Assembly: GCF_002571385.2 (NCBI RefSeq)
Contig: NW_019217786.1
Location: 75,961 to 139,960 of the forward strand
Length of the DNA stretch: 64,000 bases
DNA from: Stylophora pistillata
Lineage: Eukaryota
Direction of reading: 5' to 3'
How positions within the stretch are numbered: position 1 is the stretch's first letter; the number at the start of each line of letters is the position of its first letter. Below the pieces are notes generated by a model that worked only from the letters and a program-made list of their open reading frames with translations, was not told the origin of the DNA and ran no database searches. The position numbers were made by a program, and so were the translations under genes. Positions 1 to 64,000 of this stretch are shown here, piece after piece.

Positions 1-267
1 TTTGTAATCGTTACGGTGGCCAATTTACCATTTCAACTTTGTTGATATATCCAAGTTACATAATTTGATAGGCCTCCCTGGTTGATGGCCGTTGTAATGT
101 TTTTCTGATTTTTTAACCAAGTTGGTAAAGTTGAGAAGTACTTATTTTCAGTAAAGAAACCTTAGCATAAGCTCCCCGTAAGATTAGTTTACGCGTTTGT
201 GCGTGACGTTTTAGTGTCAAAGCGAGTTGTACCAACTTTTCTTCAAACTCGTTCTTCACTTCACCAG

Positions 268-3200
268 AGAGTACCACTTGTGTCTTCCACGCAGAGAGGT
301 AGAAGAAGTGGACAATCTTCGCGATGAGTGGGTCAAATTGATGAATCTTGCCGAAAAAGTAAGGCGATGTAATCTAATACAGCACGATGCAGCATGAAAC
401 GGCCTCAAATATGATGGTTCTCTTTGTAAGGGTCAATTAACGCGGTGCAATTTTGTCTCATGCGACTCATTCATGTGACTTACAGTCTTTATCATTTAAC
501 ACTGAATGCGGCTACAACATGTTCATATCGCAAAGTGCTACGAAGTTTTCCCTGTATACATAACAAAATTATGTCTGTTGTTTATTGTCTCGAAGTATGC
601 TCGACAATATTTACTTCATCCGTGACTAGGACCACTTAGACAAGTCTTAAAATGTTGTTTGCACACCCTAGAATCTTGAGCCTTTCGTATGCCTTTCTTT
701 CATCCAAACCTCTCTGTAAACATTTATTTAAGATCTCTTTAATTTCTTCTCTTGATTTCGTTTTATGAAAAATGTACAGGTTAGAGACGAATTATTAGTA
801 CAAAAGCGTGGGATGTTTGAACAAGAACTGGACAAAGAAGTCAAGGTAAGAGCTGAAGTACCAAGAAGGATGCGAATCCCATGCGATGATTCAAACTTAG
901 TTTCAATTTCGCGACCTGATGGCCTTCGATTGTAGCCGCACAGAACTCGTTGGCGAGATAGGCCATATACCAGGTTCATGTGCGACAAGAGTCCTGCATT
1001 CTGGTAGGATAAGGCAAACTTGAAATATGAAATAAAATTCACTTGATGTTTTTTCTACCAGGCTTTTGTAGTGAATGTAATTCAGTTCCGGAATAGCTTT
1101 GACTCTCAAGGTCCAGGGGTGCCGGGTGTGAGACCAGCTGAAGCTGTGATAAGATTGCAAGACTTTCAACAACACTATACTCAGTTTGAAGCTAAACGAA
1201 AGACACTAGATTCTGTTCAAATGCTGTTTGGGATCGTTCCTGCACCTTTTGCAGAACTGGACAAAACAGGAGAGGTTGGTTATTACATTGATAACGCTAG
1301 GATATGGTGGTAGGCAGATCAGGTATTTACAAGTATACTTAAACTTTTGTCAATAAACAGTTGTTTCGCTTCGCTGCAGAAATTCTCTTTTTTAATGATG
1401 GCCTCTAATGAGACAAGTTATTCATTAATTTTGATAACGCAGTACATGTACATGTGAAACAGCTTTTAGTAGTTCTCTATGGTGTACACAGATTCGCGGA
1501 CATAGTGTTACCACACCTTTTCTCTTTTATAGGAACTCGAACTTCTTGGTTTACTGTACGGTCTGTTCCAGCAGTTCATTTCGTTTGATCAAAGGTTGGT
1601 AGACCTATGTTAGCTTGTTAACATTGATTTGCTAGCATTGAATAAAGTTGCACACACTTGTCTCTCTTAAAAAAGGTAAGCAATAGAAATAACGCAAAAC
1701 AAAGTTTAATTGCTAAGAATTTTATTGTCAAACTTTACCTAAAGTTGCTTCTGACAAACTGTGTTTGTTCAGGTTTAGGGATACCTTGTGGTCTGAGGTG
1801 GATCTGACTGTCGCAAATCAAGAGGTATAGTGATGATAAAAACGATTTATCTTTAATTTTTAATCTAATTTATTCGCCACGGGAATAGCAGGAGAAAGGA
1901 ACAGAACTTTCGTCCCAATTGACACCTAACCCCAATTCCCAGTAGACAGGCCAGACCACATCACAGTAATCTCGTGAGTGGATTCTTTAACGTCCCCTGC
2001 CTGACCAAATTAACTAATTAATAGATGCAGGAGACGGGACCTACGGTTTATTCGTCCTTATCCGAGAAGACTAGAATCTCTATCCATTTCTTGATATTAT
2101 AGAAAGGTAGCACATTCTCCTTAGTTATTTAAAGACCTTGAGTGATGGTCCGGCCGGGGCTCGAACCCTCGACCTCCCGCACAACAGTCCGGCGCTCTAA
2201 CCAATTGAGCTAACCGGGAGGCGGTTAACTAAATTACGACCGCAAATTCATGAAATGGAAAACTTGTGGATAATTTGGTTTGCTACTGCTCCTTTCCAGC
2301 AAATCCTTAAAAGACTGCCAACAGCTGTCGTGTATTCTTGCAAAAATGAAGCAGGCCTGGGCAGTCTTACGCCCGCCCTGTTTCATTATGGGAATATAGT
2401 AAACATGTATTCGTCCTACTCGTCCCAGAATCTACATAGCACCAATGACTTAAGTGTGCACCTAGTGATCCCTATTCAAATTGGAGACGAATGTCTTTCG
2501 AGAAAACAGAATTCCAACCTCAAATTTTACTTTAGATATCAGGGTCAGGCTAAGTTTTATCACCCCTTTGGCGTGCCAACGTTGTAGGTTATCCCGGTTT
2601 CTTTGACGTGGAGCGACCAGGGGCATTGTTTCTCCTCCTGGATTGGATGATACTCCATCCCCATTAGTTTGTCCAGTTTCCGTGATATTCCGTCGGTAGC
2701 CATTTTATACTCTCAGTTGGATGGAAAGAGGCACAATCAAAATATTTTCTTGACTAAGAAAATTATCCTGGACAAAGCTGGTTTCCAGGCCTTTAAATCT
2801 GGAGTCCAGCGCTAATCATTGGGCCATCGCATCTTTCGCATATACTGGTTATGTCTTATTTTAGTTTTGCTTCATTTGTTTGTAGATGGAGCATTACTGG
2901 CAGGAGTGCCTTCGTTTGCCTCAGAGGATACAAGAGTGGGATGCGTATAAAGAAATGAGAGACGCCATAAGACATTACCTTGATGTCTTCCCCACTTTGC
3001 ACAAGCTCAATTCAAAGGTATCTACTCGAACCGTTCGCGTCCACATTTTGTGCCTCCTGGATGGTCGAGGACTAAGAACGTTCTTCAGTATACGGATAAA
3101 TGTGTAGTCTCGGCTTCTTTTTCCTTTTTTTTTTTTTTTCAGGAGAGACTCCTTCTTTAATTTTTGATTAAATATTATACTTGGTCCACCACTGATACCA

Positions 3201-6200
3201 GAAATTACACATGGTAGACACATGGTTATTATAATTCTGAACGTCACCATGATGATCGTCATGAAAGTTGTAAAGCGAAACTTTAAGTTTGTTATTGTTT
3301 TTTTTTTTTAACACATTTAATTATCACTTTTGGTACGATAACCATCATGCTCCTACTAGACTTACCCTAGCCTTTTTTTTTTTTTTTTTTTTTTTGACAT
3401 TCCCTTGTCCTCTTGAGAAGCCAGTTATTATGCAGGTTTCCTTTGAAGTGATCTTACTCGCCACAAAACAGTTTTGAAAATATCATCTCATACGCCCCAC
3501 GCGTGTACGCTTCTGTTGTTCCTTTTGTAGGAGATTCGTAATCGCCATTGGCTACAGGTGATGAGTGTAACAGGATCGTCTTTCCAGCTCGAAGCGCACA
3601 TCTTTAAACTCGTTCACTTGTTGGATATTGGATTGCTTCAGTGAGTACAATTTTTTACTGACAGGCATGAATGTCGTTTGTGACAAGAGAAAATTGAATA
3701 GATAATTTTCTGGTCGGTCGCCCATTAAAGTGAGATGTCAAATTCAGTCACAATTCGAAGGTTTAAACCAGTTTGAATTGGTGCGACCGACAGCAGTGAA
3801 AAATGAAGCTGCGGTGACAAACATTTTCTCAACATCTTTTACGTCGCACACGGCGGATTCTCGTTGCGACTTGTTCCCGAACAAATTCAAAGCAGTCTAA
3901 ATAGCAGTGAGCGACAGAGTTTTCAAGTTATCAAGAATTTTTCATGTCACACGAACCGACTTGGCGTTGCGACTTTCTCCCACGAGGCGTCGCAGCAATC
4001 TGTTGGCAAGTGTTTATCGGTTTAATCCAAGTGTTTCTTTATCTTTGTGTAGACACCAGGCAGCAATCGAGGAAATATGCCGATGCGCTAGTAGAGAACT
4101 GGAGTTGGAAGCCAAAATGAGGAGTACTGAGGAGGAGTGGACGGAGCAGGTATTTTCATTTTGTACAACTTGTTTTGTAATCGGCTAAGGACTGCTGCTA
4201 TCGTGTGAAATCATTTACGTTGGCGAGACACAACTTATCGTCGCGTATTAATGTCTTTAGACCTCAATAACGGCGCTAGGTATCATTAAGGATCACTAGA
4301 AATTTGCAAATTGTGCAAATTGTGATGGCACAGCTCTTTTAGTGACGGTGGAAAATATTTACTTACGGCCTCTCTGTCCGCAGGTTCTCAGCTTTGAAAA
4401 TTTCAAGAACAGGGGCATGGTGTGTCTGAGCCACAGTAACACTGAACATCTGTTGGACCTGTTGGAGGATGCACAGGCCACTCTTGCACTGATGCTGACG
4501 TCACGCCACATCGGACCACTCCGTGATGAGGCAGCAGCATGGGCCATCAAGTTAAAAGAAATCAGCGAGGTCTTAGAGCAGGTACGTTATTTAAGTAATA
4601 CAGAGCGTGACTTTCTGAGCTTCTGATAACAACTGCAATTAGGACTCCGAAGTTGGTGATAATCCTTCGCTTTCTTTTTGCGCTGTAGTCTCTCGTGAGA
4701 TTTAAGGAATCAAATGAGACTCGGAAGTGAGAAAGTTAATAAACATGGACTGAGCGAGGATTGTTAATGATAGGGAACAGTCACACAGTTTTCAAAGCCG
4801 CTGTACTTCTAAGAATTCAGGGAAATTAATCTTTTTATTTCCTCACGGTGATTAACATCTAATTTCTCCATACAGTATCACTGCTGATCAAAACACCTAG
4901 GTCACTAGAATAAAGGAAATGATCACGACCTTAGAAGCTCTTGATTGTTAGGCAAATTCACTCTTGTCACTACCGAAAAAAGAAATGTATATTGAGCAGT
5001 AAGGAAAACACGAAAACTGATGTAAGGGACTAAAGGCTTATGAGTAAGACGGAGACACAAGATGGGCGGAATTGGAAAAGATTTGAGCGAACAGTGTTTG
5101 AGGAAACTTTATAAGCTCCCTCATGGCTTTTGCACTTCAAGGGTGAGGTGACGCACACAATTTTAATTTCTTTGTAGTGGTTGACTGTGCAAGATTTGTG
5201 GCAACATCTCGAGGAAGTCTTCAGCCATAGTGGAGCTGCTAAGGTAAGTGCCAGCCAAGTGCTAATTAAGCACGAGTTGATCACACATAACATACGTCTC
5301 CTTTATCTGTGTAGGACCTTCCACAAGAATATAATCGGTTTGCAAGGGTAGACAAGAGCTACATGAAGATGATGAAAAGAGCGTATGAAACAAGAAATGT
5401 TTTACAGGTATTGAAGCAAGCGAGTCACTTTACAGTTTTTACTTACCAGTCAGCAACAGTACGCCGTTTCCAAATACCATATTCCATCATTTGCATTTGT
5501 TCCAATCGACAATTACTTAGATATAAATAGACTATCAGTAGTTTCAGTTTTCAAACTTTTTCAAGCAATTTTCAGTTGAGTGTCGAGAGTAATCCGGGAA
5601 TGCAGTGGTTTGGATTTACTTCTCTCAGATATTAGTCAGGGAAATTCGTGCTGCTTTCTCAACTAATCAGATGTAAAACTAAAACTGACCGAGTCCTGGT
5701 CACTCGTGTTGTCACGCGATCTGGACAGTTTGCTTGTATTCAAAGAGCCATGTTCGTGAATAGAATAGCGAGGATTGTTAGTGAAGAAAATTGCGAATTC
5801 ACTGAGCCGGTAAGGTTTGATATTGTAGAATACGAGTTCAGCGTTAGGCCCTAAGTACACTATCTGTAAGCCTTACGTTATGTGGCTCATGTACTGCAGA
5901 CATCCTTAAGTCGCGTAGCTGTCGAAATTTCCTGAGACATCTTCTTTCATCTTTCTGCCTATTTCCGATGTTTCCATGACTTCTTTTAATGTCTAGTGCT
6001 GTGTTGGTGGCGATGTTCCAAAGAGTCAAATGTTAAAACATCTAGGTGAGGAGTTGGAGATCTGTTTTAAGTCACTTGTTGGATTCCTGGACTCCAAAAG
6101 AAAGGTAAACCGAAACTTGAAATGCTGCATTATGATGCGTCACGAAAAAAAAATCGTCTTGCTCGTAGTAATTGGCATGACTGTATGATGTTCATTTGTT

Positions 6201-9200
6201 CCTTGCAGGTTTTCCCTCGCTTCTGTTTTGTAAATGACCCAGTTTTACTAGCAATTCTAAGTCAGCCCTACAGTTTGGATTCTGTGCAACCATACTTCAG
6301 GTAGGATGGGACTTGAGTAATGTCTGGTAACTATTTTCCAGTTTGTCGTGAGTTTTTAGTTCTCTCTGAGTAATACTATTCTGTGCAAAACTTGTCCATC
6401 CTAAGCCATTCCTGTTGTCTTTTGGTTTATTTTTGCTTGTTGTTAGTTATAGGATTCAGAGGGAGGATGCCGTGGGCTAGGGTTCGCCCCCTCCATCCCT
6501 CCTTCATATCAAGCCCCTTTGGCTTTTTTACTGTTATCTAAAACAAAAAACTCGTCCGACGACAGAATCGCATATTTCTACTCAACTTGAAGTATAAGAA
6601 ATTTACTCACTAAAACATTTCATATCTTGTTTAAGCTCTGGTGTTTTTTAAAAAAGTTAGTTTTATGAATCAAAACTTTGACCCTCCCCATCAAAAAATT
6701 CCAGGCTGTACCTCTGCTTGTGGTGTTAATCCATTCCGGTAAACGTTTCTTCAAAGTTTCCCTCTGATTGTAAAAAGCTTTTGAGGACTGGGCAGCTCGT
6801 TTAAGGATTACATCCCTGTGTTTACTTTGTGTTTCAATTTCTTTGGATAGATGCATCTTTAACAGTGTGCGTAATGTGATGTTGACGCAACAAGAACCAG
6901 AAACAGTTGCTCAGAAGAAGAGCTCTGCCGTTGCTGCATGGCGGAGTAGGAGTGGGAGAGCGGATTCACTCTCGCCACTTCCTCACGCTAATACATTTGG
7001 GAGTCGTTTAAGGAAGATTTCTGACATTGTGGTCCAAGCTTCGAAAGAGGGAGAAGCGGGGGTACGGAAGTCAAGTTTTTTTCCCTCGACCCTTGATGTG
7101 CGAAACGTGGAACTCGACTGGCATAGTCATCTGCCCAAGAATATTGCTGTAGCTGTAACCTCGGAACAGGGAGAAACTCTGGAACTTATCACTAAGGTGA
7201 CATCTGTAACCAGAATGAAAAATAAATAGAAATCGCAACGGGCATGGTAGATTGATAGTTAGGATACAAGTTCAGTGACAGAGTGGATGTGTTACTCTAT
7301 ACCGCCTTGAAAATAATGCCAAAAATTAACTCGAAAGCCAGTTCAGATGCTACTCGACTGGTATCACCTCGACTGGTGGTTATCATGTCAGGGTTAAAGC
7401 TGGTTACATAAATACATGAAGTGGTGTCATCAGTTCACAATTGCAGTCATTAACAATGTCCTGTAAAACATCACAAAAGAGTGGTGAAGGTAGGGAGGGA
7501 CTGAGCGTGGAACCTTGTGGAACACCGGAAGTAACTCTGTTTAAGCTGAAACTACGGGAAGGAACACAGAATGAAATAAAGAATCAAACGCTTCTTTAAA
7601 GTCAAGTAAATTAGCGGAGATTACTCTATGTCAATTGCGGTTTACTTCGCACGATAGAACTACTTCCTATCTTTCTCTTCTTGCACCCTTATCTCGATTG
7701 TATGATAATATTCAAGCGCCTGAACTGAATTGTACCGTTGTCTCAGACTTTTTCTCATCTTTGATGATTACAGGTTCCTCTTGTCTCCAGTGTTGACGTG
7801 TGGTTGGCTGCATTGTTGAAGAGTATTAACGAATCTCTGCGATCCTCCATCGTGGATTGTATTCAGGATATTGACTCAGGGCACAGTCTAGAAGAGTGGA
7901 TTTTCAAGGTTTGTTTGGGCACAATTACCAATAGCTCAATATTTTACCCGATTGATGTACGGAAAATCGTACGAGGTTATGTCCTGCTGGATGCATGCTC
8001 AAGGAACATGACTAAGACGGCCTTTGCAGAATAAATAAGAGAAACTGAACCTCACTTTATCAACGATGCTCAACTGAAAAGGAGAAGAATTAGCCATATT
8101 TATTTAAGTAGTGCTCTTAAGTGCAGTTACCCGTAAGCTACACGCACTTCTTTTTTCGCTACATGAGACGAAAGGTTGTAATGCCTCATACTATGCATTC
8201 GACTTGGCTAACGGAGAAGGGGTGACTCCAATCGTATGGTGGCTGGTGCACCTTTCACATTATTGGGCATAATACTTTCTCGCAGTTAGCTTTCCCCTCG
8301 TGGCGTCTCAATTTCTCACATCACTTTTTGTTTCTAGTACCCTTCACAGACCTGTAGATTAGGATTACTTTACATCTGGACAAAGGAATGTGAGGCTGTA
8401 AGTGTCTACGTGTTGTTGTACGTGCCCACACTATATCAAGTACACTCCCTAAGGACATGAAATAGTCTTCGAATTATGTCTTTAGAGATACGCGGGGGTT
8501 ATTGACGATGATTGGCTTAAGTTCGGAGAGAATCTATCCTAGTGAATAAATCCATCCTATATAGGCCCCATTTCTAAAGTAATATTCTCCCGTTTTCGGA
8601 GATCCTAGGATAATCTAGAGGAATCCGATCCTTTTAGATGCGATTTGCTTACGCGGAAAGGGAGACAATCTAATCGAGTGGAGGATCTCAAGCTAAGGCG
8701 GTGTTTTCAGTTGTTTAAATTAATTGCTTAGCCTAAGTGTAATGTTGGGAAAAAAAAAAATTAAGTACTGCTCGTCAGTAGAATTGGGTCAGTTCTTATA
8801 CCTTAATCTAAAAAATTGAATAGCAGCTGTCCATGAATGGATCTCAGTTGATGGTTTGTTTTCGTGTCTTTATTTGTTAGGGGATCGGAGATATTCGTAT
8901 TGACCGCAAAGCAATGCCCAACGCTTCTCGTCGGTTTTGGTCACTCATCAGCAAGCTGCCGAACCTTCTGGCCAAAGGTTCTTGGAAACACACTGACTCT
9001 CCCATGACTTCCTATCATAAGTTGCGGCTGGAGACTCTTGTCTCGGTAACTAATTTCACGATCAATCTTTACATGCAATTTGGGTCGGATTTGTGTACTG
9101 GAATGCACAATGATCTAGTGTTTATACTTTGGGTGAAAATGCTATGCACCAGCATCCCATCCAGGAGTAGAAACAACAGCCCTAGTGGCAAAATGCAAGC

Positions 9201-9395
9201 CGCAATATGCTAATTAATAACTAGTCAAGGTGGGTATTAGAGTCAGTCCTTCATAAAAACTTCACTTTCCACAGCAAGGAATGTACTTGAGAGATATTCT
9301 CGAAGACCTCGGAAGGCGCAAGCTTAGAGATGTTGTGGATTTTGAATGGAAGAGAAATATCAGGTTCTATGGAACAGACAACAGCAGAGCACCTG
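268..9395 (+). CDS. Dynein heavy chain exons 1-18 in window: end of tail and linker (DHC_N2 region)
   Basis: Exons 268-358, 780-845, 1062-1274, 1533-1594, 1773-1824, 2886-3017, 3531-3640, 4053-4149, 4384-4581, 5178-5243, 5315-5407, 5997-6104, 6209-6300, 6851-7196, 7774-7908, 8338-8397, 8881-9045, 9275-9395. All are AG/GT-flanked and phase-compatible; motifs RHW, FPRF, DFEW. Confidence 0.9.
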
Positions 9396-12300
9396 GTAAG
9401 TAAATCTTTAGCCTATTATGCTGTTTAGAGAACTTTCAAATTCGCATAAAACGCTTCTGAAGCTCAAATTGATTTGTACAGACTGGAGAAAGTAAATAAA
9501 GTATTAAATTTATTACATAAAAAGAAGAAGAGCAAGAAACTGCCCACTCTCTGTAGTAGTTTTTCTTGTCTATTAAAAGGAATGTATACTAACCATGCAC
9601 TTGAATAAGACAAATTTCTGAAGAAAATAATGAAAAACAAATACTGTAGTAGCAGTAGCATTGATCGAATTGTTTGGGTGCATAACTGAACTTTAAGGAA
9701 ACCAGGAGATATAATCTCGGCATGAAGGGAAAAGACATAAGACTAAATAATAAACGGATCAAAAATAACGAACTTGGAAAAATTTGGCCGCACTTTTCAA
9801 GATGCTGTAAGATTGTTAATTATAAAATTGAACTACAACATATTCAGTCATTGACTATGTGTGACTCTTTAGGAAGGTCACCTTTACTTGGATCATTACC
9901 TTCACTGGAAGGAGCTGTTAGTCGTGCTCCCAGTTCGGAACCTCCCAAGATTACCGCTAGTGATAAGGAACACGAGGATCTCTATATACATATGTTGGAC
10001 GCTCAGCTACCTTATGGCTTTGAGTTCTACGGCTGTGAAGATTCTCTCGCCCTGACTCCCATAACAGAGAGATGCTTTCTGAGTTTGACACAGGTGATAC
10101 GATTTGTTGGTCGGTGGAACAGTGGTATTGTCAGTGAAATATTAGTGTTTTAGTTAGGGAGCAGAATGGAGATATCTTACGATGTTGTAATCTGGGGCTT
10201 TCCTTAGGGTCGAAAGGGAGTTGTTGATAGGGGCTTTTTGTGAGCCATGTGTACCTACCGAGTTATGAAAATAAATAAGAGAGGAATGGATATACGGGAA
10301 AGTAGCTTTATTTAAGCGTTTTCTTTTTTTTCTGATTATTTTAAGGCTGTTTGGAATGTCTTTGGGGGCTCTCTTGTTGGACCAACAGGGACAGGAAAAA
10401 CTGAGACAATAAAGGTAATTTTTGCTTGCAGTTCTTACTTTTCCTTCTTAATATTGCTCCTTCCCCTGCTTTTCTTCATTCCTTGCTCCATAAATGTACA
10501 ACTATATAGTCTAAATGCCCTTTTATTACTAGTATCAGGCGATCCTGAGGAACATCTGAAGAACCATTTGGAATGTCGTGGGAAAAATGGGGAAATTCGG
10601 CATTCTTTTTTTTTAGTATTTATCATTCAAACCTATTTTTGTTTCCATAGGGTCTAGCATCTTTGCTTGGTCGTTACCTGGTGTCACAGAGTTGTTCTCC
10701 AAAGATGTCTTCAGCAGCGATAGGAAAGATCATTTTAGGTCTGGCTGAGGTGAGAAATCTGTGAACTCTTGATTTCCTTTTTCTCTTTTTTGTTTCATTG
10801 TCTTGAAGAACTGAATCTTGCTGTCTTTGTAGGAAGGTTGCTGGGGTCTGATGGACGAGTTCCACAAAATAAACATGGAATGTCTTTCAGTTATGCTGTT
10901 TGAGATCCAAGCTGTACTACTCGCCTTGAGAGGTGGACTTTCCACTTGCACTTTGGAGGATGGAAAGGATGTATGTGATTTCAATATGAACTGCAATCCT
11001 AAAGATATTAGGGATACCTTTAAAGCCGGATACGCTGTGGCCTGACGAGCAACGGGCTGGATTCTAAATGGGGAAGTCTTGATTCAATCCCGGGCCTCGG
11101 TCATTCAGTTACAGGGCCTTCCCTCTCCCCTCCCCTCTCCTCCCCTCCCCAGTGTATTAATAAGTAACAACGAACTACCAGGAAAAGGTGATAAGTTGAT
11201 GTTAAGTAACCAGCATTCCTCAGTTCATATTTCTGGTCGCTCTGTGCCACAAAAACCGGGAAAAGTTTCGGCAGTAATGTTCATTAAGTGCTCAAGGGTC
11301 TTTCGCTCAGATGACTTCGAATGTGACAATAACAAACAAGTAGTACAGGGTCTCTAGTTGAAAATACATTGTAGTTCAAAGTTGAGGAGCTACTAAGGAA
11401 ATTTCTGAAGTGTTAACTTTTTTCAAGAGCTATCTATTGACAATTTTTTTATTTTTTTCTCTTCAATGATAGGTCACAGTTCAACCCAACTTCTCCATTT
11501 TCCTGACCATTTGTTCCAATGGACAAAACTTTGAATTCCCTCCTGAAGTCCGTGCTTTGTTTCGTTCTGTTGCCATGGTGATGCCAGACACGTCTCTGAT
11601 ACTCCGGGCTCACTGCGCAGGGCAGGGTTTTAAGTCACCCAAGATTTTATCTGATCGTCTGAAGCTTGTCGGGGATGTCTGTAAGGAGCAACTGTAAGTC
11701 ATCACATGTAAAATCCCTTCAATAAATGAGCTACCCCAGTTTAAGAGTGTTTCGAAGGAGATAGTCGATACAGCCATAGAGAATATTCCCAAATCTTAGG
11801 CAGTGTTTGTTTCAAGCTAAAGCAGACAATGTTATCGGGGAAGGAAACTGGAATTGGAAACTGAACTAACCAATCAGAGGATGCGTATTATGTTCATTTA
11901 TGTTTTAACGTAACATAAGCTACGAGAAATGAGAGCGTGATAATCAAAATAATTTCTAAAGAGGTATTTCAAATGTCTCTGCTCATCTTTCTTCGACAGG
12001 AGTGGAAAGAGTCACCACAACTTCAGTCTGTCTTCTTTTGTGGGCGTCATACAACATGCTGGAAAAAGGAAAAGCTCTCAAGGACCACTGGGAAGCAAAC
12101 TTAATGCTGCACAAGCTGATTTGGCGAGACCCTCCAGTACGCAGTCAATAGCCACACAATTTGGTAAGTAAAGCTGTTAGGTCGAGAACATTGATACGAG
12201 GACGTAGCTCACGGGAAAAGGGCCTATTGCAAACCTCACGAACGATTTGACACGAAACGCTGTTGCGCGTAGAGCGGATCATGTTGAAAAGTTCTTCACT

Positions 12301-15300
12301 CTCGCTCACAAAGTTTCGTAGCTGAATTGAAAACTTAGGGAGTATTGGTAAATTTTTTGGGTCAGTTAGGGTGTTCGTATGTCTTGTTTTTTGCGTTGTT
12401 TGTTTGGTTGTTTGTTTTTCAGTGTCGCGTCTTTTAATTAGATAATTGTATGCATCATTTTTCTCAGGAGCTGGAAAGGACAGAGGAAGCCAGTTTGGTC
12501 AGAAAGACAAGAAGCCTACTACCCCATCTGCTTTATCTTCTGCTGCCAGACTGGAGCATTCGTTCATTTTACAATCATTACAAGAGTGTATTGGCCCAAG
12601 ATTATCACCTGAGGTAACCACTGTCTTCTCATAAAGTGATAGCAGTTGAGGAAAACTTATTTTCTTGTTCTCTGTATTGTCTCTTGAAGTCGTTGTGAAG
12701 AGGGTATTAGAGGCAATTGGATATGATCGTATGACTTTCTCGCAGTAATTAGGACATTTCGGTAATCGTATTGGTTGCTAATTTAGCATTATCTTTCGAG
12801 TTTCGAAAGTAATCCGAGAATGCTCTAGATTTGCTTAACTTCGTTCAGTAATTGGTTGATACCACCGATATCAACGGAGTGATCTTATAGTATGGGGCAA
12901 TTGGTATTGCCAAAATAAGAATATTTCCTTGTATCATTTTCCTTCTTATTGTTTTACTTATTTTTCAACAAACCATTCAATTGAACCTTCTCTCTACCTT
13001 TAGGAACTGAACGTATTCAACATGGTTCTACGTGATGTTTTCTATGGTCTTCCCAAACCTCCTGCCCCAGCATTCCATATAACCAAAATTGTTCAAGATT
13101 TTGAAACTGTTCTCCTGGCGCACACACGCGAGAAAGGTTTTGTCGCTCATCAGCCCTGGATCGCAAAGATTCATCAGCTGTGGACTCTCTCCAAAGTTCA
13201 CCGAGGTGATTGATTCCTTAGAATTGTAGTTAGGTGGTCATTTTACTTACCTCACCAACAACATGTACCCATACATGCGAGAGCATTTACCTGTGTAAAC
13301 CGGAGCATCGGGGATTCGGCGATGGCAACAGCGCTCGGTTCACATCATTGAAGCAAGAATTCAGTTCCTCTACTTAGATTAAAAAATTAGTGGAGGTTAC
13401 TTGTGGGTCTCGTTTCTGCATCTTTGAAGGTTGTTTCGGGCTCCCGGGATTAACTCCTTCTACTATGAAGTAACATTAAAAATTTACTTGATCCGATGAA
13501 GTGCTCAGCTTTTCATCGATTTGACATTGGTAAAGACCAAGATTTATCATTACGAGCGACGCTTTGAAGTCAGACTAGGAAAGAACATATTTAAGCTTTT
13601 GCCTTCTATTATTCTTATACCTAAAGAAACATTTATGGTATTGCTTCTTAGGAATCATCGTCGCTGGGCCTCCAGGTACTGGCAAATCCTCCTGTATTTC
13701 AGGACTCGTGGAGACCCTCAGTGAATGTTCACTGGTAAAGCACAAGAACACAGGTTCACAGATGCACACGCATAAGTTACAGAGAATAAATCCATTGGCC
13801 GTATCCGATCCAGCTCTGATGTTTGGTAAAGTGAACACATCTTCTGATTTTGAGGATGGCATCTTCACTGCTTACTTCAGGAAGGCCAACAAAGACCATA
13901 GTGTACATAAGATGACCACTTGGCTGTGCTTAGACGCTCCTTTGCATCAAGGATGGGCTGAGTTTCTGAGCAGCGCATTGGATAAAGGAGAGGTGATGAC
14001 ATGTCTAGAAAACTTTTCTCACGCCTTAGAATACGACTTTGATGGGATCTAAAGCAGGGAGAGGGATGAGTAGATTTTGTCAGGACTGACAGACCATTAA
14101 TGAGACTCATTTTCCGTATAAAGTGTCTTCTTTAACCCTTTCACTCCCGAGATCTCATTAGTAACTCCCCCTCGCACACAAGCTGACCGCTGCAACCTGA
14201 CATTTATCGCAAATTCAAAGCTAATACAAGTAGCATACACTACGACCGGAAAATAACGAAAAAAGTTCCAGGCTAGTACATTATACTGGTATTGTATAAA
14301 CATTTAAAATCTTTGCGTGGGTGGGCGGGAAAGTCGGCAATGGCGGACGCATCAAAAACAACTGCCCGCCCCACAGGTCACATGACCTATACCCAGGCGC
14401 CAGCGGCGTGTGAGAAAAACATTTTTCACTTATTTTGTTCCGCTCAGCCAGTGAAAAGTCACCCTTACTGTCTGCCATTCAATTCTTATGATGTTAGTTT
14501 GCAGAGCTGGGTATTGGATCAGTTCATAATACCTTACTTGATATTTTTCTTTATTCTCGTCACTTGACTACTTGATATTGTATTGATGCATTGTGAGGAG
14601 AAGTTCTGTCTCGGTCACTCGTGCGAATTGTGAGGAGAAGTTCTGTCTCGGTCACTCGTGCGAATCAAAGGATGAACGATATCCCAACGATACACGCATA
14701 ATCTAATACCTCAAATAACAGTCATGAAGATCTTGGTGGATATAAAGTTATGTAGAAGGCACCAAACGGTACACTTCCATTCATTTAAGGATACATGGTC
14801 GGATTTGACCGTGCATATTTTTCACTCAGAAGAGAAGAAAAATTTTGCCTCTCCTCCCCGCAATTCCACGCACGTTTCTCTTAAGAGGCAATAGAAGGAA
14901 AATGAATTTCTGGAAACTTTGCCATACATTTTTTTTTCAGTAATGTAAGGTGATTTAAGATAGTTTCAAAAACTTTTGTTTTTCCATATGTTTGTCATTT
15001 CACTGTTGCTGTGGACAATATGTTTACCGCATAAAGGATTTTATGCATCTCACTATGCGTGAGGTCATTTGTGAAATCGTATAAGACGAGCTAATTGTTG
15101 TTGAAAGATATCGCATTATGTTGAGTTGCTATTAGCACGTCGAAAGATGGTATCTTCTGTCGAAAGTTATGCACTTTCAAAGTGGTAATGCTTGTGATTT
15201 TGTCTCCGTGTCTTTTTTTTTTTGTTTCAGTATCTGAACCTTTTGAACGGTGAAAGGCTGTATCTGTCAGAATATGTCAAACTGATTTTTGAGACAGATG

Positions 15301-15798
15301 ATCTAACAGACGCTTCACCTTCTACTGTCTCCAGATGTGTAAGTATATTTTTGTCTCAATTTTGCCTCTAGCTGTTGTGAGGAGTCAGTTTTAAATTCTT
15401 TAAACTACAGCTTCATTCTGTTAAAAAGAAGTTCTAAGTCGCCGCTTCCGTATCATTATTTGTGTGCTGTTAGCGTATATGATATATGTATAAGGGAAAT
15501 GAACGTGGTAGCTATAAAATGGTAGTGTAATGCCGGCTGGAATCGTAGTGTGAGATCACAATTGAGGTTGACTCACCAGGAAAAAGGATGTATGCTTGAT
15601 CATACGAGTATTAATGTTGATGCGATCACCATAAAAAAAGGATTGAAGCTGCGGTACCCATCATTTCCAATCACGATCTTCCTTAGAACACGTCTGATTA
15701 AGTCGTGTTGTTTAACTTTCAACGCCCTTCACTCAAATGAGCTTCCTTGAAGCAGCTCTTCACACAGTCATCACTGAACCGTGTCCTTGCTTACTCTG

Positions 15799-15856
<58 letters not shown>

Positions 15857-18800
15857 TTTATTTTCACTTTTCTTTGTGACCTCAGGGTATGGTGTACATG
15901 GATGAGACTGTACTGGGCTGGAGACCTTTGGCCGAAGCTTGGCTAGCAAACAGATCTCCCCAAGAAAGCCACGTATGTGTTCATGATCAACAAATGAAAA
16001 CAGAGCGTTTGTAAGATCGAGCGAACCTTGGAATTAGTGTAATTTGGGAATAATGGCGAAGAACTTTAAGCAATCCTAAAGCTAACACGTTGTGCCTTCC
16101 TCTCTCTTAGTGTTTACAAAGAGCATTCAACAAGACCGTTGATGTCATCTCGCAGTTTGTTCACTATGAAGCAAGGTAAGCTTTCGTTTAACCTTTTAAG
16201 TGGGTCAGCATCTATAACCCAGAGATAAGAGGAGAGAGGGGGAAGGGGTAGGGGTGGACTGGCTACTTACCAGGGAGGAGAAAGAATGATAATACCCGAC
16301 ACATGAATCTGTAATAGGACCGAACTGGAAACGAGGGACTCCAAACTTGAGGGGCCGGTATCTTGCCAAAATGTTTGTTTTTAACGATATCTCCCCAAGT
16401 CGCTCTGCTTCTTGGCACGTGATCAGAGTTCAACTGAGTTTGTTACGTTAATAACTGTACTCTTATTTTTGTTTCCTTTTTTAGACCATTCATGAAAGTT
16501 TGTGAGGTGGGGCTGTTTAACACGTGTCTCGCATTGTTAAAGGCTTTGATCGAGGTAAGTGTGACAGTTATGTACACTACTGTTTGTGTTCGTTTTTTCC
16601 ATTCAGCCAGAGTCATATAACGAAGATTTGAGTGTAACTTAATCGACTCGCCCTGCAGATTTATTGTAGTGAATGTCAAGAATGTCAAAAGTAATGCAAG
16701 TTTCTGTGTTTTTCGTTATGATCAGATGTTTCGATCTCACTTCATTTCAGGGAAACACTGACATTGGTGGCGAGCTTCATATTGACAGGTTGTACCTGTT
16801 CTCACTCATATGGTCATTTGGTGGACTTTTGGATGAAACAGACAGGAAGAAGTTCAGCGAACTGTTGCTGTCCCTGACAACGGCCTTGCCAGATTATGAT
16901 CAACAAATCTCCGTGTTTGATTATTATGTTGATGAATCTGGAGAGTGGGACCCGTGGCAGTCAAGGTGAGTTTCGTCGCGGTGATTTAGAGCAATTTTCA
17001 GTTGGATGTCGATATCAATACTTCATTGCATTGATTTTGCTTCATTATACTTTGTGATGGGTGTACAAAAACTCGTGCTACCCTCTCGAACAATTATTTT
17101 TGTAAATTTTAACCCAATTGTGAGCTACATACCCATTTTTTCGTCGCCAGAGGGCAAAGCAAATGTATTTACTCTTGCTTTTCTTTCGATAAAGAGTTCC
17201 AGAAGTAAGCTATTTCGATGCAGCAGATCTCCTTGGGGAGGTATTTGTGGACACAATTGACACAGTAAGTCTTCGTATCATAAAAATTAAGACATTCTTA
17301 ACTTAATTCATTTGATTGTAAGTTAACTTGCTTCTTAATTAACGTCATTATTCCTCTTCGATGAACAGACATCTTAGAATCCCTAATGCAATCCCAAAGT
17401 TGGAATGCATGAGCCAAATCAACAAAAGAAATGGACGACTTCCGCACAGAGGCTGTCATTCTTTAAGACCTGGTGTTTTTTTCTCCTTTAGATCCGTACA
17501 CGTCAGTTGATGGATTTGGCCTGCGCTTCTGGCAGAAACATTTTGCTGACCGGTCCTGCAGGATGTGGGAAAACATCCCTGATTGGCGACTTCCTCGACA
17601 AGCAAGGTGAGCGTCAAAAACAATCTATCATTACCAAATTTGGTAGTTCCCGCTTTGTTTGGCAGTGGATAACAAATGGATAAAAGAGTTACATTTTGAT
17701 TCGATTTTGTTTTCCAACGGTTTTTTCTATCCATTGCACTTTTCAGAGGATAAGAACCAAATTGTGAAACGCTACGTCTATTCAGGAACTTCGGGAGCTG
17801 CTTCATTACAACAGTTCATTGAACATAACATTTACCATAGGCAAGGTGAGTTGACCTCAGTTAGTGTTAGTATTCGAGTACGAAGTCCTTACGGCAACTT
17901 CAGGAGCCATGAAAATTAGCATTAATACATTCTCCTTATCTCCTTCGTCATTTAATGGGTGTCCTACCCATTTTTTTATCATAATTTGTTCCTTCTCCTC
18001 GTTTCTTTCCCATTTCTCCTTTCTCTGTTCACCGTACTCCTTCCCTTTAGAGACCCACGCAGGTTAGGCCGTTATCGTAGGGCGCCGTTTTAGGTTTTCC
18101 GGCCATTTTTCTCCCTACTCTGTATCATTTATTATTACACGACTCGGGCAGTCAGAGGGCCAATAACTAAAATCAACCAATCAAAATGCTCTATTGCCGG
18201 TCAATATTCTCTCAGTATTGGACCGGGCACTGTCCCGAATGGTCCCGAATGATACCGCACGTGTGTCCCTTTGAACTTCAGTCGTATAATAAATTTCTTA
18301 TTAACCAAGCTTGCTCGGGACCGTACTGAAAGAATATCGGCCCTCGGTCTTTTTTGAACGGACCTCGGGCCGATATTCTCCCAGTACGGCCCTCGCGCTT
18401 GGTTAATAAGATATATGTATTTTTTTCTTTCACGATTATTTCCTCTCTCATGTGCTGTTTCTCTCCCCTCTAAGATAGCTGCGCGACTGTGTTTTGGTTT
18501 TCAGAAGCGCAATGCCATCTGTTTCGTAAAAATTGTGCAACGGAGGTAAACAACTTTTTACAAAGAGCAGGAAAAGGCAATACAAAATCAATGTTCCATA
18601 AGTCCATAATTTGGGGACTTAGCTTTCCATTTTTTTATTTTCGACTTAGGGTTCGTGTATGGCGCTAAGAAAGGAAAAGTACTCAGCATGTTTATAGATG
18701 ATCTTAGCCTTCCTCAGCGGGATCAATATGGAACACAGGAAGTCAACGAAGTGAGTTAAACCTTCTATCTCTCTCTCTCCTCTTGCTCCGATCTTTGCGA

Positions 18801-21800
18801 CTGACGTGAACCAGGAGGTACCGGCGTGTGACATAAAAATTCTGCGGAATGTCGATTTTTTTGTGTTCGCTTACAAATTGTTGCGCTAGTGATAGATTAT
18901 ATTTCTGCAGAGAACTTATTTTTTGCGATTTTCTTTCTTAATAGGCTGACAGTTACAAAGAAAAAACGTTATATGTTCAAATTTTTAATAGTTCGAGAAG
19001 TATATGCGGAGCAGCTACATCTTGGATGCTTTTTATTTCTCGTGCAGATGTAAATTAAGGGATTCCATTTTGTTGCAGTTTATTTTGCCGGATTTTCTTT
19101 TCATTTGGATTTCTTTTGTAAGCGTGAAATTATTATTGCGGACAGAGGACTATCCAAAGAACCCGAGAACTTTCGATGCCACTCTGACCTGTCCTTTTTT
19201 TAATTAGCTGTTACGACAAGTACTCGACGAAAAAGTCCTGTTCAACACCAAGAAACCTTTTGACCGTCGTGTTTTAGAGGGAGTTGTTGTTACTGCAGCT
19301 ATGAACATGCAGTCAGAACTGGTGACCAGCCAGCAAATTCCTGAGAGACTTAAGGTGCGTATGATGATGATTTTACCGTCGGAAAGAAAATCTCAGGAAT
19401 AGGGAGAAAGGTTAATTTGGGAATATTAGTGTATTACTTCTTTTGCAAACCCTTTCTTTTCTTATCTTATCTCTAAATTAATCGTCATTCTTGAACCGTA
19501 GGCAGACTTATTTTATTCTAGTGATCTCTTATTTTCGTGTGTTAACGAACAGTAACTTGTCTTGCAGCGCCATTTTGCAGTTTTCCGATTACCAGCTCCG
19601 TCGGACGAGTCGCTCTTCACTATTGTTACCGCTATTTTAGAGGTGTGTGAAAATAGCCTTTGCTCTTTGTATCAACTTCGTCAAGAGCGTGGTAAAACAA
19701 AACTAAAGCTACTCTAGACTACTTTCAAGGCTCATCTGAAAACATTAATTTGTCAGTTTTTAATCTGCCAAGCAAATATGATTTTTCTTCCCTGTGGATT
19801 TCTTTTGGTGCGTTACCTTATTATAACGCGTACGTAACTCTCTTCGATTTTGTTGTACCTGTTTAGGCCAACATGGCTCAGAATCAAGGCATGGGTTTGC
19901 CACATGAGTTTCACGAGCAGATAGTGATGGCGTCGTGTATGCTGCTTAACAGTTTGCAGGGTGTACTGAGACCTTCTCCAACACCTGGAAGGTGTCATTA
20001 CCTGTTCAATCTCAGGGAAATAACCAGAGTGTTTCAGGTGCCGTAAATGCTCTGAAATTAATTGTAATTTAAACTAGACAAGTAGGGGTTGTTAGCTACT
20101 TGAGAAATGGATTCCACGTTGCCTCTGACCGGATATTGGAGAATTCTACGTCTAAACTTCAATGGCCTGAGCTTTTATTCAGACGTGGGCATTTCTGTTT
20201 TAAAAAGAATACGTTGAAATCGAGAGAAGCTTATGGGTAGGAGCGTAAATAGAAGTGCTATGGGATTTCCACGTGAGTAAAATTCCTCGCTTAGGTTTCG
20301 CTAATTCTAGATCTTCTTGAGATCTCCGAAAACGGCACTGATCGAAAAATAATTTTTAGATCATTTCGGAAGTAAGGCATTTGAGATCGTGTGTTTAGTT
20401 AGTCTCTTGATTCGACTCGCTTAAGTAAAAAGTTAAAATGGAAATTGAACAAACGTTGGTTGAAGATTTGCAGTTTGTGTATCGGAACATCGCAAAAGGA
20501 AAGTTCTTCATTAGTAATTTACTGGCAAGCAGGCACGCGATGAGAAAACCATTTACATTATCAAATTTGAGATGTCTTTGTTTAACTGCAAATTCTCATC
20601 AACAACCAACAAAGAAATGTATCGTCACTAGTTTGGAAAATTTGCTTTGAAATCCTGGGAGTGAAAGGGTAGAAGTAGGGTAGAAATGCAAGTAGACTTG
20701 CATTTTCTTTGTTGTAATTACTGGATGTTTTGATTTCAGGGGTTAAACAATTGTTCAGAGGAGATGCAGGCTGATGAGGAATACGTGGTATCCCTGTGGC
20801 AGCATGAACTAACAAGAGTGGTTAAGGACCGTATATGCCGATCAATAGATATTAAATGGTTCGAGAAAACCCTTAAAACAATTATTAAAGAGGTACAACT
20901 GCGAAAAAAAGTTGCTTTAATGAACCTAGTAGTTTGTCATAGTTTGTCATGTAAAGAACAGATCACCTAATTCTTTTTGTTTCGCTTCAGAACTTTCCAG
21001 AGCTTCCTGCCAATTCTCCTTCTCCTCTGTTTATTACTTTTCCTCTGGATGCTGGACTTTACGCTCAGCGCCCTGTGACCCAGGGACGCGTTGCACCGAA
21101 GGTTTGTTGTCGCGCCTTTAGAAAAGATTAAAAAGAAATGGAAAGAACGAAATTACAATACGTTTAGTACTATGAATTGAGCGCAGCAGTAGCCCTCTAG
21201 ACGAACCACACCAGGTAGAGAGGAATTTGAGACCTAAAGTGAGTCGTGGGTTAAAATTCACAAACCTCACTGCAGATCTCTTGATGCTCTTCCGAAAGAA
21301 CTATGGAGACAAAATAGGGAGACTTTTTTATGAATATCATTAAACATTTCGAAACGTTTTTGTTTCAATTGATAATATCAACACTTTCTTTTCTCGCCAT
21401 TTGCAATGTTATGGCCCAGTGAAAATGTTTGGCAAATAAACCTTAATTAAAGTAATGTTCAGCACCATTTTCCCGTGTGGATTTGGCGATAAATATTCGA
21501 CTTCTTATTGTGTTTGTTATTACAGCTCCTTCTTCAAGCCATAAATAACATTGAAGACGTGTCCCCTTGTTTGCAAAGCTATCTGAAGCGTTACAATGAC
21601 GAGTTTAGCGGGGAAGGACTGGATTTAATGATCTCATCTCATGTCATGTTTCATGTTGTTCGTCTGCACAGAATCTTAAGTTACAAGAACAGGTAAACAG
21701 CTGATGGACTGAATCATATCGAAATTTTTTACTTTGAATTATTTTGATAGTTCTGGTCGAGCGAGTTAAAAGCCACTGTATTTTGGACAGGGGAAGATGG

Positions 21801-24800
21801 GATGAAGAGATTGAGTCTGCCTTATTATTCGTTAAGCCTCTAAAGTTATTTATAGACTCATACCATTTATCTAATCTGTTAAGAATTACGGAGGTAATCT
21901 AGAAATAGAGAGCTTTAGGTCCTGGGAGGAGTTTAGCCACGAATAAGAGATTTGAGCACGCGCGGAATGCTAACTAATAGAAACCTCGCGCGGCTTCATT
22001 GTGATCTCTATGATCGGCACAGTTTGCTCACTTGTAATTTTCGGACGCAATCAAACTGACTGAAAAACTATAAAAGCTTTGGATACGTCGGGACGTTGGT
22101 TGTACCAAAACGCTCTACCTCCAATGTCCACGGCTGTTGCGTTTTCCTGCCAAACTAACTCATGGTTTACGCGCCAGTTTTGAAAAATCTCTAGCTCGTA
22201 TTCGTCCAAGTCCTATGAGGAATCTAATGTAAGGAGTATTTGGGGGTTTCAATCTCTGGGCACAATTCTCTCTCGATTTAAGTCTACGCGCGCCTCTCAT
22301 TTTTCTTTTTTTTCTTCCATTTATTCTTTATAACAGAGGGAATGCATTGCTGATTGGGTCGATAGGGACTCACCTCAACTCCCTTGCAGCCTTAGCACTG
22401 TACATGTTGGAATATCCCATTCACCCTGTGGACTGTACTTATCCAAACACGTTCCTTGATGGACTCAGATCTGCTGTGCGTCAAGCTGGCTGCGATGGAA
22501 AGACAACCACTGTCTTGTTTACTGTAAGTACAAAAGGGGACCTGAACTTCCAGAAGCACAATTTCACGTCGTTTCTGTATACCGAGTTTCAGAATAAAAT
22601 GGTTTTATAAAGATCTCAGTGGTTAAGGATCCTAAATGCTCGAATTGGAGCTGTTTTCTAAACGTTTGACCCCTAGGTGTGACTAACAGCTAATTTCTCC
22701 TTTCTCTATCACCCCTGGATCATACATTATGCCCACGAGAATGAAGGAAACGATCACTAACTAAAGAAGCTCTTGATTGTTCAACGAATTCTCCTTGTTA
22801 GCACCTTAGGAAACGTATAAGGAACAGTGTGAAGAATGTGCACTGTGATGTCAGGGTGTAAAGGGTCAATTAGGCATCCTGAAACTGTCTTAAAGAAGTA
22901 AGGGGTACAACAGTTATCTTTGATTTTCGACGTCGCTTTTTCGGGTGGAATCAAGATGTTAAGATAAATTTTACAGTCAGAGAATCCTTTTTATGAAGGC
23001 GTTTACCATTTAAATTTGAGATAACTCCCCTCAACGGTGGTGTTATTTTGACTTGAAAATCCTTTTGTTTTTTCATTCCAGGCACCAGATTTAAGGGATG
23101 ACATGTATTTGGACGCGTTAAACAGTTTGCTTATCAGTGGGGAGTATCCGCCGCTGTTCTCTGTGGATGAATTGGACAGCTTGCTGCAGGTAATGCACTT
23201 CACTTAAGATAAAGATGAACCTCCAAGGAACCTCTAAGGTTTTCCTCAAATATGTAGCCTTAGCCTTTTCCGTTTTCTTTGTTCCCATTATTATCCCTGT
23301 TCACTCTGTTGTTGTTGTTTTTTTTTTTCAACTATTTCTGTTATGTTTTATTGACAGGCTTTGATGCCAGCTATTAAGAAGAAATTCTCTAACTTTTTGG
23401 CGGATCCCATGAAATTTTTCCTCACTCGTGTCAAGGCTAATCTTCACATTATCCTTTGTCTTCCACCCACTCATAAGCTGCTTAGAACTGGCCAGAGGTA
23501 TGATAAAAATAACTCGAATTAAGCCAAGTGATTACAGGATTTTCCTAACTTGCCAATTTCCACTTTTAAGAACTAGCCAGTCGGAGTTTCCTGTTAATAA
23601 ATGGATGACTACTAGGTTCATTGCATTGTGGATGGTCGGTTTTTTTTAAAACTGGCAGATCTGTTCCCAGGCGTAGCGGTGAGATAGTTTTCACACTCTT
23701 GTAAGGAATACCTGTGAAGTGTGGTGGAGTTTTGAGTGCCTGATAATTCAGACGATGGGACAAAATAATTTACAATCTTTCTGTTGTTGAAACATTGGGG
23801 AAGAGAACACTCACAGGCGATGTACTCTCGCTTTCCTTTCAAACCGCTAAAGCTTGCTTAGAACCTCTCCTTCAAGCCGTGCCAGGCCTCATTGCTGATG
23901 CAGTCCGGCCAAAGTCCCCCGAAAAGTGTTGTGATGCGCATTTGATCATATCCACATGTTAATTTGCGCGATATAAATATTAAATTATTACTATTATTAC
24001 AGCGCACCCAAGCCTAGTCCTAACTTTGGAAAAGAATTTCGTTTGACAATTATTAACCCTTTACGCCTTAACATCAGTATCCAAGTTCTCCATACCGTTC
24101 CTCATTCATTTCTAAGGGTACTCACAACGAGAATTAGTCAAACAATCAAGAGCTTCTTGATTTCGAGATTATTTCTTGTGTTCTCGTCACCGTAATGTTC
24201 GATTCAGGGGTGATTCTGTTGGGAGAAATAAGGTGCTGATCACACTCAGGGGTGAAAGGGTTCAAGGACAATCATATCGAGGCTGGCCATGATCTGTGCG
24301 ATGCATTTGTCCTTTTGTTCATAGTTGTTACCCTGGTATCCTTTATGGCTGTCAGATGGATTTTGTTAAGGACTGGCCTCAGTACGCATTGGAAGGAGAA
24401 GCCAGCCATTATCTTGAGAAATACAAAGTGCTTGACGAAATCTCTGAACAAACTAGGTACGTGCGGCGTCGTCTAGACAAAACTAGGTACGTGCTGCGTC
24501 GTCTAACAAAGCTTCTTCGCAGTGTTTTGAGTCGTTTTCATGTGACAGCGAAGATTTCTTAAAGCTGCGAAAAACTTCGATAAAAGTAAAAGGAAAATAC
24601 AAAAATCAAAAGTGAGTGAGAAGATTGGACTCAAATATGACAAATTTTATCAAAATTACAAAAGACCAATTTTAAAATGTTAGGTGGATTTCAATTTATG
24701 CAAAACGTTGAGCTGTGTTTGTTGTACGCCCTCTTATGCCGCCGAGCGAGCCAGTGAGGTATTTTCTTGTTAAAACGTTCAAACTGCATTTGTAAATGTT

Positions 24801-27800
24801 TTTCCGTGATAAAAATCTATCCTTTTTACAAGGAACAACATTGTCTCAAAACTCAGTGTCATTCTCTGGGAACACAAAGTAACTTGGTGCCACTTGCTCA
24901 CTGCATGTTTGCTGTGTTTAAGAGGCATATGATAGTCCCTATAAGAAATTTTGAAAGAATTGGTTGGTCACCTTTATCATCCGTTTGCTACGATTCTTTA
25001 ATTCCGATTGCATCACGCCGGACGCTGAGCCAGATGTAAAGAGTACCTCGTTGCGTTGCGTCAGTATAAACCATACGTGCCTTTATCATTGAAACACTGT
25101 GTAGAAGTTTCACTGTATTCTCATATACTTTTTACAGAGACAAAGTGGTTGCGTCGCTATCAACCATTCACGGTCACGTGTTAAGAGAGTGCCACCAGAT
25201 CCCTTGGGCCGGGGACGACCATCTGTTGACTAGAGCCGAGTCTCCCCCTGAAGAACCCAGTGCAAGTGAACCGCGCTCGCTTTCGATCCTTCTAGAGAAA
25301 ATTAATTTGAAGCATCAACATAACGGAGTAGCCAACATAACCAGGGACGTGTTTGTCGGGCCCACCACGTACATACAGTTCATGCATTGCTTTAGACACA
25401 TCTTTAGGGACAAGAGAAAAGAGGCAAACGAACGAGTTGATCGACTTACGTAAGTTGATGCCAACGTTTGAACGATTTTCTAGTTTAGTCTATGTAGTAT
25501 ATGCATGAAAGAGGGATTTTTTTTGTTACTGCATATAAAAATTCCGCTCGTCTCAGTAGGAACCTCGTGATAAGGTTGATTCGCTCCAAAGCTGCGATCT
25601 CCTGCCTTGTGGAGCTTTTCCTAGCCTTGACTCAGCCCGGAATTCTCGATACAAAGTTCGCCGTGCACTAACCACGAGCCCTCCTCGTACTCAACGAAGA
25701 TCTTGCTGAGCAAAAAATTTTCTCAAACCCCCTTTGCTTTGCGTCCGTGAGTCTTTATCCACTATAAATGACTAACAAATCGCGATGTTAAGAGAGTAGG
25801 CTGAAATATTTTGATCAAGATAATGATTATGATCTTGCGTGCTCCTTGTTCAGGTTAACGCTCTTCTTATTTCGAGTTACAGTTTTTTGTACCAAGAGAA
25901 GGCTGTCCAGTGTATTTGTCGCACAACCTCTTACCATATTTTTACAACTTTTCTGTCATTTCCTAAGATTTTTTAAAACATAGTTACGATTTCTGAAACT
26001 AAAAAAAATGAGGATACGACTTGCCCAAAGTTGCTGTGGTGGAATAGCTAAGGCTTTGTTTTTCAGGATTGTATTTCCCTCAGTTTAGGAGTTGTTGTTG
26101 TTCGCAACCGCTAAAACAAGTTGTCTCGTCCGGTTTAACGGGAACTACTAATTGTCATCTTTGATTTTGTTCCGTTAAGAAACTTGTTTTAAATAAAGTA
26201 TTTCTTTTTCTCTGCCTGTTCGAGACGTATCTAGGACATTGACGTGTTCATTCACTCATTCTATTCTTTTACTTACGTTCTCTTCCTCTATTTCCGTCAG
26301 CCGCGCGCTAGAGACCCTTGAGCAAACTCGCAAAGATTCTGTGGTGATCAAGGATGTGATTGCAGAAACCAAAAAACAATTGTCTGTGGCTACGGTCAAA
26401 TCAGATCAGTTACTGGAAGCTCTCACTGCCAAAGCTACAGCGCTGGAGAAACTTAAAGCTAAACTTGGCGTCGGGAGTGCCACGTTGAGTGCATTTGTCG
26501 CACTTATTGATAGCGAAATTGAAGAGGATGACTTAGCTCTATTGCAGGTTAATTGATCTTACTGTTTTAAGCCTGTGAATGGGTTTTCTTTTCGAGAATG
26601 GGGCGAAGGGGATAGTGGAAAGAAAATGAGCTAGAATAGTGTAGGGTGTGGCAGGTGCTCTCCTTCTCCCGACTTTCTTCCTCGCCGGCCGCTTTACTCA
26701 GAGCCCATTCCTCCTCGGCCCTTTCAACCGAAGCCTGTTCACGGGCTAAATGTTTCTTACTCTTGTGCTGGTTTTGTTGTTAGCTCTAAATAAGAGGGAT
26801 GGCATTTTTGAGTTATAGGAAATCTCCATCTTTTAACAGTTAAGTAAAAGAAAGTCGACGCTAAGCCAGTTACTTTTGTTGTCTCTATCTTTCCTTCTTT
26901 GTCTATTTAGGTTTGTTTATGCCAGTTTGTCATTTAGTCAGTCCGTTCGTTTGTCTATTTGTCAGTCTGTTTGTTTGTCAGTTGGTCAGTCTGTTCGTTT
27001 GTCAATTAGTCAGTCTTTTCGATTGTCAGTTACTCTGGCTTTTCGTTGGTCAATTGGTCTGTCTTCTCGTTCGTCAATTTGTCAGTCTGTCTGTTCAATC
27101 ATTAATTGGAGCGGTAGTTCGTACATTTGATTCTTCCTTTGTTCCTTCGTTTTAAACTTTTTAGCCAAAACTTTGATTGTTAGCCTGTAATTTGAAATGT
27201 AGTTTAAGGCTTCTTTCTCACTTCGATGATTTCCTTTTCTGCCTTGTGTCTCCATCCGATTGTGCGTAGCAGGATGATGAGGCGGACGAGTTAGATGAAG
27301 AGTTTGAGAAACTGAAGAAAACCAACATAAAGAGCCGTCGATTAAAGGTACTGGAGGAGATTTCTCTCGCAGAGAAGGAAGTGGAGGACACTAAAGTAGC
27401 TATGAAGAAGGCTGAGGAGCAGGTTGGTTCAATAGAATTCAAACTGCTAGTTATTCCGGCCTCCTGTTGACTCTCAATTTTTTCATCATCATCATCTTTA
27501 TATGCCTTATTTTAACAATAAAAAATATTTAATGACAGTGAGTTAGAAGGCGGGGAGACCCAAGAAGCCACCAGGCTTATGGGAGAGCCACCTCACTTAC
27601 AATAATAAATTAAGTAAAGAAAAAGTGCTGCGAATGTGCGGCTTGGCCAATTCAGTGATTATTTAAGTAAAAACTCTTGCAATTTCGTTTTAAAGCTGAG
27701 AAAGTTTGACGAACGAGTGACTGAAATAGGGAGAGAGTTCCAAATTTTAGGACCTTGGTTGAGAATTGTAAATTGCTTGACATTTGTACGGCACAAATGC

Positions 27801-30800
27801 GTTCGATAATTACTGGCTGTTCTGGTACCATAGTTGTGAATTTGGCTATTCCTTACAAAAAGATCGAGAAGCAATGGGGGCAATAAGTTATTTTTGAAAT
27901 AAAACATAAATTTGGCGATTTCAAACGTATTTTGTTTAGAATTTGCCCATTGTGATTGCATATTCCAGGAAAAAGGAGGTGAAAATGGGCAAAGAAATTC
28001 ACTGCAGGGTTTTGGGTCGCTTTTTGATTGACTGTCGTTAATCCCTGGAGGAGAGATTCACACAGTATATCTCTCCATTTAGGAGTGTTAATGGCTACCG
28101 GGAATTTTCTGAGAGAGCTATAATCTCAGTCACCACCGGGATAAGCGAGGAGCCCTATAACTTGCTGGGTTTGCAATGCATGATCTAACCTCAACTATGT
28201 TGTATGCAGGTTAAGCACTGGATGCATAAGGTTGACAGATCTTTGTGCGAGCGCCTTAGAGCTTTCCAGAGCCCCCCACCTATGGCCGGCATGGTTATGG
28301 TGATGGTAATGGTTTTACTGGGTAGACCAGAGTTTGCTCCGGGCATTGGAGGAGCGGGATCCAGCGTCCCACCTCCGACAAGGCACGATCGGAGAGGAGA
28401 TCATAGTTCATCTCTTGGGACTGGCTCAGATGAAGCGTCTCGCGCGAGCTCCGCGACACACAAGAAACGGAGCATCAAGGAACAACCTCAGAAAGTAGGG
28501 CCACAGGCTGCACTGTTGGGTAGGAAATCATTTCATTCCTAAATGTGCGTCTTACTTGCTAAGCTTTTTATCTTAATGGTATCTTTTTCAAACTTGTTGC
28601 CATTAAATTACCCAGGAGAAACACTCAAAATATTGTGGACGTCTCAGAGATGTTGTGCTGTCTCTCTTTCTTCCCTTTCTTTTTTTCTTCCTTTCATCGA
28701 TATTTCTCTTTCTCGATCATAGGAGTCAACGCCGAAGGTAAAATTGACCGCTCAACATGGAAAGCTATCCAGCAAATAATGAATGACTCGCAGAAGTTTG
28801 TCGAATCTCTACATCACATTTCCAGGAAAGAGGGACTACACGACGACATCCTCAAGGGTGTTCAGTCTTTTTTGGCTGCATCCAGCGGCGGAGATGTCAC
28901 TGACAGTGACCTGCGCACTGCTGCTCCAGGTGCAAGTGCGAGCTCTTACCAGCCTTCCCCCGGTCGAGCCTCGTTTACCCCAGGTAAATGTTAGAAAGAG
29001 TTAGTGAGTCTATAGCCAACAAACGGGCTCTCCTATAAGGTTGGCCTAAACTTGATGGATAAACGGTTAAGATAATGGCCGGCAAAGGTGAAGCAGAGTG
29101 CAGAACACATACCATTTCCTTTGACCACATGTCAACAAATCTTTCTATCCAAGACTGTTTTTAGACCGAGGATTTCGCTGAAAGAGAGTTAAAGAAAGTC
29201 CTCCATTCCTGGACTCGGCAGCTTTATGATCAGCGCGCTGAACTAATTAATGAAAAAGTGCGGATATGGTTCCTTGCCGGGTCACTTTGTTCTTTGTTCT
29301 TTATAATAATAATAATAATGATCGTTTATTCAACCTTTTTGCAGCATACACTGAATTACAAGGCGGGTCGTTAATTACAAATACTTCTACGTTACACCTA
29401 AATATAACTATTATAGACATCAATTAAATGTAAATATTGAATACTATGTAAATAATAGATATTATGAGTATTAAGACGAATCGTAAATCGGTATTTTAAA
29501 CGTGGTTCTGGTATTTGATGGTGCAAACATTTCCGAATCTCTTAGATCTTGGGGAGGCAGGTACAGACACAGTTTCTCCTGTCCCAAGGGCTATGGTCTT
29601 GTGAATGCACAACGCGGCACTAACTTTCGTAGTAGGTCGGAAGAAGAGTGACTTCGCTTGAGGAATGTTATGCTCGCATCCTCCCTCCTCTGGCGCAGAA
29701 AAATTAAGCCTAATTTCTTAAGCGCGTTCTCATAACTCAAAGACGGAAAGATAATTTTTAGTGCCCTCTTTTGTACCGATTCAATGTGATCACTTAAGCA
29801 CTGTGTGAGGCCAGCCCATGCGAGGCTCGCATACTCTAAAACAGATCTGATGATGCTAGAATAGACAAGAATAAGCTGCCTATCAGTTAATCCGCACTTC
29901 TTAAGAGCACATATTACATATAACCGCTTGTTCCCTTTCCTTGCAATAATTTATGAAAGACATGTTCGTTCCATGTTCTTTGTTCTTTTGCTAATTTCTT
30001 CACTCTTCGAGTGCCTCGCTCCACCAAGAAGTTTAAGTGAATGCTCGGAAACTTTGATGGAAACATGAATTGCAGCGAGTGGGGGTAACTAGCGATACAT
30101 AAGCATCCCGGCCTATCACAGATGAATGAGTAGTTGATGATAACTCATCAATGGTCCCAAACTTTGTTGCTTTTGTTTTTGTTTTTGTTTCTGTTTTTTT
30201 TTGTTTTTGTTTTTTTTTTTTTCAAACAGAAAAAAAGCCTCAAGGAATCACCATCACAGCAGCCAAATATTCATCAGAGGATGCTGCGGTTCTCGTAGAG
30301 TATACTGTTGCTTTAGTGGAGTACACCAGCATGTATAATCCTTACAAGAAGGCTTGCGATACCTTGGAAGAGTTGGTGAGGGAACGCGAAGAGGACGAGA
30401 GACAAGCCGAGATCGATAAAAAAGCAGAAGACGCAGAAAAGGAAAAGGTTAGAAAAAGTTTTGAAAATCATTTCACCAAACAGTAACATCAGAGGAAACC
30501 CGTCAGAATTGTAAAATTCTTGTAAAATTAATGTTCTGTGGTCAGTCTGATGCAGCGCTTCTGACCTTTCGTAATTCGTAGGCGGAATCTCGTTGGATTG
30601 GGTTCAAATCACCTTGGTAAATTCAATATATTGGCGGTCTGACAGGATAATTGTTATAGGCTTGATTGGCAGTAGAGGTCGACTACTTGACATAAGGACG
30701 TAAGTCTATCTTTTGCTTCTGGGAGAAGAATCATTTAGCAGCACTGCTCCACGGAATACCTTTCTTTTTCTTCGCAAATTTTCATCGCAACATGGCCATA

Positions 30801-31875
30801 GATTGTTCATTTTGTTATTTAAAGGAAACTGCGCCTGAGCCAGAAGTTGAGCTGACCGAAGCTGATTTGCCAGGTCTCCAAGAAACTGTGACAAAGTTGC
30901 AGAAAGAGTATGATGAAGCAGTGGTGGTGAAACATGACCTGGGCAATGATGTCAGGTCATGTAGTGAGAGGCTGAAGGCCGCTACCGACTTACTGCATAG
31001 GTAAAGATGTCCCTTGAACTGTTTGTCCGTCTGTCTGTCTATCCATCTGTATGTCTTTCTCGGCTTGTCTGTGCGCATTTCTGTCTTTTTAACTGTCTCT
31101 CTATGTCTTTACCTATCTGTCTGTCTGTCTGTCGGTCTGTCTTTGTTTGTCTCTCTGCGTATCTGTCTGTGTCTGTCCCTCTGTCATTTTATATCGGTCT
31201 GCTTATCTGTCTGTACATCTGTCTGTCTGCTTGTCTCTCTGTCCGTTTGTCTGTCCGCTGATCTGTCTGTCAATCATCCAGTCTGCTAATCTGTCTGTAC
31301 ATCTGTCTGTCTGCTTGTCTCTCTGTCCGTTTGTCTATCCGCTGATCTGTCTGTGAATCATCCGGTCTGCTTGTCTGTCTGTTTATCTGTGTCTGTCTCT
31401 CTTTGTATGATAATGTCATAGAGGGATATATCGGCAATGGAGTTATTTTTGTCGTTCGTGGGTGGTCGACTCGGGTATGCAGTTGTTTCGTTCTGCAATC
31501 ACCATCCGATAGCATTGTCACCTGATTATGATCTATTTCCACTCATTGTGATGAATTGTTACAAGGAAATCAGAGTGGATCCTGGCTGAAATGAGTTCAG
31601 ACCGTAGGACTGAATCTTAACCACAAGTGCATCATCAGTCAGTATTCTAGTTCAACAACAGCTTGCTAATACTGTATGAAATTACCAAATCAGAACTATT
31701 ATTCCTCGTACCCAACTGGAGCTCTGAGAATCTAAATGATACATTGATTCATTCCTGGTAGAGGTTGTTGAGTATTCACAAGAAGTACGAGATATAACAG
31801 AATTCGATCAAGTTGTATTTGCAGCTGAAAACGAAAAGAATAACTTTTCATCCTTTTCTTGTTTCATTGCTAGTG

Positions 31876-31911
<36 letters not shown>

Positions 31912-32305
31912 GTAATTATCAATCTCATCTAAATTTTTGATGATTTTTTCGCGTAGCCTGAAATACATGGAGCGCGAGTGGAAAGCATATGTTGACGAGT
32001 ATACTTCATCTGAAATTCTGCTGTCTAACTGTATCGCTGGAGCAGCTTTTCTAACTTACTGTGGAGCAATGGGAGTCGACAGGAGGTAATGAAATCAGTC
32101 GATCTTGAGCTCACAGACTCGAGGAATCGCCTATGGCGATTTACTGAACTGAAGTGGACTTTAAAATAGACTAATTGTAATTATTTGCGCGACAACCCTC
32201 GGCCTCCTTTAACCCTCCAACCCCTGAGAGTGACTACCATTTAATTTCTCCTTACAATATCATCCCTGAATGGTAATAATAATAGTAATAATAATATAAC
32301 AATTA

Positions 32306-32349
<44 letters not shown>

Positions 32350-35300
32350 TTGGCTTTGCAATGACTGAACAGTGTGGAGAATATGCATACTGAACAGTGT
32401 GGAGAATATGCATACTGAACAGTGTGGAGAATATGCATACTGAACAGTGTGGAGAATATGCAGACTGAACAGTGTGGAGAATATGCATACTTAACAGTGT
32501 GGAGAATATGCATACTGAACAGTATGGAGAATATGCATACTCTAGTTAGGCTGTAAACAGTTTAAAGTGACCAGAGTAATTGAAGATAGTTATGAGAGTA
32601 GATACAAATGAATTTAACTCGATGGATTTTTTTCATACCCTCAGTGACCTGCGTGCAATATATTTATCAATAACCCACTGTTTTGTTTTCCTTCTCAGGA
32701 AACGGATGGGAAAGTTTTTTATGCAAGTTTGCAGGGATAATGGTTTGAAAGTCCAGTATCATCATCTCTTTGATCGTCATACCCTTCCAGAGTTCCTTAA
32801 GGGAAAGGTTTGTTTAGTTCATTGTGTATGAAATGTATCAGTAGCGAGGAGTGTTTTATTTAACAGCCTCGATTTACTTAATAGAGAGTTTTAGATCCCC
32901 GTTTGGTGTGTTAACCGCAATCGTGAAACTTAGGTTAGCAGTTTGAAGTTAGGAGTTAGACGTTTCGAGATTTTCAGCTTTTTAGATCGACGTCGGCTTT
33001 CACCCGAGAAAAATCTACATATGCGCCGCCATCTTGAATTCCACAAGAATGGAGGTCCTTCGATTCAAACACAAAATGTGCTTAAAAGTTTGGTTTTCTA
33101 ACGTCCCAAACGGACTGGTTAAAAAGAAAAGACTTCATCTCACATGTATTTACAGAACTTTTAAACAGAAAGAAGAAAAGCGCTGCAGGAGTTAACCTCC
33201 CTGAAACTACCTCGCTCAAAGTTCAAACTTGAACCCTAAACGTCGAACGCGACCGCTGGAGTCTGGTCACGTGACTTTTAGCGGTTTGCGGCAACACGTA
33301 TTCAGAAACAAACGCGGATCTAAAACTCTCTTATATAGATTTTTACGGCGGATAAAGCCGTAGTAAAGTGTGAATTGAAGATTTTCTGTGATACAACTCA
33401 ACAGATTGTTCTGAAGACATGGGAGAACATGCAACTTCCAACAGACCCCATTTCCATGGATACTGTGTGTATCTTCTCTCAGGAGGAGTGTTCGGACTCG
33501 TGGGCTTTGCTGTGTGATCCCCAGAGAATCGCTATTACTTGGGTATTGACCATGTTAGGGCAATCGACACTCGTCAAATACAAGGTGACCAATCTTGACC
33601 GGAATAATAAAAACAATGTTTTATGTTACTTATCATAACACGTGGAAATAAAGGGTGAAGCCTCTTTTGTGCAAGAAATTTTGAAGGGGTACATACGTTT
33701 TTCTCCGAGATCGTGCTTGGATATGACAAAACTTAACAGATTTGGTTGCTATTTCTGAATCTGTTAATTATTCTTATGCAAAACTCTTGCAAGATTATGA
33801 GGCCTCTAAAAGTTTGCTATTGGCTCAGTTGTTTTATCAAATTTGACGACTCACGTGAAAAACCCTCTCTTTACCCTCTTTTTTTTTTTTTTTTAATTTG
33901 TTGTCTTTTAGTTTGAATTGTTTTTGATTATTAAGAAACGTATTCAAAATAGCTTTGTGTTCCTTACTTTCTTGTTTGTTACGTATTTCAAAGTCACACA
34001 ACAGAGCCCCTGATGCTCCTGATTAAGGGTTCAGATTCACAGAAGTAATTTAACAAGCATCGCGCATAACGGTTTTCTATGTGTATTTCGACAGGAACTT
34101 CGTGGTCATCTGGAGACATGTTTAATGGAGGGCACCACTCTTGTGGTGACGGATGTCGATGTGAATGAGTTAGAGTATGATAGTAGATTCTACTTCATTC
34201 TCCGAAGTCGCTACAGGTTTCTTACATCAACTACTCCATTCAAACTCATGGTAAGATCTTACTAAGGAATGATAGCAATCGAAGATTTTGTGTTGTAGCA
34301 TGATGAATTGGGTGAAACAAGCCAACTGACAAGAATTCCGTTATCCTGTGGTAATTTGAAAGATGTTAGGTTGCTGATAAAGACGGGTACTTCTAGCGAC
34401 TAATAGTTTCGTCGTTTTAAGATACATCTCAACTTTAATGACAGACGCGTGTTTGTGGCAATGGAGAAAAATATTCCCATAAGACTCCTCGTTGCACCTG
34501 TTTAAAGAAGAATGAGTCATAAAGGCTGTTTTATGTGCTGGTGACTTATTAGTTTGTTTTGAGAGAGAGAGATTAACAAGTCATAGACAAGACTAAGAAG
34601 TAGAAATTGAGATCACCATAAAAACTTCAGCTGGTGACAAGACCGGGATTTAAACTCGGAGTGACCTACGTGACGTTCGAAACTTCAGACCTCTCAGGCA
34701 ATGCTGCCCTCGCGTAATGCTGTTCCCATTAATCGTGATATTCGTACAATTCTCTTTTAGGTTGGTGAACATGAAATTGAGTGCCAACCCGGTTTCAGGT
34801 AAGTTATGAAACATTTTACGCGTCAAATAGAATGACATGATCTGCTAACCATGCAGATTTGACAAGTAATTATGGCTTGCAACTTACGTTCGATAAATTT
34901 AGACGTGATTGTTTGAGTGATCAGTAGAGTTCAGCAAGAATATTCTCCCTGCTGTTATTATGTCGTGGACATAACTGGCTGGCCAGACTATAGGTGTAAT
35001 TTTGAGGGGAACTCATCGTACCAATAATTCCGTTGAATAATTCATTAACATTGAAGAAAACTGTTGAAAGAAAAGCCTTGTTTTTTTATGAAATAACTTG
35101 TCTAGTTGGTTAGTTCCATCCAGTACGCGCCTATTAAACAGATTAGTCTTTATCCTAGAGGTAACTTAGGTCCGCCTTCGGAATTTCCATACATATCACA
35201 TCTTATCTCCGCATTAGGTTGGTATTGGTTACGACGTTTTCAAGTAAAGCTGTCCCATCAAGCATAGCGGCTTATGTGAATGTAGTTGAATTTAGTCAGT

Positions 35301-38300
35301 CACGTGACGGCTTAGAGGAGATGTTCTTGGATAGATTCCTTAGACTTGAAAAACCAAGGATGCAGGAGACGAGGACACAAGTAGTGGATGTAAGGAGAAC
35401 AATGACAACAGTTCAAACTGCGTTGTATAAAGAGCTGAATCGTCAGACTATGCTAATAAGATTGCACCGCACTGTACCGTCCCGATTAGTTGATACTAAT
35501 TAACAATATTCACCAAAGTGGAGGTGAATATCGGTGGGTAATTACCAAACCGCGAAGCAGAAGACCTGCATTATGCGGTCGATGTGTGGTGATCTAATGT
35601 GGAAGTGATTGCATTGTGAGACTAATGATAGGTCTGCGTTGTTACACGAAGTGACTGATTACAAAATGTAACTCATGAATGGATTTCGCCCGCGAGAGGT
35701 TTTGGTGAGCGGTCTAGTCGTGAGTCGCTATTTACCAGGTTTCTGTGTGGAGTTGAAGATAACACTGATGTAATTTTTTTCCTTTTCAATTTGGCCGTTG
35801 CCTTTTTTAACAGGAAATGGTTACTCTGATGGAAGGTTTACGTGAAGCAGAAGAGAACATGCTAGAATGTTTAGGGAGTGGACATCGCCTTCTTCACAAC
35901 TTAGCAGCCACCAAGAAACTTGCCTCTATAAAGAAACAGCACGAGGAAATCGTTGAAGGGTTGGTATAATTTATTTCACTCGCGCGATCGAAATGGCATT
36001 TCTCCTTCTTGTTCCGTCTTGTTTTCTCTGATAATTGTCTTCCTGTTTAAATAGTATTCTCCAGTTGATTTTTTTTCATCTCTAATCACCTCTTTGCTTG
36101 AAAATATAAAGATGTCATAAGGAGAAATGATTTTTTAGTCACCCCTTAGGGCGAGGAGCAAAGGGTTCCGTCTGAAGTCTGTAAAGAAACACCATTTGAG
36201 TGTTTTCAACTTGTTACAAACTTGTTACTTGAAACCACAAAACCACACCAAAGAATAAAACTGTTCTGATTGTTTTGTGTCAAAAATTTAGGAAAATATT
36301 CATGTTCGCATATTAACAAGTGACTCTCCAACACCTCTCAACCTGTCGGTGTTTTAAAATTTGTATATGTTACCAGCCAACCTTTCTTTTATTGTCTGAA
36401 GCCAAACACGGTCTCGAGGCATTGAAAACTCTCTTCTACAATCACGTGAGGGATATCGACCAATTGCTCGTCGAGCAGCGGTGATGTTCGATGTCGCTAG
36501 GATTATGGCCGAGATCAATACTGCATACCAGACTTCTCTCGCTCAGTTTCTGGTGGTTTTTGATGCTGCTATAAAACACTCCGAAAGGTAAACCCGTGTG
36601 AACTTACTTATGATGGCTTGAAGCCCAAACTCACGTGTAGAAGCGGCTAAGGCTTACTGTATTTCGCGCAAGGGTGTAAATGGGATAGAATCAAATGACC
36701 AACACTTTATACTCTAACATCAGTTTTCATATTCCCCATACTCTTCTCTATACATTTCATTAGGTGCTTACGGTCCGAGATTCGTTAGTTGGTGATCTTT
36801 TCCTTTATTCGTTTGACCTTAATGAATGACTCAGGGGTGATATTGAAAGGAGAAATTAGATGCTGGTCACTCTTATGGTTTAATGGGCTAAGGACAAAGT
36901 AGGAGATGGCGAAGGGATTCTCTAAACTGGAATTTTATTTTTTCCATAAAAATTTTAACTTACTCAAATTGGTTCATACTTACAGAAAGTAGTTTCCGTA
37001 ATGATTTTCAAACCTTTTTGTTTTTACTCGATTGAATGTCTGACGTATTTTCGGCTTGCCGAGAAGAACGTTTCATTAACGATCATTGCCTTCATTTTAG
37101 TATGTGCTACTGTCAATCGCACATCCTTTTCTTCAAGTCGGTTTCCGTTTTTGATTTTTGGAGACGAGTTAAAAGGCCAGCGAGGGTTAAAAAATGGCAG
37201 CTGCATTTGTTGTGTGTCCTTTGTCCTCATCCTTCGCGCAGATCCGCCATTTTCCGCTTTCTTTCTTTCTCGGCCGTTGACCTTGAACGAGACCACAAGC
37301 TACCTTTCTACTAGAAATGGGGGAAAAAAACTAGCACGTGTGAATTGACAAAAAACTTCCAAGCCACTTATGGTATTCTCCAAGAGAATTTTTTACAGAC
37401 TGTTTAAGAATTTACTCTTTTCTTTCTCTTTCAGAACTGCTGTAAAGGCAGTGGTGGAGAGGTTAACTCAAAGTGCGTTCTACACGGCAGCTCGAGCTCT
37501 GTTTGAACGAGACAGGCCTCTTTTCTCCTTACTTTGTGCCATTGAGGTAAACTTCTGTCAAGTCAGGCTTGCTTAATTATTAGTTCTTGGTGGTGGCACC
37601 GTTAATTCTTCAATTTTTGCCCGGATAGTGGTAGAGCCTGTCACAGTGTTGGTCATTTTAGTGTGGAGAGATGTCTCTGAATGTGAAAATGAAAAAATTG
37701 TAACGAGTTGAAAATCATAAAATCTTTTGATTGAGACACCTTTTAGGGCGAGGAGACTTAAAGAAAAGAAATTACTTCGAGGTTGAAGGACGATTTATTA
37801 TTTAATGTAAACCACGTGAGATGAGATGAGACGGGCTTTGTTGGTTGGTGCATTAGCTCATAAACTGTATCATAAGGTTCTCCCTTATTACTACCCGAGT
37901 CATTGCGTTGAGTGAAACAACTTTACCATTACATTATCTCTCCCTCGCCCAGGAGTTTAAAAGGGTAGCAGTGACTTGTAGCAAACGAAGCGACGGATAG
38001 GAGAGAGGCCCAGTCTTAAGTATATCTTTAGGCTCATAGGGTTAATTCAGTGATAGCCAGTTTCAATAATTATTGACTGAAGGAGAAACTGGCTGTTTAT
38101 ATCAACGTCTTCTTCGTTGTGTTCACTTGTAGGTTGAAGACTCAAGTGGTCGTGTAGGCCCTGGGGACCGTGAGTTCTTGATTCACCCATCATTCGGTGC
38201 GGCCGTGAAGACCGCGCTTCAACCCAGTGCCTTGTCTGAAACTGCTTCTCGCACTCTTTCTAAAAAGCCTTTTGATTGGTTATTGGATGAGCAGTATTCC

Positions 38301-41300
38301 TATCTGCAGGTGAGTGCCTGGCGGTTTCAGCGCCTCTTGAGGTCAAGAGGCCTTTTCTCAAAGCGAGTGGTGAAAATAAGAGAGAGCTGTGCATTCCCGT
38401 TCTCTTAATTTTATCAGCGACTTAAATATATGAGAGAAGTGGCTACTTGAACAATGAATAAACATCTCATTCTTAACAAGGCCGAGGAGGTAAGGTGGGG
38501 GAACTACCTTGGGGTAAAATTCAGGTTACGAAAATGCCGGAGACAACAGCAATCACATGCTGTGCTCGTGATTTTTCATGGTTTATTTTCCAGCCTCATC
38601 TGTCTTCTTCAAGATAAACTGAGTTGTTGATTTAGAACATATTCCTCCTTTTCAGCTTTTAGCTACCCATTTCGAGTGGTTTCAGGACGCTTTCGACAAG
38701 ATGACAAAAGATGGGCGTGAAACACAATGGAGGCAAATTACGGAACATGAGAAACCTGAGCTGGTTGCCCTGCCAGACGGACTGGACGATAAGTAAGTTT
38801 GTAACCCTAAAGGATTACAGGCTCGCTAATAAACGAGTTTCAAAGTTTATATTGCATCCACTTCAACAGTTAACAAACAAATTTGTTTTTACTCTGTGAA
38901 GAATATGCGAACTTGTTGCGGTTGCGTCTCATATATTTCGAAGCCTGAATGATGCGAGTTCTGGCCATGTTACCCTGTTGTAGGCCTGCTATGATTATGG
39001 TTGCCTCTGTGTTGGAAATGGTGTCAGTACAACTTTCAGCTTCAAACATCTTCTTTTCTTTGATGTCACTGTCATATTTGCCTTTTTTCTGTCTGTGTTT
39101 GTTTGTTTGTCTGTTTGATAATTTACTTTTATTAATTGAGTCGATAATGTTATGAAATAGGTTGTTGTTCATCGTGGTAGAGTTCATAATGTTAAGTGAG
39201 TTGATAATGTAACTTGGCCATCGTAAAGATTTTCTAAAGTTGATGTTTCGAGCGATAGCCCTTCGTCAGAGTAAATGAATGCTTTAAAAACTCTTAACTG
39301 TGGCCAGTTTACATTATCAACTCAACTGATAACAGCAAACTATCTTGTTATACCCCCCTCACACGCAGATTTCTTTTGAAACTTACACCCTTTATCTTTT
39401 TCTGTTTGGTTTTGATTTTGTTTTGTTTTCGTTTTTGTTTTTTTTTTTGTTTCGTTTTATATGTTTTTCGATTTGCTTGTTTTTTTTGTTTGTTGTTGTT
39501 GTTGTTTTTTTTTTTCCCCTACTTGTGTCTTTCATTTTATATTCTGTTTCTGTTTTTTTTTCTTGGACGTCTGCACGTGATTGTTTCAAGTATTTCTTTA
39601 CGGTTTTCAGGTTCACGCTGATTCAGAGGTTGATGGTGATCCGTTCCCTGCGTGGAGATCGTTTGATGCCAGCTGCGACGTGTTTTATTACGTCGGTGTT
39701 GGGAAAGAAGTAAGTGTCCAACCTACTAAAGTTTCAAGTTTCCTCACATTTCGTCTCTATGTGCTCTAATAGACAATTTTTTTTTTTTTTCATAATTAAA
39801 AATTTAATTTTACAAGAGATTGTGAAAGCCGCTTCGGTAAGAAAAAAACTGAAAAGCATCACGAGGACTTCCCTTCCCCTCACGTGTTAAGCTACTTTTC
39901 GCTTCACTGGTTTGGATTGAGTTTCCTGAGAAAGTATCGAAGCGCTCAAACCGTAGAGGGAATACTTGAATGATTGAATCTTGCGTTTCAGTCGTGGTCA
40001 CATGGTCACATGGTCACAACGTCTCATCTTGGCTCGTTTCCTATCATTTTGGCAACCTCCGGTCTTCGATCCTCCTCAGAGGGAACTTTTAAGGCCGGTT
40101 ATTTAAACAAAGTTTGGCCGTTGTTTAGCAAAACTGTATTCTAAACTATCTTGAATTTAGCTGAATCTTATATCTGAACATTCATTTTTGTGAACTGTGT
40201 CAAAAGAGCCGAAAGTTAGAAGTAGAAGGACATTTATTTAATGAAAACAACCCTCCTATAGAGAATACGTTGGGCCCGTTGCTTGCGTAAAACCGCGGTT
40301 TGAGTAGACCTCGTGGAAATAACCGGCCCATAGTCTCTTTCGGGACGCAAAGGGGCCTATTTTCTGAACACTGATTCGTTGTCGAGCCTCGGTCAATAAA
40401 GTATTCGACTGGTGTTTATTTCTCGTTCAGCTCCTAAAATCTTGAAGTTTGAATCGTAGTTTCATAAGGGACATGAGCTTATTGCCTTGACCATGAATTT
40501 GCACATCTGAACTGATTCATGCATAATGATTTGTTGAACTTGTTGACGATTTTTGACAGTGCTAAGAAGGTGGAAGAGGTGTGTCTATCGTTTTTTTAAT
40601 GCCGTATTCCCGACAGGTACACCACAGAAATCCCGCTGGACTTACCGTTTGCGTATCGTCAGAGCGAGAGTCGCACACCCATTGTGCTGCTGTATACCCA
40701 AGAAGCCAATATGGTGGAAAAGTTAGTTATTGAAGGAGCCCAAAGAAAACAGGTTTGCAAGGCGTTTAATAGTTGGTGTTTAAAATCTAACGATTTCTTT
40801 GTTTGCTTGTTTGTTTGTTTTTCAAATTTCCTTTGTTAATACTAGAATGGTCGGGTCTCATTGATAATAACGGTGAGACTAGGGATTTCTCGCTTTCAAT
40901 TTATGTTTCTCGGCAGGTGGAATTGCATGTTCTTGCTCTAGCAAATGTTGGAATTGGCGAAGAACGTGCTGCAAGAAAGACGATACACAAGGCCATAGTA
41001 CAGGTGGGTAAAACTAACAGTGAAACTTGTTAACATTTGCCTCAGAGTAAGGTAGAGGTGCCTCATCCCTTTTGCGCAAGTTCTTACAGTGATGTATTGA
41101 TATTTAGTGTGCATGCTCGATGAGAATTTGCTCTTGCAAACCACATGCAGTAACCTTCCCTCAACTTGCGTAAGAATTTCGAATCGTCACGTCTTCTTTA
41201 GGTTTAAGACTCTAACGAGTGCCTGGGAGGTTTGAAGAGCAACAAAATATTTTTAGGTGAAGTTTCTAGTTGTATGATTGGGTGATTCAGGGGTGATATT

Positions 41301-44300
41301 GTTTGGAGAAATTAGGTGCTAGTTACTCTTATGGGTCAAAAGATTAGGAGAGTGATACTTGTTTTCTTCAGTACTTTACTTTCTTACGTTTTCACTCTTT
41401 TGGGAATAAAATCCAATTTTAATTTGTTCTCTTTATCCAGGGTCACTGGGTTCTTCTTCATAACGCGCACAATTCACCCCGTCTCCTGGCAGCACTTGAC
41501 TCGTTCATGCAAGAGACCAAGGCAGTGGACAGTGAGTTTAGACTGTGGGTGTCCGTCCAGCCACACCCAGACATACCTTCCTCTCTGTTGCAGTTTGCTG
41601 TAAAGGTTGTAGCTGACTCACCAAAGGTATCGCCTCAGATATTACGTTAAAGAGGGTTAAAGACGACAGGTAGCAGTTTTTCCATCTTGAAAAATTTAGC
41701 CTAAGTCTTCAATACTGTCATTTTTTTATCCGTATTAATCTTTGCCCTCCTCAGTTATTCTGNTTTTTTTTTTTTTTTTTTTTTTCTAGTTTATTCTTAT
41801 CTTCTTAGTGTTTCCATCGAATTTCATAATACCAAAACCAAAGTATTCACATCAGCCAGTTGTAAAATAGAAAACTATCAGAAGGAACCATTGAACTCAA
41901 ATTCGGGAAAAATCGGGAGAACTCCAGTGACCGAGTCACGATTGGTTGAAGGTTTGGATGTTTGAGAAAATGACGCAAGTTTCCGGGACCAATCACGAAG
42001 TAAAGTGAAACCACAGTAATCATGGACTACACTGGACGCTCAATTGAAAACTGCTCTATCTGCCCTAAAAAACGATTATTTCAGGGATTTATTTTATTCA
42101 AATGCAATCCTCTCTGACATTGTTCGTCTGTCTTGTGAGTCCTGATAATTAGTTAAAGCAGAGTTAGGAAGTTGGTATGGTAACGAACTTACTTGTTTAA
42201 CTATAATTTTGACAGTCAAAAAAAAAAAAACAAAAAAAACACCCAAGACTCTTTTCATATACCAGATATGATATCGAATACAAATTCCCATTGTTAATTA
42301 TCTTTGGCAGAGCACAAAAGACAGCTTACAGCGGTCCCTTCAGTGGGTTGATAGCGAATTGATGCGAGTGAGCATGCGTCCGGAGTGGCCCGCTCTGCTT
42401 CATAATATGTGTATGTTACACAGTTTGGTCCGGTTACGAACACGGTTTGGCTTGACTGGCTGGAACAAGCCCGTGGACCTCAGGAACATAGGGACTGCGG
42501 AACTTTGGGTAAGTATCTCGGATCATTCCAGTCGTCGCGATCGTTGGTTTTGGTTTGTAACAGTGGTAGATTTAAAATTTTGACTTAAATGATATTTTCC
42601 TGCAGCAAGGATTGGAGCTGGCCGCACGCGAGTTTCAAGACAATGCCGATATGGCGGGGCTAGGCGCTGGATCAACCAGGAGTATCCAGTGGAATGGATT
42701 ACGGTACATGTTAGCAGAGGTACGTGCCCTTCCCCCCTCTTCCCTGCCTCCTTTTCCTTTTCCCCTGCGACCTGAAAAAATTGATGGATATTGAATTTGA
42801 ATATATGAAAATCATACATGTTTACTGCGGTTTCATGAAATGTAGGAAACCGATCCTCGTAGTTATGAACCCTACTTATGTAGTGGAAATAAGGCCTGGA
42901 AAACTTTTTTTCAGGCCTTATTTCCACTACTACATATGTAGGGTTCATTACTGCGAGGATTACTTTCATACAATCGATAGATATTATTTGTGTGGGCGAA
43001 ATCATGGAATGAAATGCCTGTATCTTTTAGGAAACTTTCAAAAAATGCCTTCAAGAGGAAAATAAAATAAACACTTTTTGAGATCATAGTTTCAGAAGAT
43101 TGTTATATTAATCTTCCAGAAATCGTTCAAAAAGGTTGAATTTATCTTCCTCTTGATTGATCAGTTGATATGTATTCAATTATATCGTTTCATGTATCAG
43201 TAATTTCCCGTCAAGACTGTTGTCATTTAATATTAGTAATATCATTAGTTTATCAGTAGTCTCTAGTCATTGTTGTCAATACTAGCTTTTTTAGTTCTCC
43301 TGTTACTTTTAGCTGTATTTAGTTGTATCTATTTCCTGTAAACATCACCCGCCTAGATTAGTTTAGCTACCCGCGGGCATGTTACTGCACTTTTATCTCA
43401 AAACACAATAAAATGTATGTATGTATGTATGTAATCATTAAGCTTAACCTAAACGTAAATAGAATTTCCGGCGTTTGAGTGGATATGAATTAGCCGGAAA
43501 TGAAATAAACTACGGCACGGGAGCAGTGGTTACTGGGCCAGTTGAAGTGCAGCATGAGTAGAATGGAGTGCTATAAAAGGGATGCTTATCACGTGGGAAA
43601 GCATTCTAGGCCGACACTTCGTCTTGTTCACGTTATTTTTTATTTATTTATTTATATATTTATTTGATTTACTAGTGACAGTTCGAGTTTCGCAGGGGCT
43701 TCTTCGCTTGTTTGCGTTTCCAAAAATATTTAGACTTTTCCGTGCTTTGTTGGAATACATGTTTAGTAAATAAGGGCAAAGACCTTCCAGCCGTGTAGCC
43801 TTCGTAGAATGGGCTTTTCAGAGCATGAACCATGGATCCTACCCAGATTTCCTGCCGAGTCTTTTTCCCTATAGGGGTTTTTCCGGCAGGTTTTTTCTGG
43901 CCTTTGTTCTGACAGTATTCTGTGTAAACTGTCGCTCAGCTTTGTTCTAATTTTCCACTACATGTTTGAATGTAATAGAGGTTGTTGTATAACGTGTTGT
44001 TATATGTGCGGTGCTCGGCCGAAACAGCCTAAATAAACCTAATGGTTTTTCTATTCATGTTGTACTGCGTAGTGGAGCCGAAATTTGGTATTGTATCCTC
44101 GATCGAGGATTGTACTATAGCTTACAAGTGAGCTTTTACACCAGTTAACAGCTTTTTGACCAACAGGACTGTTTCCTGTTGCGAGACCTTGGAATCTTTC
44201 ATACTGGAGGTAGATTTCGTAAGTGGCGCAAACTGTGAGCTGTAATAGCACCGACTAGAAAATTAGTTCATCTGCATCAATTTCAGTGAACTATTTTGTG

Positions 44301-47300
44301 ATTAGGGAATCCATTTACAGTGGACATACATTTCCATAATTTCCGGTGAAATTCGAATGCGAAGGTTGCGTGGCTATGAAAATTATAGTAACTTTCAGAA
44401 GCAGTGAAAGAAAACTGCTGTTGTTGTTGTTTGTTGTGGTTATGGTTTTTGTTGTTGTCGTTGATGATGATGACAATTATGAAATCTTGTTTTTTGTTGA
44501 TAACTGTTTTTATCTTTGCTCCTTATTACTAACTCTAATTACCTGTTTTGTGGTAAAATATAGGTTGTATATGGCAGAAACATGAGCGATGAATTTGACC
44601 GACAAGGCTTGAGTGCCATGATCGATTACTGGATCAGTCCAGCTGCAGTCAAACGGGAATTTGAAGCTTCAAAGAGTACGTGTTTGTGTTTTTGTTTGAT
44701 TTTTCTTTTAATCCGCATGTTCGGCAATGGCCTTCTCTAGGCTTTTAATCTTATTATTCAATGTATAATGTCTTGTGTTCTTTTCTCAAAGTCAAGTACA
44801 AACTGCCATCAGCTTTATTCAGTAGCAACGTGAAATTAAACAGCGTTTGGTCAGCGCTTGAAGGGCTTGCTGGTGAAGGCCTCGAAGTTCCTGAAGCATG
44901 CGGTCTACACCCCTCTCCTGAGGTCAGATAAACTGACTATTAAACAGTGTGTAAAACATGATGGTTTTACTAAGATGATGTGTTGTAAAGACTACTTTTA
45001 ACCCTTCGACAATTGAGAGAGAGATAACATCTAATATCTCCTCATATCCTCCCTGAATCACACATCAAGGTCACGAGAATAAAGGAAATGATCACCAACT
45101 AAGAAGCTCGTGATTGTTAAACAAATTCTCCTTGTCAGCAGCTTAGGAAATGTATAGAGAACAGTATGGAGAATATGCATACTGATGTTAGGGTGTGAAG
45201 GATTATTGACGGTTTGGTGTAGAAACTTCATGGTTAAGGGGCAATTCTGTGCAAATTCCACCAGCACTGTCATTCCGGTTACACTGGTTTTATCATTTTT
45301 TGCATGTATCTAAACTTTACAATCCCAGAAATACTAGTTCAAATTGAACATTCAAAAAAGATACGTGTTTGCCTTCTTCTTTTGGCCTCGATGAAGATGG
45401 TTATTTTATAGGTAGATTCACACTATAGCAGAACTTAGATAATCCTGAATCAAAAGAAGAGTCAAGATCGCATTCGTGTAAATTCTGTTCCCCAAATCTA
45501 TTCTGTAGCGGAAAGAAACTAAAACGCGGAAATAGTGTGTAAACGCTGTAGTGCTTAATTCTTTTCCACGTCGTGCAAAAATACCTTCAGTTCAAATGAA
45601 ACAACAGTATATTAGCCCTATGAGATAGAAAACGCTAAAGAAAGAGTCACTAAGACAGAGCAGGAATGGCCGAGAAAGTAGACGATTCAATGGGAATATA
45701 TTCGACACTCCCTCGAAAATTTCAGGAATTATGTTCTAATTTGCACGTAGCTGTCATAGTTCGAGTCACAGAAACATTGAAACATTGTAACAAATTTGAT
45801 TGATTTGTATTTACAGACTCAGCTGGGAGACGAACAGTATGTGTTCACGCGTTTAAATTACCTACTGGATCGTATGGCGTCTTCCGACACGCTGACACAC
45901 GCTGTTGTGGAGCCATCCACGCTGGTACCATCCTCCGGTGTTATGCAGCAGAGTTCGGCTGTGCACACCACTGGAGCAGGGTCAATCAGTATTGTTGGGG
46001 CAGGGGTGTTCGCTAGTGCCAGTCTAGTCTCTTTCCGTAATCGGAAGGAAGTCGATTTAAACGAAGTCTGCACGACAATGCTGACGAAGATTCCAAAAGT
46101 TTGGTCGAAGGTCAGTTGTATTCTTTTGAAGTTTCAGTTTTTCTCTCCCGTTTTCTTTTGTTGTTGTTCCCATCAAACTCTTTTTTTTTTCATATCAAAT
46201 CAAGTAAGCCTCTCTCCTACCAAAATCAGCATTATCTTGTCTGACGAAGGACACAATAATTTAAAGCTGCTGTCTAATAAAAGAAAAACCACAGGCACCT
46301 TAGCTTAGTATTTTTTGAGAGGACGTAAGCCAGCGACAGAAAGCTTTTTCTCAGTAGTTTGACAAACTTGTACGCCTTCAACAGTATAGACGAAGTCGCC
46401 CCCTTTCTTCTCTCGAGACGTGTTCCGCAGAGGTTTCGTGAAAAATTATATTGCAAGAATTTTGTTTTATTTGTACTTAACAGGAGAGTGTATACGAGCG
46501 GATGAAGAAGACAGGAGGACCAAATTCCTTTAATCTCTTTGTCATAGCTGAGATGGAATGTATGCATAGACTATTGGCGTGTGTTCGCGAAACTTTATTG
46601 GTAAATGACTGGTTTTATTCCCTTTTTCCATGCTACTATGAAATTGTAAGTTCTTTTTTTTTTGGTTGCATTCCAGTTGGAATCTGGCATATTAGTTAAA
46701 TTTCTGAACAAGTGCAAATCTCAATGAAAAATTATTCGCCCTCTAATCTATCCGAGAAAACTTTTTTGAGTAGAATTTCCCCCTAATCCTTTGACCATTT
46801 TTCTTGACATCACCCATATTCACCTCCAGGAAAACTTGTCAAGGGAAATCTTCCCAGTTTGAATATGGCTTACACTTCAGGAAACCTGGAATTTGAGATC
46901 CTGATCGTAACGAAGCCAAAGATCTGTTGCTACTTTTTCTCCCTTAAATGTTATCGGGATACAATAACAATTGAGAAGCAGAAGGTGGCACGAGTAAAGT
47001 GATGATAACTTTGCAAATAATTTTCCTTGCCACTCTCGTAAATGTTCAATCAACTCGGAGAGCCACTAGAAGCAATAGTTTTCTGCCACACTAAAATCTG
47101 AACCGTTGCAAAATAAAAGAGGATCATTTTTCGTTTCAAGTTGTACTGTTGAGAACTTGCATGCTCTGAATTCTTTCGTGTGATATTTTTTTTTTTGCTG
47201 CTGATGTACTGATCTGTTTGTTGTAGTCAATCAAGGCGGTAACAGAAGAGAGTCTGTGTGGTGACCGTATCAGCGAGGAGCTACTGGACTCTGCTGATGA

Positions 47301-48558
47301 CCTTTACCACATGAGAATTCCCAGCAAATGGAGTCAGCTGGGAGGAGATTCCTCCCCTCCCCCCACGTGGAGTTTGGCCGCCTGGTTTACCGACCTTGGA
47401 AACCGGTTTTCACATATTGACCGAATCATTGTGCAGGTAAATAATCAATGCGAAAGGCGGTTTGATGTTCTGATATTTCTTGAACTGAATCGGCTGAAAT
47501 ACTTGCTCTTCGTTTGTTAGGGTCGTGAAAGAGTACCGGCCTATTGGCTTGGAGCTTTCTTTAACCCACGGCGTTTTCTCTCCATCATCAAACAGGTAAC
47601 ACTACAACAGAAAACGTTTCATTTGTAAAAATTTGTGTCTGCGTTATGATCGTATTTATTAACACCGTATGGTGTTCCTCAGGAGGCTGTCAGAAACTAC
47701 GAAGGAAGGCTTTCAGGAACAGAACCGTTTGTGTATCAAACAGAAGTCACGGGAAGAGATAAAGATCACGTGAGCAAGCGTTCTTTTTTTTTTTATTGAG
47801 GAGAGAAATTGTACAGTCGATGACCTGGAATCTTATTTTGAAATGTATTTGTTCTACTAGATCTTAGGCCTTTTCGAACCATGCTTACTTGACGGTTTCT
47901 TATGCAATGCAACAAAGGCGTTTTTTGAAATTACAACTTAATTTATTTTGTAGATGGTCAAGCAGCTGTAACTAACACTTCTGGTTTTAGTCTTGGTTTT
48001 AGTCTTGGTTCCTTTTTCTGTTTCTGGTGAGCTGATCTTATCAGTAAGAAGGAAAGGTTTCTTTTTTACACCCAGCGACTGGTCACCAGCTCCCTGAGAC
48101 TCAACTATTGTGCAACTCTGATTGTTGCCCTGCGCTCACGATTAGTTCAAACATATTCGTTTTTTTAATCACTTTCCTTTAACCGTTTCATTAGCTCACT
48201 AATTTCTGTTTAATTTAATTTCACCAACTAGTTGAGAGAACCTCCGCTTGACGGAATGTTCGTGTATGGCATTTACTTATGGGGCTGTGCCTGGGAGAAA
48301 ACCACCGGGGACCTCTTGGACGCTCCTCCAAAATCTGGCCCGACCCCTCTCCCTGTGGTACACATTGTTGCTCTTCCTCAGACTGAGAAAGCCTCCTTGA
48401 ATGACCCTGTGCGTGCCGCTGTGTCATACTCGTGCCCATGCTACTCGTCCAGGATTTGTCAGCGAGAGCCTGTTATGCTTTTGGATGTGGACAACAAAGA
48501 TGTTCCTTCCACGCGCTGGCCTCTTCGAGGACTTTCTAGTACATTAAGACCCTTTTAA
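268..48558 (+). CDS. Divergent axonemal-type dynein heavy chain (DNAH5/DNAH8-like), 5'-truncated by the window edge; 78 exons, about 3,840 aa in window
   Basis: Hand-spliced GT-AG exons join in phase with no stop until TAA at 48556-48558. Dynein hallmarks appear in the expected order: GPGVPGVRPAEAVIRLQDFQ, EIRNRHW, WLTVQDLWQHLEEVF, KRKVFPRFCF, DFEW, GPTGTGKTET, GPPGTGKS, ASPSTVSRCGMVY, GPAGCGKT, FIDDL, HYLFNLRE, LCDPQ, YRPIARR..YQTSLAQFL, GHWVLLHNAH, FRLW, GWNKP, PEACGLHP, WLGAFFNP, GMFVYGIYLWGCAW, YSCPCY. Confidence 0.95.
1935..2226 (-). mobile_element. tRNA-derived SINE
   Basis: The reverse complement starts aaccgcctcccggTTAGCTCAATTGGttagagcgccggactgttgtgcgggaggtcgagGGTTCGAGCCCcggccggacc, i.e. 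Pol III A and B boxes in a tRNA-like head, followed by a non-tRNA body. Confidence 0.8.
2575..2832 (-). mobile_element. Degenerate SINE, second family; related copies at ~11030-11300 (+), ~25490-25690 (-), ~27970-28180 (+), ~29230-30115 (+, interrupted), ~37830-38030 (+)
   Basis: Copies share a decayed core resembling gtgcctctctccacccaggagt...taccggc...gcatccc; some retain a tRNA-like head. Boundaries are approximate. Confidence 0.55.
4826..5040 (+). mobile_element. ~210 bp TTAA-flanked MITE-like repeat, degenerate copy
   Basis: Shares the core catctaatttctcc..gaataaaggaaatgatcac..agaagctcttgattgtta..aaattc with the copies at 22666, 24053, 36700 and 44999. Confidence 0.7.
5565..5720 (+). repeat. 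Dispersed repeat starting agcaattttcagttgagtgtcg; related copies at ~12790-12860, ~16989-17150 (+), ~41810-42058 (-)
   Basis: The same terminal motif and internal gtaatccg / aaaactcgtgc / ccaatca motifs recur at several intronic positions. Confidence 0.6.
7400..7545 (-). mobile_element. Decayed LINE reverse-transcriptase fragment
   Basis: The minus strand reads RVTSGVPQGSTLSPSL, followed out of frame by a DDTT remnant. These match the RT motifs GVPQGS and YADD. Confidence 0.65.
9873..13205 (+). CDS. Dynein heavy chain AAA1 module (exons 19-26)
   Basis: Exons 9873-10093, 10346-10414 (P-loop GPTGTGKTET), 10651-10749, 10833-10970 (Walker B WGLMDEFHKI), 11473-11693, 12000-12163, 12468-12613, 13004-13205. 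Confidence 0.9.
13652..17264 (+). CDS. Dynein heavy chain AAA2 module (exons 27-33)
   Basis: Exons 13652-13992 (GPPGTGKS, INP, DGIF), 15231-15338 (NGERL, FETDDL, ASPSTVSRC), 15886-15972, 16111-16175, 16485-16554, 16751-16965 (FSLIWSFGG), 17195-17264. Confidence 0.9.
14132..14675 (-). mobile_element. TTAA MITE-family-related copy split by a ~290 bp insert and carrying a 37-bp tandem duplication
   Basis: Starts ttaaccctttcactccc and resumes near 14463. ttgtgaggagaagttctgtctcggtcactcgtgcgaa occurs twice (14591-14627 and 14628-14664). Confidence 0.6.
15804..15856. repeat. (ATT)n microsatellite just upstream of the exon 29 acceptor
   Basis: Direct reading. Another (ATT)n lies at ~31878-31911. 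Confidence 0.95.
17492..21101 (+). CDS. Dynein heavy chain AAA3 module (exons 34-41)
   Basis: Exons 17492-17606 (GPAGCGKT), 17747-17845, 18650-18750 (FIDDLSLPQRDQYGTQ), 19208-19354 (AAMN), 19568-19642, 19867-20037 (PTPGRCHYLFNLRE), 20740-20892 (LWQHELTRVVKDR), 20991-21101. Confidence 0.9.
18132..18411. mobile_element. Non-autonomous element: inverted-repeat-bounded segment (18132-18292) plus terminal long hairpin (18296-18411)
   Basis: ttattacacgact...agtcgtataataa (1 mismatch), then tcttattaaccaagc..cgtactg..agaatatcggccc / gggccgatattct..cagtacg..gcttggttaataaga. Confidence 0.7.
21526..25449 (+). CDS. Dynein heavy chain AAA4 module (exons 42-47)
   Basis: Exons 21526-21692, 22337-22523 (GNALLIGSIGTHLNSL), 23082-23189 (SGEYPPLFSVDE), 23358-23497 (NLHIILC), 24325-24456 (DWP), 25138-25449. 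Confidence 0.88.
22666..22870 (+). mobile_element. ~210 bp TTAA-flanked MITE-like repeat copy
   Basis: Aligns by eye with 44999-45205; ends cagggtgtaaagggtcaa. Confidence 0.75.
24053..24263 (-). mobile_element. ~210 bp TTAA-flanked MITE-like repeat copy
   Basis: ttaaccctttac...gtgaaagggttca termini; reverse complement of the 44999 copy. Confidence 0.75.
26301..32085 (+). CDS. Dynein heavy chain stalk and microtubule-binding domain (exons 48-54)
   Basis: Exons 26301-26547, 27273-27422 (NAGNAG acceptor; 27270 also possible), 28210-28519 (RAFQSPPPM), 28723-28983 (WKAIQQIMNDSQKFVESL), 30230-30447, 30825-31000, 31957-32085 (AAFLTYCG). Confidence 0.85.
26900..27095. repeat. Degenerate GTCAGTCTGTTCGTTT-type low-complexity tandem repeat
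   Basis: Direct reading. It explains the spurious ORFs 26876-27130 and 26913-27155. Confidence 0.8.
27483..27940 (-). mobile_element. 5'-truncated non-LTR retrotransposon (CR1/L2-group-like) 3' end with (GAT)n tail
   Basis: ORF 27659-27961 encodes IHNYGTR...RTNVKQFTILNQGPKIWNSLP...FKTKL, a typical LINE ORF2 C-terminus, followed by a 3'UTR and gatgatgatgatg. Confidence 0.85.
29303..29973 (-). mobile_element. 5'-truncated LINE (CR1/L2-group-like) with (TTA)n tail and 15-bp TSD
   Basis: The minus strand encodes KRLYVICALKKCGL..VYSSIIRSVLEYASLAW..IESVQKRALKII. TSD tgttctttgttcttt at 29288-29302 and 29974-29988. Confidence 0.88.
31015..31405. repeat. (CTGT)n-derived low-complexity repeat with an internal ~80 bp duplication
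   Basis: Direct reading. It is the source of the spurious CLSV-type ORFs. Confidence 0.9.
32364..32541 (+). repeat. 25-bp minisatellite x7 (actgaacagtgtggagaatatgcat) inside a TTAA MITE copy (~32209-32565)
   Basis: Seven near-identical units starting at 32364, 32389, 32414, 32439, 32464, 32489 and 32514. Confidence 0.95.
32699..48558 (+). CDS. Dynein heavy chain AAA5, AAA6 and C-terminal domain (exons 55-78)
   Basis: Exons 32699-32807, 33405-33584, 34095-34250, 34761-34798, 35218-35389, 35814-35959, 36402-36587, 37435-37546, 38133-38309, 38656-38792, 39611-39709, 40617-40752, 40917-41003, 41441-41626, 42311-42508, 42606-42719, 44564-44675, 44792-44922, 45817-46110, 46484-46600, 47227-47436, 47521-47595, 47683-47769, 48232-48558 (stop). 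Confidence 0.88.
32883..33331. mobile_element. MITE, ~450 bp, with terminal inverted repeats
   Basis: agagagttttagatcc...ggatctaaaactctct is a 16-bp perfect IR that extends imperfectly, in a TA-rich flank. Confidence 0.8.
36700..36890 (-). mobile_element. ~200 bp TTAA-flanked MITE-like repeat copy
   Basis: Contains tcaggggtgatattgaaaggagaaattagatgctggtcactc, shared with the other copies. Confidence 0.7.
39215..39392. mobile_element. Penelope-type terminal repeat fragment (related to 1-60 and 52490-52590)
   Basis: Shares the gtggcca.tttaca.t.tcaactca..tgata motif and the tttcgagcg.tagcccttcgtc motif with the Penelope-like fragment. Confidence 0.55.
40091..40331. mobile_element. MITE-like element with short TIR
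   Basis: ggccggttattt...aaataaccggcc, a 12-bp inverted repeat. Confidence 0.55.
42853..42960. repeat. Near-perfect ~108 bp foldback hairpin
   Basis: atcctcgtagttatgaaccctacttatgtagtggaaataaggcctg / caggccttatttccactactacatatgtagggttcattactgcgaggat. Confidence 0.85.
44999..45207 (+). mobile_element. ~210 bp TTAA-flanked MITE-like repeat, best-preserved copy
   Basis: taacccttcg...gaataaaggaaatgatcaccaactaagaagctc...gagaacagtatggagaatatgcatactgatgttagggtgtgaagg. Confidence 0.8.
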
Positions 48559-49259
48559 GTGTCTTCAGTAGACACTAGAAACTTTTGCGCTTAATGGCCT
48601 TCTTTCAAGTAGAATCTTAATGAGTTCTTTTAACAGTTAATTCCGTTATGTGTCAGAGGTCGTTTTATTGTGCTTATATATTCCTCAATTGCTTTTCCCC
48701 GCTCAATTTTTCAAGCGTCTGTGATTGTTACAAACGTTAGCACTAACGGGTTCATTAACCGAATTCTTGCACCAGCTTGCTTTCATTTTAAGTACTCAAA
48801 ATTGCGTTCCGGAATGAAAGTTCATTTAGTATAACTAGAAAACAAAACAGCAGTGCAGTTAAAAAAAAATTGTACATAAATGTTTGTCAGCATGATTCAC
48901 ACTTTGTTCCAACCACCTGTTCCGAACCGTTCGATCTTGTTTTTATTTTACGTCAAAAAGTTCTCCATTGCTGTTATCTTTTAGACCATAATTTATTACT
49001 TTGTAGTTCGGCGAAATACTTCTTATGGTCAAGTAAATGTAATTCATTTGGAGAGGATTCTCCTCACCATTTACGTTTGTAGAGAAAATTCAACATTTTT
49101 GACAAAAGTGAGGTGGGTGTGTTTTGTCTGCGTGCAGCTTCCTGCAGACTGCATGTCTGTAACAATTATTTAACATTTTACTGCAAGAGAAAATAGCCCG
49201 CTGACCTACTTTTTCGTTTTGTTGCACTTCTGATGTTAACCCGACTTTAAACAGAAGCA

Positions 49260-49485
49260 TTAGTCCTGCCCAGGTCGCCTTCCGATCCCCTCCAATGGGT
49301 TCCTAACGGCCGACGAAAGCGAGGCTTCCCCCAAGAATCTTGGAGGAGAACCGTAGAAAGAGAAATGAGGGACAGAGCTTGGACATGGGAGCAGCTTGAC
49401 CGACTGGCAACTGACAGAAATCAATGGTGTTCTGTGGCCGAAGCCTTATGTGCATGGACGCACGAAGAGTCCTAACTTACTAACC
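49260..49485 (+). mobile_element. 5'-truncated RTE-clade LINE 3' end with 11-bp TSD
   Basis: Encodes LQWVPNGRRKRG/..ESWRRTVEREMRDRAWTWEQLDRLATDRNQWCSVAEALC, an RTE C-terminal signature, with a short (CTAA/CTTA) tail. TSD aaacagaagca at 49249-49259 and 49486-49496. Confidence 0.85.
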
Positions 49486-49999
49486 AAACAGAAGCACAGT
49501 TTGAACTTTGCAAGGCCCCTTTCCTTGCAACTTCATTGTTAGCACGCAAATAAAGGGTTAATCAAAAAAAGCAATAATGGACGGGAAGAGTGTACGAACT
49601 TGTTTTTCATAGACGAAGGATATGAAGGTTTTTAGTTTTTTTTCTTCTTTTTGACAGCCCCTCTTCAAATTGTCATCGCTTTTCCTCTTGCACTTTGACG
49701 TTTCGGTAATTAAGTTGCTTCTTTTTGTTTTCAAGTGGTTAAATAAGTCCTACATTTATGATCCTTTATCTTTAAAACCTGCCTCGAACTATGCTCTTTT
49801 CTCGTCTACACAATCTCTTTTTGTACGTTCCACGGGTCAACTGCTCTACACTTGGTGATCGGCTTTCGCTCATGCTGCTTCTGTCTTACGGAACTCGCTG
49901 CCGTTACCAATCAGATCCTGTAGCAGCCTAGCTACTTTTGAGAAACAAATCAAAACATTTCTTTTTAGGAGAGCGTTCAGCGCTAGTTTATAATACTTA

Positions 50000-50231
50000 T
50001 TAGTATAATTTCAGAGCTGAACAAAGAGTTTCCAGCAATCTGATTGGTCGAGCGTTCCTTATATGACGCTATATAAACCGCTCCGCGCGGTTTATATAAA
50101 ATGTTAAACTAAAATGTTAATAAATGTTACTAAAATGTTATGATTTTAGAAATTTCTCTGTTGTTCAGCTCTGAAATTACACTAAAACAATTATTCGCCT
50201 CAGGTTCGGTGAATATTGTCGAATAATTGTT
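50000..50231. mobile_element. Non-autonomous element: IR-bounded segment plus terminal hairpin
   Basis: ttagtataatttcagagctgaacaa (~50000) pairs with ttgttcagctctgaaattacactaa (~50161-50185), followed by the hairpin aacaattattcg...cgaataattgtt. Confidence 0.7.
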
Positions 50232-50381
50232 AAATGTAATGTGAAGCGGTTTTGAATTTTAAATAGTTCTAGCGCTATAATCAACTGTTTTATATAATAA
50301 TTGATAGCTAAAGGAAAGGCACACTACGCACACTATATTGAAAACAACATTATCGACAAGCACGAATCGAATGGTATTCTG

Positions 50382-51419
50382 TCAACTCTGACTCGAAGTA
50401 CCCGGGTTGGTCAATTCGGTGACTCTGTTTTCATCTCCCTTGATGCACCGAGGGAACAGTGAAAGTAGAATCTGCTTGTAACCTCGGCGGTATTTTCCAT
50501 TGCTCAGCCCGTAGATAAACGGGTTCAAACAGCTGTTGATCAACGCCAAGAGGGAGAGGACGTGGTGTAGTGTGTTGTCTAGTTTTGTTTTCCCCACCAC
50601 TGCCAGGGTGTAGTTAATCTGAGACGGTGCGAAGCAGATTATAAGTGCTAAAGAAGCCACCCCAACCATACGCGTTATTTTCCCGCGCAGTTTAGCCTTT
50701 CCCTCGGCTGAGGCGACTGTTGATCTGCTTGCTTTATGAACCATGTGAATGAACAGGAACAACACGGTCAGGCACGGAAACGCCATTTTGAAAAAGGTTT
50801 GAATGACTGCCACGATGTTGCGGACTGTTTGATTGACCGAGCCAAAGTTCCATTTGCATCGGCTATTTGGGGGATTCGACGAAACGTAGGAGAGTTCAAA
50901 CAAACTTGAAGCACAAAGGATAATCGACCACAGCCACACGAGGACAATGTAAACGAGTGTGCGCTTCTTGTTGAAGACCTGTTTGTACTGTTGAGGCTTG
51001 ACAACTGCAAACCAACGCTCCGTTGCCAAAGCCGCCCAGATGTAGGCAGAAAAAACCACCATCTGGAAGAGAAACGTACGACTCCAAATAACACGACAGA
51101 AGACATCGCCCAAGACGTGATTGGTCGGATAAGGAAACGCGTCTCCAAGGACCAAAGCTGGGTTTGTGACGAGCATCAAGGCGGTGAGAACATCAGATAT
51201 AGCCAAGCATAGAATCAACATGTTGTAGGATTTCTTCAACAACTTTGCTCTGTTCAGAAGGAGAAGGAGAATGACAAGCAGATTCCCAAGAAAGGCCACC
51301 GTGGCGATAATAAGGCAAGTTGTCTGAGTGTAGAGTGATCTTCCAATCTCTACGTCTCTTGCTGGCGCAGCAGAGGAAATGGTTGTCGAAGCATTCGATG
51401 AACCATTTGTAGAATTCAT
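50382..51419 (-). CDS. Rhodopsin-family (class A) GPCR with intronless CDS, peptide-receptor-like (allatostatin-A/galanin-receptor-like), 345 aa
   Basis: Seven hydrophobic segments. N-terminal N-glycosylation sequons (NST, NGS, NAS); TM1 GN; TM2 LAISD; TM3 Cys and ERW; TM4 W; ECL2 Cys; TM5 P; TM6 CFAP; TM7 NSCLNPFIY; helix 8 YRRGY. The subfamily label is only a resemblance. Confidence 0.93.
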   Translation of the reverse strand: MNSTNGSSNASTTISSAAPARDVEIGRSLYTQTTCLIIATVAFLGNLLVILLLLLNRAKLLKKSYNMLILCLAISDVLTALMLVTNPALVLGDAFPYPTNHVLGDVFCRVIWSRTFLFQMVVFSAYIWAALATERWFAVVKPQQYKQVFNKKRTLVYIVLVWLWSIILCASSLFELSYVSSNPPNSRCKWNFGSVNQTVRNIVAVIQTFFKMAFPCLTVLFLFIHMVHKASRSTVASAEGKAKLRGKITRMVGVASLALIICFAPSQINYTLAVVGKTKLDNTLHHVLSLLALINSCLNPFIYGLSNGKYRRGYKQILLSLFPRCIKGDENRVTELTNPGTSSQS

Positions 51420-52199
51420 ATTTGCACATTACTCGCGTTGGGTCTAGTTGGTGAAAAAGATAAAAGGTTGTGTAAGGCTCATTTAACCCTTTAACTCCCA
51501 GAGGAGATGAAAAAAGAATTTCCCCCTTTAATATCAATACATTTTCCTATGTGATGATAGGGTTGTCGCACCCAAACTGGGAAACTGAACCTTCGTGGAC
51601 GGCACAGCAATAACTGGGGGAAAATAACTCGGTAGAGACCACTCGGCAGCGAGAACGGAAACTCGTCACAATTTCCTGGCACAAGGAGATGTACTTCGAG
51701 CGAGCTTATACGGACGTCTAGGATGAGACAGCGTTTGGTTCCATAGTAAACTTTATTCTAGGTCAGGCCAACAACTGACATGACCTTTTGCGTACTCAAG
51801 TTCGTAATCATCAAAACTGTACAAGGTAGTTGCTTATCAACTAACTGGTGTGAAGCGCTATATATTGTTATCCAAATCGACCATATTTGAACAGCATAAC
51901 AAAAGAAGCGGTAAAGATCTCTTTGAAGTCAAACGAAAGCTACTTAAATATTCCCATCTGTTCCTACGACGAAAACAATTTAAAATTAAAAGGACGGATG
52001 CAATAAACTCGAGGCCATTAAAAATAGGAGAGACTTAGGTGAGAATTCACAGCTCTGGTATAGAAAATATACCTATCTTAATTGGAATAGCTCAGATTAG
52101 GAAATAAGAGTGGAAAAGTAACTAAAAGTTTCTGCTTATCCATGCAAGGTTGGTGTGGAAACTATCGTATGAAAGGAAATTAGAATTACGAGTATAAAC

Positions 52200-52590
52200 T
52201 CAGCTGCCAACTACCACGAGAACTAATCTCGCCTGAAAGACCATTAACACTTATATTCTAAGCAACATGACAATCTGCGCTCTTTCCTTACATTTAGGTA
52301 GCTCGGAAAGCCGCAAAACTCTTAAACAAAAGTTTATCTTTCAAATCGGCACTCTTAATCCCACAGGTATCAACGAACGCTTTTGATTCGACTAATTCAT
52401 TCGTGTTTTTCTCGTCGCCAAGTTCCCATCAATAGCGTAGCTCCACTTTCTGCATATAAACCCACACACAACCCACAATTCCTCCATTCAATCTTACGAA
52501 GGGCTGACGCTAACTCGAAACGTCACCTTTTTAACCCTTTACGGTGGCCAATTTACAATTTCAACTCAGTTGATATTACCAAATATTGAA
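52200..52590 (+). mobile_element. Penelope-like element 3' fragment (end of GIY-YIG region plus terminal repeat)
   Basis: Reads RKTLKQKFIFQIGTLNPTGINERF, matching the E..I..L.T..P.G.N C-terminal motif of Penelope GIY-YIG domains, followed by a gaagggct..cgaaacgtc motif. Confidence 0.75.
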
Positions 52591-54120
52591 AATTTACTTG
52601 TGGCTTTCTATCTTTTTAAAACATCCCAATGAAAGAAACTTGCATGAATTGTGAACGCTAAAATTCCGAAAACAACGCCGGAATAAATATGCTTCAACAT
52701 CCCCAGGGAAAATCACTAAATTTTCCCGTAACACCTACAAACAGGTGATGAGAATGCTAAAACATGAATTTCAATCAAATCTGAAGATCCGATTGTAAAC
52801 ACTCCCCTCTAGCTGCTACACATTTCCTTGCAATTAAATGAAGTTCACATGATTTTCTCTCACGGAATCATTTTCGTCTCATTCTGCCTCAATCCTCAAC
52901 ATTACCGATACTAACAGTAAAGAAAACAAATATGTGCTCAGTTATATCCTTTCGTGGGTGCTTTAATCTTGCGGTGATTGGCCATCATGATGGAGAACGA
53001 AAAAGAAGAATATGCCCCATCAGGCCAGGGATTCAGTTTTAACATTTTTTCCTCACAGGTACCAAAGACCATACTCCACTTTTTTTACCTTTAATGTTTC
53101 AATTTCCCTCAAAAATGAATAAATCATAATAATTGTCGGTATGATCCTAGGACTTTGGTATAATGGGACGATCATCACCTGTTCTAAGATAACCGTGTTT
53201 TTTGGCTTTTTTTTGGTCTTTTCATTCTCGGTAAATGCAAACCAATAAACCAAATTACCTTTATCAAGGTGTCTGAGATTAAAATTTACTTACCTAAACT
53301 AAGAGAAACACTGGTTTGGACCTCTCAGTTCTGTGCGATGATAATTCGCTTACACTTTATTTTCATGAACTCGTCCATCTGCGAGTGTTTCGCGGTTTTT
53401 ATACTAGCCTCTTTTTTGGGAGGTAATAAAAAGAAATTAAAATTGTGAAATCCTGACAGAGTTGTTCGGATGTGATTGAATAAAAGTTAAGTGTTACAAC
53501 AAAGAAGTAACCAGAAAAAAATCCCTTTTTTTGTTTTTTACAGATGTTAACTTGAAACTCTTTCTCAGGGGTGTTACAGTTTAAATTGATTTACTAAACT
53601 CGCCCACGCAACCCTGGACGTTTTATTTTGAATATTTTGTGGTGTTATTACTATCATCAGTATCATTATGTTCCTATGATATTTAAATCATATACCTGTC
53701 CGTTGTTTACGAGTAAAACCAAACTCATCTAGTCCTTACTTGTCAGATACGTAGTTTATGGCTTTCAATTTTAATTGATATGGTTAACTGTGTTTATTTT
53801 TTCTGATCTCAGAAAAAACGTATCTTCCAGACTAGCCATCAAAACCACTTTTTCTCAATCTTCGGTGTCATTCCAAAAAAAAAAAAAAAGTTTTTCTCAG
53901 ACCATTGATTTACCTACTGCAGTGAGTGAACATTTAACAATTTGCTGCATGAAATTACCTTACGCTGCACAAGCCTCCTATCTAGCGGATCAAAGTAGTA
54001 CTTAACTTGTGACAAAATACTAAGACATGGACAACTGCTAATAGATTTACACCAATTTCGCCGAGCGATACCCATTTGCGCTAAAAAAAGTCATTAAGTC
54101 GGGAGATCATAAACCAGAGC

Positions 54121-55365
54121 TTAAAGTGCTACTGAGACGAAATCAAAATTGATGTTCTTCAAAACAAATTTTTTATGCCGACAATTTAAGTTTAGATCCT
54201 AAACAAAAAGAAAAAAATACAATTCAGACCTATCGCGGCAAGAAAAGTCCGAAAAATTTTTGAATAAAACTCACTAAATTTCGTCCGCCAATGCTCAAAC
54301 CACAGGGGGCCCATACAATCTGTTTGTGAAGCCGATTGTTATTTTATAGTGAACGTACCAGATTTACCGTTTGCCTCGCCCATAGTGATATATTGCTGAC
54401 TATGTATATAAATCAATGATAAATAAACGTTGAATTACTTTACCTGTGGTGTATAGTCGTCCTTTTGCCTCAAAAAATGATTTTTTGAGCGATTTTGAAT
54501 AAGTTTGAGTTCGTCGTTAATGTAACGAATTAAAAGAAAGACAAAGGTGGAATCCTTGTTCTGAAAGACTTCCAGCGCTCGAGCAATTTTTTCCCCGAAA
54601 ATCGCATTGCTCCGCTTTCAAACTTCGCAGCATTAAGGTCCAAAGATTCACGATTCTCCTCATACCTTCCAATCGAAAATTCATCCAAACGGACCGGAGC
54701 TAGCCCTAGAAGAAAATCAAAATGCCACAGTATTAGAGCGTCTGGGATGCGTTGCAAGATTCTCATGTGCCAGCCAGAAACCTTCATGAGGTTTCCCTTT
54801 TCTGATTGGACGAGGTTAAACGATGACCAATTCATGGCCAGCTGAAAAGTGTTTTCCATATTCTAGGAATGGCACCCGGGGCAATCCTTTTTCATGTCTA
54901 ATCTACGTCGATACTCCTTTCGGGTGGAGGTTTGAGCGATGTAGGCGTACGAATGCCATCCATTAGCTTTCGTAACTATTTCGTTTGGCCTGTGTAGCGA
55001 TATTTCAGCAATCGTATTAAAGAATAATTGCCCAATCCTGCATAACACAACTCTGTAGGGTGCCATTTCCGGCCTCAAAACGACGATTAGACACTCCTAG
55101 AACTATTCAAGTACAACAATCTCCGTCCATTTTTTGGTTAAGAGCCTGCGCGAAAGTTTAGGGGATATTGACTATGAAGTCACAGACTTACGCGCGGCCA
55201 TTTCGCAGTTTGAGTAACGGCGGACGTCGAATCGAGGAAAGCAAGTCTAAAAGAGACAGACTTCCACTTCGAGTTTTCATTCCAAATTTCGTGAGAGTGG
55301 TAAGTAAGGATTCTAAAATGTGAAAAATCTGGCAAACGCTAAATTTGGTCTTAGTAGCACTTTAA
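54121..55365 (-). mobile_element. Kolobok-like DNA transposon derivative (~1.25 kb) with decayed THAP-domain ORF
   Basis: TTAA at both ends. TIR agtgctactgagacgaaat / atttggtcttagtagcact has AG..CT termini. The minus strand at 55066-54850 gives the frameshifted MAPYR/CVMQD..ISLHRP../WMAFVRLHRSNLHPKG../PGAIPRIWK. Confidence 0.75.
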
Positions 55366-56024
55366 ACTGGATACACTGATGATCTCAAAGAAATAACTCA
55401 ATTCCTCTTTACTCATCCCTTACGAGACAAAAATCAGAAGAAAGGAGAAAATCCTTTGTGTATTCAACGACTTCCCCCCCGACGCTGTAATCTGCAGTTA
55501 GTCTTTTTTGTTATAAGTTTGACTCTTATTTCTCTAATTTATTTATTTATTTGACGTGTTCTTTTTAATCAGTCATGATCGAATTTAGATTGATAAACTT
55601 TTTTGAAGAGATCGTCGAACTTCGCTAGTAAGAGGTAACCAGTAGTAAGCCACTTCACAGCATTTGAAATGAAATCTCCACTTCAAAGAAATTTATCACT
55701 TGGCCGCCGTATTTTCTATCTTATACAGAATGGTAATTGAACCGGGTGGAGTGCAATTCGGACTGAAACCATACGCGTGATTGCAAAATCAAACGAGCTC
55801 GCAGCAAGAATCACAAGTATGATTTTAGAACAAAAAATGTTGCGCTACACGAAGTTAAATTACCACTTCATTACCTGATTTTGAACTGAAAAATACAGGA
55901 ATTTTTAGTCTCTACAAATATTTTATTGATGCAGCGTTGAGCTGGCTTGTAAAAAGTTGTAAAAGCTGTCTTTCATTTTCCTGCAATTCAGTTGCTCAGT
56001 TTAAACAAGCCTTGAAATCTAGAT

Positions 56025-56276
56025 CAGGGCCCAGTTGCTCGAAGGCCGATTAGCGCAAACCCAGAGTTAAATTTTAATCCAGTTTTCTATATTTCTTTGC
56101 ATGTTCAAAAGCCGTTTCGGGACAATTTTCCCAATTCTTTTTAGAGCACTCAATCATCAAATTGTAGACAAATGGAATTAAACTGAACTTTCTTTTAAAG
56201 CTTCTAGATCTGAAATCAAATTTCACACTAACCCTAGCTGGGTTATCTTAACTCACCTTTGAACAACCCGGCCCTG
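56025..56276. mobile_element. MITE nested in an older repeat (~55725-56420)
   Basis: TIR cagggcccagttgctcgaa / ttgaacaacccggccctg, flanked by AT on both sides. Confidence 0.7.
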
Positions 56277-56971
56277 ATTGGCTGTTGTGTTTTAGTATAG
56301 CTTTCTGACTGGCTGAGAAAAAGATGCGATATAGAGCATAAAATGGTTCGATTCGTGAATAAATCGCACCAATGAGAGCCAATAAAATTACAAGGATCAC
56401 CAGTGATCCCAAAATGGATGCAATAAATTAAAATAATTCTAGACCATTTTTTGTGGTAAACCATGGACTTATATCACTTGTCTGTGGTATTTTTGTGGCT
56501 CCTGCCTCCTCTCTCATGGGGATCTAGTTGAGTGAGTTAGTGATGGAAAGTAAGGATAGAAATCCTAACTTGACCTAGTTTTAACCGATGTTTTCCCGGT
56601 GCCACTTATTGTTTTTGTCGGAGTATCTAATTTGTTCGAAATTCGCACTCGATACATATTTGAGTTCTCTCCTTTTGTGATTTCTGGCTTATCACCAACA
56701 GCGCATCATACCGATTTTCATTTCTTGCTGTGACACTACAAAAGACAAGAACGTCTCAAAATAATTTCAATCTTGTAATTTTCATTCCGAAATGAAAAAA
56801 ACTTCTCGCAAATATCTAAGTACGTGGGATCTGCACATCATGGAAACTGAGGAAACTTTTTTTACTTCGAACAGAGAGCATCATTTATCGTTTGAATTAG
56901 CGACATATGCACAAAAGAGCCGCTAAATTTGCGAAGCGAGCAAGGTCCAAAAAACAATACCTAGGCCCTAT

Positions 56972-57420
56972 TGCTAGACACAAGCCGCCGATTTGCAATT
57001 TTGGACACTAGTGACCGATTTCCGATTTCGGACATTAGTGGCCTATTTGTGATTTGGACACTAGTGACCGATTTGCGATTTTAGAGACTAGTGCCGGCCG
57101 ACTTGCGATTTTGGACACTAGTGGCCGATCTGTGATGTTGGACACTAGTGATCGACTTTGGATTTTGGACGCTGGTGGCCGCTTTGCGATTTCGGACGTT
57201 CGTGGCCGATGATGGATTTTGGACACCAGTGGCCGATTTGCCATTTTGGCTACTAGTAGCTGATTTCAAATTTTGAACACTAGTGTCCGATCGATCTATT
57301 TGCCATTTTGGATACTGATGGCCAATTTGCGATTTTGGACATTAGTGGATACACTGGACGATTTGCGATTTAAACACAAGTGGCTGATTTGCTATTTTGG
57401 ACATGAGTTGCCGATTTGCG
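56972..57420. repeat. ~27-bp minisatellite (ttttggacactagtggccgatttgcga), about 16 diverged copies
   Basis: Direct reading. It is the source of the repetitive ORFs at 57035-57269. Confidence 0.9.
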
Positions 57421-57464
57421 GGGCTGTGTTAACCGGGGGCGCTTCTCCTATTTGGGGCTCTTTG

Positions 57465-57690
57465 CTTATATTACTTGCTTGTGTGTTTACTTGATTTTAT
57501 TTACTTACTCGAGGTGCTGCACTTACTTGAGGCGCTTTTTCTACTTTACCTGTTTTGCTTACATGAGATGGTTTGCTTACTGACTTGGAGTGCTTTGTTT
57601 TCTCTCGGTGCTTCGCTTAGTTGGGGCGCTTCGCTTACCTGAGGTGCTTTGCCTTCTTACCTGCTTTGCCTACTCAAGGTGCTTTCCTAT
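57465..57690. repeat. Degenerate short tandem repeat (gtgcttcgcttacttgag-like)
   Basis: Recurring gcttact/ggtgctt units. Confidence 0.65.
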
Positions 57691-58000
57691 ATGAGTTCTA
57701 CAGATACTAAAGAGTTGTGTCTAAATTTCTAATGTATATTCAAAGGCTAAAATCATTATTAGTTCTACTTGGGGATTTTTCTCTTTATTAATATGAACCT
57801 AATGCCAGTCACCGTTCCAAGCCAAAACGTATCTCCTTGTGTCTTAGTTTGTTTTTTTGTTTTATGCGTTTTGTTTCAGTTGTTGTTGTTGTTGTTGTTG
57901 CGGTAGCCTTGGAGCAGACGCCTTGTTCATTAAAGTAAGTTGGTAGCAAAACCGATACTAGAGACCATGTTATTTCTCTTAGTTTGGGAGATTCGAAATT

Positions 58001-58357
58001 AACCAGTGTGGCTGGCGGGCTTACGAGCAGTAAAGAAATTGGCTGGCTCCTTCAGAAGCTGGCAAATATTCTCAGACAGTGGCCATCGTGCGTATAATTA
58101 GTAGTTATTATTCGTGCTCGTGTGTCGTTGTGCCCAGTGTTTCGCAGTGACTGAGCTTGCCTTCGTAGTAAGAAAAAGTAAAATTGCATGTTGATCGAAA
58201 TATAATATAATCTCGACAGAAAAGGAAACGAGTTTTACTTCATGGGGCGAAGTCGCACGGGCGGTAGCCTGGGGGGCAAAACCTCCAGTTGTCGATTGCT
58301 TAGCGCACAGAAAGGCCATATTAAAGCTCACGATAAGCCTCCAGCCACGCAGGCTTG
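58001..58357. mobile_element. Degenerate MITE-like element
   Basis: gtgtggctgg near the left end pairs with ccagccacgc(aggct) at the right end. Confidence 0.45.
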
Positions 58358-61001
58358 CTAAAAAGTGAACACTGACTTGCTAGGCATTCCCCAGCTGACC
58401 AATAAAAATGCTTGAAAGCACCAATTCGCATGTAAGGTATACTATGATAAACATTGATCTTTAAAAATAAAATCTGCCTATTCGAGTGGGAGATTTTACG
58501 TAGCAGTACATTTTAACAGTAACAGCTATCGGTTCAAGTTATGAATGCTATAGGTGGAGCAGTTTGTTCCCTTTACTTGAGAAGTACTTTACCGAATATG
58601 TTGAGTATATCCACCATGATTTTCTTTTAATTAAATATTTTGGGAACAGATCGAAAGTCGTGCGTTCCTGAAATTTCCGATCATGCATCAAGACTAGTAG
58701 GGAATGACAATAAAAAAGAAAAGACAATTAAAACAATTGAGATCATATAAATTTCATATTACTATTATCAAACGGTCGAATTATTGTGGAAGTATATTAC
58801 GTATGGGAGCACAGGGGGAGCACTACAGTCGAGGATAGGAATAAGAGTCCCCCCCCCCCCCCATCACTGCCTCTCCATTCACATCTTCTGCAAAGCAGTA
58901 ACTCAATGCAATAATTCTGCCCAGGTTGGCGAACCACACGAAAACATTTCATACTCTGCCAGAATCAATCAAATTGAAGAGGAAGTTTTTAAGTTCTCTG
59001 CTCTCGCGCTGCGAAAAACTCAAAACATGAGAGTCAAACACTCAGCATTAACCGTGCATAACAACTATACATGCGCGAAATTCTAACTTTGAATAAGACA
59101 TAAATATTTAATGGTTCTTTGTATTTAATTTGAATACATTCCTGACTCCAAAGTACCTTTCTTAGACAAATTAATTTGCTGAAAGAATTGACAGTTTCTA
59201 TTCGTGTTTCGCAGTTGGACCCCCCCGGTCTCTTCGGCTGCGACTCCGCAAGAGAAAAAGATTAACGCGCTAGTCTACACGGCCTTAAACATACAAAACC
59301 TGACTATTTCCATCTTGCCTGTCACTAATTATTATCCTCTATGGTTGTGCTCATCAACCAATTCAAAATAATAAGAAATATTAATAGTATTTCTTATTAT
59401 TAATTCAAAATCGGCTAATGAACGTCAGAGGTCATGATTGTCTCTGTTAATTAACTATTTGAGCCGAGGTTGTTTAATTATGTATGTTAGAAAAGGAGGA
59501 AGATGTGTTTGCAACCATAGTGACAGCCCCGAACAAACCCAAACTGGATGATAGTCCTTCAGTCACGCTCTAAAAAGCAGCAGTTGTTTAAGATCTTTGG
59601 AGAGCTTCACTCATCGTCTGTTTATAATATAACGAGAGGTCAGTCTTAATAATACATTTCTTAAACTGTGAGAAATAACTTATTCTATCTGTTAAGAGAA
59701 TTCAAGCTGCCTGAATCGATAGTCAGTTACAAGTCGTCAAGGCTGAATGAGTCTATCTGAGCAAAAACGTTAGACATAGCATTGATCCAAAGATTATACA
59801 CTTCCGTGAACAAGAGCAATGTTTGGATTGTCGATCAGGTTTGGAAGGTGTATATCTTACGAATATTCCGGCTGAAATTTTGTTCTCAGTTTTAGCTCTA
59901 ACTGTGGTTGATATTTTATATTTTCAAAAACGTTTAAATTATTAAACATTTTTGAGTCTCAATGCGGTTGGAGGCATAAAAAGTCTTTACATCCCTTTGT
60001 TATTGGACTCACCTGCGTTGAATGTCACGGTGCAATAACTTCGTACTTCGCCCTTGTTTCCATATCTCTTTTGATCACCAACCAGGAAAATTATATTGTT
60101 TCTCAGTAAGGCGGAACTGTTTCAGTAACAATGCTGTGACGTTCTGAAAGGAATTCAATGAAAAATAAAAATTCTTGATCGTAATCAGGAATTCAGGCCA
60201 ATATTTTGATATCCTGATGACGTTGTTTAATTTTAAATTACGGGCGTTGAAAACCAAAAACAAAAAATAGCTATAAATGTGTATGAAAATTGATATTTTA
60301 AAAATTAGAAATAGAAATAGTAGATTGCATAGGATCATATATCAACGAATAAATGGGTGGTTTGTGTGGTTAGTACCTCGAGCAACAGACCTAGAATCAG
60401 GGCCTGAATAAATTTAAAACTGAATGTTTTTTTCTTCATATGATTAGATTACAGTTTTGAGAAACGTTCGGTTACAGCGGCCAAAACTATGTCTTCATTT
60501 TTTTAATATACTTTGCTAAGAAGTCTAGAATCTATGGCTTCTTCAATGGGCGAAGTGTTGTGGAAGTCTAGCTAGCGGAGAATGAAAGTTTAAGAAATAA
60601 ATTGAAACCCCGCAAAACCACTTGACCACAACCTTTTGACGCAGATAAAGGTTGCATCTCGAGACTCAAAACTGGGCGCAGAGTCATCTTCTTAATGTCT
60701 ATTCTTGTTCCTGTTTGTAATCTTCATCTCTTTACTTTTAGACTGCTCCGTGAAAGTACTCTAACGTCACAACCCAAAATAACGTGACCCATAATGCCTT
60801 GAAGGTTCAAAGAAATGCTTGACAACCTTGGAGGATGAGTAACAGAAGCAGTGAGTATTTGCATAGTTCACAGAAGATTTGTATTGCGTTACGACGGAAA
60901 TTCCAGGCCGCCCTTGCTAACATCATTCTATTTACGTATCTTGCACTCCTTGCTCTCGCTGTAGGTAGTAGTTATCGTTGTGTCCTCGGCTCCTTGAAAA
61001 C

Positions 61002-63770
61002 ATGTCGTACACTTTCGTTGGAGATCGAGATGGTGTGTACAGTCGAACCTCTCCGGTAGAAATGACTCAAGTGAACCCACAGCCGGTTCAACCTGCAACC
61101 GAAATACAGCTCCCAGATATCGAAGATTTCTCGCACATTACGCTTCATCAGGTAAAAATATGTATTTGAAAGTTTACTCTCTTTCAGCTTATTTAAACCC
61201 ATGCAATCATGTTAAAAAGCTGTGTTCCAAACCCGTAAATTGCGCGCTCCCAAGTTTGTTGGTATTAAATTGCGTGATTGTTTAAATCTGTAGAATAAAT
61301 GTTAAAGCTCTCTTGAGCGGAATAATAGAAATACGCACTTCGTACTTAGCGCTGATCATTGTCGGGCTAGAATGTTCCTCACAACAATAAGTCGCATCAG
61401 TACATTTTGTTTAACTGTTTTTGTGATAGTCGAAGAATTAATGATTTAAAATATTGTACTCTATTTGCAAGCAATGGATTAAACTTCACACAAACTTGAC
61501 AAGTGATCAAATTTCAACTCTTTCACCAAAGTTTCTTAAGTCTTTTGTCGAAGTGTAATCTCATGCTGAAGGAAAAGCAGGTGAGCTGAAAGCGGTCCAC
61601 GTTATTATTAATTATTCTTTGTCGAAGAAAGAACGTGAACATATGATAATTGTCACAATACAAATATTCCCGGAAACGTTTTAACATTCCAAGCCGTCGA
61701 GTGTCATGTTTCGTTCAGCGTGCGTAAAACCTCTTAACAAATTTTCCTTTCAATTTTCCCACCAAAATTTATTTTAGTTTCGTTCATTTATACTGATGAT
61801 ACAATGAAATTAAAAATAATAATAATGCTATCCATTCAAAGGGGAGTTTTTTGTTCAAAGCCAACTTGTGATATTATTTTATTAACTTAAGACCATTTGT
61901 TACTGACAACTCGGTTGTCAAAGCAACACAAATTTTGCCTTAATAAAATAGCATTTCTACTATTTCCCAAAGATAACTGATTATTTGGTACTCTTTATGG
62001 AAGACAAAAACAATTTTCAATGGAAGTATTTTCTAGAATTGTTGCATTACCGGTTGTGACTTTTTGTGCTATTTATGTTGTTATTTTATTTGTCTGAACT
62101 ATGGTAATTAGAAAACATCATCTTGATCTGGAAGGAAAGTTGTTTTAATAGTAAAAAATTGATCATATTATGTAACAGTATATGAGTGGTATTTTTTTTT
62201 GTAACCACCTTAATGCACAGGAGAGATCAAGTAATAATCAGGAGAAGCTTGCCTACCTGTTGTTAGGGGNCAAGGGAAGGGGTTCAAACCAGTATATGAT
62301 GCTCAACCCCCCAACACCCAAACAATAATATTGTTATTCCTCTTAGTGTTCTCTATACACTTCCAATAGTAATTACAATAAGAAATTGTTTTTTTTTAAA
62401 ATCAAGATCTTCTTAAGTTGGCAATTCAATTTTCTTTATCCTCAAGACCGTAATGTTTGACTCAGCAGTGATACTATAAGGTGGGATAAATTAGATCATA
62501 CTAGTCACTCAACCCAGTTTTCTGCTAATAATGTGTCATGGTTGTTATAATGGTGAAAATGTCTTGAATTTTAGCACTGGTTTTGAAAAATCCTTGAAAT
62601 ATAGGGGTTTTTTTTTTATATATATATCTCACTTTGGCGATAAACTGAATGATTTTGCTAAAGAGAAATTTGTCCACAAACTGCTGCTGAATTACAAAAA
62701 ACGACCAGTGAAAATGCTGGTACAAAACATGAACACTTACAAGGAGCAAAATTTGGATCTCTGCCTTAACTTCACACACCAGCCCTCGCAGTGCAAGCAC
62801 CCAAAATAGCCTGAGTTACTTAATTGGTACTAAATGCCATGGTCTCATCAATCAAGGCTGAACTATTTGAAAATTGTAAATGACTTAAGTTATTATAGCT
62901 GCATGCTGTAAGTAAAAAAAGGCAAGGAGTTTGAATGAAGCCGTATGAACCATGCACAGTGTTATTCATTCCTTTTTTGAGGGGATTTAAGACTGGACTG
63001 CAAATATACACATGGAAGAAAAAGTTAAAATTTTGTTTTTGAGTATTTCTCTGCTTACACAACTTTAATTCATTGATCATCTCTCACCCAATAATTATGT
63101 TTGTTGCTACATAATGTTGTGGTGTATACATCTGCTTGTTGAAGTTCCACCAGGGCTGGACACTAACTTTTCAACTTACTAGCCAAGTGGCATAGTGACA
63201 TCTCAGATGCCTTTAGACAATTTCAGTCTGTTTACTTGCCAAACTGGCCAGTGGAAATTGAAAACCACTAGCCAAAACTGAATTTCTACTAGTCTGTGGT
63301 TAGTGGGCTACCATTAGTGTCAAGCCCTGTCTGCAAAGTTTTTCAAGACCACCTTGTCTTGCATTTATCATTTTGATATGAAATAAAACAAGCTTTTACA
63401 TGAAATGCCTTGCCTGCAAGTCGAAAACAAAGTGCTAGAACAGGAGACTGGGACTAGTGGCTTCTGAAACATTCACATTTGCTCACAACAGTTAGTTTTG
63501 ATTATTATTGTGTGTAGGATTAATTTTCAGCTTTTATTATTATTGTCTTTTCAGTTTTGATTATTATTGTGTGTTGGATTGATTTTCAGGCTGCAAGAGA
63601 TGGTAAAATTGACATTATTAAGCAAAGACTTACAAAACTTACTTCAAAAAACCAAGCTAAATGTCAAAAACTAATAAACAAACGAGATGAGGACAATACC
63701 ACACCTCTGCACTATGCTGTACGATATGGACAGGTGGAGGTTGTCAAAGCATTGGTAGACTTCGGAGCAG
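61002..63770 (+). CDS. Ankyrin-repeat protein, first two coding exons (61002-61151, 63590-63770); possibly a TRPA1-like channel; continues beyond the window
   Basis: The ATG at 61002 follows an acceptor near 60964. The phase-0 junction rebuilds an ankyrin repeat, ITLHQ|AARDGKIDII, followed by INKRDEDNTTPLHYAVRYGQVEVVKALVDFGA. The TRPA assignment is inference from the N-terminal layout only. Confidence 0.8.
63151..63329. mobile_element. Short MITE with CAGGG termini (hAT-like ends)
   Basis: cagggctggacactaa / ttagtgtcaagccctg; no 8-bp TSD visible. Confidence 0.65.
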
Positions 63771-64000
63771 GTAATTCTTATGAATTAAGTTGATTTTTTA
63801 TTGTAAGAGCACCCATGAAAGTCTAAATTCTGGAAACTAATCTACAAAGGAATATATACAAGCAGCTTGAACTGATTGCAAACTGAAAATTACCCTGAAA
63901 CTTAGAGAACAGCAAACACCGAGAACTTTGATGGAATGTTATTGTTTTCCAAGGATGATAAAAGATAATCAGTTGTGAGAAAACTTAATCACAAACAGTA

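What the first reader, a model, noticed from the sequence alone, without database searches (positions are those of the whole stretch)
268..48558. Intact but motor-degenerate dynein heavy chain: candidate 'pseudo-dynein' paralogue of the outer-arm DNAH5/8 lineage
Seen: 78 exons with canonical splice sites form one uninterrupted frame of about 3,840 codons, so this is not a decaying pseudogene. Known: AAA1 is the main ATPase of dyneins and its motifs are almost invariant. Seen here: AAA1 sensor-I and sensor-II are lost, the AAA4 P-loop is destroyed, AAA6 motifs are altered, and the stalk and MTBD carry long inserts. Tail and AAA5-lid segments (GPGVPGVRPAEAVIRLQDFQ; YRPIARR...YQTSLAQFL; WLGAFFNP) resemble DNAH5/DNAH8. 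Inference: a duplicated outer-arm chain repurposed as a non-motile scaffold, brake, tether or regulatory subunit. It parallels the divergent vertebrate DNHD1 but appears to have a different origin.
Basis: partly seen in the sequence, partly recalled or inferred. Interest (0 to 1): 0.88.

Follow-up and report, generated by a model that had tools for sequence, protein, structure and literature searches.

The report
Coral orthologue of non-motile DNAHX dynein

Summary
RNA contigs and reads confirm all nine introns tested.

The gene starts about 22.5 kb upstream of the window. In full it has 94 exons and 5,242 codons, with no stop.

It is under strong purifying selection: dN/dS is 0.08 against a related coral's transcript.

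It is an orthologue of DNAHX, the non-motile dynein heavy chain found in sea-urchin sperm (Chai et al. 2025 preprint). It is 44.7% identical end to end to that protein, against 28% to DNAH5/8. In the tree it sits inside a 100%-supported DNAHX clade that follows the species tree.

It shares the family's derived features:
- AAA1 sensor-I Asn and sensor-II Arg are lost.
- The AAA4 Walker A and B motifs are dead.
- A pre-sensor-II insert sits in the AAA4 small domain.
- Inserts interrupt both stalk helices and the MTBD, before H3 and at H5.

Kollmar's 2016 class-12 dyneins are very probably the same family. DNHD1 is class-11.

The genome also carries three canonical outer-arm alpha loci.

Verdict: real, correctly interpreted, already known. 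The function is inferred from the sea-urchin orthologue.

The parts
268..48558 (+). Exons 17-94 (78 exons, 3,839 codons) of a 94-exon, 5,242-codon DNAHX-type dynein heavy chain gene. Exons 1-16 lie upstream of the window (G000:C3:53,423-71,814).
   Evidence: Spliced model. RNA junctions. Collinear with full-length orthologues.
10379..10402 (+). AAA1 Walker A (GPTGTGKT, residues 2225-2232). Intact, and it keeps the Thr that bilaterian DNAHX replace by Val.
   Evidence: Alignments.
10848..10868 (+). AAA1 Walker B. Asp2277-Glu2278 are kept; the following Asn-Arg are replaced by His-Lys.
11500..11532 (+). AAA1 sensor-I loop, degenerate: Asn is Cys2329, Pro is Ser2330, Tyr is Gly2332.
   Evidence: This exon scores only 36 bits against any solved dynein.
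12013..12036 (+). AAA1 sensor-II position: Arg is Ser2400.
   Evidence: (local re-alignment).
12061..12541 (+). Ser-rich insert of about 50-60 residues in the AAA1 small domain (about residues 2410-2468; spans an intron). Present in every DNAHX and absent from the outer-arm alpha/gamma chains compared.
13666..13689 (+). AAA2 Walker A, intact (GPPGTGKS).
17552..17575 (+). AAA3 Walker A, intact (GPAGCGKT). AAA3 Walker B (Asp-Asp) is at 18691-18714.
22356..22382 (+). AAA4 Walker A, destroyed (Lys is Leu3271). The AAA4 Walker B Asp is Ala, at 22512-23093 across an intron. Both losses occur in all DNAHX examined.
25202..25348 (+). Insert of about 45 residues in the AAA4 small domain, between helices H6 and H7. 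This is the pre-sensor-II insert (PS2i) that defines DNAHX (residues 3469-3517).
   Evidence: Alignment: present in all DNAHX, absent from P0038, the outer-arm alpha/gamma chains compared and the DNAH6-class protein. Position confirmed in the AF2 model of the 94%-identical orthologue.
26500..27347 (+). Acidic insert in stalk coiled-coil 1 (about residues 3618-3658; spans an intron).
28255..30255 (+). Microtubule-binding domain with two low-complexity inserts: before H3 (28333-28754, about 65 residues) and at H5 (28875-30255 across an intron, about 40 residues).
   Evidence: No Pfam match for this exon.
30382..30881 (+). Acidic insert in stalk coiled-coil 2 (about residues 3925-3965; spans an intron).
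48232..48558 (+). Last exon: end of the C-terminal domain (the cap that PS2i contacts in sea-urchin DNAHX) plus the TAA stop. The last sliding window, which holds this exon, has the lowest dN/dS of the gene (0.026).
   Evidence: Pfam Dynein_C.. 100% identical to coral B over 108 residues.

Best explanation
The locus encodes the coral orthologue of DNAHX, which is very probably Kollmar's class-12 dynein heavy chain. This is an ancient animal paralogue related to the outer-arm alpha chain (DNAH5/8).

Shown here:
- The gene is intact, correctly spliced, transcribed and under strong purifying selection.
- It belongs to the DNAHX clade.
- It carries the family's derived features.

Inferred mechanism, from sequence plus the sea-urchin cryo-EM work:
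- AAA1 can still bind nucleotide, because Walker A and B are intact. It lacks the sensor-I Asn and loop and the sensor-II Arg needed for hydrolysis and phosphate release, so it sits in an ATP-bound, pre-powerstroke state.
- AAA4 cannot bind nucleotide.
- The insert in the AAA4 small domain pins the C-terminal cap.
- The interrupted stalk and the insert-ridden MTBD no longer give regulated microtubule binding.

The protein would therefore be a non-motile dynein 'template'. It would pair through its outer-arm-type tail and motor with another heavy chain (dynein-X, phi particle) to hold axonemal dyneins inactive, or to deliver them, during assembly of flagella or cilia.
For: Orthology:
- The model aligns in one end-to-end blastp HSP with L. 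variegatus DNAHX (P0205): 44.7% identity, 4,610 bits. Against DNAH5, DNAH8 and algal gamma it gives 27.5-28.7% and 1,700-2,000 bits; against a DNAH6-class chain, 23%.
- P0205 is the preprint's protein: V2221, S2322 and T2324 fall at the published numbers.
- In the PMSF mixture-model ML tree, 28 DNAHX rows form one clade (SH-aLRT 100) that mirrors the species tree. The window gene is sister to another scleractinian, within Anthozoa.
- The family search shows about 90 clusters of proteins, most of 5,100-5,500 aa, from Placozoa to amphibians. Scores then drop sharply to canonical chains.

Derived features.

Integrity and expression. Selection: dN 0.027, dS 0.34, omega 0.08 over 4,377 codons with no indels; the sliding window holding AAA1 gives 0.065.

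Genome context:
- Among 18 AAA1-bearing loci, this one has the weakest AAA1 match (42.9 bits).
- Three other loci are canonical outer-arm alpha, 73-83% identical to the DNAH5 AAA1 module.

Mechanism and complex come from PMC11785096. The class-12 description comes from PMC5100056.
Against: - Function rests on one non-peer-reviewed preprint about an orthologue only 45% identical. Nothing was measured for the coral protein.
- The coral keeps a canonical AAA1 Walker A (including the Thr that sea urchin lacks) and the Walker B Asp-Glu. AAA2 and AAA3 also look intact. Sequence alone therefore cannot exclude slow hydrolysis or nucleotide-dependent switching.
- The AF2 model of the AAA4 module gives the insert low confidence. 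It shows a short helix but no beta-hairpin.
- The tree does not place DNAHX inside metazoan DNAH5/8.
- The equation with Kollmar's class-12 is by description only. No class-12 sequence was available to compare.
- The transcripts come from coral holobiont RNA-seq of unknown tissue or stage, so a sperm-specific role is untested.
Confidence: 0.93

Rival explanations
1. DNAHX in cnidarians is not inert. With AAA1 Walker A/B and AAA2/AAA3 intact, it still binds and slowly turns over nucleotide. It would then act as a nucleotide-gated regulator or brake on the axoneme, rather than as a static assembly or transport template.
For: Walker A keeps its Thr and Walker B its Asp-Glu in Cnidaria and Placozoa. 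Bilaterian DNAHX carry Val in Walker A. AAA3 Walker A/B are intact. Every domain is under strong constraint, including the nucleotide sites. Kollmar proposed that class-12 sits at outer-arm positions.
Against: The sensor-I Asn and sensor-II Arg are both replaced. The AAA4 site is dead and the MTBD is disrupted, as in the sea-urchin protein, which was seen only ATP-bound and pre-powerstroke.
Confidence: 0.15
2. It is a member of DNHD1 (Kollmar class-11), or of a further divergent class not yet described.
For: Like DNHD1, it is a long heavy chain with scattered inserts and a degenerate AAA1.
Against: - It groups with XP_041462850 at full support.
- No mammal, reptile, bird or teleost is among the roughly 90 family clusters, whereas DNHD1 is a human gene.
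- The preprint reports that DNHD1 lacks the Walker B catalytic residues and has inserts at other sites. The coral protein keeps Asp-Glu.
- Kollmar lists class-11 (human HD1) apart from class-12 and class-13, which humans lack.
- No DNHD1 sequence was available here for a direct comparison.
Confidence: 0.03
3. It is an ordinary motile outer-arm alpha chain (DNAH5/8) that looks odd because of mis-annotation or assembly error.
For: Databases name its relatives 'DNAH8-like' or 'DNAH5-like'. The nearest solved chains for one exon are DNAH5 and gamma chains. There is an N gap and a duplicated block just upstream of the window.
Against: - RNA confirms the exons that carry the aberrant motifs.
- The same substitutions and inserts recur in orthologues from many phyla.
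- Three separate canonical outer-arm alpha loci exist in this genome.
- The gap hides no coding sequence, because the orthologues align without a break across it.
Confidence: 0.01
4. It is a decaying pseudogene.
For: Catalytic motifs are lost in AAA1 and AAA4.
Against: The frame of 5,242 codons is open and all 93 introns are GT-AG. The gene is spliced and polyadenylated in RNA-seq. Omega is 0.08 with no indel over 4,377 codons.
Confidence: 0.01

Closest known systems
DNAHX (Lytechinus variegatus XP_041462850; Chai, Suchenski Loustaunau, Zheng, Yang & Zhang, bioRxiv 2025, PMC11785096)
   Same: - Same clade.
- Same length class (5,242 vs 5,272 aa) and collinear end to end at 44.7% identity.
- Inserts at the same sites: tail, linker, AAA1 small domain, PS2i in the AAA4 small domain, both stalk helices, MTBD before H3 and at H5, and AAA6.
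- Sensor-I Pro/Tyr and sensor-II Arg lost.
- AAA4 Walker A/B lost.
   Different: - The coral (with other cnidarians and Trichoplax) keeps the Walker A Thr, where sea urchin has Val.
- It has Cys where sea urchin keeps the sensor-I Asn, and Ser rather than Lys at sensor II.
- Its PS2i is about 10-13 residues shorter.
- No structural or biochemical data exist for it.
Class-12 dynein heavy chains (DHC12) of Kollmar 2016, Mol Biol Evol 33:3249 (PMC5100056)
   Same: The description fits. The class is found in Holozoa/Metazoa and is absent from humans. Its tail resembles class-3 (DNAH5/8). Its stalk is 'extremely unusual', without a typical microtubule-binding site. TBLASTN similarity to the well-known dynein classes is very low.
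   Different: Equivalence is inferred from the text only. No class-12 sequence could be compared, and the DNAHX preprint does not make the link in the text I read.
Outer-arm dynein alpha heavy chains DNAH5/DNAH8 (Chlamydomonas gamma, ODA2)
   Same: - The closest canonical class of those I could compare: outer-arm alpha/gamma, 27.5-28.7% identity, against 23% for a DNAH6-class chain.
- DNAH5 and gamma chains are among the top solved-structure hits for the AAA2 exon. The last exon ranks outer-arm chains of several classes first.
- Same overall architecture: tail, linker, six AAA modules, stalk, strut and C-terminal domain.
   Different: - Canonical chains keep the invariant AAA1 motifs and a live AAA4 site.
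- They have an uninterrupted stalk and a compact MTBD.
- They are about 4,500-4,650 aa long.
- The coral genome has three such loci elsewhere: C15, C39 and C121.
DNHD1 (Kollmar class-11)
   Same: It is also a divergent, insert-rich heavy chain, probably non-motile, with a role in flagellar assembly. It is a functional analogue.
   Different: - A different class.
- Inserts lie at other sites.
- The Walker B catalytic residues are lost.
- It is present in mammals, which lack DNAHX.

Membership tests
DNAHX | Falls in the clade that contains the founding member XP_041462850, apart from canonical classes | tested here: met
   ML tree with LG+C20 PMSF, 50 rows x 1,645 columns: DNAHX clade of 28 rows, SH-aLRT 100, with the window gene nested among corals. 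Pairwise scores. Outgroup sampling was thin: outer-arm alpha/gamma, one DNAH6-class chain and a few unnamed chains.
DNAHX | Unusually long chain (about 5,200-5,400 aa) owing to many inserts along the whole protein, including the tail | tested here: met
   5,242 aa. Twenty inserts of 12 aa or more were listed relative to outer-arm alpha/gamma. One of them was my own exon-24 error, later corrected. The other 19 recur at the same sites in the DNAHX rows that cover them.
DNAHX | Inserts in stalk CC1 and CC2, and disordered inserts in the MTBD before H3 and at H5 | tested here: met
   Local re-alignment of the stalk and MTBD. Helix names were assigned by alignment to canonical chains, not from a structure.
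DNAHX | Pre-sensor-II insert (beta-hairpin plus helix) between H6 and H7 of the AAA4 small domain, contacting the C-terminal cap | tested here: inconclusive
   An insert of about 45 residues sits at exactly this site in all DNAHX and in no other chain compared. The AF2 model of the 94%-identical orthologue's AAA4 module places it between the two helices. However, pLDDT there is 32-61, and only a short helix appears, with no hairpin. Contact with the cap was not tested.
DNAHX | Non-conserved AAA1 motifs (Walker A Thr to Val, sensor-I Pro/Tyr replaced, sensor-II Arg replaced) | tested here: met
   Sensor I and sensor II are replaced. The Walker A Thr is retained in Cnidaria and Placozoa. The preprint itself says these motifs vary within the family.
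DNAHX | Locked pre-powerstroke state with ATP at AAA1; no motility | not testable with these tools
   Needs cryo-EM or biochemistry.
DNAHX | Forms a heterodimeric dynein-X complex or phi particle with a second heavy chain | not tested
   The partner is unknown even in sea urchin. No complex prediction was run.
DNAHX | Found in aquatic animals from early-branching phyla to amphibians; absent from amniotes | tested here: met
   Family hits come from Placozoa, Cnidaria, molluscs, annelids, nemerteans, echinoderms, hemichordates, amphioxus, tunicates, non-teleost fishes, coelacanth and amphibians. There is no amniote or teleost among about 90 clusters.
Kollmar class-12 (DHC12) | Class-3 (DNAH5/8)-like tail; stalk without a typical MTBD or coiled coil; absent from humans | tested here: inconclusive
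   The features fit. No class-12 reference sequence was available, and no supplement was held.
Canonical outer-arm alpha chain (DNAH5/8) | Invariant AAA1 Walker A/B, sensor I and sensor II; live AAA4 P-loop; compact MTBD | tested here: not met
   Canonical copies lie elsewhere in the genome.
DNHD1 (class-11) | Orthology with human DNHD1; Walker B catalytic residues lost | tested here: not met
   Walker B Asp-Glu are present. The family has no mammalian member. The literature keeps the classes apart. There was no direct sequence comparison.

The most novel reading that the evidence does not exclude
Three small points go beyond the text I read.

1. Order of events. The dead AAA4 nucleotide site, PS2i, the stalk and MTBD inserts and the loss of the sensor-II Arg are shared by Placozoa, Cnidaria and Bilateria. 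The Walker A Thr-to-Val change is found only in the bilaterian DNAHX examined. The degeneration was therefore essentially complete in the common ancestor and did not start with Walker A.

2. Possible partner. This genome has exactly three heavy-chain loci whose AAA1 region lacks most of the canonical motifs: this one, C422 and C168. That matches Kollmar's three divergent metazoan classes. One of the other two may be the class-13 chain with an outer-arm-beta-like tail, which Kollmar proposed as the class-12 partner. It would then be the unidentified second chain of dynein-X.

3. Expression. Multi-kilobase transcript contigs appear in coral colony RNA-seq from several studies. This hints that DNAHX may not be restricted to sperm.
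Probability: 0.3. Interest if true: 0.5.

Novelty: already known. Interest (0 to 1): 0.25.

Why it matters
DNAHX is an interesting family: a dynein that evolved into a non-motor. It may explain how single-headed axonemal dyneins are kept inactive and delivered. The family, its degenerate AAA1, its inserts and its outer-arm affinity are already published. Cnidarian members are already in the databases, under misleading 'DNAH8-like' names.

This report adds four things:
- a verified 94-exon coral gene model with RNA and selection support;
- a correction of the gene's extent;
- a probable link between DNAHX and Kollmar's class-12;
- a few comparative details: family-wide loss of the AAA4 site, and retention of Walker A in early-branching animals.

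It also shows that the first-stage reader can recover a real and subtle biological class from raw sequence.

Tried and rejected
- Joined model not searched. Searches used single exons by reference, or orthologous proteins returned by the tools. The joined model was used only in local scripts (alignment, tree, dN/dS).
- No solved DNAHX chain found. Three exons gave at best weak hits (35-43 bits) to canonical dyneins: outer-arm alpha/gamma for the AAA2 exon, outer-arm chains of several classes for the last exon, and cytoplasmic dynein-1 for the sensor-I exon.
- Rfam found nothing in the window.
- The first junction solver mis-set several introns where weak exons were missed. It was replaced by gap-filling chains. 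One acceptor still had to be fixed by hand.
- The global MAFFT alignment misplaced sensor II. I re-aligned that region locally.
- The AF2 model of the AAA4 module did not resolve the fold of the insert.
- Kollmar's supplements are not held, so class-12 could not be checked by sequence.
- I tried to label the divergent C168 locus by a PDB search. It gave no clear class; the best hit was DNAH2 at 80 bits.
- No DNHD1, outer-arm beta, inner-arm I1 or cytoplasmic sequences were available for the tree, so the position of DNAHX among all classes was not re-derived.
Full report
**What is in the window**

The window is G000:C3:75,961-139,960 of a 398-Mb assembly in 5,513 contigs. Its plus strand is full of short open stretches with dynein heavy chain signatures. 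Pfam assigns single exons to DHC_N2, AAA_6, Dynein_AAA_lid, AAA_8 and Dynein_C. Several exons fall below or near the cut-offs.

An HMMER search of 1.84 billion representatives with the AAA2 P-loop exon found only 177 proteins. The long ones were 4,400-5,250 aa. Their database names were uninformative: 'dynein gamma chain-like', 'DNAH8', 'uncharacterized'.

**Gene model**

tblastn with these proteins showed a locus collinear with them from an ATG about 22.5 kb upstream of the window to a stop at 48,556-48,558.

I built a spliced model in local scripts from two coral orthologues: P0224 (a Logan transcript assembly) and P0220 (Montipora foliosa). The two gave identical introns at all 83 shared junctions. 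One acceptor had to be corrected: exon 24 starts at 4053. This removed 22 spurious residues that no orthologue has.

The final model has 94 exons, 93 GT-AG introns and 5,242 codons, with no stop and no N. Of these, 78 exons and 3,839.3 codons lie between 268 and 48,558.

The N gap and a duplicated block just upstream of the window (C3:69,259-69,943 repeated at 72,196-72,880) lie in intron 16. They hide no coding sequence, because orthologues align across them without a break.

It was used only in local scripts.

**Expression and selection**

Many public runs hold about a quarter of the 31-mers of window 9,800-15,400, which is the exonic share.

I laid four runs on that stretch. PolyA RNA contigs from two studies skip all nine introns at exactly the modelled GT..AG sites. 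One of these contigs is 9.9 kb long. Stranded raw reads show six of the same joints, with the first mates all on the minus strand, which in most stranded libraries means plus-strand RNA.

Against the transcript of a related coral (L006, run ERR9592236):
- The proteins are 94.4% identical, with no indel over 4,377 codons.
- dN is 0.027, dS is 0.34 and omega is 0.08.
- Omega ranges from 0.03 to 0.17 in every 300-codon window, including the one holding AAA1 (0.065). It is lowest in the last window, which holds the C-terminal domain (0.026).

This is a functional gene.

**Identity**

A word-indexed search with the caecilian relative showed a sharply bounded family of about 90 clusters. Its proteins are mostly 5,100-5,500 aa long. 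They come from Trichoplax, cnidarians, molluscs, annelids, nemerteans, echinoderms, hemichordates, amphioxus, tunicates, non-teleost fishes, coelacanth and amphibians. Scores are 400-1,000 bits and then drop to 282 or less for canonical outer-arm chains.

[quoted passage not shown] Its founding member is a 5,272-aa Lytechinus variegatus 'DNAH8-like' protein. P0205 is that protein: V2221, S2322 and T2324 fall at the published positions.

The coral model aligns with P0205 in one end-to-end HSP (44.7% identity, 4,610 bits). Against DNAH5, DNAH8 and algal gamma it gives 27.5-28.7%; against a DNAH6-class chain, 23%.

In a mixture-model ML tree the 28 DNAHX rows form one clade (SH-aLRT 100) whose internal order follows the species tree. 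The window gene is sister to coral B, inside Scleractinia and Anthozoa.

DNAHX, together with an unnamed 4,481-aa metagenomic protein (P0038), is sister to all outer-arm alpha/gamma chains, protists included. It is not nested in metazoan DNAH5/8. With long branches and thin outgroups this does not settle when the duplication happened.

**Derived features**

All of the following were compared across phyla.

AAA1:
- Walker A (GPTGTGKT) and the Walker B Asp-Glu are intact.
- The sensor-I Asn is Cys2329, and the Pro/Tyr of that loop are Ser/Gly.
- The sensor-II Arg is Ser2400.
- A Ser-rich insert follows in the small domain.

Other AAA modules:
- The AAA2 and AAA3 P-loops and the AAA3 Walker B are intact.
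- AAA4 has lost the Walker A Lys (Leu3271) and the Walker B Asp (Ala) in every DNAHX. The preprint's text does not mention this.
- An insert of about 45 residues lies between H6 and H7 of the AAA4 small domain. It is present in all DNAHX and absent from all other chains compared. This is the PS2i insert.

Stalk and MTBD:
- Both stalk helices carry acidic inserts.
- The MTBD carries low-complexity inserts before H3 and at H5.

An AF2 model of the AAA4 module of the 94%-identical orthologue is confident for the core. The insert itself has pLDDT 32-61, with a short helix and no hairpin.

**Genome context**

PF12774 (the AAA1 domain family) hits 18 loci in this genome. The window's locus is the weakest, with one exon at 42.9 bits.

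I fetched all the others and compared them:
- Fifteen carry the canonical Walker B string, and most also carry the canonical Walker A.
- Three of these (C15, C39, C121) are 73-83% identical to the DNAH5 AAA1 module. The coral therefore has ordinary outer-arm alpha genes as well.
- Only C422, C168 and the window locus lack most of the canonical AAA1 motifs.

**Earlier literature**

Kollmar 2016 (PMC5100056) defined metazoan classes 11, 12 and 13.
- Class-11 is human DNHD1.
- Classes 12 and 13 are absent from humans.
- He proposed that classes 12 and 13 form an outer-arm-like heterodimer.

By description, class-12 is DNAHX. I could not test this by sequence.

**Mechanism**

Shown here: an intact, expressed, constrained DNAHX orthologue with the family's motif losses and inserts.

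Inferred from the sea-urchin structures:
- AAA1 is ATP-bound but non-hydrolysing.
- The C-terminal cap is pinned by PS2i.
- Regulated microtubule binding is lost.
- The protein is a permanent pre-powerstroke head that pairs with another heavy chain as a phi particle (dynein-X). It may keep axonemal dyneins inactive or carry them during flagellar assembly.

The intact Walker motifs in the coral leave room for a nucleotide-gated role. I give that rival 0.15.

**Verdict**

The feature is an already described family, so interest is low.

They agree with what I found.

Noticed in passing
window 50382-51419 (-): Intronless 345-aa ORF for a rhodopsin-family GPCR (Pfam 7tm_1, E 4e-33), about 1.8 kb downstream of the dynein gene on the opposite strand.
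   Followed up: partly
window 63524-63790 (+): An open stretch encoding ankyrin repeats (Pfam Ank_2/Ank). Probably an exon of a further gene that runs off the window.
   Followed up: partly
window 14130-14660 (intron 43): RNA depth of hundreds to thousands here. It comes from two adjacent interspersed repeats: one of about 290 bp at 88-92% identity, and one of about 165 bp at 83-85%. There were 2,928 first-look candidates in the genome. Reads run off into unrelated sequence, so this is repeat expression from elsewhere, not a nested gene. No Rfam match.
   Followed up: yes
G000:C3:69,259-69,943 and 72,196-72,880, with an N run from about 72.8 to 75.96 kb (just upstream of the window): A block of about 685 bp that includes part of exon 13 is repeated next to an assembly gap inside intron 16. 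It looks like a scaffolding artefact. No coding sequence is missing.
   Followed up: partly
G000:C422 about 103.6-105.4 kb (L007) and G000:C168 about 527-530 kb (L008): Two more dynein heavy chain loci whose AAA1 regions lack most canonical motifs; C168 has a variant Walker A. These are the only such loci besides the window's among 18. They are candidates for Kollmar's class-11 (DNHD1-like) and class-13. Class-13 is a proposed partner of class-12.
   Followed up: partly
G000:C15 about 1.078 Mb, C39 about 0.953 Mb, C121 about 0.483 Mb (L011, L017, L023): Three canonical outer-arm alpha loci, 73-83% identical to the DNAH5 AAA1 module. This fits Kollmar's two early metazoan duplications of class-3.
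   Followed up: partly
P0038 (4,481 aa, ENA metagenome contig of 19 kb): An unnamed protein that is sister to the DNAHX clade (SH-aLRT 99). It lacks PS2i and the MTBD inserts. Its AAA1 Walker B Glu is Asn and its AAA4 P-loop is degenerate. It may be a pre-metazoan (holozoan?) relative of class-12.
   Followed up: no
P0075 (Bufo gargarizans 'DNAH8') and P0042 (Argonauta hians 'DNAH5 isoform X2'): The toad DNAH8 groups with canonical chains, yet its AAA1 Walker A, Walker B neighbourhood and sensor-I loop are altered. The Argonauta protein is a very divergent, shorter (4,378 aa) member of the DNAHX clade.
   Followed up: no
G000:C3:48,390-50,290 (upstream of the gene, outside the window): Open stretches with an astacin-type zinc-protease motif (HExxHxxGFxHE) and what looks to me like a kringle-type Cys-rich stretch (not checked against Pfam). 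This is the neighbouring gene upstream of the dynein.
   Followed up: no

What the first reader, a model, noticed from the sequence alone, without database searches (positions are those of the whole stretch)
11497..12033. AAA1 sensor-I Asn and sensor-II Arg both missing
The canonical FITMNPGYAGRxELP reads FLTICSNGQNFEFP (11500-11541). The canonical LSxQxHYDFGLR reads LSGKSHHNFSLS (12001-12033). Flanking anchors (ALFRSVAMVMPD, GF, KEQLS) fix the alignment. In AAA+ proteins these residues contact the gamma-phosphate and couple hydrolysis, so losing both predicts little or no hydrolysis at the primary site.
Basis: partly seen in the sequence, partly recalled or inferred. Interest (0 to 1): 0.8.

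Follow-up and report, generated by a model that had tools for sequence, protein, structure and literature searches.

The report
Coral DNAHX dynein with degenerate AAA1

Summary
In the AAA1 module of a multi-exon dynein heavy-chain gene (+ strand, about 266-48555), a Cys codon (11512-11514) sits where the sensor-I Asn should be. A Ser codon (12031-12033) sits where the sensor-II Arg should be. Walker A (GPTGTGKT), Walker B (DE) and the AAA2 arginine finger are intact.

Spliced polyA RNA contigs from three studies join exactly these exons (11473-11693 to 12000-12162/3). No alternative exon in the window encodes the canonical motifs.

The gene is not a one-off. It belongs to a strongly supported clade with Lytechinus variegatus XP_041462850. 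That protein is DNAHX, the non-motile dynein heavy chain of Chai et al. (bioRxiv 10.1101/2025.01.18.633724). The window also shares DNAHX's characteristic insertions.

- The sensor-II Arg is absent in 29 of 29 DNAHX-like proteins, which fits one loss on the family stem.
- The sensor-I Asn was lost at least five times, including in all cnidarians sampled.
- The gene is under purifying selection: dN/dS is 0.12 overall and 0.08 in both sensor exons.

Most likely AAA1 binds ATP but hydrolyses it poorly or not at all, as cryo-EM showed for the sea-urchin protein. I class this as a new member of a known kind. The scan's other notes on this window (AAA4 P-loop, stalk and MTBD inserts) describe the same gene.

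The parts
266..48555 (+). C-terminal ~3,900 codons (linker, AAA1-AAA6, stalk/MTBD, C-terminal domain) of a DNAHX-type dynein heavy-chain gene in more than 55 exons. The 5' part lies upstream of the window.
   Evidence: tblastn is colinear with Dimorphilus P0085 residues 1407-5326 and the whole of amphioxus P0004. tblastn HSPs are 84.6% identical to coral cDNA protein P0122. Pfam hits are DHC_N2, AAA_6, AAA_7, AAA_8 and Dynein_C.
10344..10412 (+). AAA1 Walker A exon (GGSLVGPTGTGKTETI). The P-loop is canonical.
   Evidence: Exon bounds from RNA contigs; translation; alignment.
10649..10747 (+). AAA1 exon between Walker A and Walker B.
   Evidence: RNA joints 10412>10649 and 10747>10831, both GT..AG.
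10831..10970 (+). AAA1 Walker B exon (GCWGLMDEFHK). Asp-Glu is intact.
   Evidence: The exon is 100% identical in protein to the related coral, with dN 0 and dS 0.28.
11473..11693 (+). AAA1 sensor-I exon.
   Evidence: PDB and Pfam alignments. RNA joints 10970>11473 and 11693>12000. dN/dS 0.084.
11512..11514 (+). TGT Cys codon at the sensor-I Asn position (Dictyostelium N2078, yeast N1899).
12000..12163 (+). AAA1 small-domain exon holding the sensor-II position and the start of a ~52-residue low-complexity insertion shared by DNAHX proteins.
   Evidence: RNA contigs (the end is ambiguous, 12162 or 12163). Alignment. Insertion map after Danio DNAH5 residue 2215. dN/dS 0.080.
12031..12033 (+). 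TCT Ser codon at the sensor-II Arg position (Dictyostelium R2150, yeast R1971).
12467..12614 (+). Next exon, which continues the AAA1 small-domain insertion.
   Evidence: RNA joint 12162>12467.
15333..15335 (+). AGA Arg codon in AAA2 (SPSTVSRC). It aligns to the arginine finger that completes the AAA1 site (Dictyostelium R2410) and is retained.
25142..25447 (+). Exon carrying two adjacent DNAHX-specific insertions, in the region I take to be the AAA4 small domain. They are candidates for the PS2i insert of the paper.
   Evidence: Insertions after Danio DNAH5 residues 3194 and 3202 are shared by sea urchin, starfish, corals, anemone, limpet and frog. The same letters appear in the window ORF 25070-25450.
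28207..28497 (+). MTBD exon with a long disordered insertion before H3, a DNAHX hallmark.
   Evidence: Insertion after Danio DNAH5 residue 3368, 41-60 residues in all DNAHX rows. Window ORF 28189-28539. Paper section on stalk-MTBD insertions.

Best explanation
The window encodes the motor part of the stony-coral orthologue of DNAHX. DNAHX is a dynein heavy-chain subfamily that arose by duplication of the outer-arm DNAH5/8-type chain early in animal evolution and became a non-motile, structural or regulatory dynein.

In this orthologue the AAA1 pocket keeps every element needed to bind ATP-Mg: a canonical Walker A, Walker B Asp-Glu and the AAA2 arginine finger. It lacks the sensor-I Asn (now Cys, in a loop one residue shorter and without the Pro/Tyr 'backdoor' residues) and the sensor-II Arg (now Ser).

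Shown here: the residue states, the splicing, the expression, the orthology and the purifying selection.

Inferred: AAA1 binds ATP but hydrolyses it very slowly or not at all. The motor is therefore held in one, pre-powerstroke-like state, as cryo-EM showed for the sea-urchin protein. It would then act as a partner or template for other dynein chains rather than as a motor.

The loss of the sensor-II Arg is a family-wide ancestral event. The loss of the sensor-I Asn is a later, independent step in the cnidarian lineage.
For: Identity:
- A word search with amphioxus P0004 returns a block of ~5,200-5,300-residue 'DNAH5/8-like' proteins from cnidarians, molluscs, annelids, echinoderms, hemichordates, tunicates, non-teleost fishes and amphibians.
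- Near-full-length members of this block score 2,200-3,350 bits. Canonical DNAH5/8 score 976 bits or less.
- The block includes P0111, L. variegatus, 5,272 residues. Its V2221, S2322/T2324 and K2393 match the residues published for DNAHX.
- In the tree, 25 DNAHX-like rows form one clade (support 100) that is sister to the branch holding the canonical DNAH5/8 rows. Corals and Nematostella lie inside it.
- The window's tblastn HSPs are 84.6%, 77% and 68% identical to coral P0122, Montipora P0121 and Nematostella P0124.
- Insertions at the same eight or more positions are shared with sea-urchin DNAHX, and the window encodes them.

AAA1 state:
- The sensor-II Arg is absent in 29/29 DNAHX-like rows and present in 7/7 canonical rows, which needs one change on the tree.
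- The sensor-I Asn is absent in 16/29 rows, including 5/5 cnidarians, which needs at least 5 changes.
- The nearby Asn of SNG is not conserved among anthozoans; that column reads N, H, T or D.
- The Arg finger is retained.

A real, functional gene:
- Spliced RNA contigs from three polyA studies have 0-1 differences from the window and GT..AG introns.
- dN/dS is 0.116 over 3,461 codons against a related coral cDNA.

Mechanism: native sea-urchin DNAHX holds ATP at AAA1 and is seen only in the pre-powerstroke state.
Against: - No ATPase measurement or structure exists for any cnidarian DNAHX.
- The coral site differs from the sea-urchin one. It has a canonical P-loop where the urchin has Val. It has Ser rather than Lys at sensor II. 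It has lost the Asn that the urchin keeps.
- Walker A, Walker B and the Arg finger are all intact, and the Walker B exon shows dN = 0. That would be unexpected if nucleotide chemistry no longer mattered.
- By general knowledge (not tested here), classic-clade AAA proteins hydrolyse ATP without a sensor-II Arg, and some AAA+ domains use Thr or Ser at sensor I.
- The window lacks the 5' third of the gene, so full length and tail features were not checked.
- The tree is FastTree only, with few non-DNAH5/8 outgroups.
Confidence: 0.78

Rival explanations
1. It is the same gene (coral DNAHX), but AAA1 is not dead. It is a slow or regulated ATPase, or an ATP sensor, that works with non-canonical sensor residues. 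The conserved replacement motif around sensor II (HHxFS[LIV]) would serve a new role.
For: - Walker A, Walker B Glu and the AAA2 Arg finger are canonical in all five cnidarians and the window.
- The AAA1 exons are under strong purifying selection, with omega between 0 and 0.22.
- An HH-x-F-S-L-like motif recurs at the sensor-II place from molluscs to vertebrates.
- AAA proteins without a sensor-II Arg can hydrolyse ATP (general knowledge, not tested here).
Against: - Sea-urchin DNAHX, which keeps more of the canonical site, still holds unhydrolysed ATP.
- Other lineages have gone on to lose the Walker B Glu, with at least 4 changes on the tree. Hydrolysis is therefore dispensable for the family's function.
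- The sensor-I loop is variable among anthozoans.
Confidence: 0.17
2. The gene is a decaying paralogue or pseudogene of an outer-arm dynein, and the missing residues are neutral damage.
For: - Several catalytic motifs are degenerate: the AAA1 sensors and the AAA4 P-loop.
- The coding region carries many low-complexity insertions.
Against: - No stop codon appeared in any of the HSPs that align the exons to orthologues along about 3,900 residues of P0085.
- Correctly spliced polyA RNA is found in three studies.
- dN/dS is 0.116 with dS 0.37.
- Orthologues are kept from sponge to amphibians, and the gene tree mirrors the species tree.
Confidence: 0.02
3. The gene is an orthologue of DNHD1, the other divergent 'orphan' dynein heavy chain with a degenerate AAA1. 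This was my first guess.
For: DNHD1 also has a poorly conserved AAA1 and disordered insertions.
Against: - The gene lies in a clade with XP_041462850 (DNAHX) next to DNAH5/8.
- DNHD1 is reported to lack the Walker B catalytic residues and to share no specific sequence homology with DNAHX. The window has Asp-Glu.
- No DNHD1-named protein is among the 120 listed hits of the 227 found.
- I did not retrieve a DNHD1 sequence for a direct comparison.
Confidence: 0.02
4. It is an artefact of exon choice: an alternative or missed exon supplies canonical sensor motifs.
For: None found.
Against: - Six-frame motif scans of the whole window found no such exon.
- RNA contigs of three studies join 10970>11473, 11693>12000 and 12162>12467 with nothing in between.
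- The cDNA-derived proteins P0122 and P0123 of related corals carry the same non-canonical residues.
Confidence: 0.01

Closest known systems
DNAHX (Lytechinus variegatus XP_041462850; Chai et al., bioRxiv 10.1101/2025.01.18.633724)
   Same: - Orthologous clade.
- Sensor-II Arg lost, and the sensor-I loop lacks the conserved Pro and Tyr.
- Walker B is present.
- Insertions are shared in the linker, AAA1 small domain, AAA4 small domain, both stalk helices, MTBD pre-H3 and H5, and the C-terminal domain.
- The host is an aquatic animal that sheds sperm into water.
   Different: - The coral has a canonical P-loop (GTGKT), where the urchin has GVGKT.
- The coral has lost the sensor-I Asn (Cys), which the urchin keeps.
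- Sensor II is Ser in the coral and Lys in the urchin.
- The sensor-I loop is one residue shorter in the coral.
- There is no structural or biochemical data for the coral protein.
Canonical outer-arm dynein heavy chains DNAH5/DNAH8 (OAD alpha/gamma type)
   Same: - They are the closest canonical family in the tree, in PDB hits to individual exons and in the word search.
- The domain order is the same.
- Walker A, Walker B and the Arg finger of the AAA1 site are identical in kind.
   Different: - Canonical chains have TMNPGYAGR and HYDFGLR (7/7).
- They have a Pfam MT stalk domain hit (PF12777), which none of the listed DNAHX rows has.
- They lack the insertions listed.
- They are only about 24-28% identical to DNAHX proteins.
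DNHD1 (orphan dynein heavy chain of mammals)
   Same: It works like DNAHX in outline: a dynein heavy chain with a degenerate AAA1 and disordered insertions, proposed to be non-motile and needed for flagellum assembly.
   Different: It is reported to lack the Walker B catalytic residues and to be unrelated to DNAHX within the dynein tree. The window gene keeps Walker B and is a DNAHX orthologue.
Degenerate AAA5/AAA6 sites of all dyneins
   Same: These are AAA+ modules kept as structural elements after losing catalytic motifs (general knowledge of dynein architecture, for example PMC4047620).
   Different: AAA5 and AAA6 have lost the P-loop and do not bind nucleotide. Here the P-loop, Walker B and Arg finger remain, so nucleotide binding is expected.

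Membership tests
DNAHX subfamily of dynein heavy chains | Forms a clade with XP_041462850 that is separate from canonical DNAH5/8. | tested here: met
   P0111 is identified as XP_041462850 by length and by residues V2221, S2322, T2324 and K2393. The clade of 25 rows has support 100 and includes the corals. There is a score gap between 2,200-3,350 bits and 976 bits or less. The window's tblastn HSPs are 84.6% identical to coral member P0122. The window itself was placed exon by exon, not as a joined sequence.
DNAHX subfamily of dynein heavy chains | Unusually long protein (about 5,200-5,300 residues, against about 4,500). | tested here: inconclusive
   The window holds only the last ~3,900 codons. 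The nearest full-length orthologues are 5,240-5,243 residues (Montipora P0121, P0123). The insertions that make the protein long are present in the window.
DNAHX subfamily of dynein heavy chains | Insertions in stalk CC1 and CC2 and disordered insertions in the MTBD (pre-H3 and H5). | tested here: met
   Insertions lie after Danio DNAH5 residues 3293, 3368, 3424 and 3488 in sea urchin, starfish, corals, anemone, limpet and frog. The matching letters appear in window ORFs at 26197-26553, 27270-27467, 28189-28539, 28563-28991 and 30696-31001. Published description.
DNAHX subfamily of dynein heavy chains | Pre-sensor-II insertion in the AAA4 small domain. | tested here: inconclusive
   Two shared insertions lie after Danio residues 3194 and 3202 and are encoded at window 25142-25447. 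I did not model the fold, so I could not confirm that they are the beta-hairpin plus helix PS2i of the paper.
DNAHX subfamily of dynein heavy chains | AAA1 catalytic motifs depart from those of all canonical dyneins. | tested here: met
   Sensor I is Cys and sensor II is Ser. Family-wide table.
DNAHX subfamily of dynein heavy chains | AAA1 holds ATP and the motor is locked pre-powerstroke; it forms a heterodimeric 'dynein-X' in sperm. | not testable with these tools
   This is known only for the sea-urchin protein. It needs biochemistry or cryo-EM.
Catalytically competent dynein AAA1 site | Walker A GxxGxGK[ST] and Walker B Asp-Glu. | tested here: met
   GPTGTGKT and DE.
Catalytically competent dynein AAA1 site | Sensor-I Asn (yeast N1899, Dictyostelium N2078). 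| tested here: not met
   Cys at 11512-11514.
Catalytically competent dynein AAA1 site | Sensor-II Arg (yeast R1971, Dictyostelium R2150). | tested here: not met
   Ser at 12031-12033. There is no Arg within the following 11 residues.
Catalytically competent dynein AAA1 site | Arginine finger from AAA2 (yeast R2209, Dictyostelium R2410). | tested here: met
   Arg at 15333-15335 in SPSTVSRC. It aligns without gaps to 3VKG chain index 1047, which is R2410.
DNHD1 | AAA1 lacks the catalytic Walker B residues, and the lineage is separate from DNAHX. | tested here: not met
   Walker B Asp-Glu is present, and the gene groups with DNAHX. No DNHD1 sequence was compared directly.

The most novel reading that the evidence does not exclude
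Anthozoan DNAHX may be an intermediate stage in the making of a pseudo-motor. Its AAA1 keeps a fully canonical P-loop, Walker B and Arg finger under strong purifying selection, but has swapped both sensors. It might therefore still turn over ATP slowly, or read the ATP level, as a timer or switch for assembling and releasing partner dyneins, rather than being permanently locked as in sea urchin.
Probability: 0.17. Interest if true: 0.55.

Novelty: new member of a known kind. Interest (0 to 1): 0.3.

Why it matters
This gene shows that the published idea of a non-motile dynein subfamily extends to reef-building corals.

It also adds an evolutionary order of events. The sensor-II arginine was lost once, at the origin of the family. 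The sensor-I asparagine and the Walker B glutamate were then lost repeatedly in separate lineages.

Cnidarians keep the most complete nucleotide-binding pocket. That makes coral or anemone DNAHX a good subject for asking what an ATP-bound but non-cycling dynein head does in sperm flagellum assembly.

For the scan, it means that several separate notes on this window describe one known gene family, not several anomalies. Those notes cover the AAA1 sensors, the AAA4 P-loop, the stalk inserts and the MTBD inserts.

Tried and rejected
- **DNHD1 orthologue.** This was my first reading, at 60%. I rejected it after the cluster names, the word search and the tree.
- **Pfam on the sensor-II exon alone.** It gave no family. 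The alignment there rests on the multiple alignment and on contiguous numbering from the sensor-I exon.
- **PDB.** No DNAHX chain is in the copy searched. All hits are canonical dyneins at E 1e-8 or weaker, and the preprint lists its PDB codes as XXXX.
- **Alternative exons.** None were found.
- **Structure prediction.** I did not run it. The tools return confidence and secondary structure but no coordinates, so they cannot say whether the Asn of SNG reaches the gamma-phosphate. I argued from its lack of conservation instead.
- **Joined spliced protein.** Exons were searched by reference. The cDNA-derived protein P0122 (locus L001) of a related coral stood in wherever a contiguous sequence was needed.
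- **Big representative search.** I used it once. A 74-residue exon cannot reach full-length dyneins through the length-limited word search.
- **N letters.** The two single N letters at 41763 and 62270 were left untouched.
Full report
**What is in the sequence**

The window (40% G+C) carries a long multi-exon gene on the + strand, from about 266 to 48555. Stop-to-stop reading frames and Pfam scans identify dynein heavy-chain pieces in the canonical order. These are DHC_N2 (linker), AAA_6 (AAA1), AAA_7, AAA_8 and Dynein_C.

At the reported coordinates, 11500-11541 reads FLTICSNGQNFEFP and 12001-12033 reads SGKSHHNFSLS. The exon borders are canonical. An AG acceptor precedes 11473 and a GTAAGT donor starts at 11694. 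A CAG acceptor ends at 11999 and a GTAAGT donor starts at 12164. The Leu before SGKS is a split codon.

**Is the alignment right?**

- Phmmer of exon 11473-11694 against all PDB chains hits only dyneins. The best is human DYNC1H1 at E 1e-8. The Cys sits opposite the Asn of TMNPGY, and the loop has a one-residue gap.
- Pfam AAA_6 matches the exon at E 2e-11.
- Published residue numbers give an independent check. In the Dictyostelium chain 3VKG the Cys maps to index 715. The Arg of the AAA2 motif STVSRC maps to index 1047. Their spacing of 332 equals N2078 to R2410.
- The Ser at 12031-12033 falls at index 787, which is R2150.
- These three residues are the sensor I, sensor II and arginine finger listed in Table 3 of PMC8304172.

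So the sensor-I Asn is replaced by Cys and the sensor-II Arg by Ser. Walker A (GPTGTGKT), Walker B (Asp-Glu) and the arginine finger are intact.

**Alternative exons and expression**

A six-frame scan of the whole window for NPGY, GYAGR and HYDFGLR-type motifs found nothing usable.

Runs labelled as coral hold the stretch. Contigs from three polyA RNA-seq studies lie on it with 0-1 differences. They define these exons, all with GT..AG introns and nothing in between:

- 10344-10412
- 10649-10747
- 10831-10970
- 11473-11693
- 12000-12162
- 12467-12614

The gene is therefore transcribed and spliced as read.

**What gene is it?**

My first guess was DNHD1. The evidence pointed elsewhere.

- A search of 1.8 billion representative proteins with the sensor-I exon found close fragments at 93%, 86% and 66% identity. 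It also found long proteins from amphioxus, bichirs, frogs, a caecilian, an annelid and a sponge. All have non-canonical AAA1 motifs.
- A word search with the amphioxus protein gave a block of about 5,200-5,300-residue proteins annotated 'DNAH5/8-like'. They come from cnidarians, molluscs, annelids, echinoderms, hemichordates, tunicates, non-teleost fishes and amphibians.
- Near-full-length members of that block score 2,200-3,350 bits. They are sharply separated from canonical DNAH5/8, which score 976 bits or less at 24-28% identity.
- One member, P0111 of Lytechinus variegatus, has 5,272 residues. It carries V2221, S2322, T2324 and K2393. These are exactly the residues that Chai et al. describe for DNAHX, XP_041462850.
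- In a FastTree of 36 full-length proteins, the 25 DNAHX-like rows form one clade (support 100). The clade is sister to the branch holding the canonical DNAH5/8 rows. Its internal order follows the animal tree: sponge, then cnidarians with one unlabelled eukprot row, then bilaterians.
- The window's tblastn HSPs are 84.6% identical to the coral cDNA protein P0122, 77% to Montipora and 68% to Nematostella. All three lie inside that clade.
- DNAHX-specific insertions occur at the same places in sea urchin, starfish, corals, anemone, limpet and frog. The places are the linker, the AAA1 small domain just after sensor II, the AAA4 small domain, CC1, MTBD pre-H3, MTBD H5, CC2 and the C-terminal domain.
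- The window encodes these insertions, in line with the paper's description.

The same genome (398 Mb) also has at least ten loci with a canonical MNPGYAGR coding motif. The reversed control pattern finds none. This gene is therefore an extra paralogue, not the coral's only outer-arm chain.

**The AAA1 columns across the family**

| Feature | DNAHX-like rows | Canonical rows | Minimum changes on the tree |
|---|---|---|---|
| Sensor-II Arg present | 0 of 29 | 7 of 7 | 1 |
| Sensor-I Asn present | 13 of 29 | 7 of 7 | 5 |
| Walker B Glu | lost in several lineages | 7 of 7 | 4 |

- The sensor-I Asn is kept in ambulacrarians, amphioxus, a tunicate, several molluscs and one annelid.
- It is lost in all five cnidarians, all vertebrates, the sponge and others.
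- Cnidarians keep the most complete pocket.
- No Arg lies near the sensor-II place.
- At that place many lineages share an HH-x-F-S-L-like motif.

**Is it decaying?**

No. Against the cDNA of a related coral (locus L001), dN/dS is 0.116 over 3,461 codons, with dS 0.37. It is 0.084 in the sensor-I exon and 0.080 in the sensor-II exon. The Walker B exon has no amino-acid change at all.

**How it most likely works**

Sensor I and Walker B position the attacking water. The sensor-II Arg of the small domain and the neighbour's Arg finger contact the gamma-phosphate (PMC4047620).

With Walker A, Walker B and the Arg finger present but both sensors gone, the expected behaviour is ATP binding with very slow or no hydrolysis. 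For the sea-urchin orthologue this has been seen directly. Native DNAHX holds ATP at AAA1 and occurs only in the pre-powerstroke state. It is proposed to act as a non-motile partner ('dynein-X', phi-particle template) during sperm flagellum assembly.

Applying this to the coral protein is inference by orthology. I put about 0.78 on it and about 0.17 on residual, functionally used turnover.

**Comparison and novelty**

However, the trait is a published property of the DNAHX subfamily. The preprint's text names sponges, placozoans, fish, gastropods, frogs and sea urchin, but not corals or other cnidarians.

What is added here:

- a coral member of the family;
- its particular variant of the site;
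- the order of losses, with sensor II first and once, and sensor I and Walker B later and repeatedly.

That order fits the authors' suggestion that an AAA1 change was the initial event.

**Limits**

Exons were used by reference, and a related coral's cDNA protein served as proxy.
- No 3D model was made, because the tools give no coordinates.
- The 5' third of the gene lies outside the window.

Noticed in passing
window 22338-22520: The AAA4 P-loop is degenerate: GSIGTHLNS where canonical dyneins have a GxxGxGK-type P-loop. The Dimorphilus DNAHX orthologue has the similar GPIGTHLST. This is probably another family trait of DNAHX rather than a peculiarity of this gene.
   Followed up: partly
window 12066: RNA contigs from different studies read C or T where the window has A. 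The site lies inside the low-complexity AAA1 small-domain insertion and is likely a polymorphism. A second difference, T>C at 12520, appears in one study.
   Followed up: no
window 50385-51428 (- strand): A 348-codon uninterrupted reading frame lies just downstream of the dynein gene on the opposite strand. Its hydrophobic segments make it look like an intronless seven-transmembrane receptor.
   Followed up: no
window 49251-49472 (+ strand): This short reading frame resembles the C-terminal tail often seen in non-LTR retrotransposon ORF2 proteins of invertebrates. That resemblance is from memory only. It is probably a repeat fragment between the two genes.
   Followed up: no
window 26837-27152 and 31001-31353: Introns within the stalk region contain tandem simple repeats that translate as runs of Cys-Leu-Ser-Val in several frames. 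They are not part of the coding sequence as judged from orthologue alignments.
   Followed up: no
window 63524-63790 (+ strand): This reading frame has an ankyrin-repeat-like segment near the end of the window. It may be the first exon of a neighbouring gene.
   Followed up: no
G000, ten contigs listed: At least ten other loci in the same 398-Mb genome encode the canonical MNPGYAGR sensor-I motif. They are presumably the coral's canonical dynein heavy chains.
   Followed up: partly

Follow-up and report, generated by a model that had tools for sequence, protein, structure and literature searches.

A coral dynein heavy chain with two spliced-in loops in its microtubule-binding domain, a likely member of the divergent DNAHX subfamily

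Does a dynein heavy chain of the coral Stylophora pistillata carry two long, disordered insertions inside the MTBD (its microtubule-binding domain), and what kind of dynein would such a chain be? The question is raised by a window of 64,000 nucleotides (contig NW_019217786.1, positions 75,961 to 139,960 of the forward strand, NCBI RefSeq assembly GCF_002571385.2), within which all positions below are counted. A first-pass annotation, made from the letters of the sequence, took the gene for an axonemal dynein with two unusual loops and offered three uses for them, namely additional contacts with tubulin tails, a block on binding, or switches controlled by phosphorylation. We address here the structure of the gene and its transcripts, the family to which it belongs, and the function that its loops may serve.

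The gene is a multi-exon gene on the plus strand, with dynein heavy-chain Pfam domains following one another across exons from DHC_N2 to Dynein_C, and with single-exon matches to DHC_N2, AAA_6, AAA_8, AAA_9, AAA_lid_11 and Dynein_C. Its 5' part lies upstream, as the window begins near residue 1404 of 5243. The exons 28210-28519, 28723-28983 and 30230-30447 encode both inserts (Table 1). Splicing was assessed from the RNA contigs of 4 of 20 runs covering the stretch, from 3 studies; runs X3 and X10 are polyA RNA on record, and X1 and X2 are RNA by guess. The GT..AG joints 27422>28210, 28519>28723 and 30447>30825 are present in all four runs, and a single X1 contig of 13,735 nt spans all five exons, including the joint 28983>30230. 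The spliced contigs of every run keep both inserts in frame. The joined frame of the stalk region is open for 602 codons, and the encoded 602 residues are 100% identical to Stylophora pistillata RefSeq models of 5243-5279 aa, which bear the names 'dynein gamma chain-like' or 'DNAH5'. Over the whole contig stretch, 4946 of 4962 aligned residues match the RefSeq model. The two insertions thus lie inside the MTBD where the annotation had placed them, on the plus strand and as part of the spliced message.

These contigs also bear on a trivial origin of the loops, in which they would be a product of intron read-through or of overlooked internal splicing, or the gene would be a pseudogene. Two in-frame cryptic GT donors do exist, at 28322, the use of which would remove 66 aa from insert 1, and at 28930 (18 aa from insert 2), and a minority of contigs read through donor 28983. 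However, the joined contigs of all four runs retain both loops in an open frame, and orthologs keep the loops as protein, so that an artefact or a decaying gene is largely refuted and is left with almost no probability. Internal splicing that takes the inserts out, a caveat raised in the first-pass annotation, is not among the RNA-contig joints of the 4 runs, nor is use of either cryptic donor seen in them. Because contigs lose rare variants and in-frame cryptic donors exist, minor insert-skipping forms may nevertheless occur.

Several features of the locus accompany this gene structure. Intron 28984-30229, which splits insert 2, shows low-depth contig coverage in 4/4 runs, and in 3 runs a listed contig crosses donor 28983 into unique intron sequence; introns 28520-28722 and 30448-30824 differ from it in having no such read-through. 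Translation past 28983 would hit a stop three codons on (28992), and the intron is possibly a retained or detained one. It also holds an unclassified dispersed repeat of ~675 bp (29303-29977), which matches the genome at 31 further places with 83-94% identity. High-copy intronic repeats lie at 17615-18936, where contig depth reaches ~45,000, and at 27500-27931 (~1,900), with many loose ends. A tandem CAG acceptor occurs at 27270-27272, where RefSeq isoform X3 and relatives have one Gln fewer. Five single-base differences among the RNA contigs in the insert exons, four missense and one silent, look like alleles. Upstream of the window, the exon for residues 1022-1138 has two matches at 100% (-6493..-6143 and -3556..-3206 in window coordinates), which reflect either a duplication of the exon in tandem or an artefact of assembly. 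An intronless rhodopsin-family GPCR follows downstream of the dynein gene on the minus strand (50382-51428; 7tm_1, E=3.8e-33), and an Rfam search of 26000-33000 returned 0 matches.

Table 1. Positions of the coral dynein gene and of the motor-domain and stalk features discussed in the text
Feature	Position in window	Strand	Basis or remark
Dynein heavy chain gene (probable DNAHX ortholog)	266..48555	+	Pfam matches on single exons, exon map, RNA joints
AAA1 Walker A, intact (GPTGTGKT)	10379..10408	+	Thr retained; sea urchins Val
AAA1 Walker B, intact (DE)	10848..10868	+	Alignment
AAA1 sensor-I loop, degenerate	11509..11532	+	Canonical TMNPGY replaced by TICSNGQ, shorter by one residue
AAA1 sensor-II, Arg to Ser	12016..12039	+	Alignment
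AAA4 small-domain (AAA4S) insert, at DNAHX pre-sensor-II insert site	25193..25363	+	In 5/5 orthologs, 0/6 canonical rows
Stalk CC1 insert, acidic, ~38 aa, two exons	26470..27305	+	Alignment
MTBD helices H1-H2	28228..28323	+	Alignment; helical in ortholog model
Insert 1, pre-H3, in place of flap, 76 aa	28324..28754 (coded 28324-28519 + 28723-28754)	+	RNA joints, alignment, pLDDT<50 in ortholog model
MTBD helices H3-H5	28755..28874	+	Alignment; weak PF12777 match, E=0.018
Insert 2, after H5, 42 aa	28875..30246 (coded 28875-28983 + 30230-30246)	+	RNA joints, alignment, ortholog model
MTBD H6 and start of CC2, reads AAKYSSEDAAVL	30247..30336	+	Tyr and Glu where cytoplasmic dyneins carry R-x-x-K
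Stalk CC2 insert, acidic, ~25-30 aa, two exons	30391..30857	+	Alignment

The size of the loops sets the coral chain apart from canonical dyneins. Insert 1, put at about 75 residues, has 76 and does not end at ...IKEQ, as it continues across the 28519/28723 junction; insert 2, put at about 40 residues, has 42. The span from PP to the Trp of H3 is 95 aa in the coral, compared with 36-37 in DNAH5/8/7/12 and 22-48 over 29 canonical rows, and the H5-H6 span is 60 aa, compared with 22 in 28/29 canonical rows and 39 in P0018. This bears out the view that canonical dyneins are free of such inserts. The excess over DNAH5/8 amounts to ~59 residues before H3 and ~38 between H5 and H6, with 77 and 60 residues standing in the coral where canonical DNAH5/8 have a flap of 18-19 aa and an H5-H6 span of 22 aa. 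The exceptional row, P0018 (eukprot g1010.t1), is an OAD-gamma-type chain that does not belong to the DNAHX clade and has shorter extensions at both sites (spans of 48 and 39 aa), which suggests that both MTBD loop sites accept insertions more generally.

A structural view was obtained from an AlphaFold2 model of a 423-aa fragment of the Nematostella ortholog, which is 66% identical and was modelled from a 39-row alignment; its insert 1 is shorter than that of the coral, and its gene model is possibly mis-predicted at the 3' end. The MTBD core of the model has a pLDDT above 90, and both insert-site stretches fall below 50, in keeping with the disorder proposed for the loops. In a fold search, solved dynein stalks and MTBDs fill the top seven rows, and the model matches the OAD-gamma MTBD 6l4p_B over 134/138 residues (Z 14.2, 2.6 A). 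The model keeps the MTBD fold and coiled segments, though the PF12777 match is weak or absent. Because the confident core matches dynein MTBDs and the insert sites are of low confidence, the prediction is of an intact fold from which the loops protrude. Searching PDB sequences with the stalk fragment from Nematostella returned no dynein and three weak, unrelated matches; this stalk is too divergent for that search.

Which dynein carries such loops? A divergent animal subfamily named DNAHX, exemplified by the sea-urchin protein XP_041462850 of 5272 aa, has been described in a preprint (Chai et al. 2025, PMC11785096), and we regard it as highly probable that the coral gene is a DNAHX ortholog and that its loops are that family's insertions at the pre-H3 and H5 sites. 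A quick IQ-TREE analysis (LG+G4, 29 rows, 1136 columns from AAA5 to the C-terminus, MTBD inserts left out) placed the coral row and 10 others on one side of a branch with an SH-aLRT of 100, grouped with DNAH5/8 and on long branches. The partners of the coral in this clade are sea-urchin, amphioxus, fish, caecilian and sponge proteins. Proteins of S. purpuratus and Diadema and a fragment of L. pictus serve as stand-ins for the named DNAHX protein XP_041462850, and the Lytechinus pictus fragment falls into the same cluster as the urchin clade members. Both urchin rows in the clade have a Walker-A Val and a Lys 172 residues further on, and one of the two, S. purpuratus, has a Thr at +103. These spacings are those of V2221/T2324/K2393 in the preprint (PMC11785096). 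It is with these sea-urchin proteins, which bear the published diagnostic residues, that the coral gene groups.

The orthologs found come from stony and soft corals, Nematostella, two sea-urchin genera, amphioxus, reedfish, bichir, a caecilian, a sponge, a flatworm and an argonaut, together with unnamed fragments. The complete ones are 5240-5437 aa long, with a full Diadema model of 5303 aa. In a BLAST search with the tail, the top four matches among 14 canonical proteins were all OAD-gamma-type. The profile PF12777 is not listed for 5 orthologs, and is listed for 38 other matches; in the coral genome, the 21 PF12777 matches do not include this locus, and canonical stalks are encoded on 12 further contigs, of which one is DNAH5/8-like. 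Caecilians, monogenean flatworms and argonauts fertilise internally. A proposed tie of DNAHX to external fertilisation is weakened, because the family includes members from all three groups (P0050, P0054 and P0126, respectively).

Within this family, the loops vary more than their surroundings do. The pre-H3 span measures 51-121 aa and the H5-H6 span 41-72 aa in 24/25 family rows, the exception being Argonauta P0126 with much shorter loops (33/31). Identity to non-cnidarian orthologs is 12-21% in the coral inserts, versus 35-70% in the flanking helices. The substitution DAAVLVEYT in the last helix is present as the annotation described it. In H6, position -8 is Y/H/F in 25/25 family rows, versus K/R in 20/29 canonical ones, and position -5 is Glu in 22/25. 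The mean charge of H6 is -0.5 in the family versus +1.0 in canonical dyneins, and H3 and H6 are both less basic. The Arg of H1 and the Trp of H3 are retained, and the Lys/Arg of H6 stands one position earlier in 24/25 family rows; axonemal dyneins are themselves variable at H6. In Dictyostelium dynein, R3469 and K3472 of H6 contact alpha-tubulin (PMC4298687). Judged by the R-x-x-K spacing, the two altered family positions would be equivalent to these residues.

The rest of the motor domain departs from the canonical plan as well. The AAA4S, CC1 and CC2 inserts are common to the family and absent from 6/6 canonical rows, and the coral AAA4S insert can be aligned to those of urchin orthologs. 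The Arg of sensor II is missing in 10/10 family rows and present in 6/6 canonical rows; coral AAA1 has neither the NPGY of sensor I nor the sensor-II Arg that canonical DNAH5/8 have. The P-loop of AAA4 has no Lys in 7/8 family rows, and in the sponge it is shifted. What had been taken for an ordinary axonemal dynein with odd loops is instead a member of a divergent subfamily, with inserts in AAA4S and the stalk and a degenerate AAA1 site. The coral chain may all the same have a less dead AAA1 than the urchins, because its Walker A (with Thr), its Walker B (DE) and the arginine finger of AAA2 are intact. Further inserts of low-complexity appearance lie at 6816-7211, 9873-9990, 12040-12600 and 45814-46116, in the linker, on either side of AAA1, and in the C-terminal domain. 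The post-sensor-II insert of the coral protein is common to the family.

Taking these features together, we hold with good confidence that the coral protein is a DNAHX ortholog with spliced-in loops, whose MTBD is predicted still to fold and is likely to be without strong, motor-coupled microtubule binding. A non-motile chain with a weakly binding or non-binding, uncoupled tip is most likely, because AAA1 and AAA4 are altered, H6 has lost charge, the loops occupy the sites that they do, and canonical stalks are available elsewhere in the genome. Mechanistically, the CC1 and CC2 inserts would break the registry link between the ring and the MTBD, and an H6 without its usual positive charge would bind microtubules more weakly. 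The loops would project from the flap and H5, the surfaces with which chains of the parent DNAH5/8 class engage the adjacent protofilament and LC1, and they would be tolerated in, or help to disable, an MTBD uncoupled from its motor. We consider this non-motile, weak-binding mechanism probable. As for the loops themselves, the likeliest role is a tolerated or steric one that does not depend on their sequence. Of the uses first proposed for them, a block on binding agrees with the published reading of DNAHX, in which both the block and the non-motility are themselves predicted, not measured, in the preprint text (PMC11785096). Co-folding of the coral MTBD (P0216 3660-3935) with Pocillopora LC1 (P0244) gave a score of 0.00 in two runs that left alignments unused, a result that speaks neither for nor against an interaction.

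A gain of contact is the opposite use, in which insert 1 would be an enlarged flap gripping tubulin tails or the next protofilament, and the chain a tethering or braking dynein. The position is suitable, as the flap contacts the neighbouring protofilament in DNAH7 (PMC6629372), and insert 1 has 12 K/R versus 8 D/E, with short basic clusters in many family loops. The net charge, however, is merely +4 in insert 1 and 0 in insert 2, neither length nor sequence is conserved, and the reduced basicity of H3 and H6 runs the other way, which makes the proposal improbable. Still less probable are loops that act as phosphorylation switches to tune binding. Ser and Thr make up 14/76 residues of insert 1 and 11/42 of insert 2, with one PKA-like KKRS and two S/T-P as candidate sites, and S-P motifs turn up repeatedly in the cnidarian, urchin and amphioxus versions of insert 2; but Ser richness is typical of disordered loops, and none of the sites holds its position across the family. 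Phosphosites of axonemal heavy chains have been placed in N-terminal regions, AAA5 loops and the buttress (10.1101/2025.03.10.642390). Both ideas draw on composition and find little support, because the length and the sequence of the loops vary freely.

The preferred reading of an uncoupled, non-motile chain has to accommodate one further observation, newly noted here. Among six family members, conservation of the MTBD core helices exceeds that of AAA1 and AAA5 in 15/15 pairs, in a comparison of non-independent pairs where the core is helices only and the AAA sets include loops. Identities are 33-74% in the core, 25-52% in AAA1 and 14-48% in the inserts, and the core does not consistently exceed AAA3. 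In canonical pairs the order is reversed in 3/3, with AAA1 at 75-82% and the core at 55-65%. As the core exceeds AAA1 in every family pair, its conservation fits poorly with a simply decaying domain, and the domain may therefore still have a job. One such job would be that of a repurposed tip, where selection retains the core as a module for static binding, the loops act as flexible spacers, and a chain that is itself non-motile has a functional tip; the target of this module could be the doublet surface, the stalk of a partner heavy chain, or its own AAA ring when folded back. Family-specific motifs conserved from sponge to amphibian, in H3 (D at the DSQKF position) and H6 (IT..A[KR][YH][AS]SE), and the confidently predicted fold of the core speak for such selection, in addition to the identities. 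Against it stand the helices-only measure and the shared members of the pairs, and the conservation of a buried core may merely reflect folding. We therefore treat a repurposed tip as a tentative and rather unlikely alternative. More doubtful again is its extended form, that the DNAHX MTBD (taking DNAHX as the class 12 discussed below) became a static docking module whose loops replaced the flap and H5 surfaces, and that corals, with a slow ATPase, can still switch the tip. The conservation of the core speaks against dismissing the domain outright.

Compared with known systems, the coral gene is best placed by both its likenesses and its differences. DNHD1 (class 11) and the oomycete class-14 dyneins are likewise divergent and rich in insertions, and class 14 has extended MTBD loops; by their published descriptions and outside our tree, DNHD1 is set apart by inserts at other sites and by the lack of Walker B, and class 14 by its restriction to oomycetes. 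DNAH5/DNAH8 (outer-arm gamma, class 3) is the best canonical match among PDB sequences, with 6l4p_B as the match by fold. The coral differs from it in its ~25% identity, in a 76-aa loop for the flap and 38 extra H5-H6 residues, and in the lack of the sensor-II Arg and the AAA4 P-loop Lys. The flap and H5-H6 changes fall on the two elements by which the OAD-gamma chain of this class binds LC1, the flap and H5 (PMC10205576).

Kollmar's class 12 is described as holozoan, with a tail resembling that of class 3 and a stalk termed 'extremely unusual', without typical binding site or coiled coil, and as present in S. purpuratus (Kollmar 2016, PMC5100056). The coral chain resembles it in a tail nearest to class 3 (DNAH5/8). 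For the stalk the comparison points both ways, with a PF12777 match that is weak or absent but coiled-coil segments and an MTBD core that are kept in the ortholog model. DNAHX is probably class 12, the two being equated from descriptions, not sequences. Kollmar's account predicted a class-12/13 pair (PMC5100056), and sea-urchin DNAHX is reported to pair with a second heavy chain, in part as an autoinhibited, heterodimeric phi particle (PMC11785096). If DNAHX is class 12, class 13 would be a candidate for the second chain of dynein-X.

DNAHX itself is the closest known system. In the preprint, its inserts are pre-H3 and H5 insertions of variable length together with CC1/CC2 and AAA4S inserts, its AAA1 motifs are non-canonical and vary within the family, its stalk is folded back, the sea-urchin protein was seen by cryo-EM in the pre-powerstroke state only, with ATP in AAA1, and a role as packaging partner in flagellar assembly is hypothesised (PMC11785096). 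The two MTBD inserts as such have thus already been described for the family. The words 'coral', 'cnidaria' and 'anemone' are absent from the main text of that source, of which Fig. 2c or the supplements may list cnidarians; among the open-access papers from 2016 onwards that a search listed, the name DNAHX was found only there, and no publication on a coral DNAHX was found. The Stylophora gene adds to the family a cnidarian member with an RNA-confirmed structure. It is like sea-urchin DNAHX in its length (~5,240 versus 5,272 aa), in its nearest canonical class, DNAH5/8, in its pre-H3 and H5, CC1/CC2 and AAA4S inserts, and in its degenerate sensors I and II. It is unlike it in a Walker-A Thr where the urchins have Val, in a sensor-II Ser instead of Lys, and in a pre-H3 loop that is among the longest of the family, with a span of 95 aa versus 74-80 in urchins.
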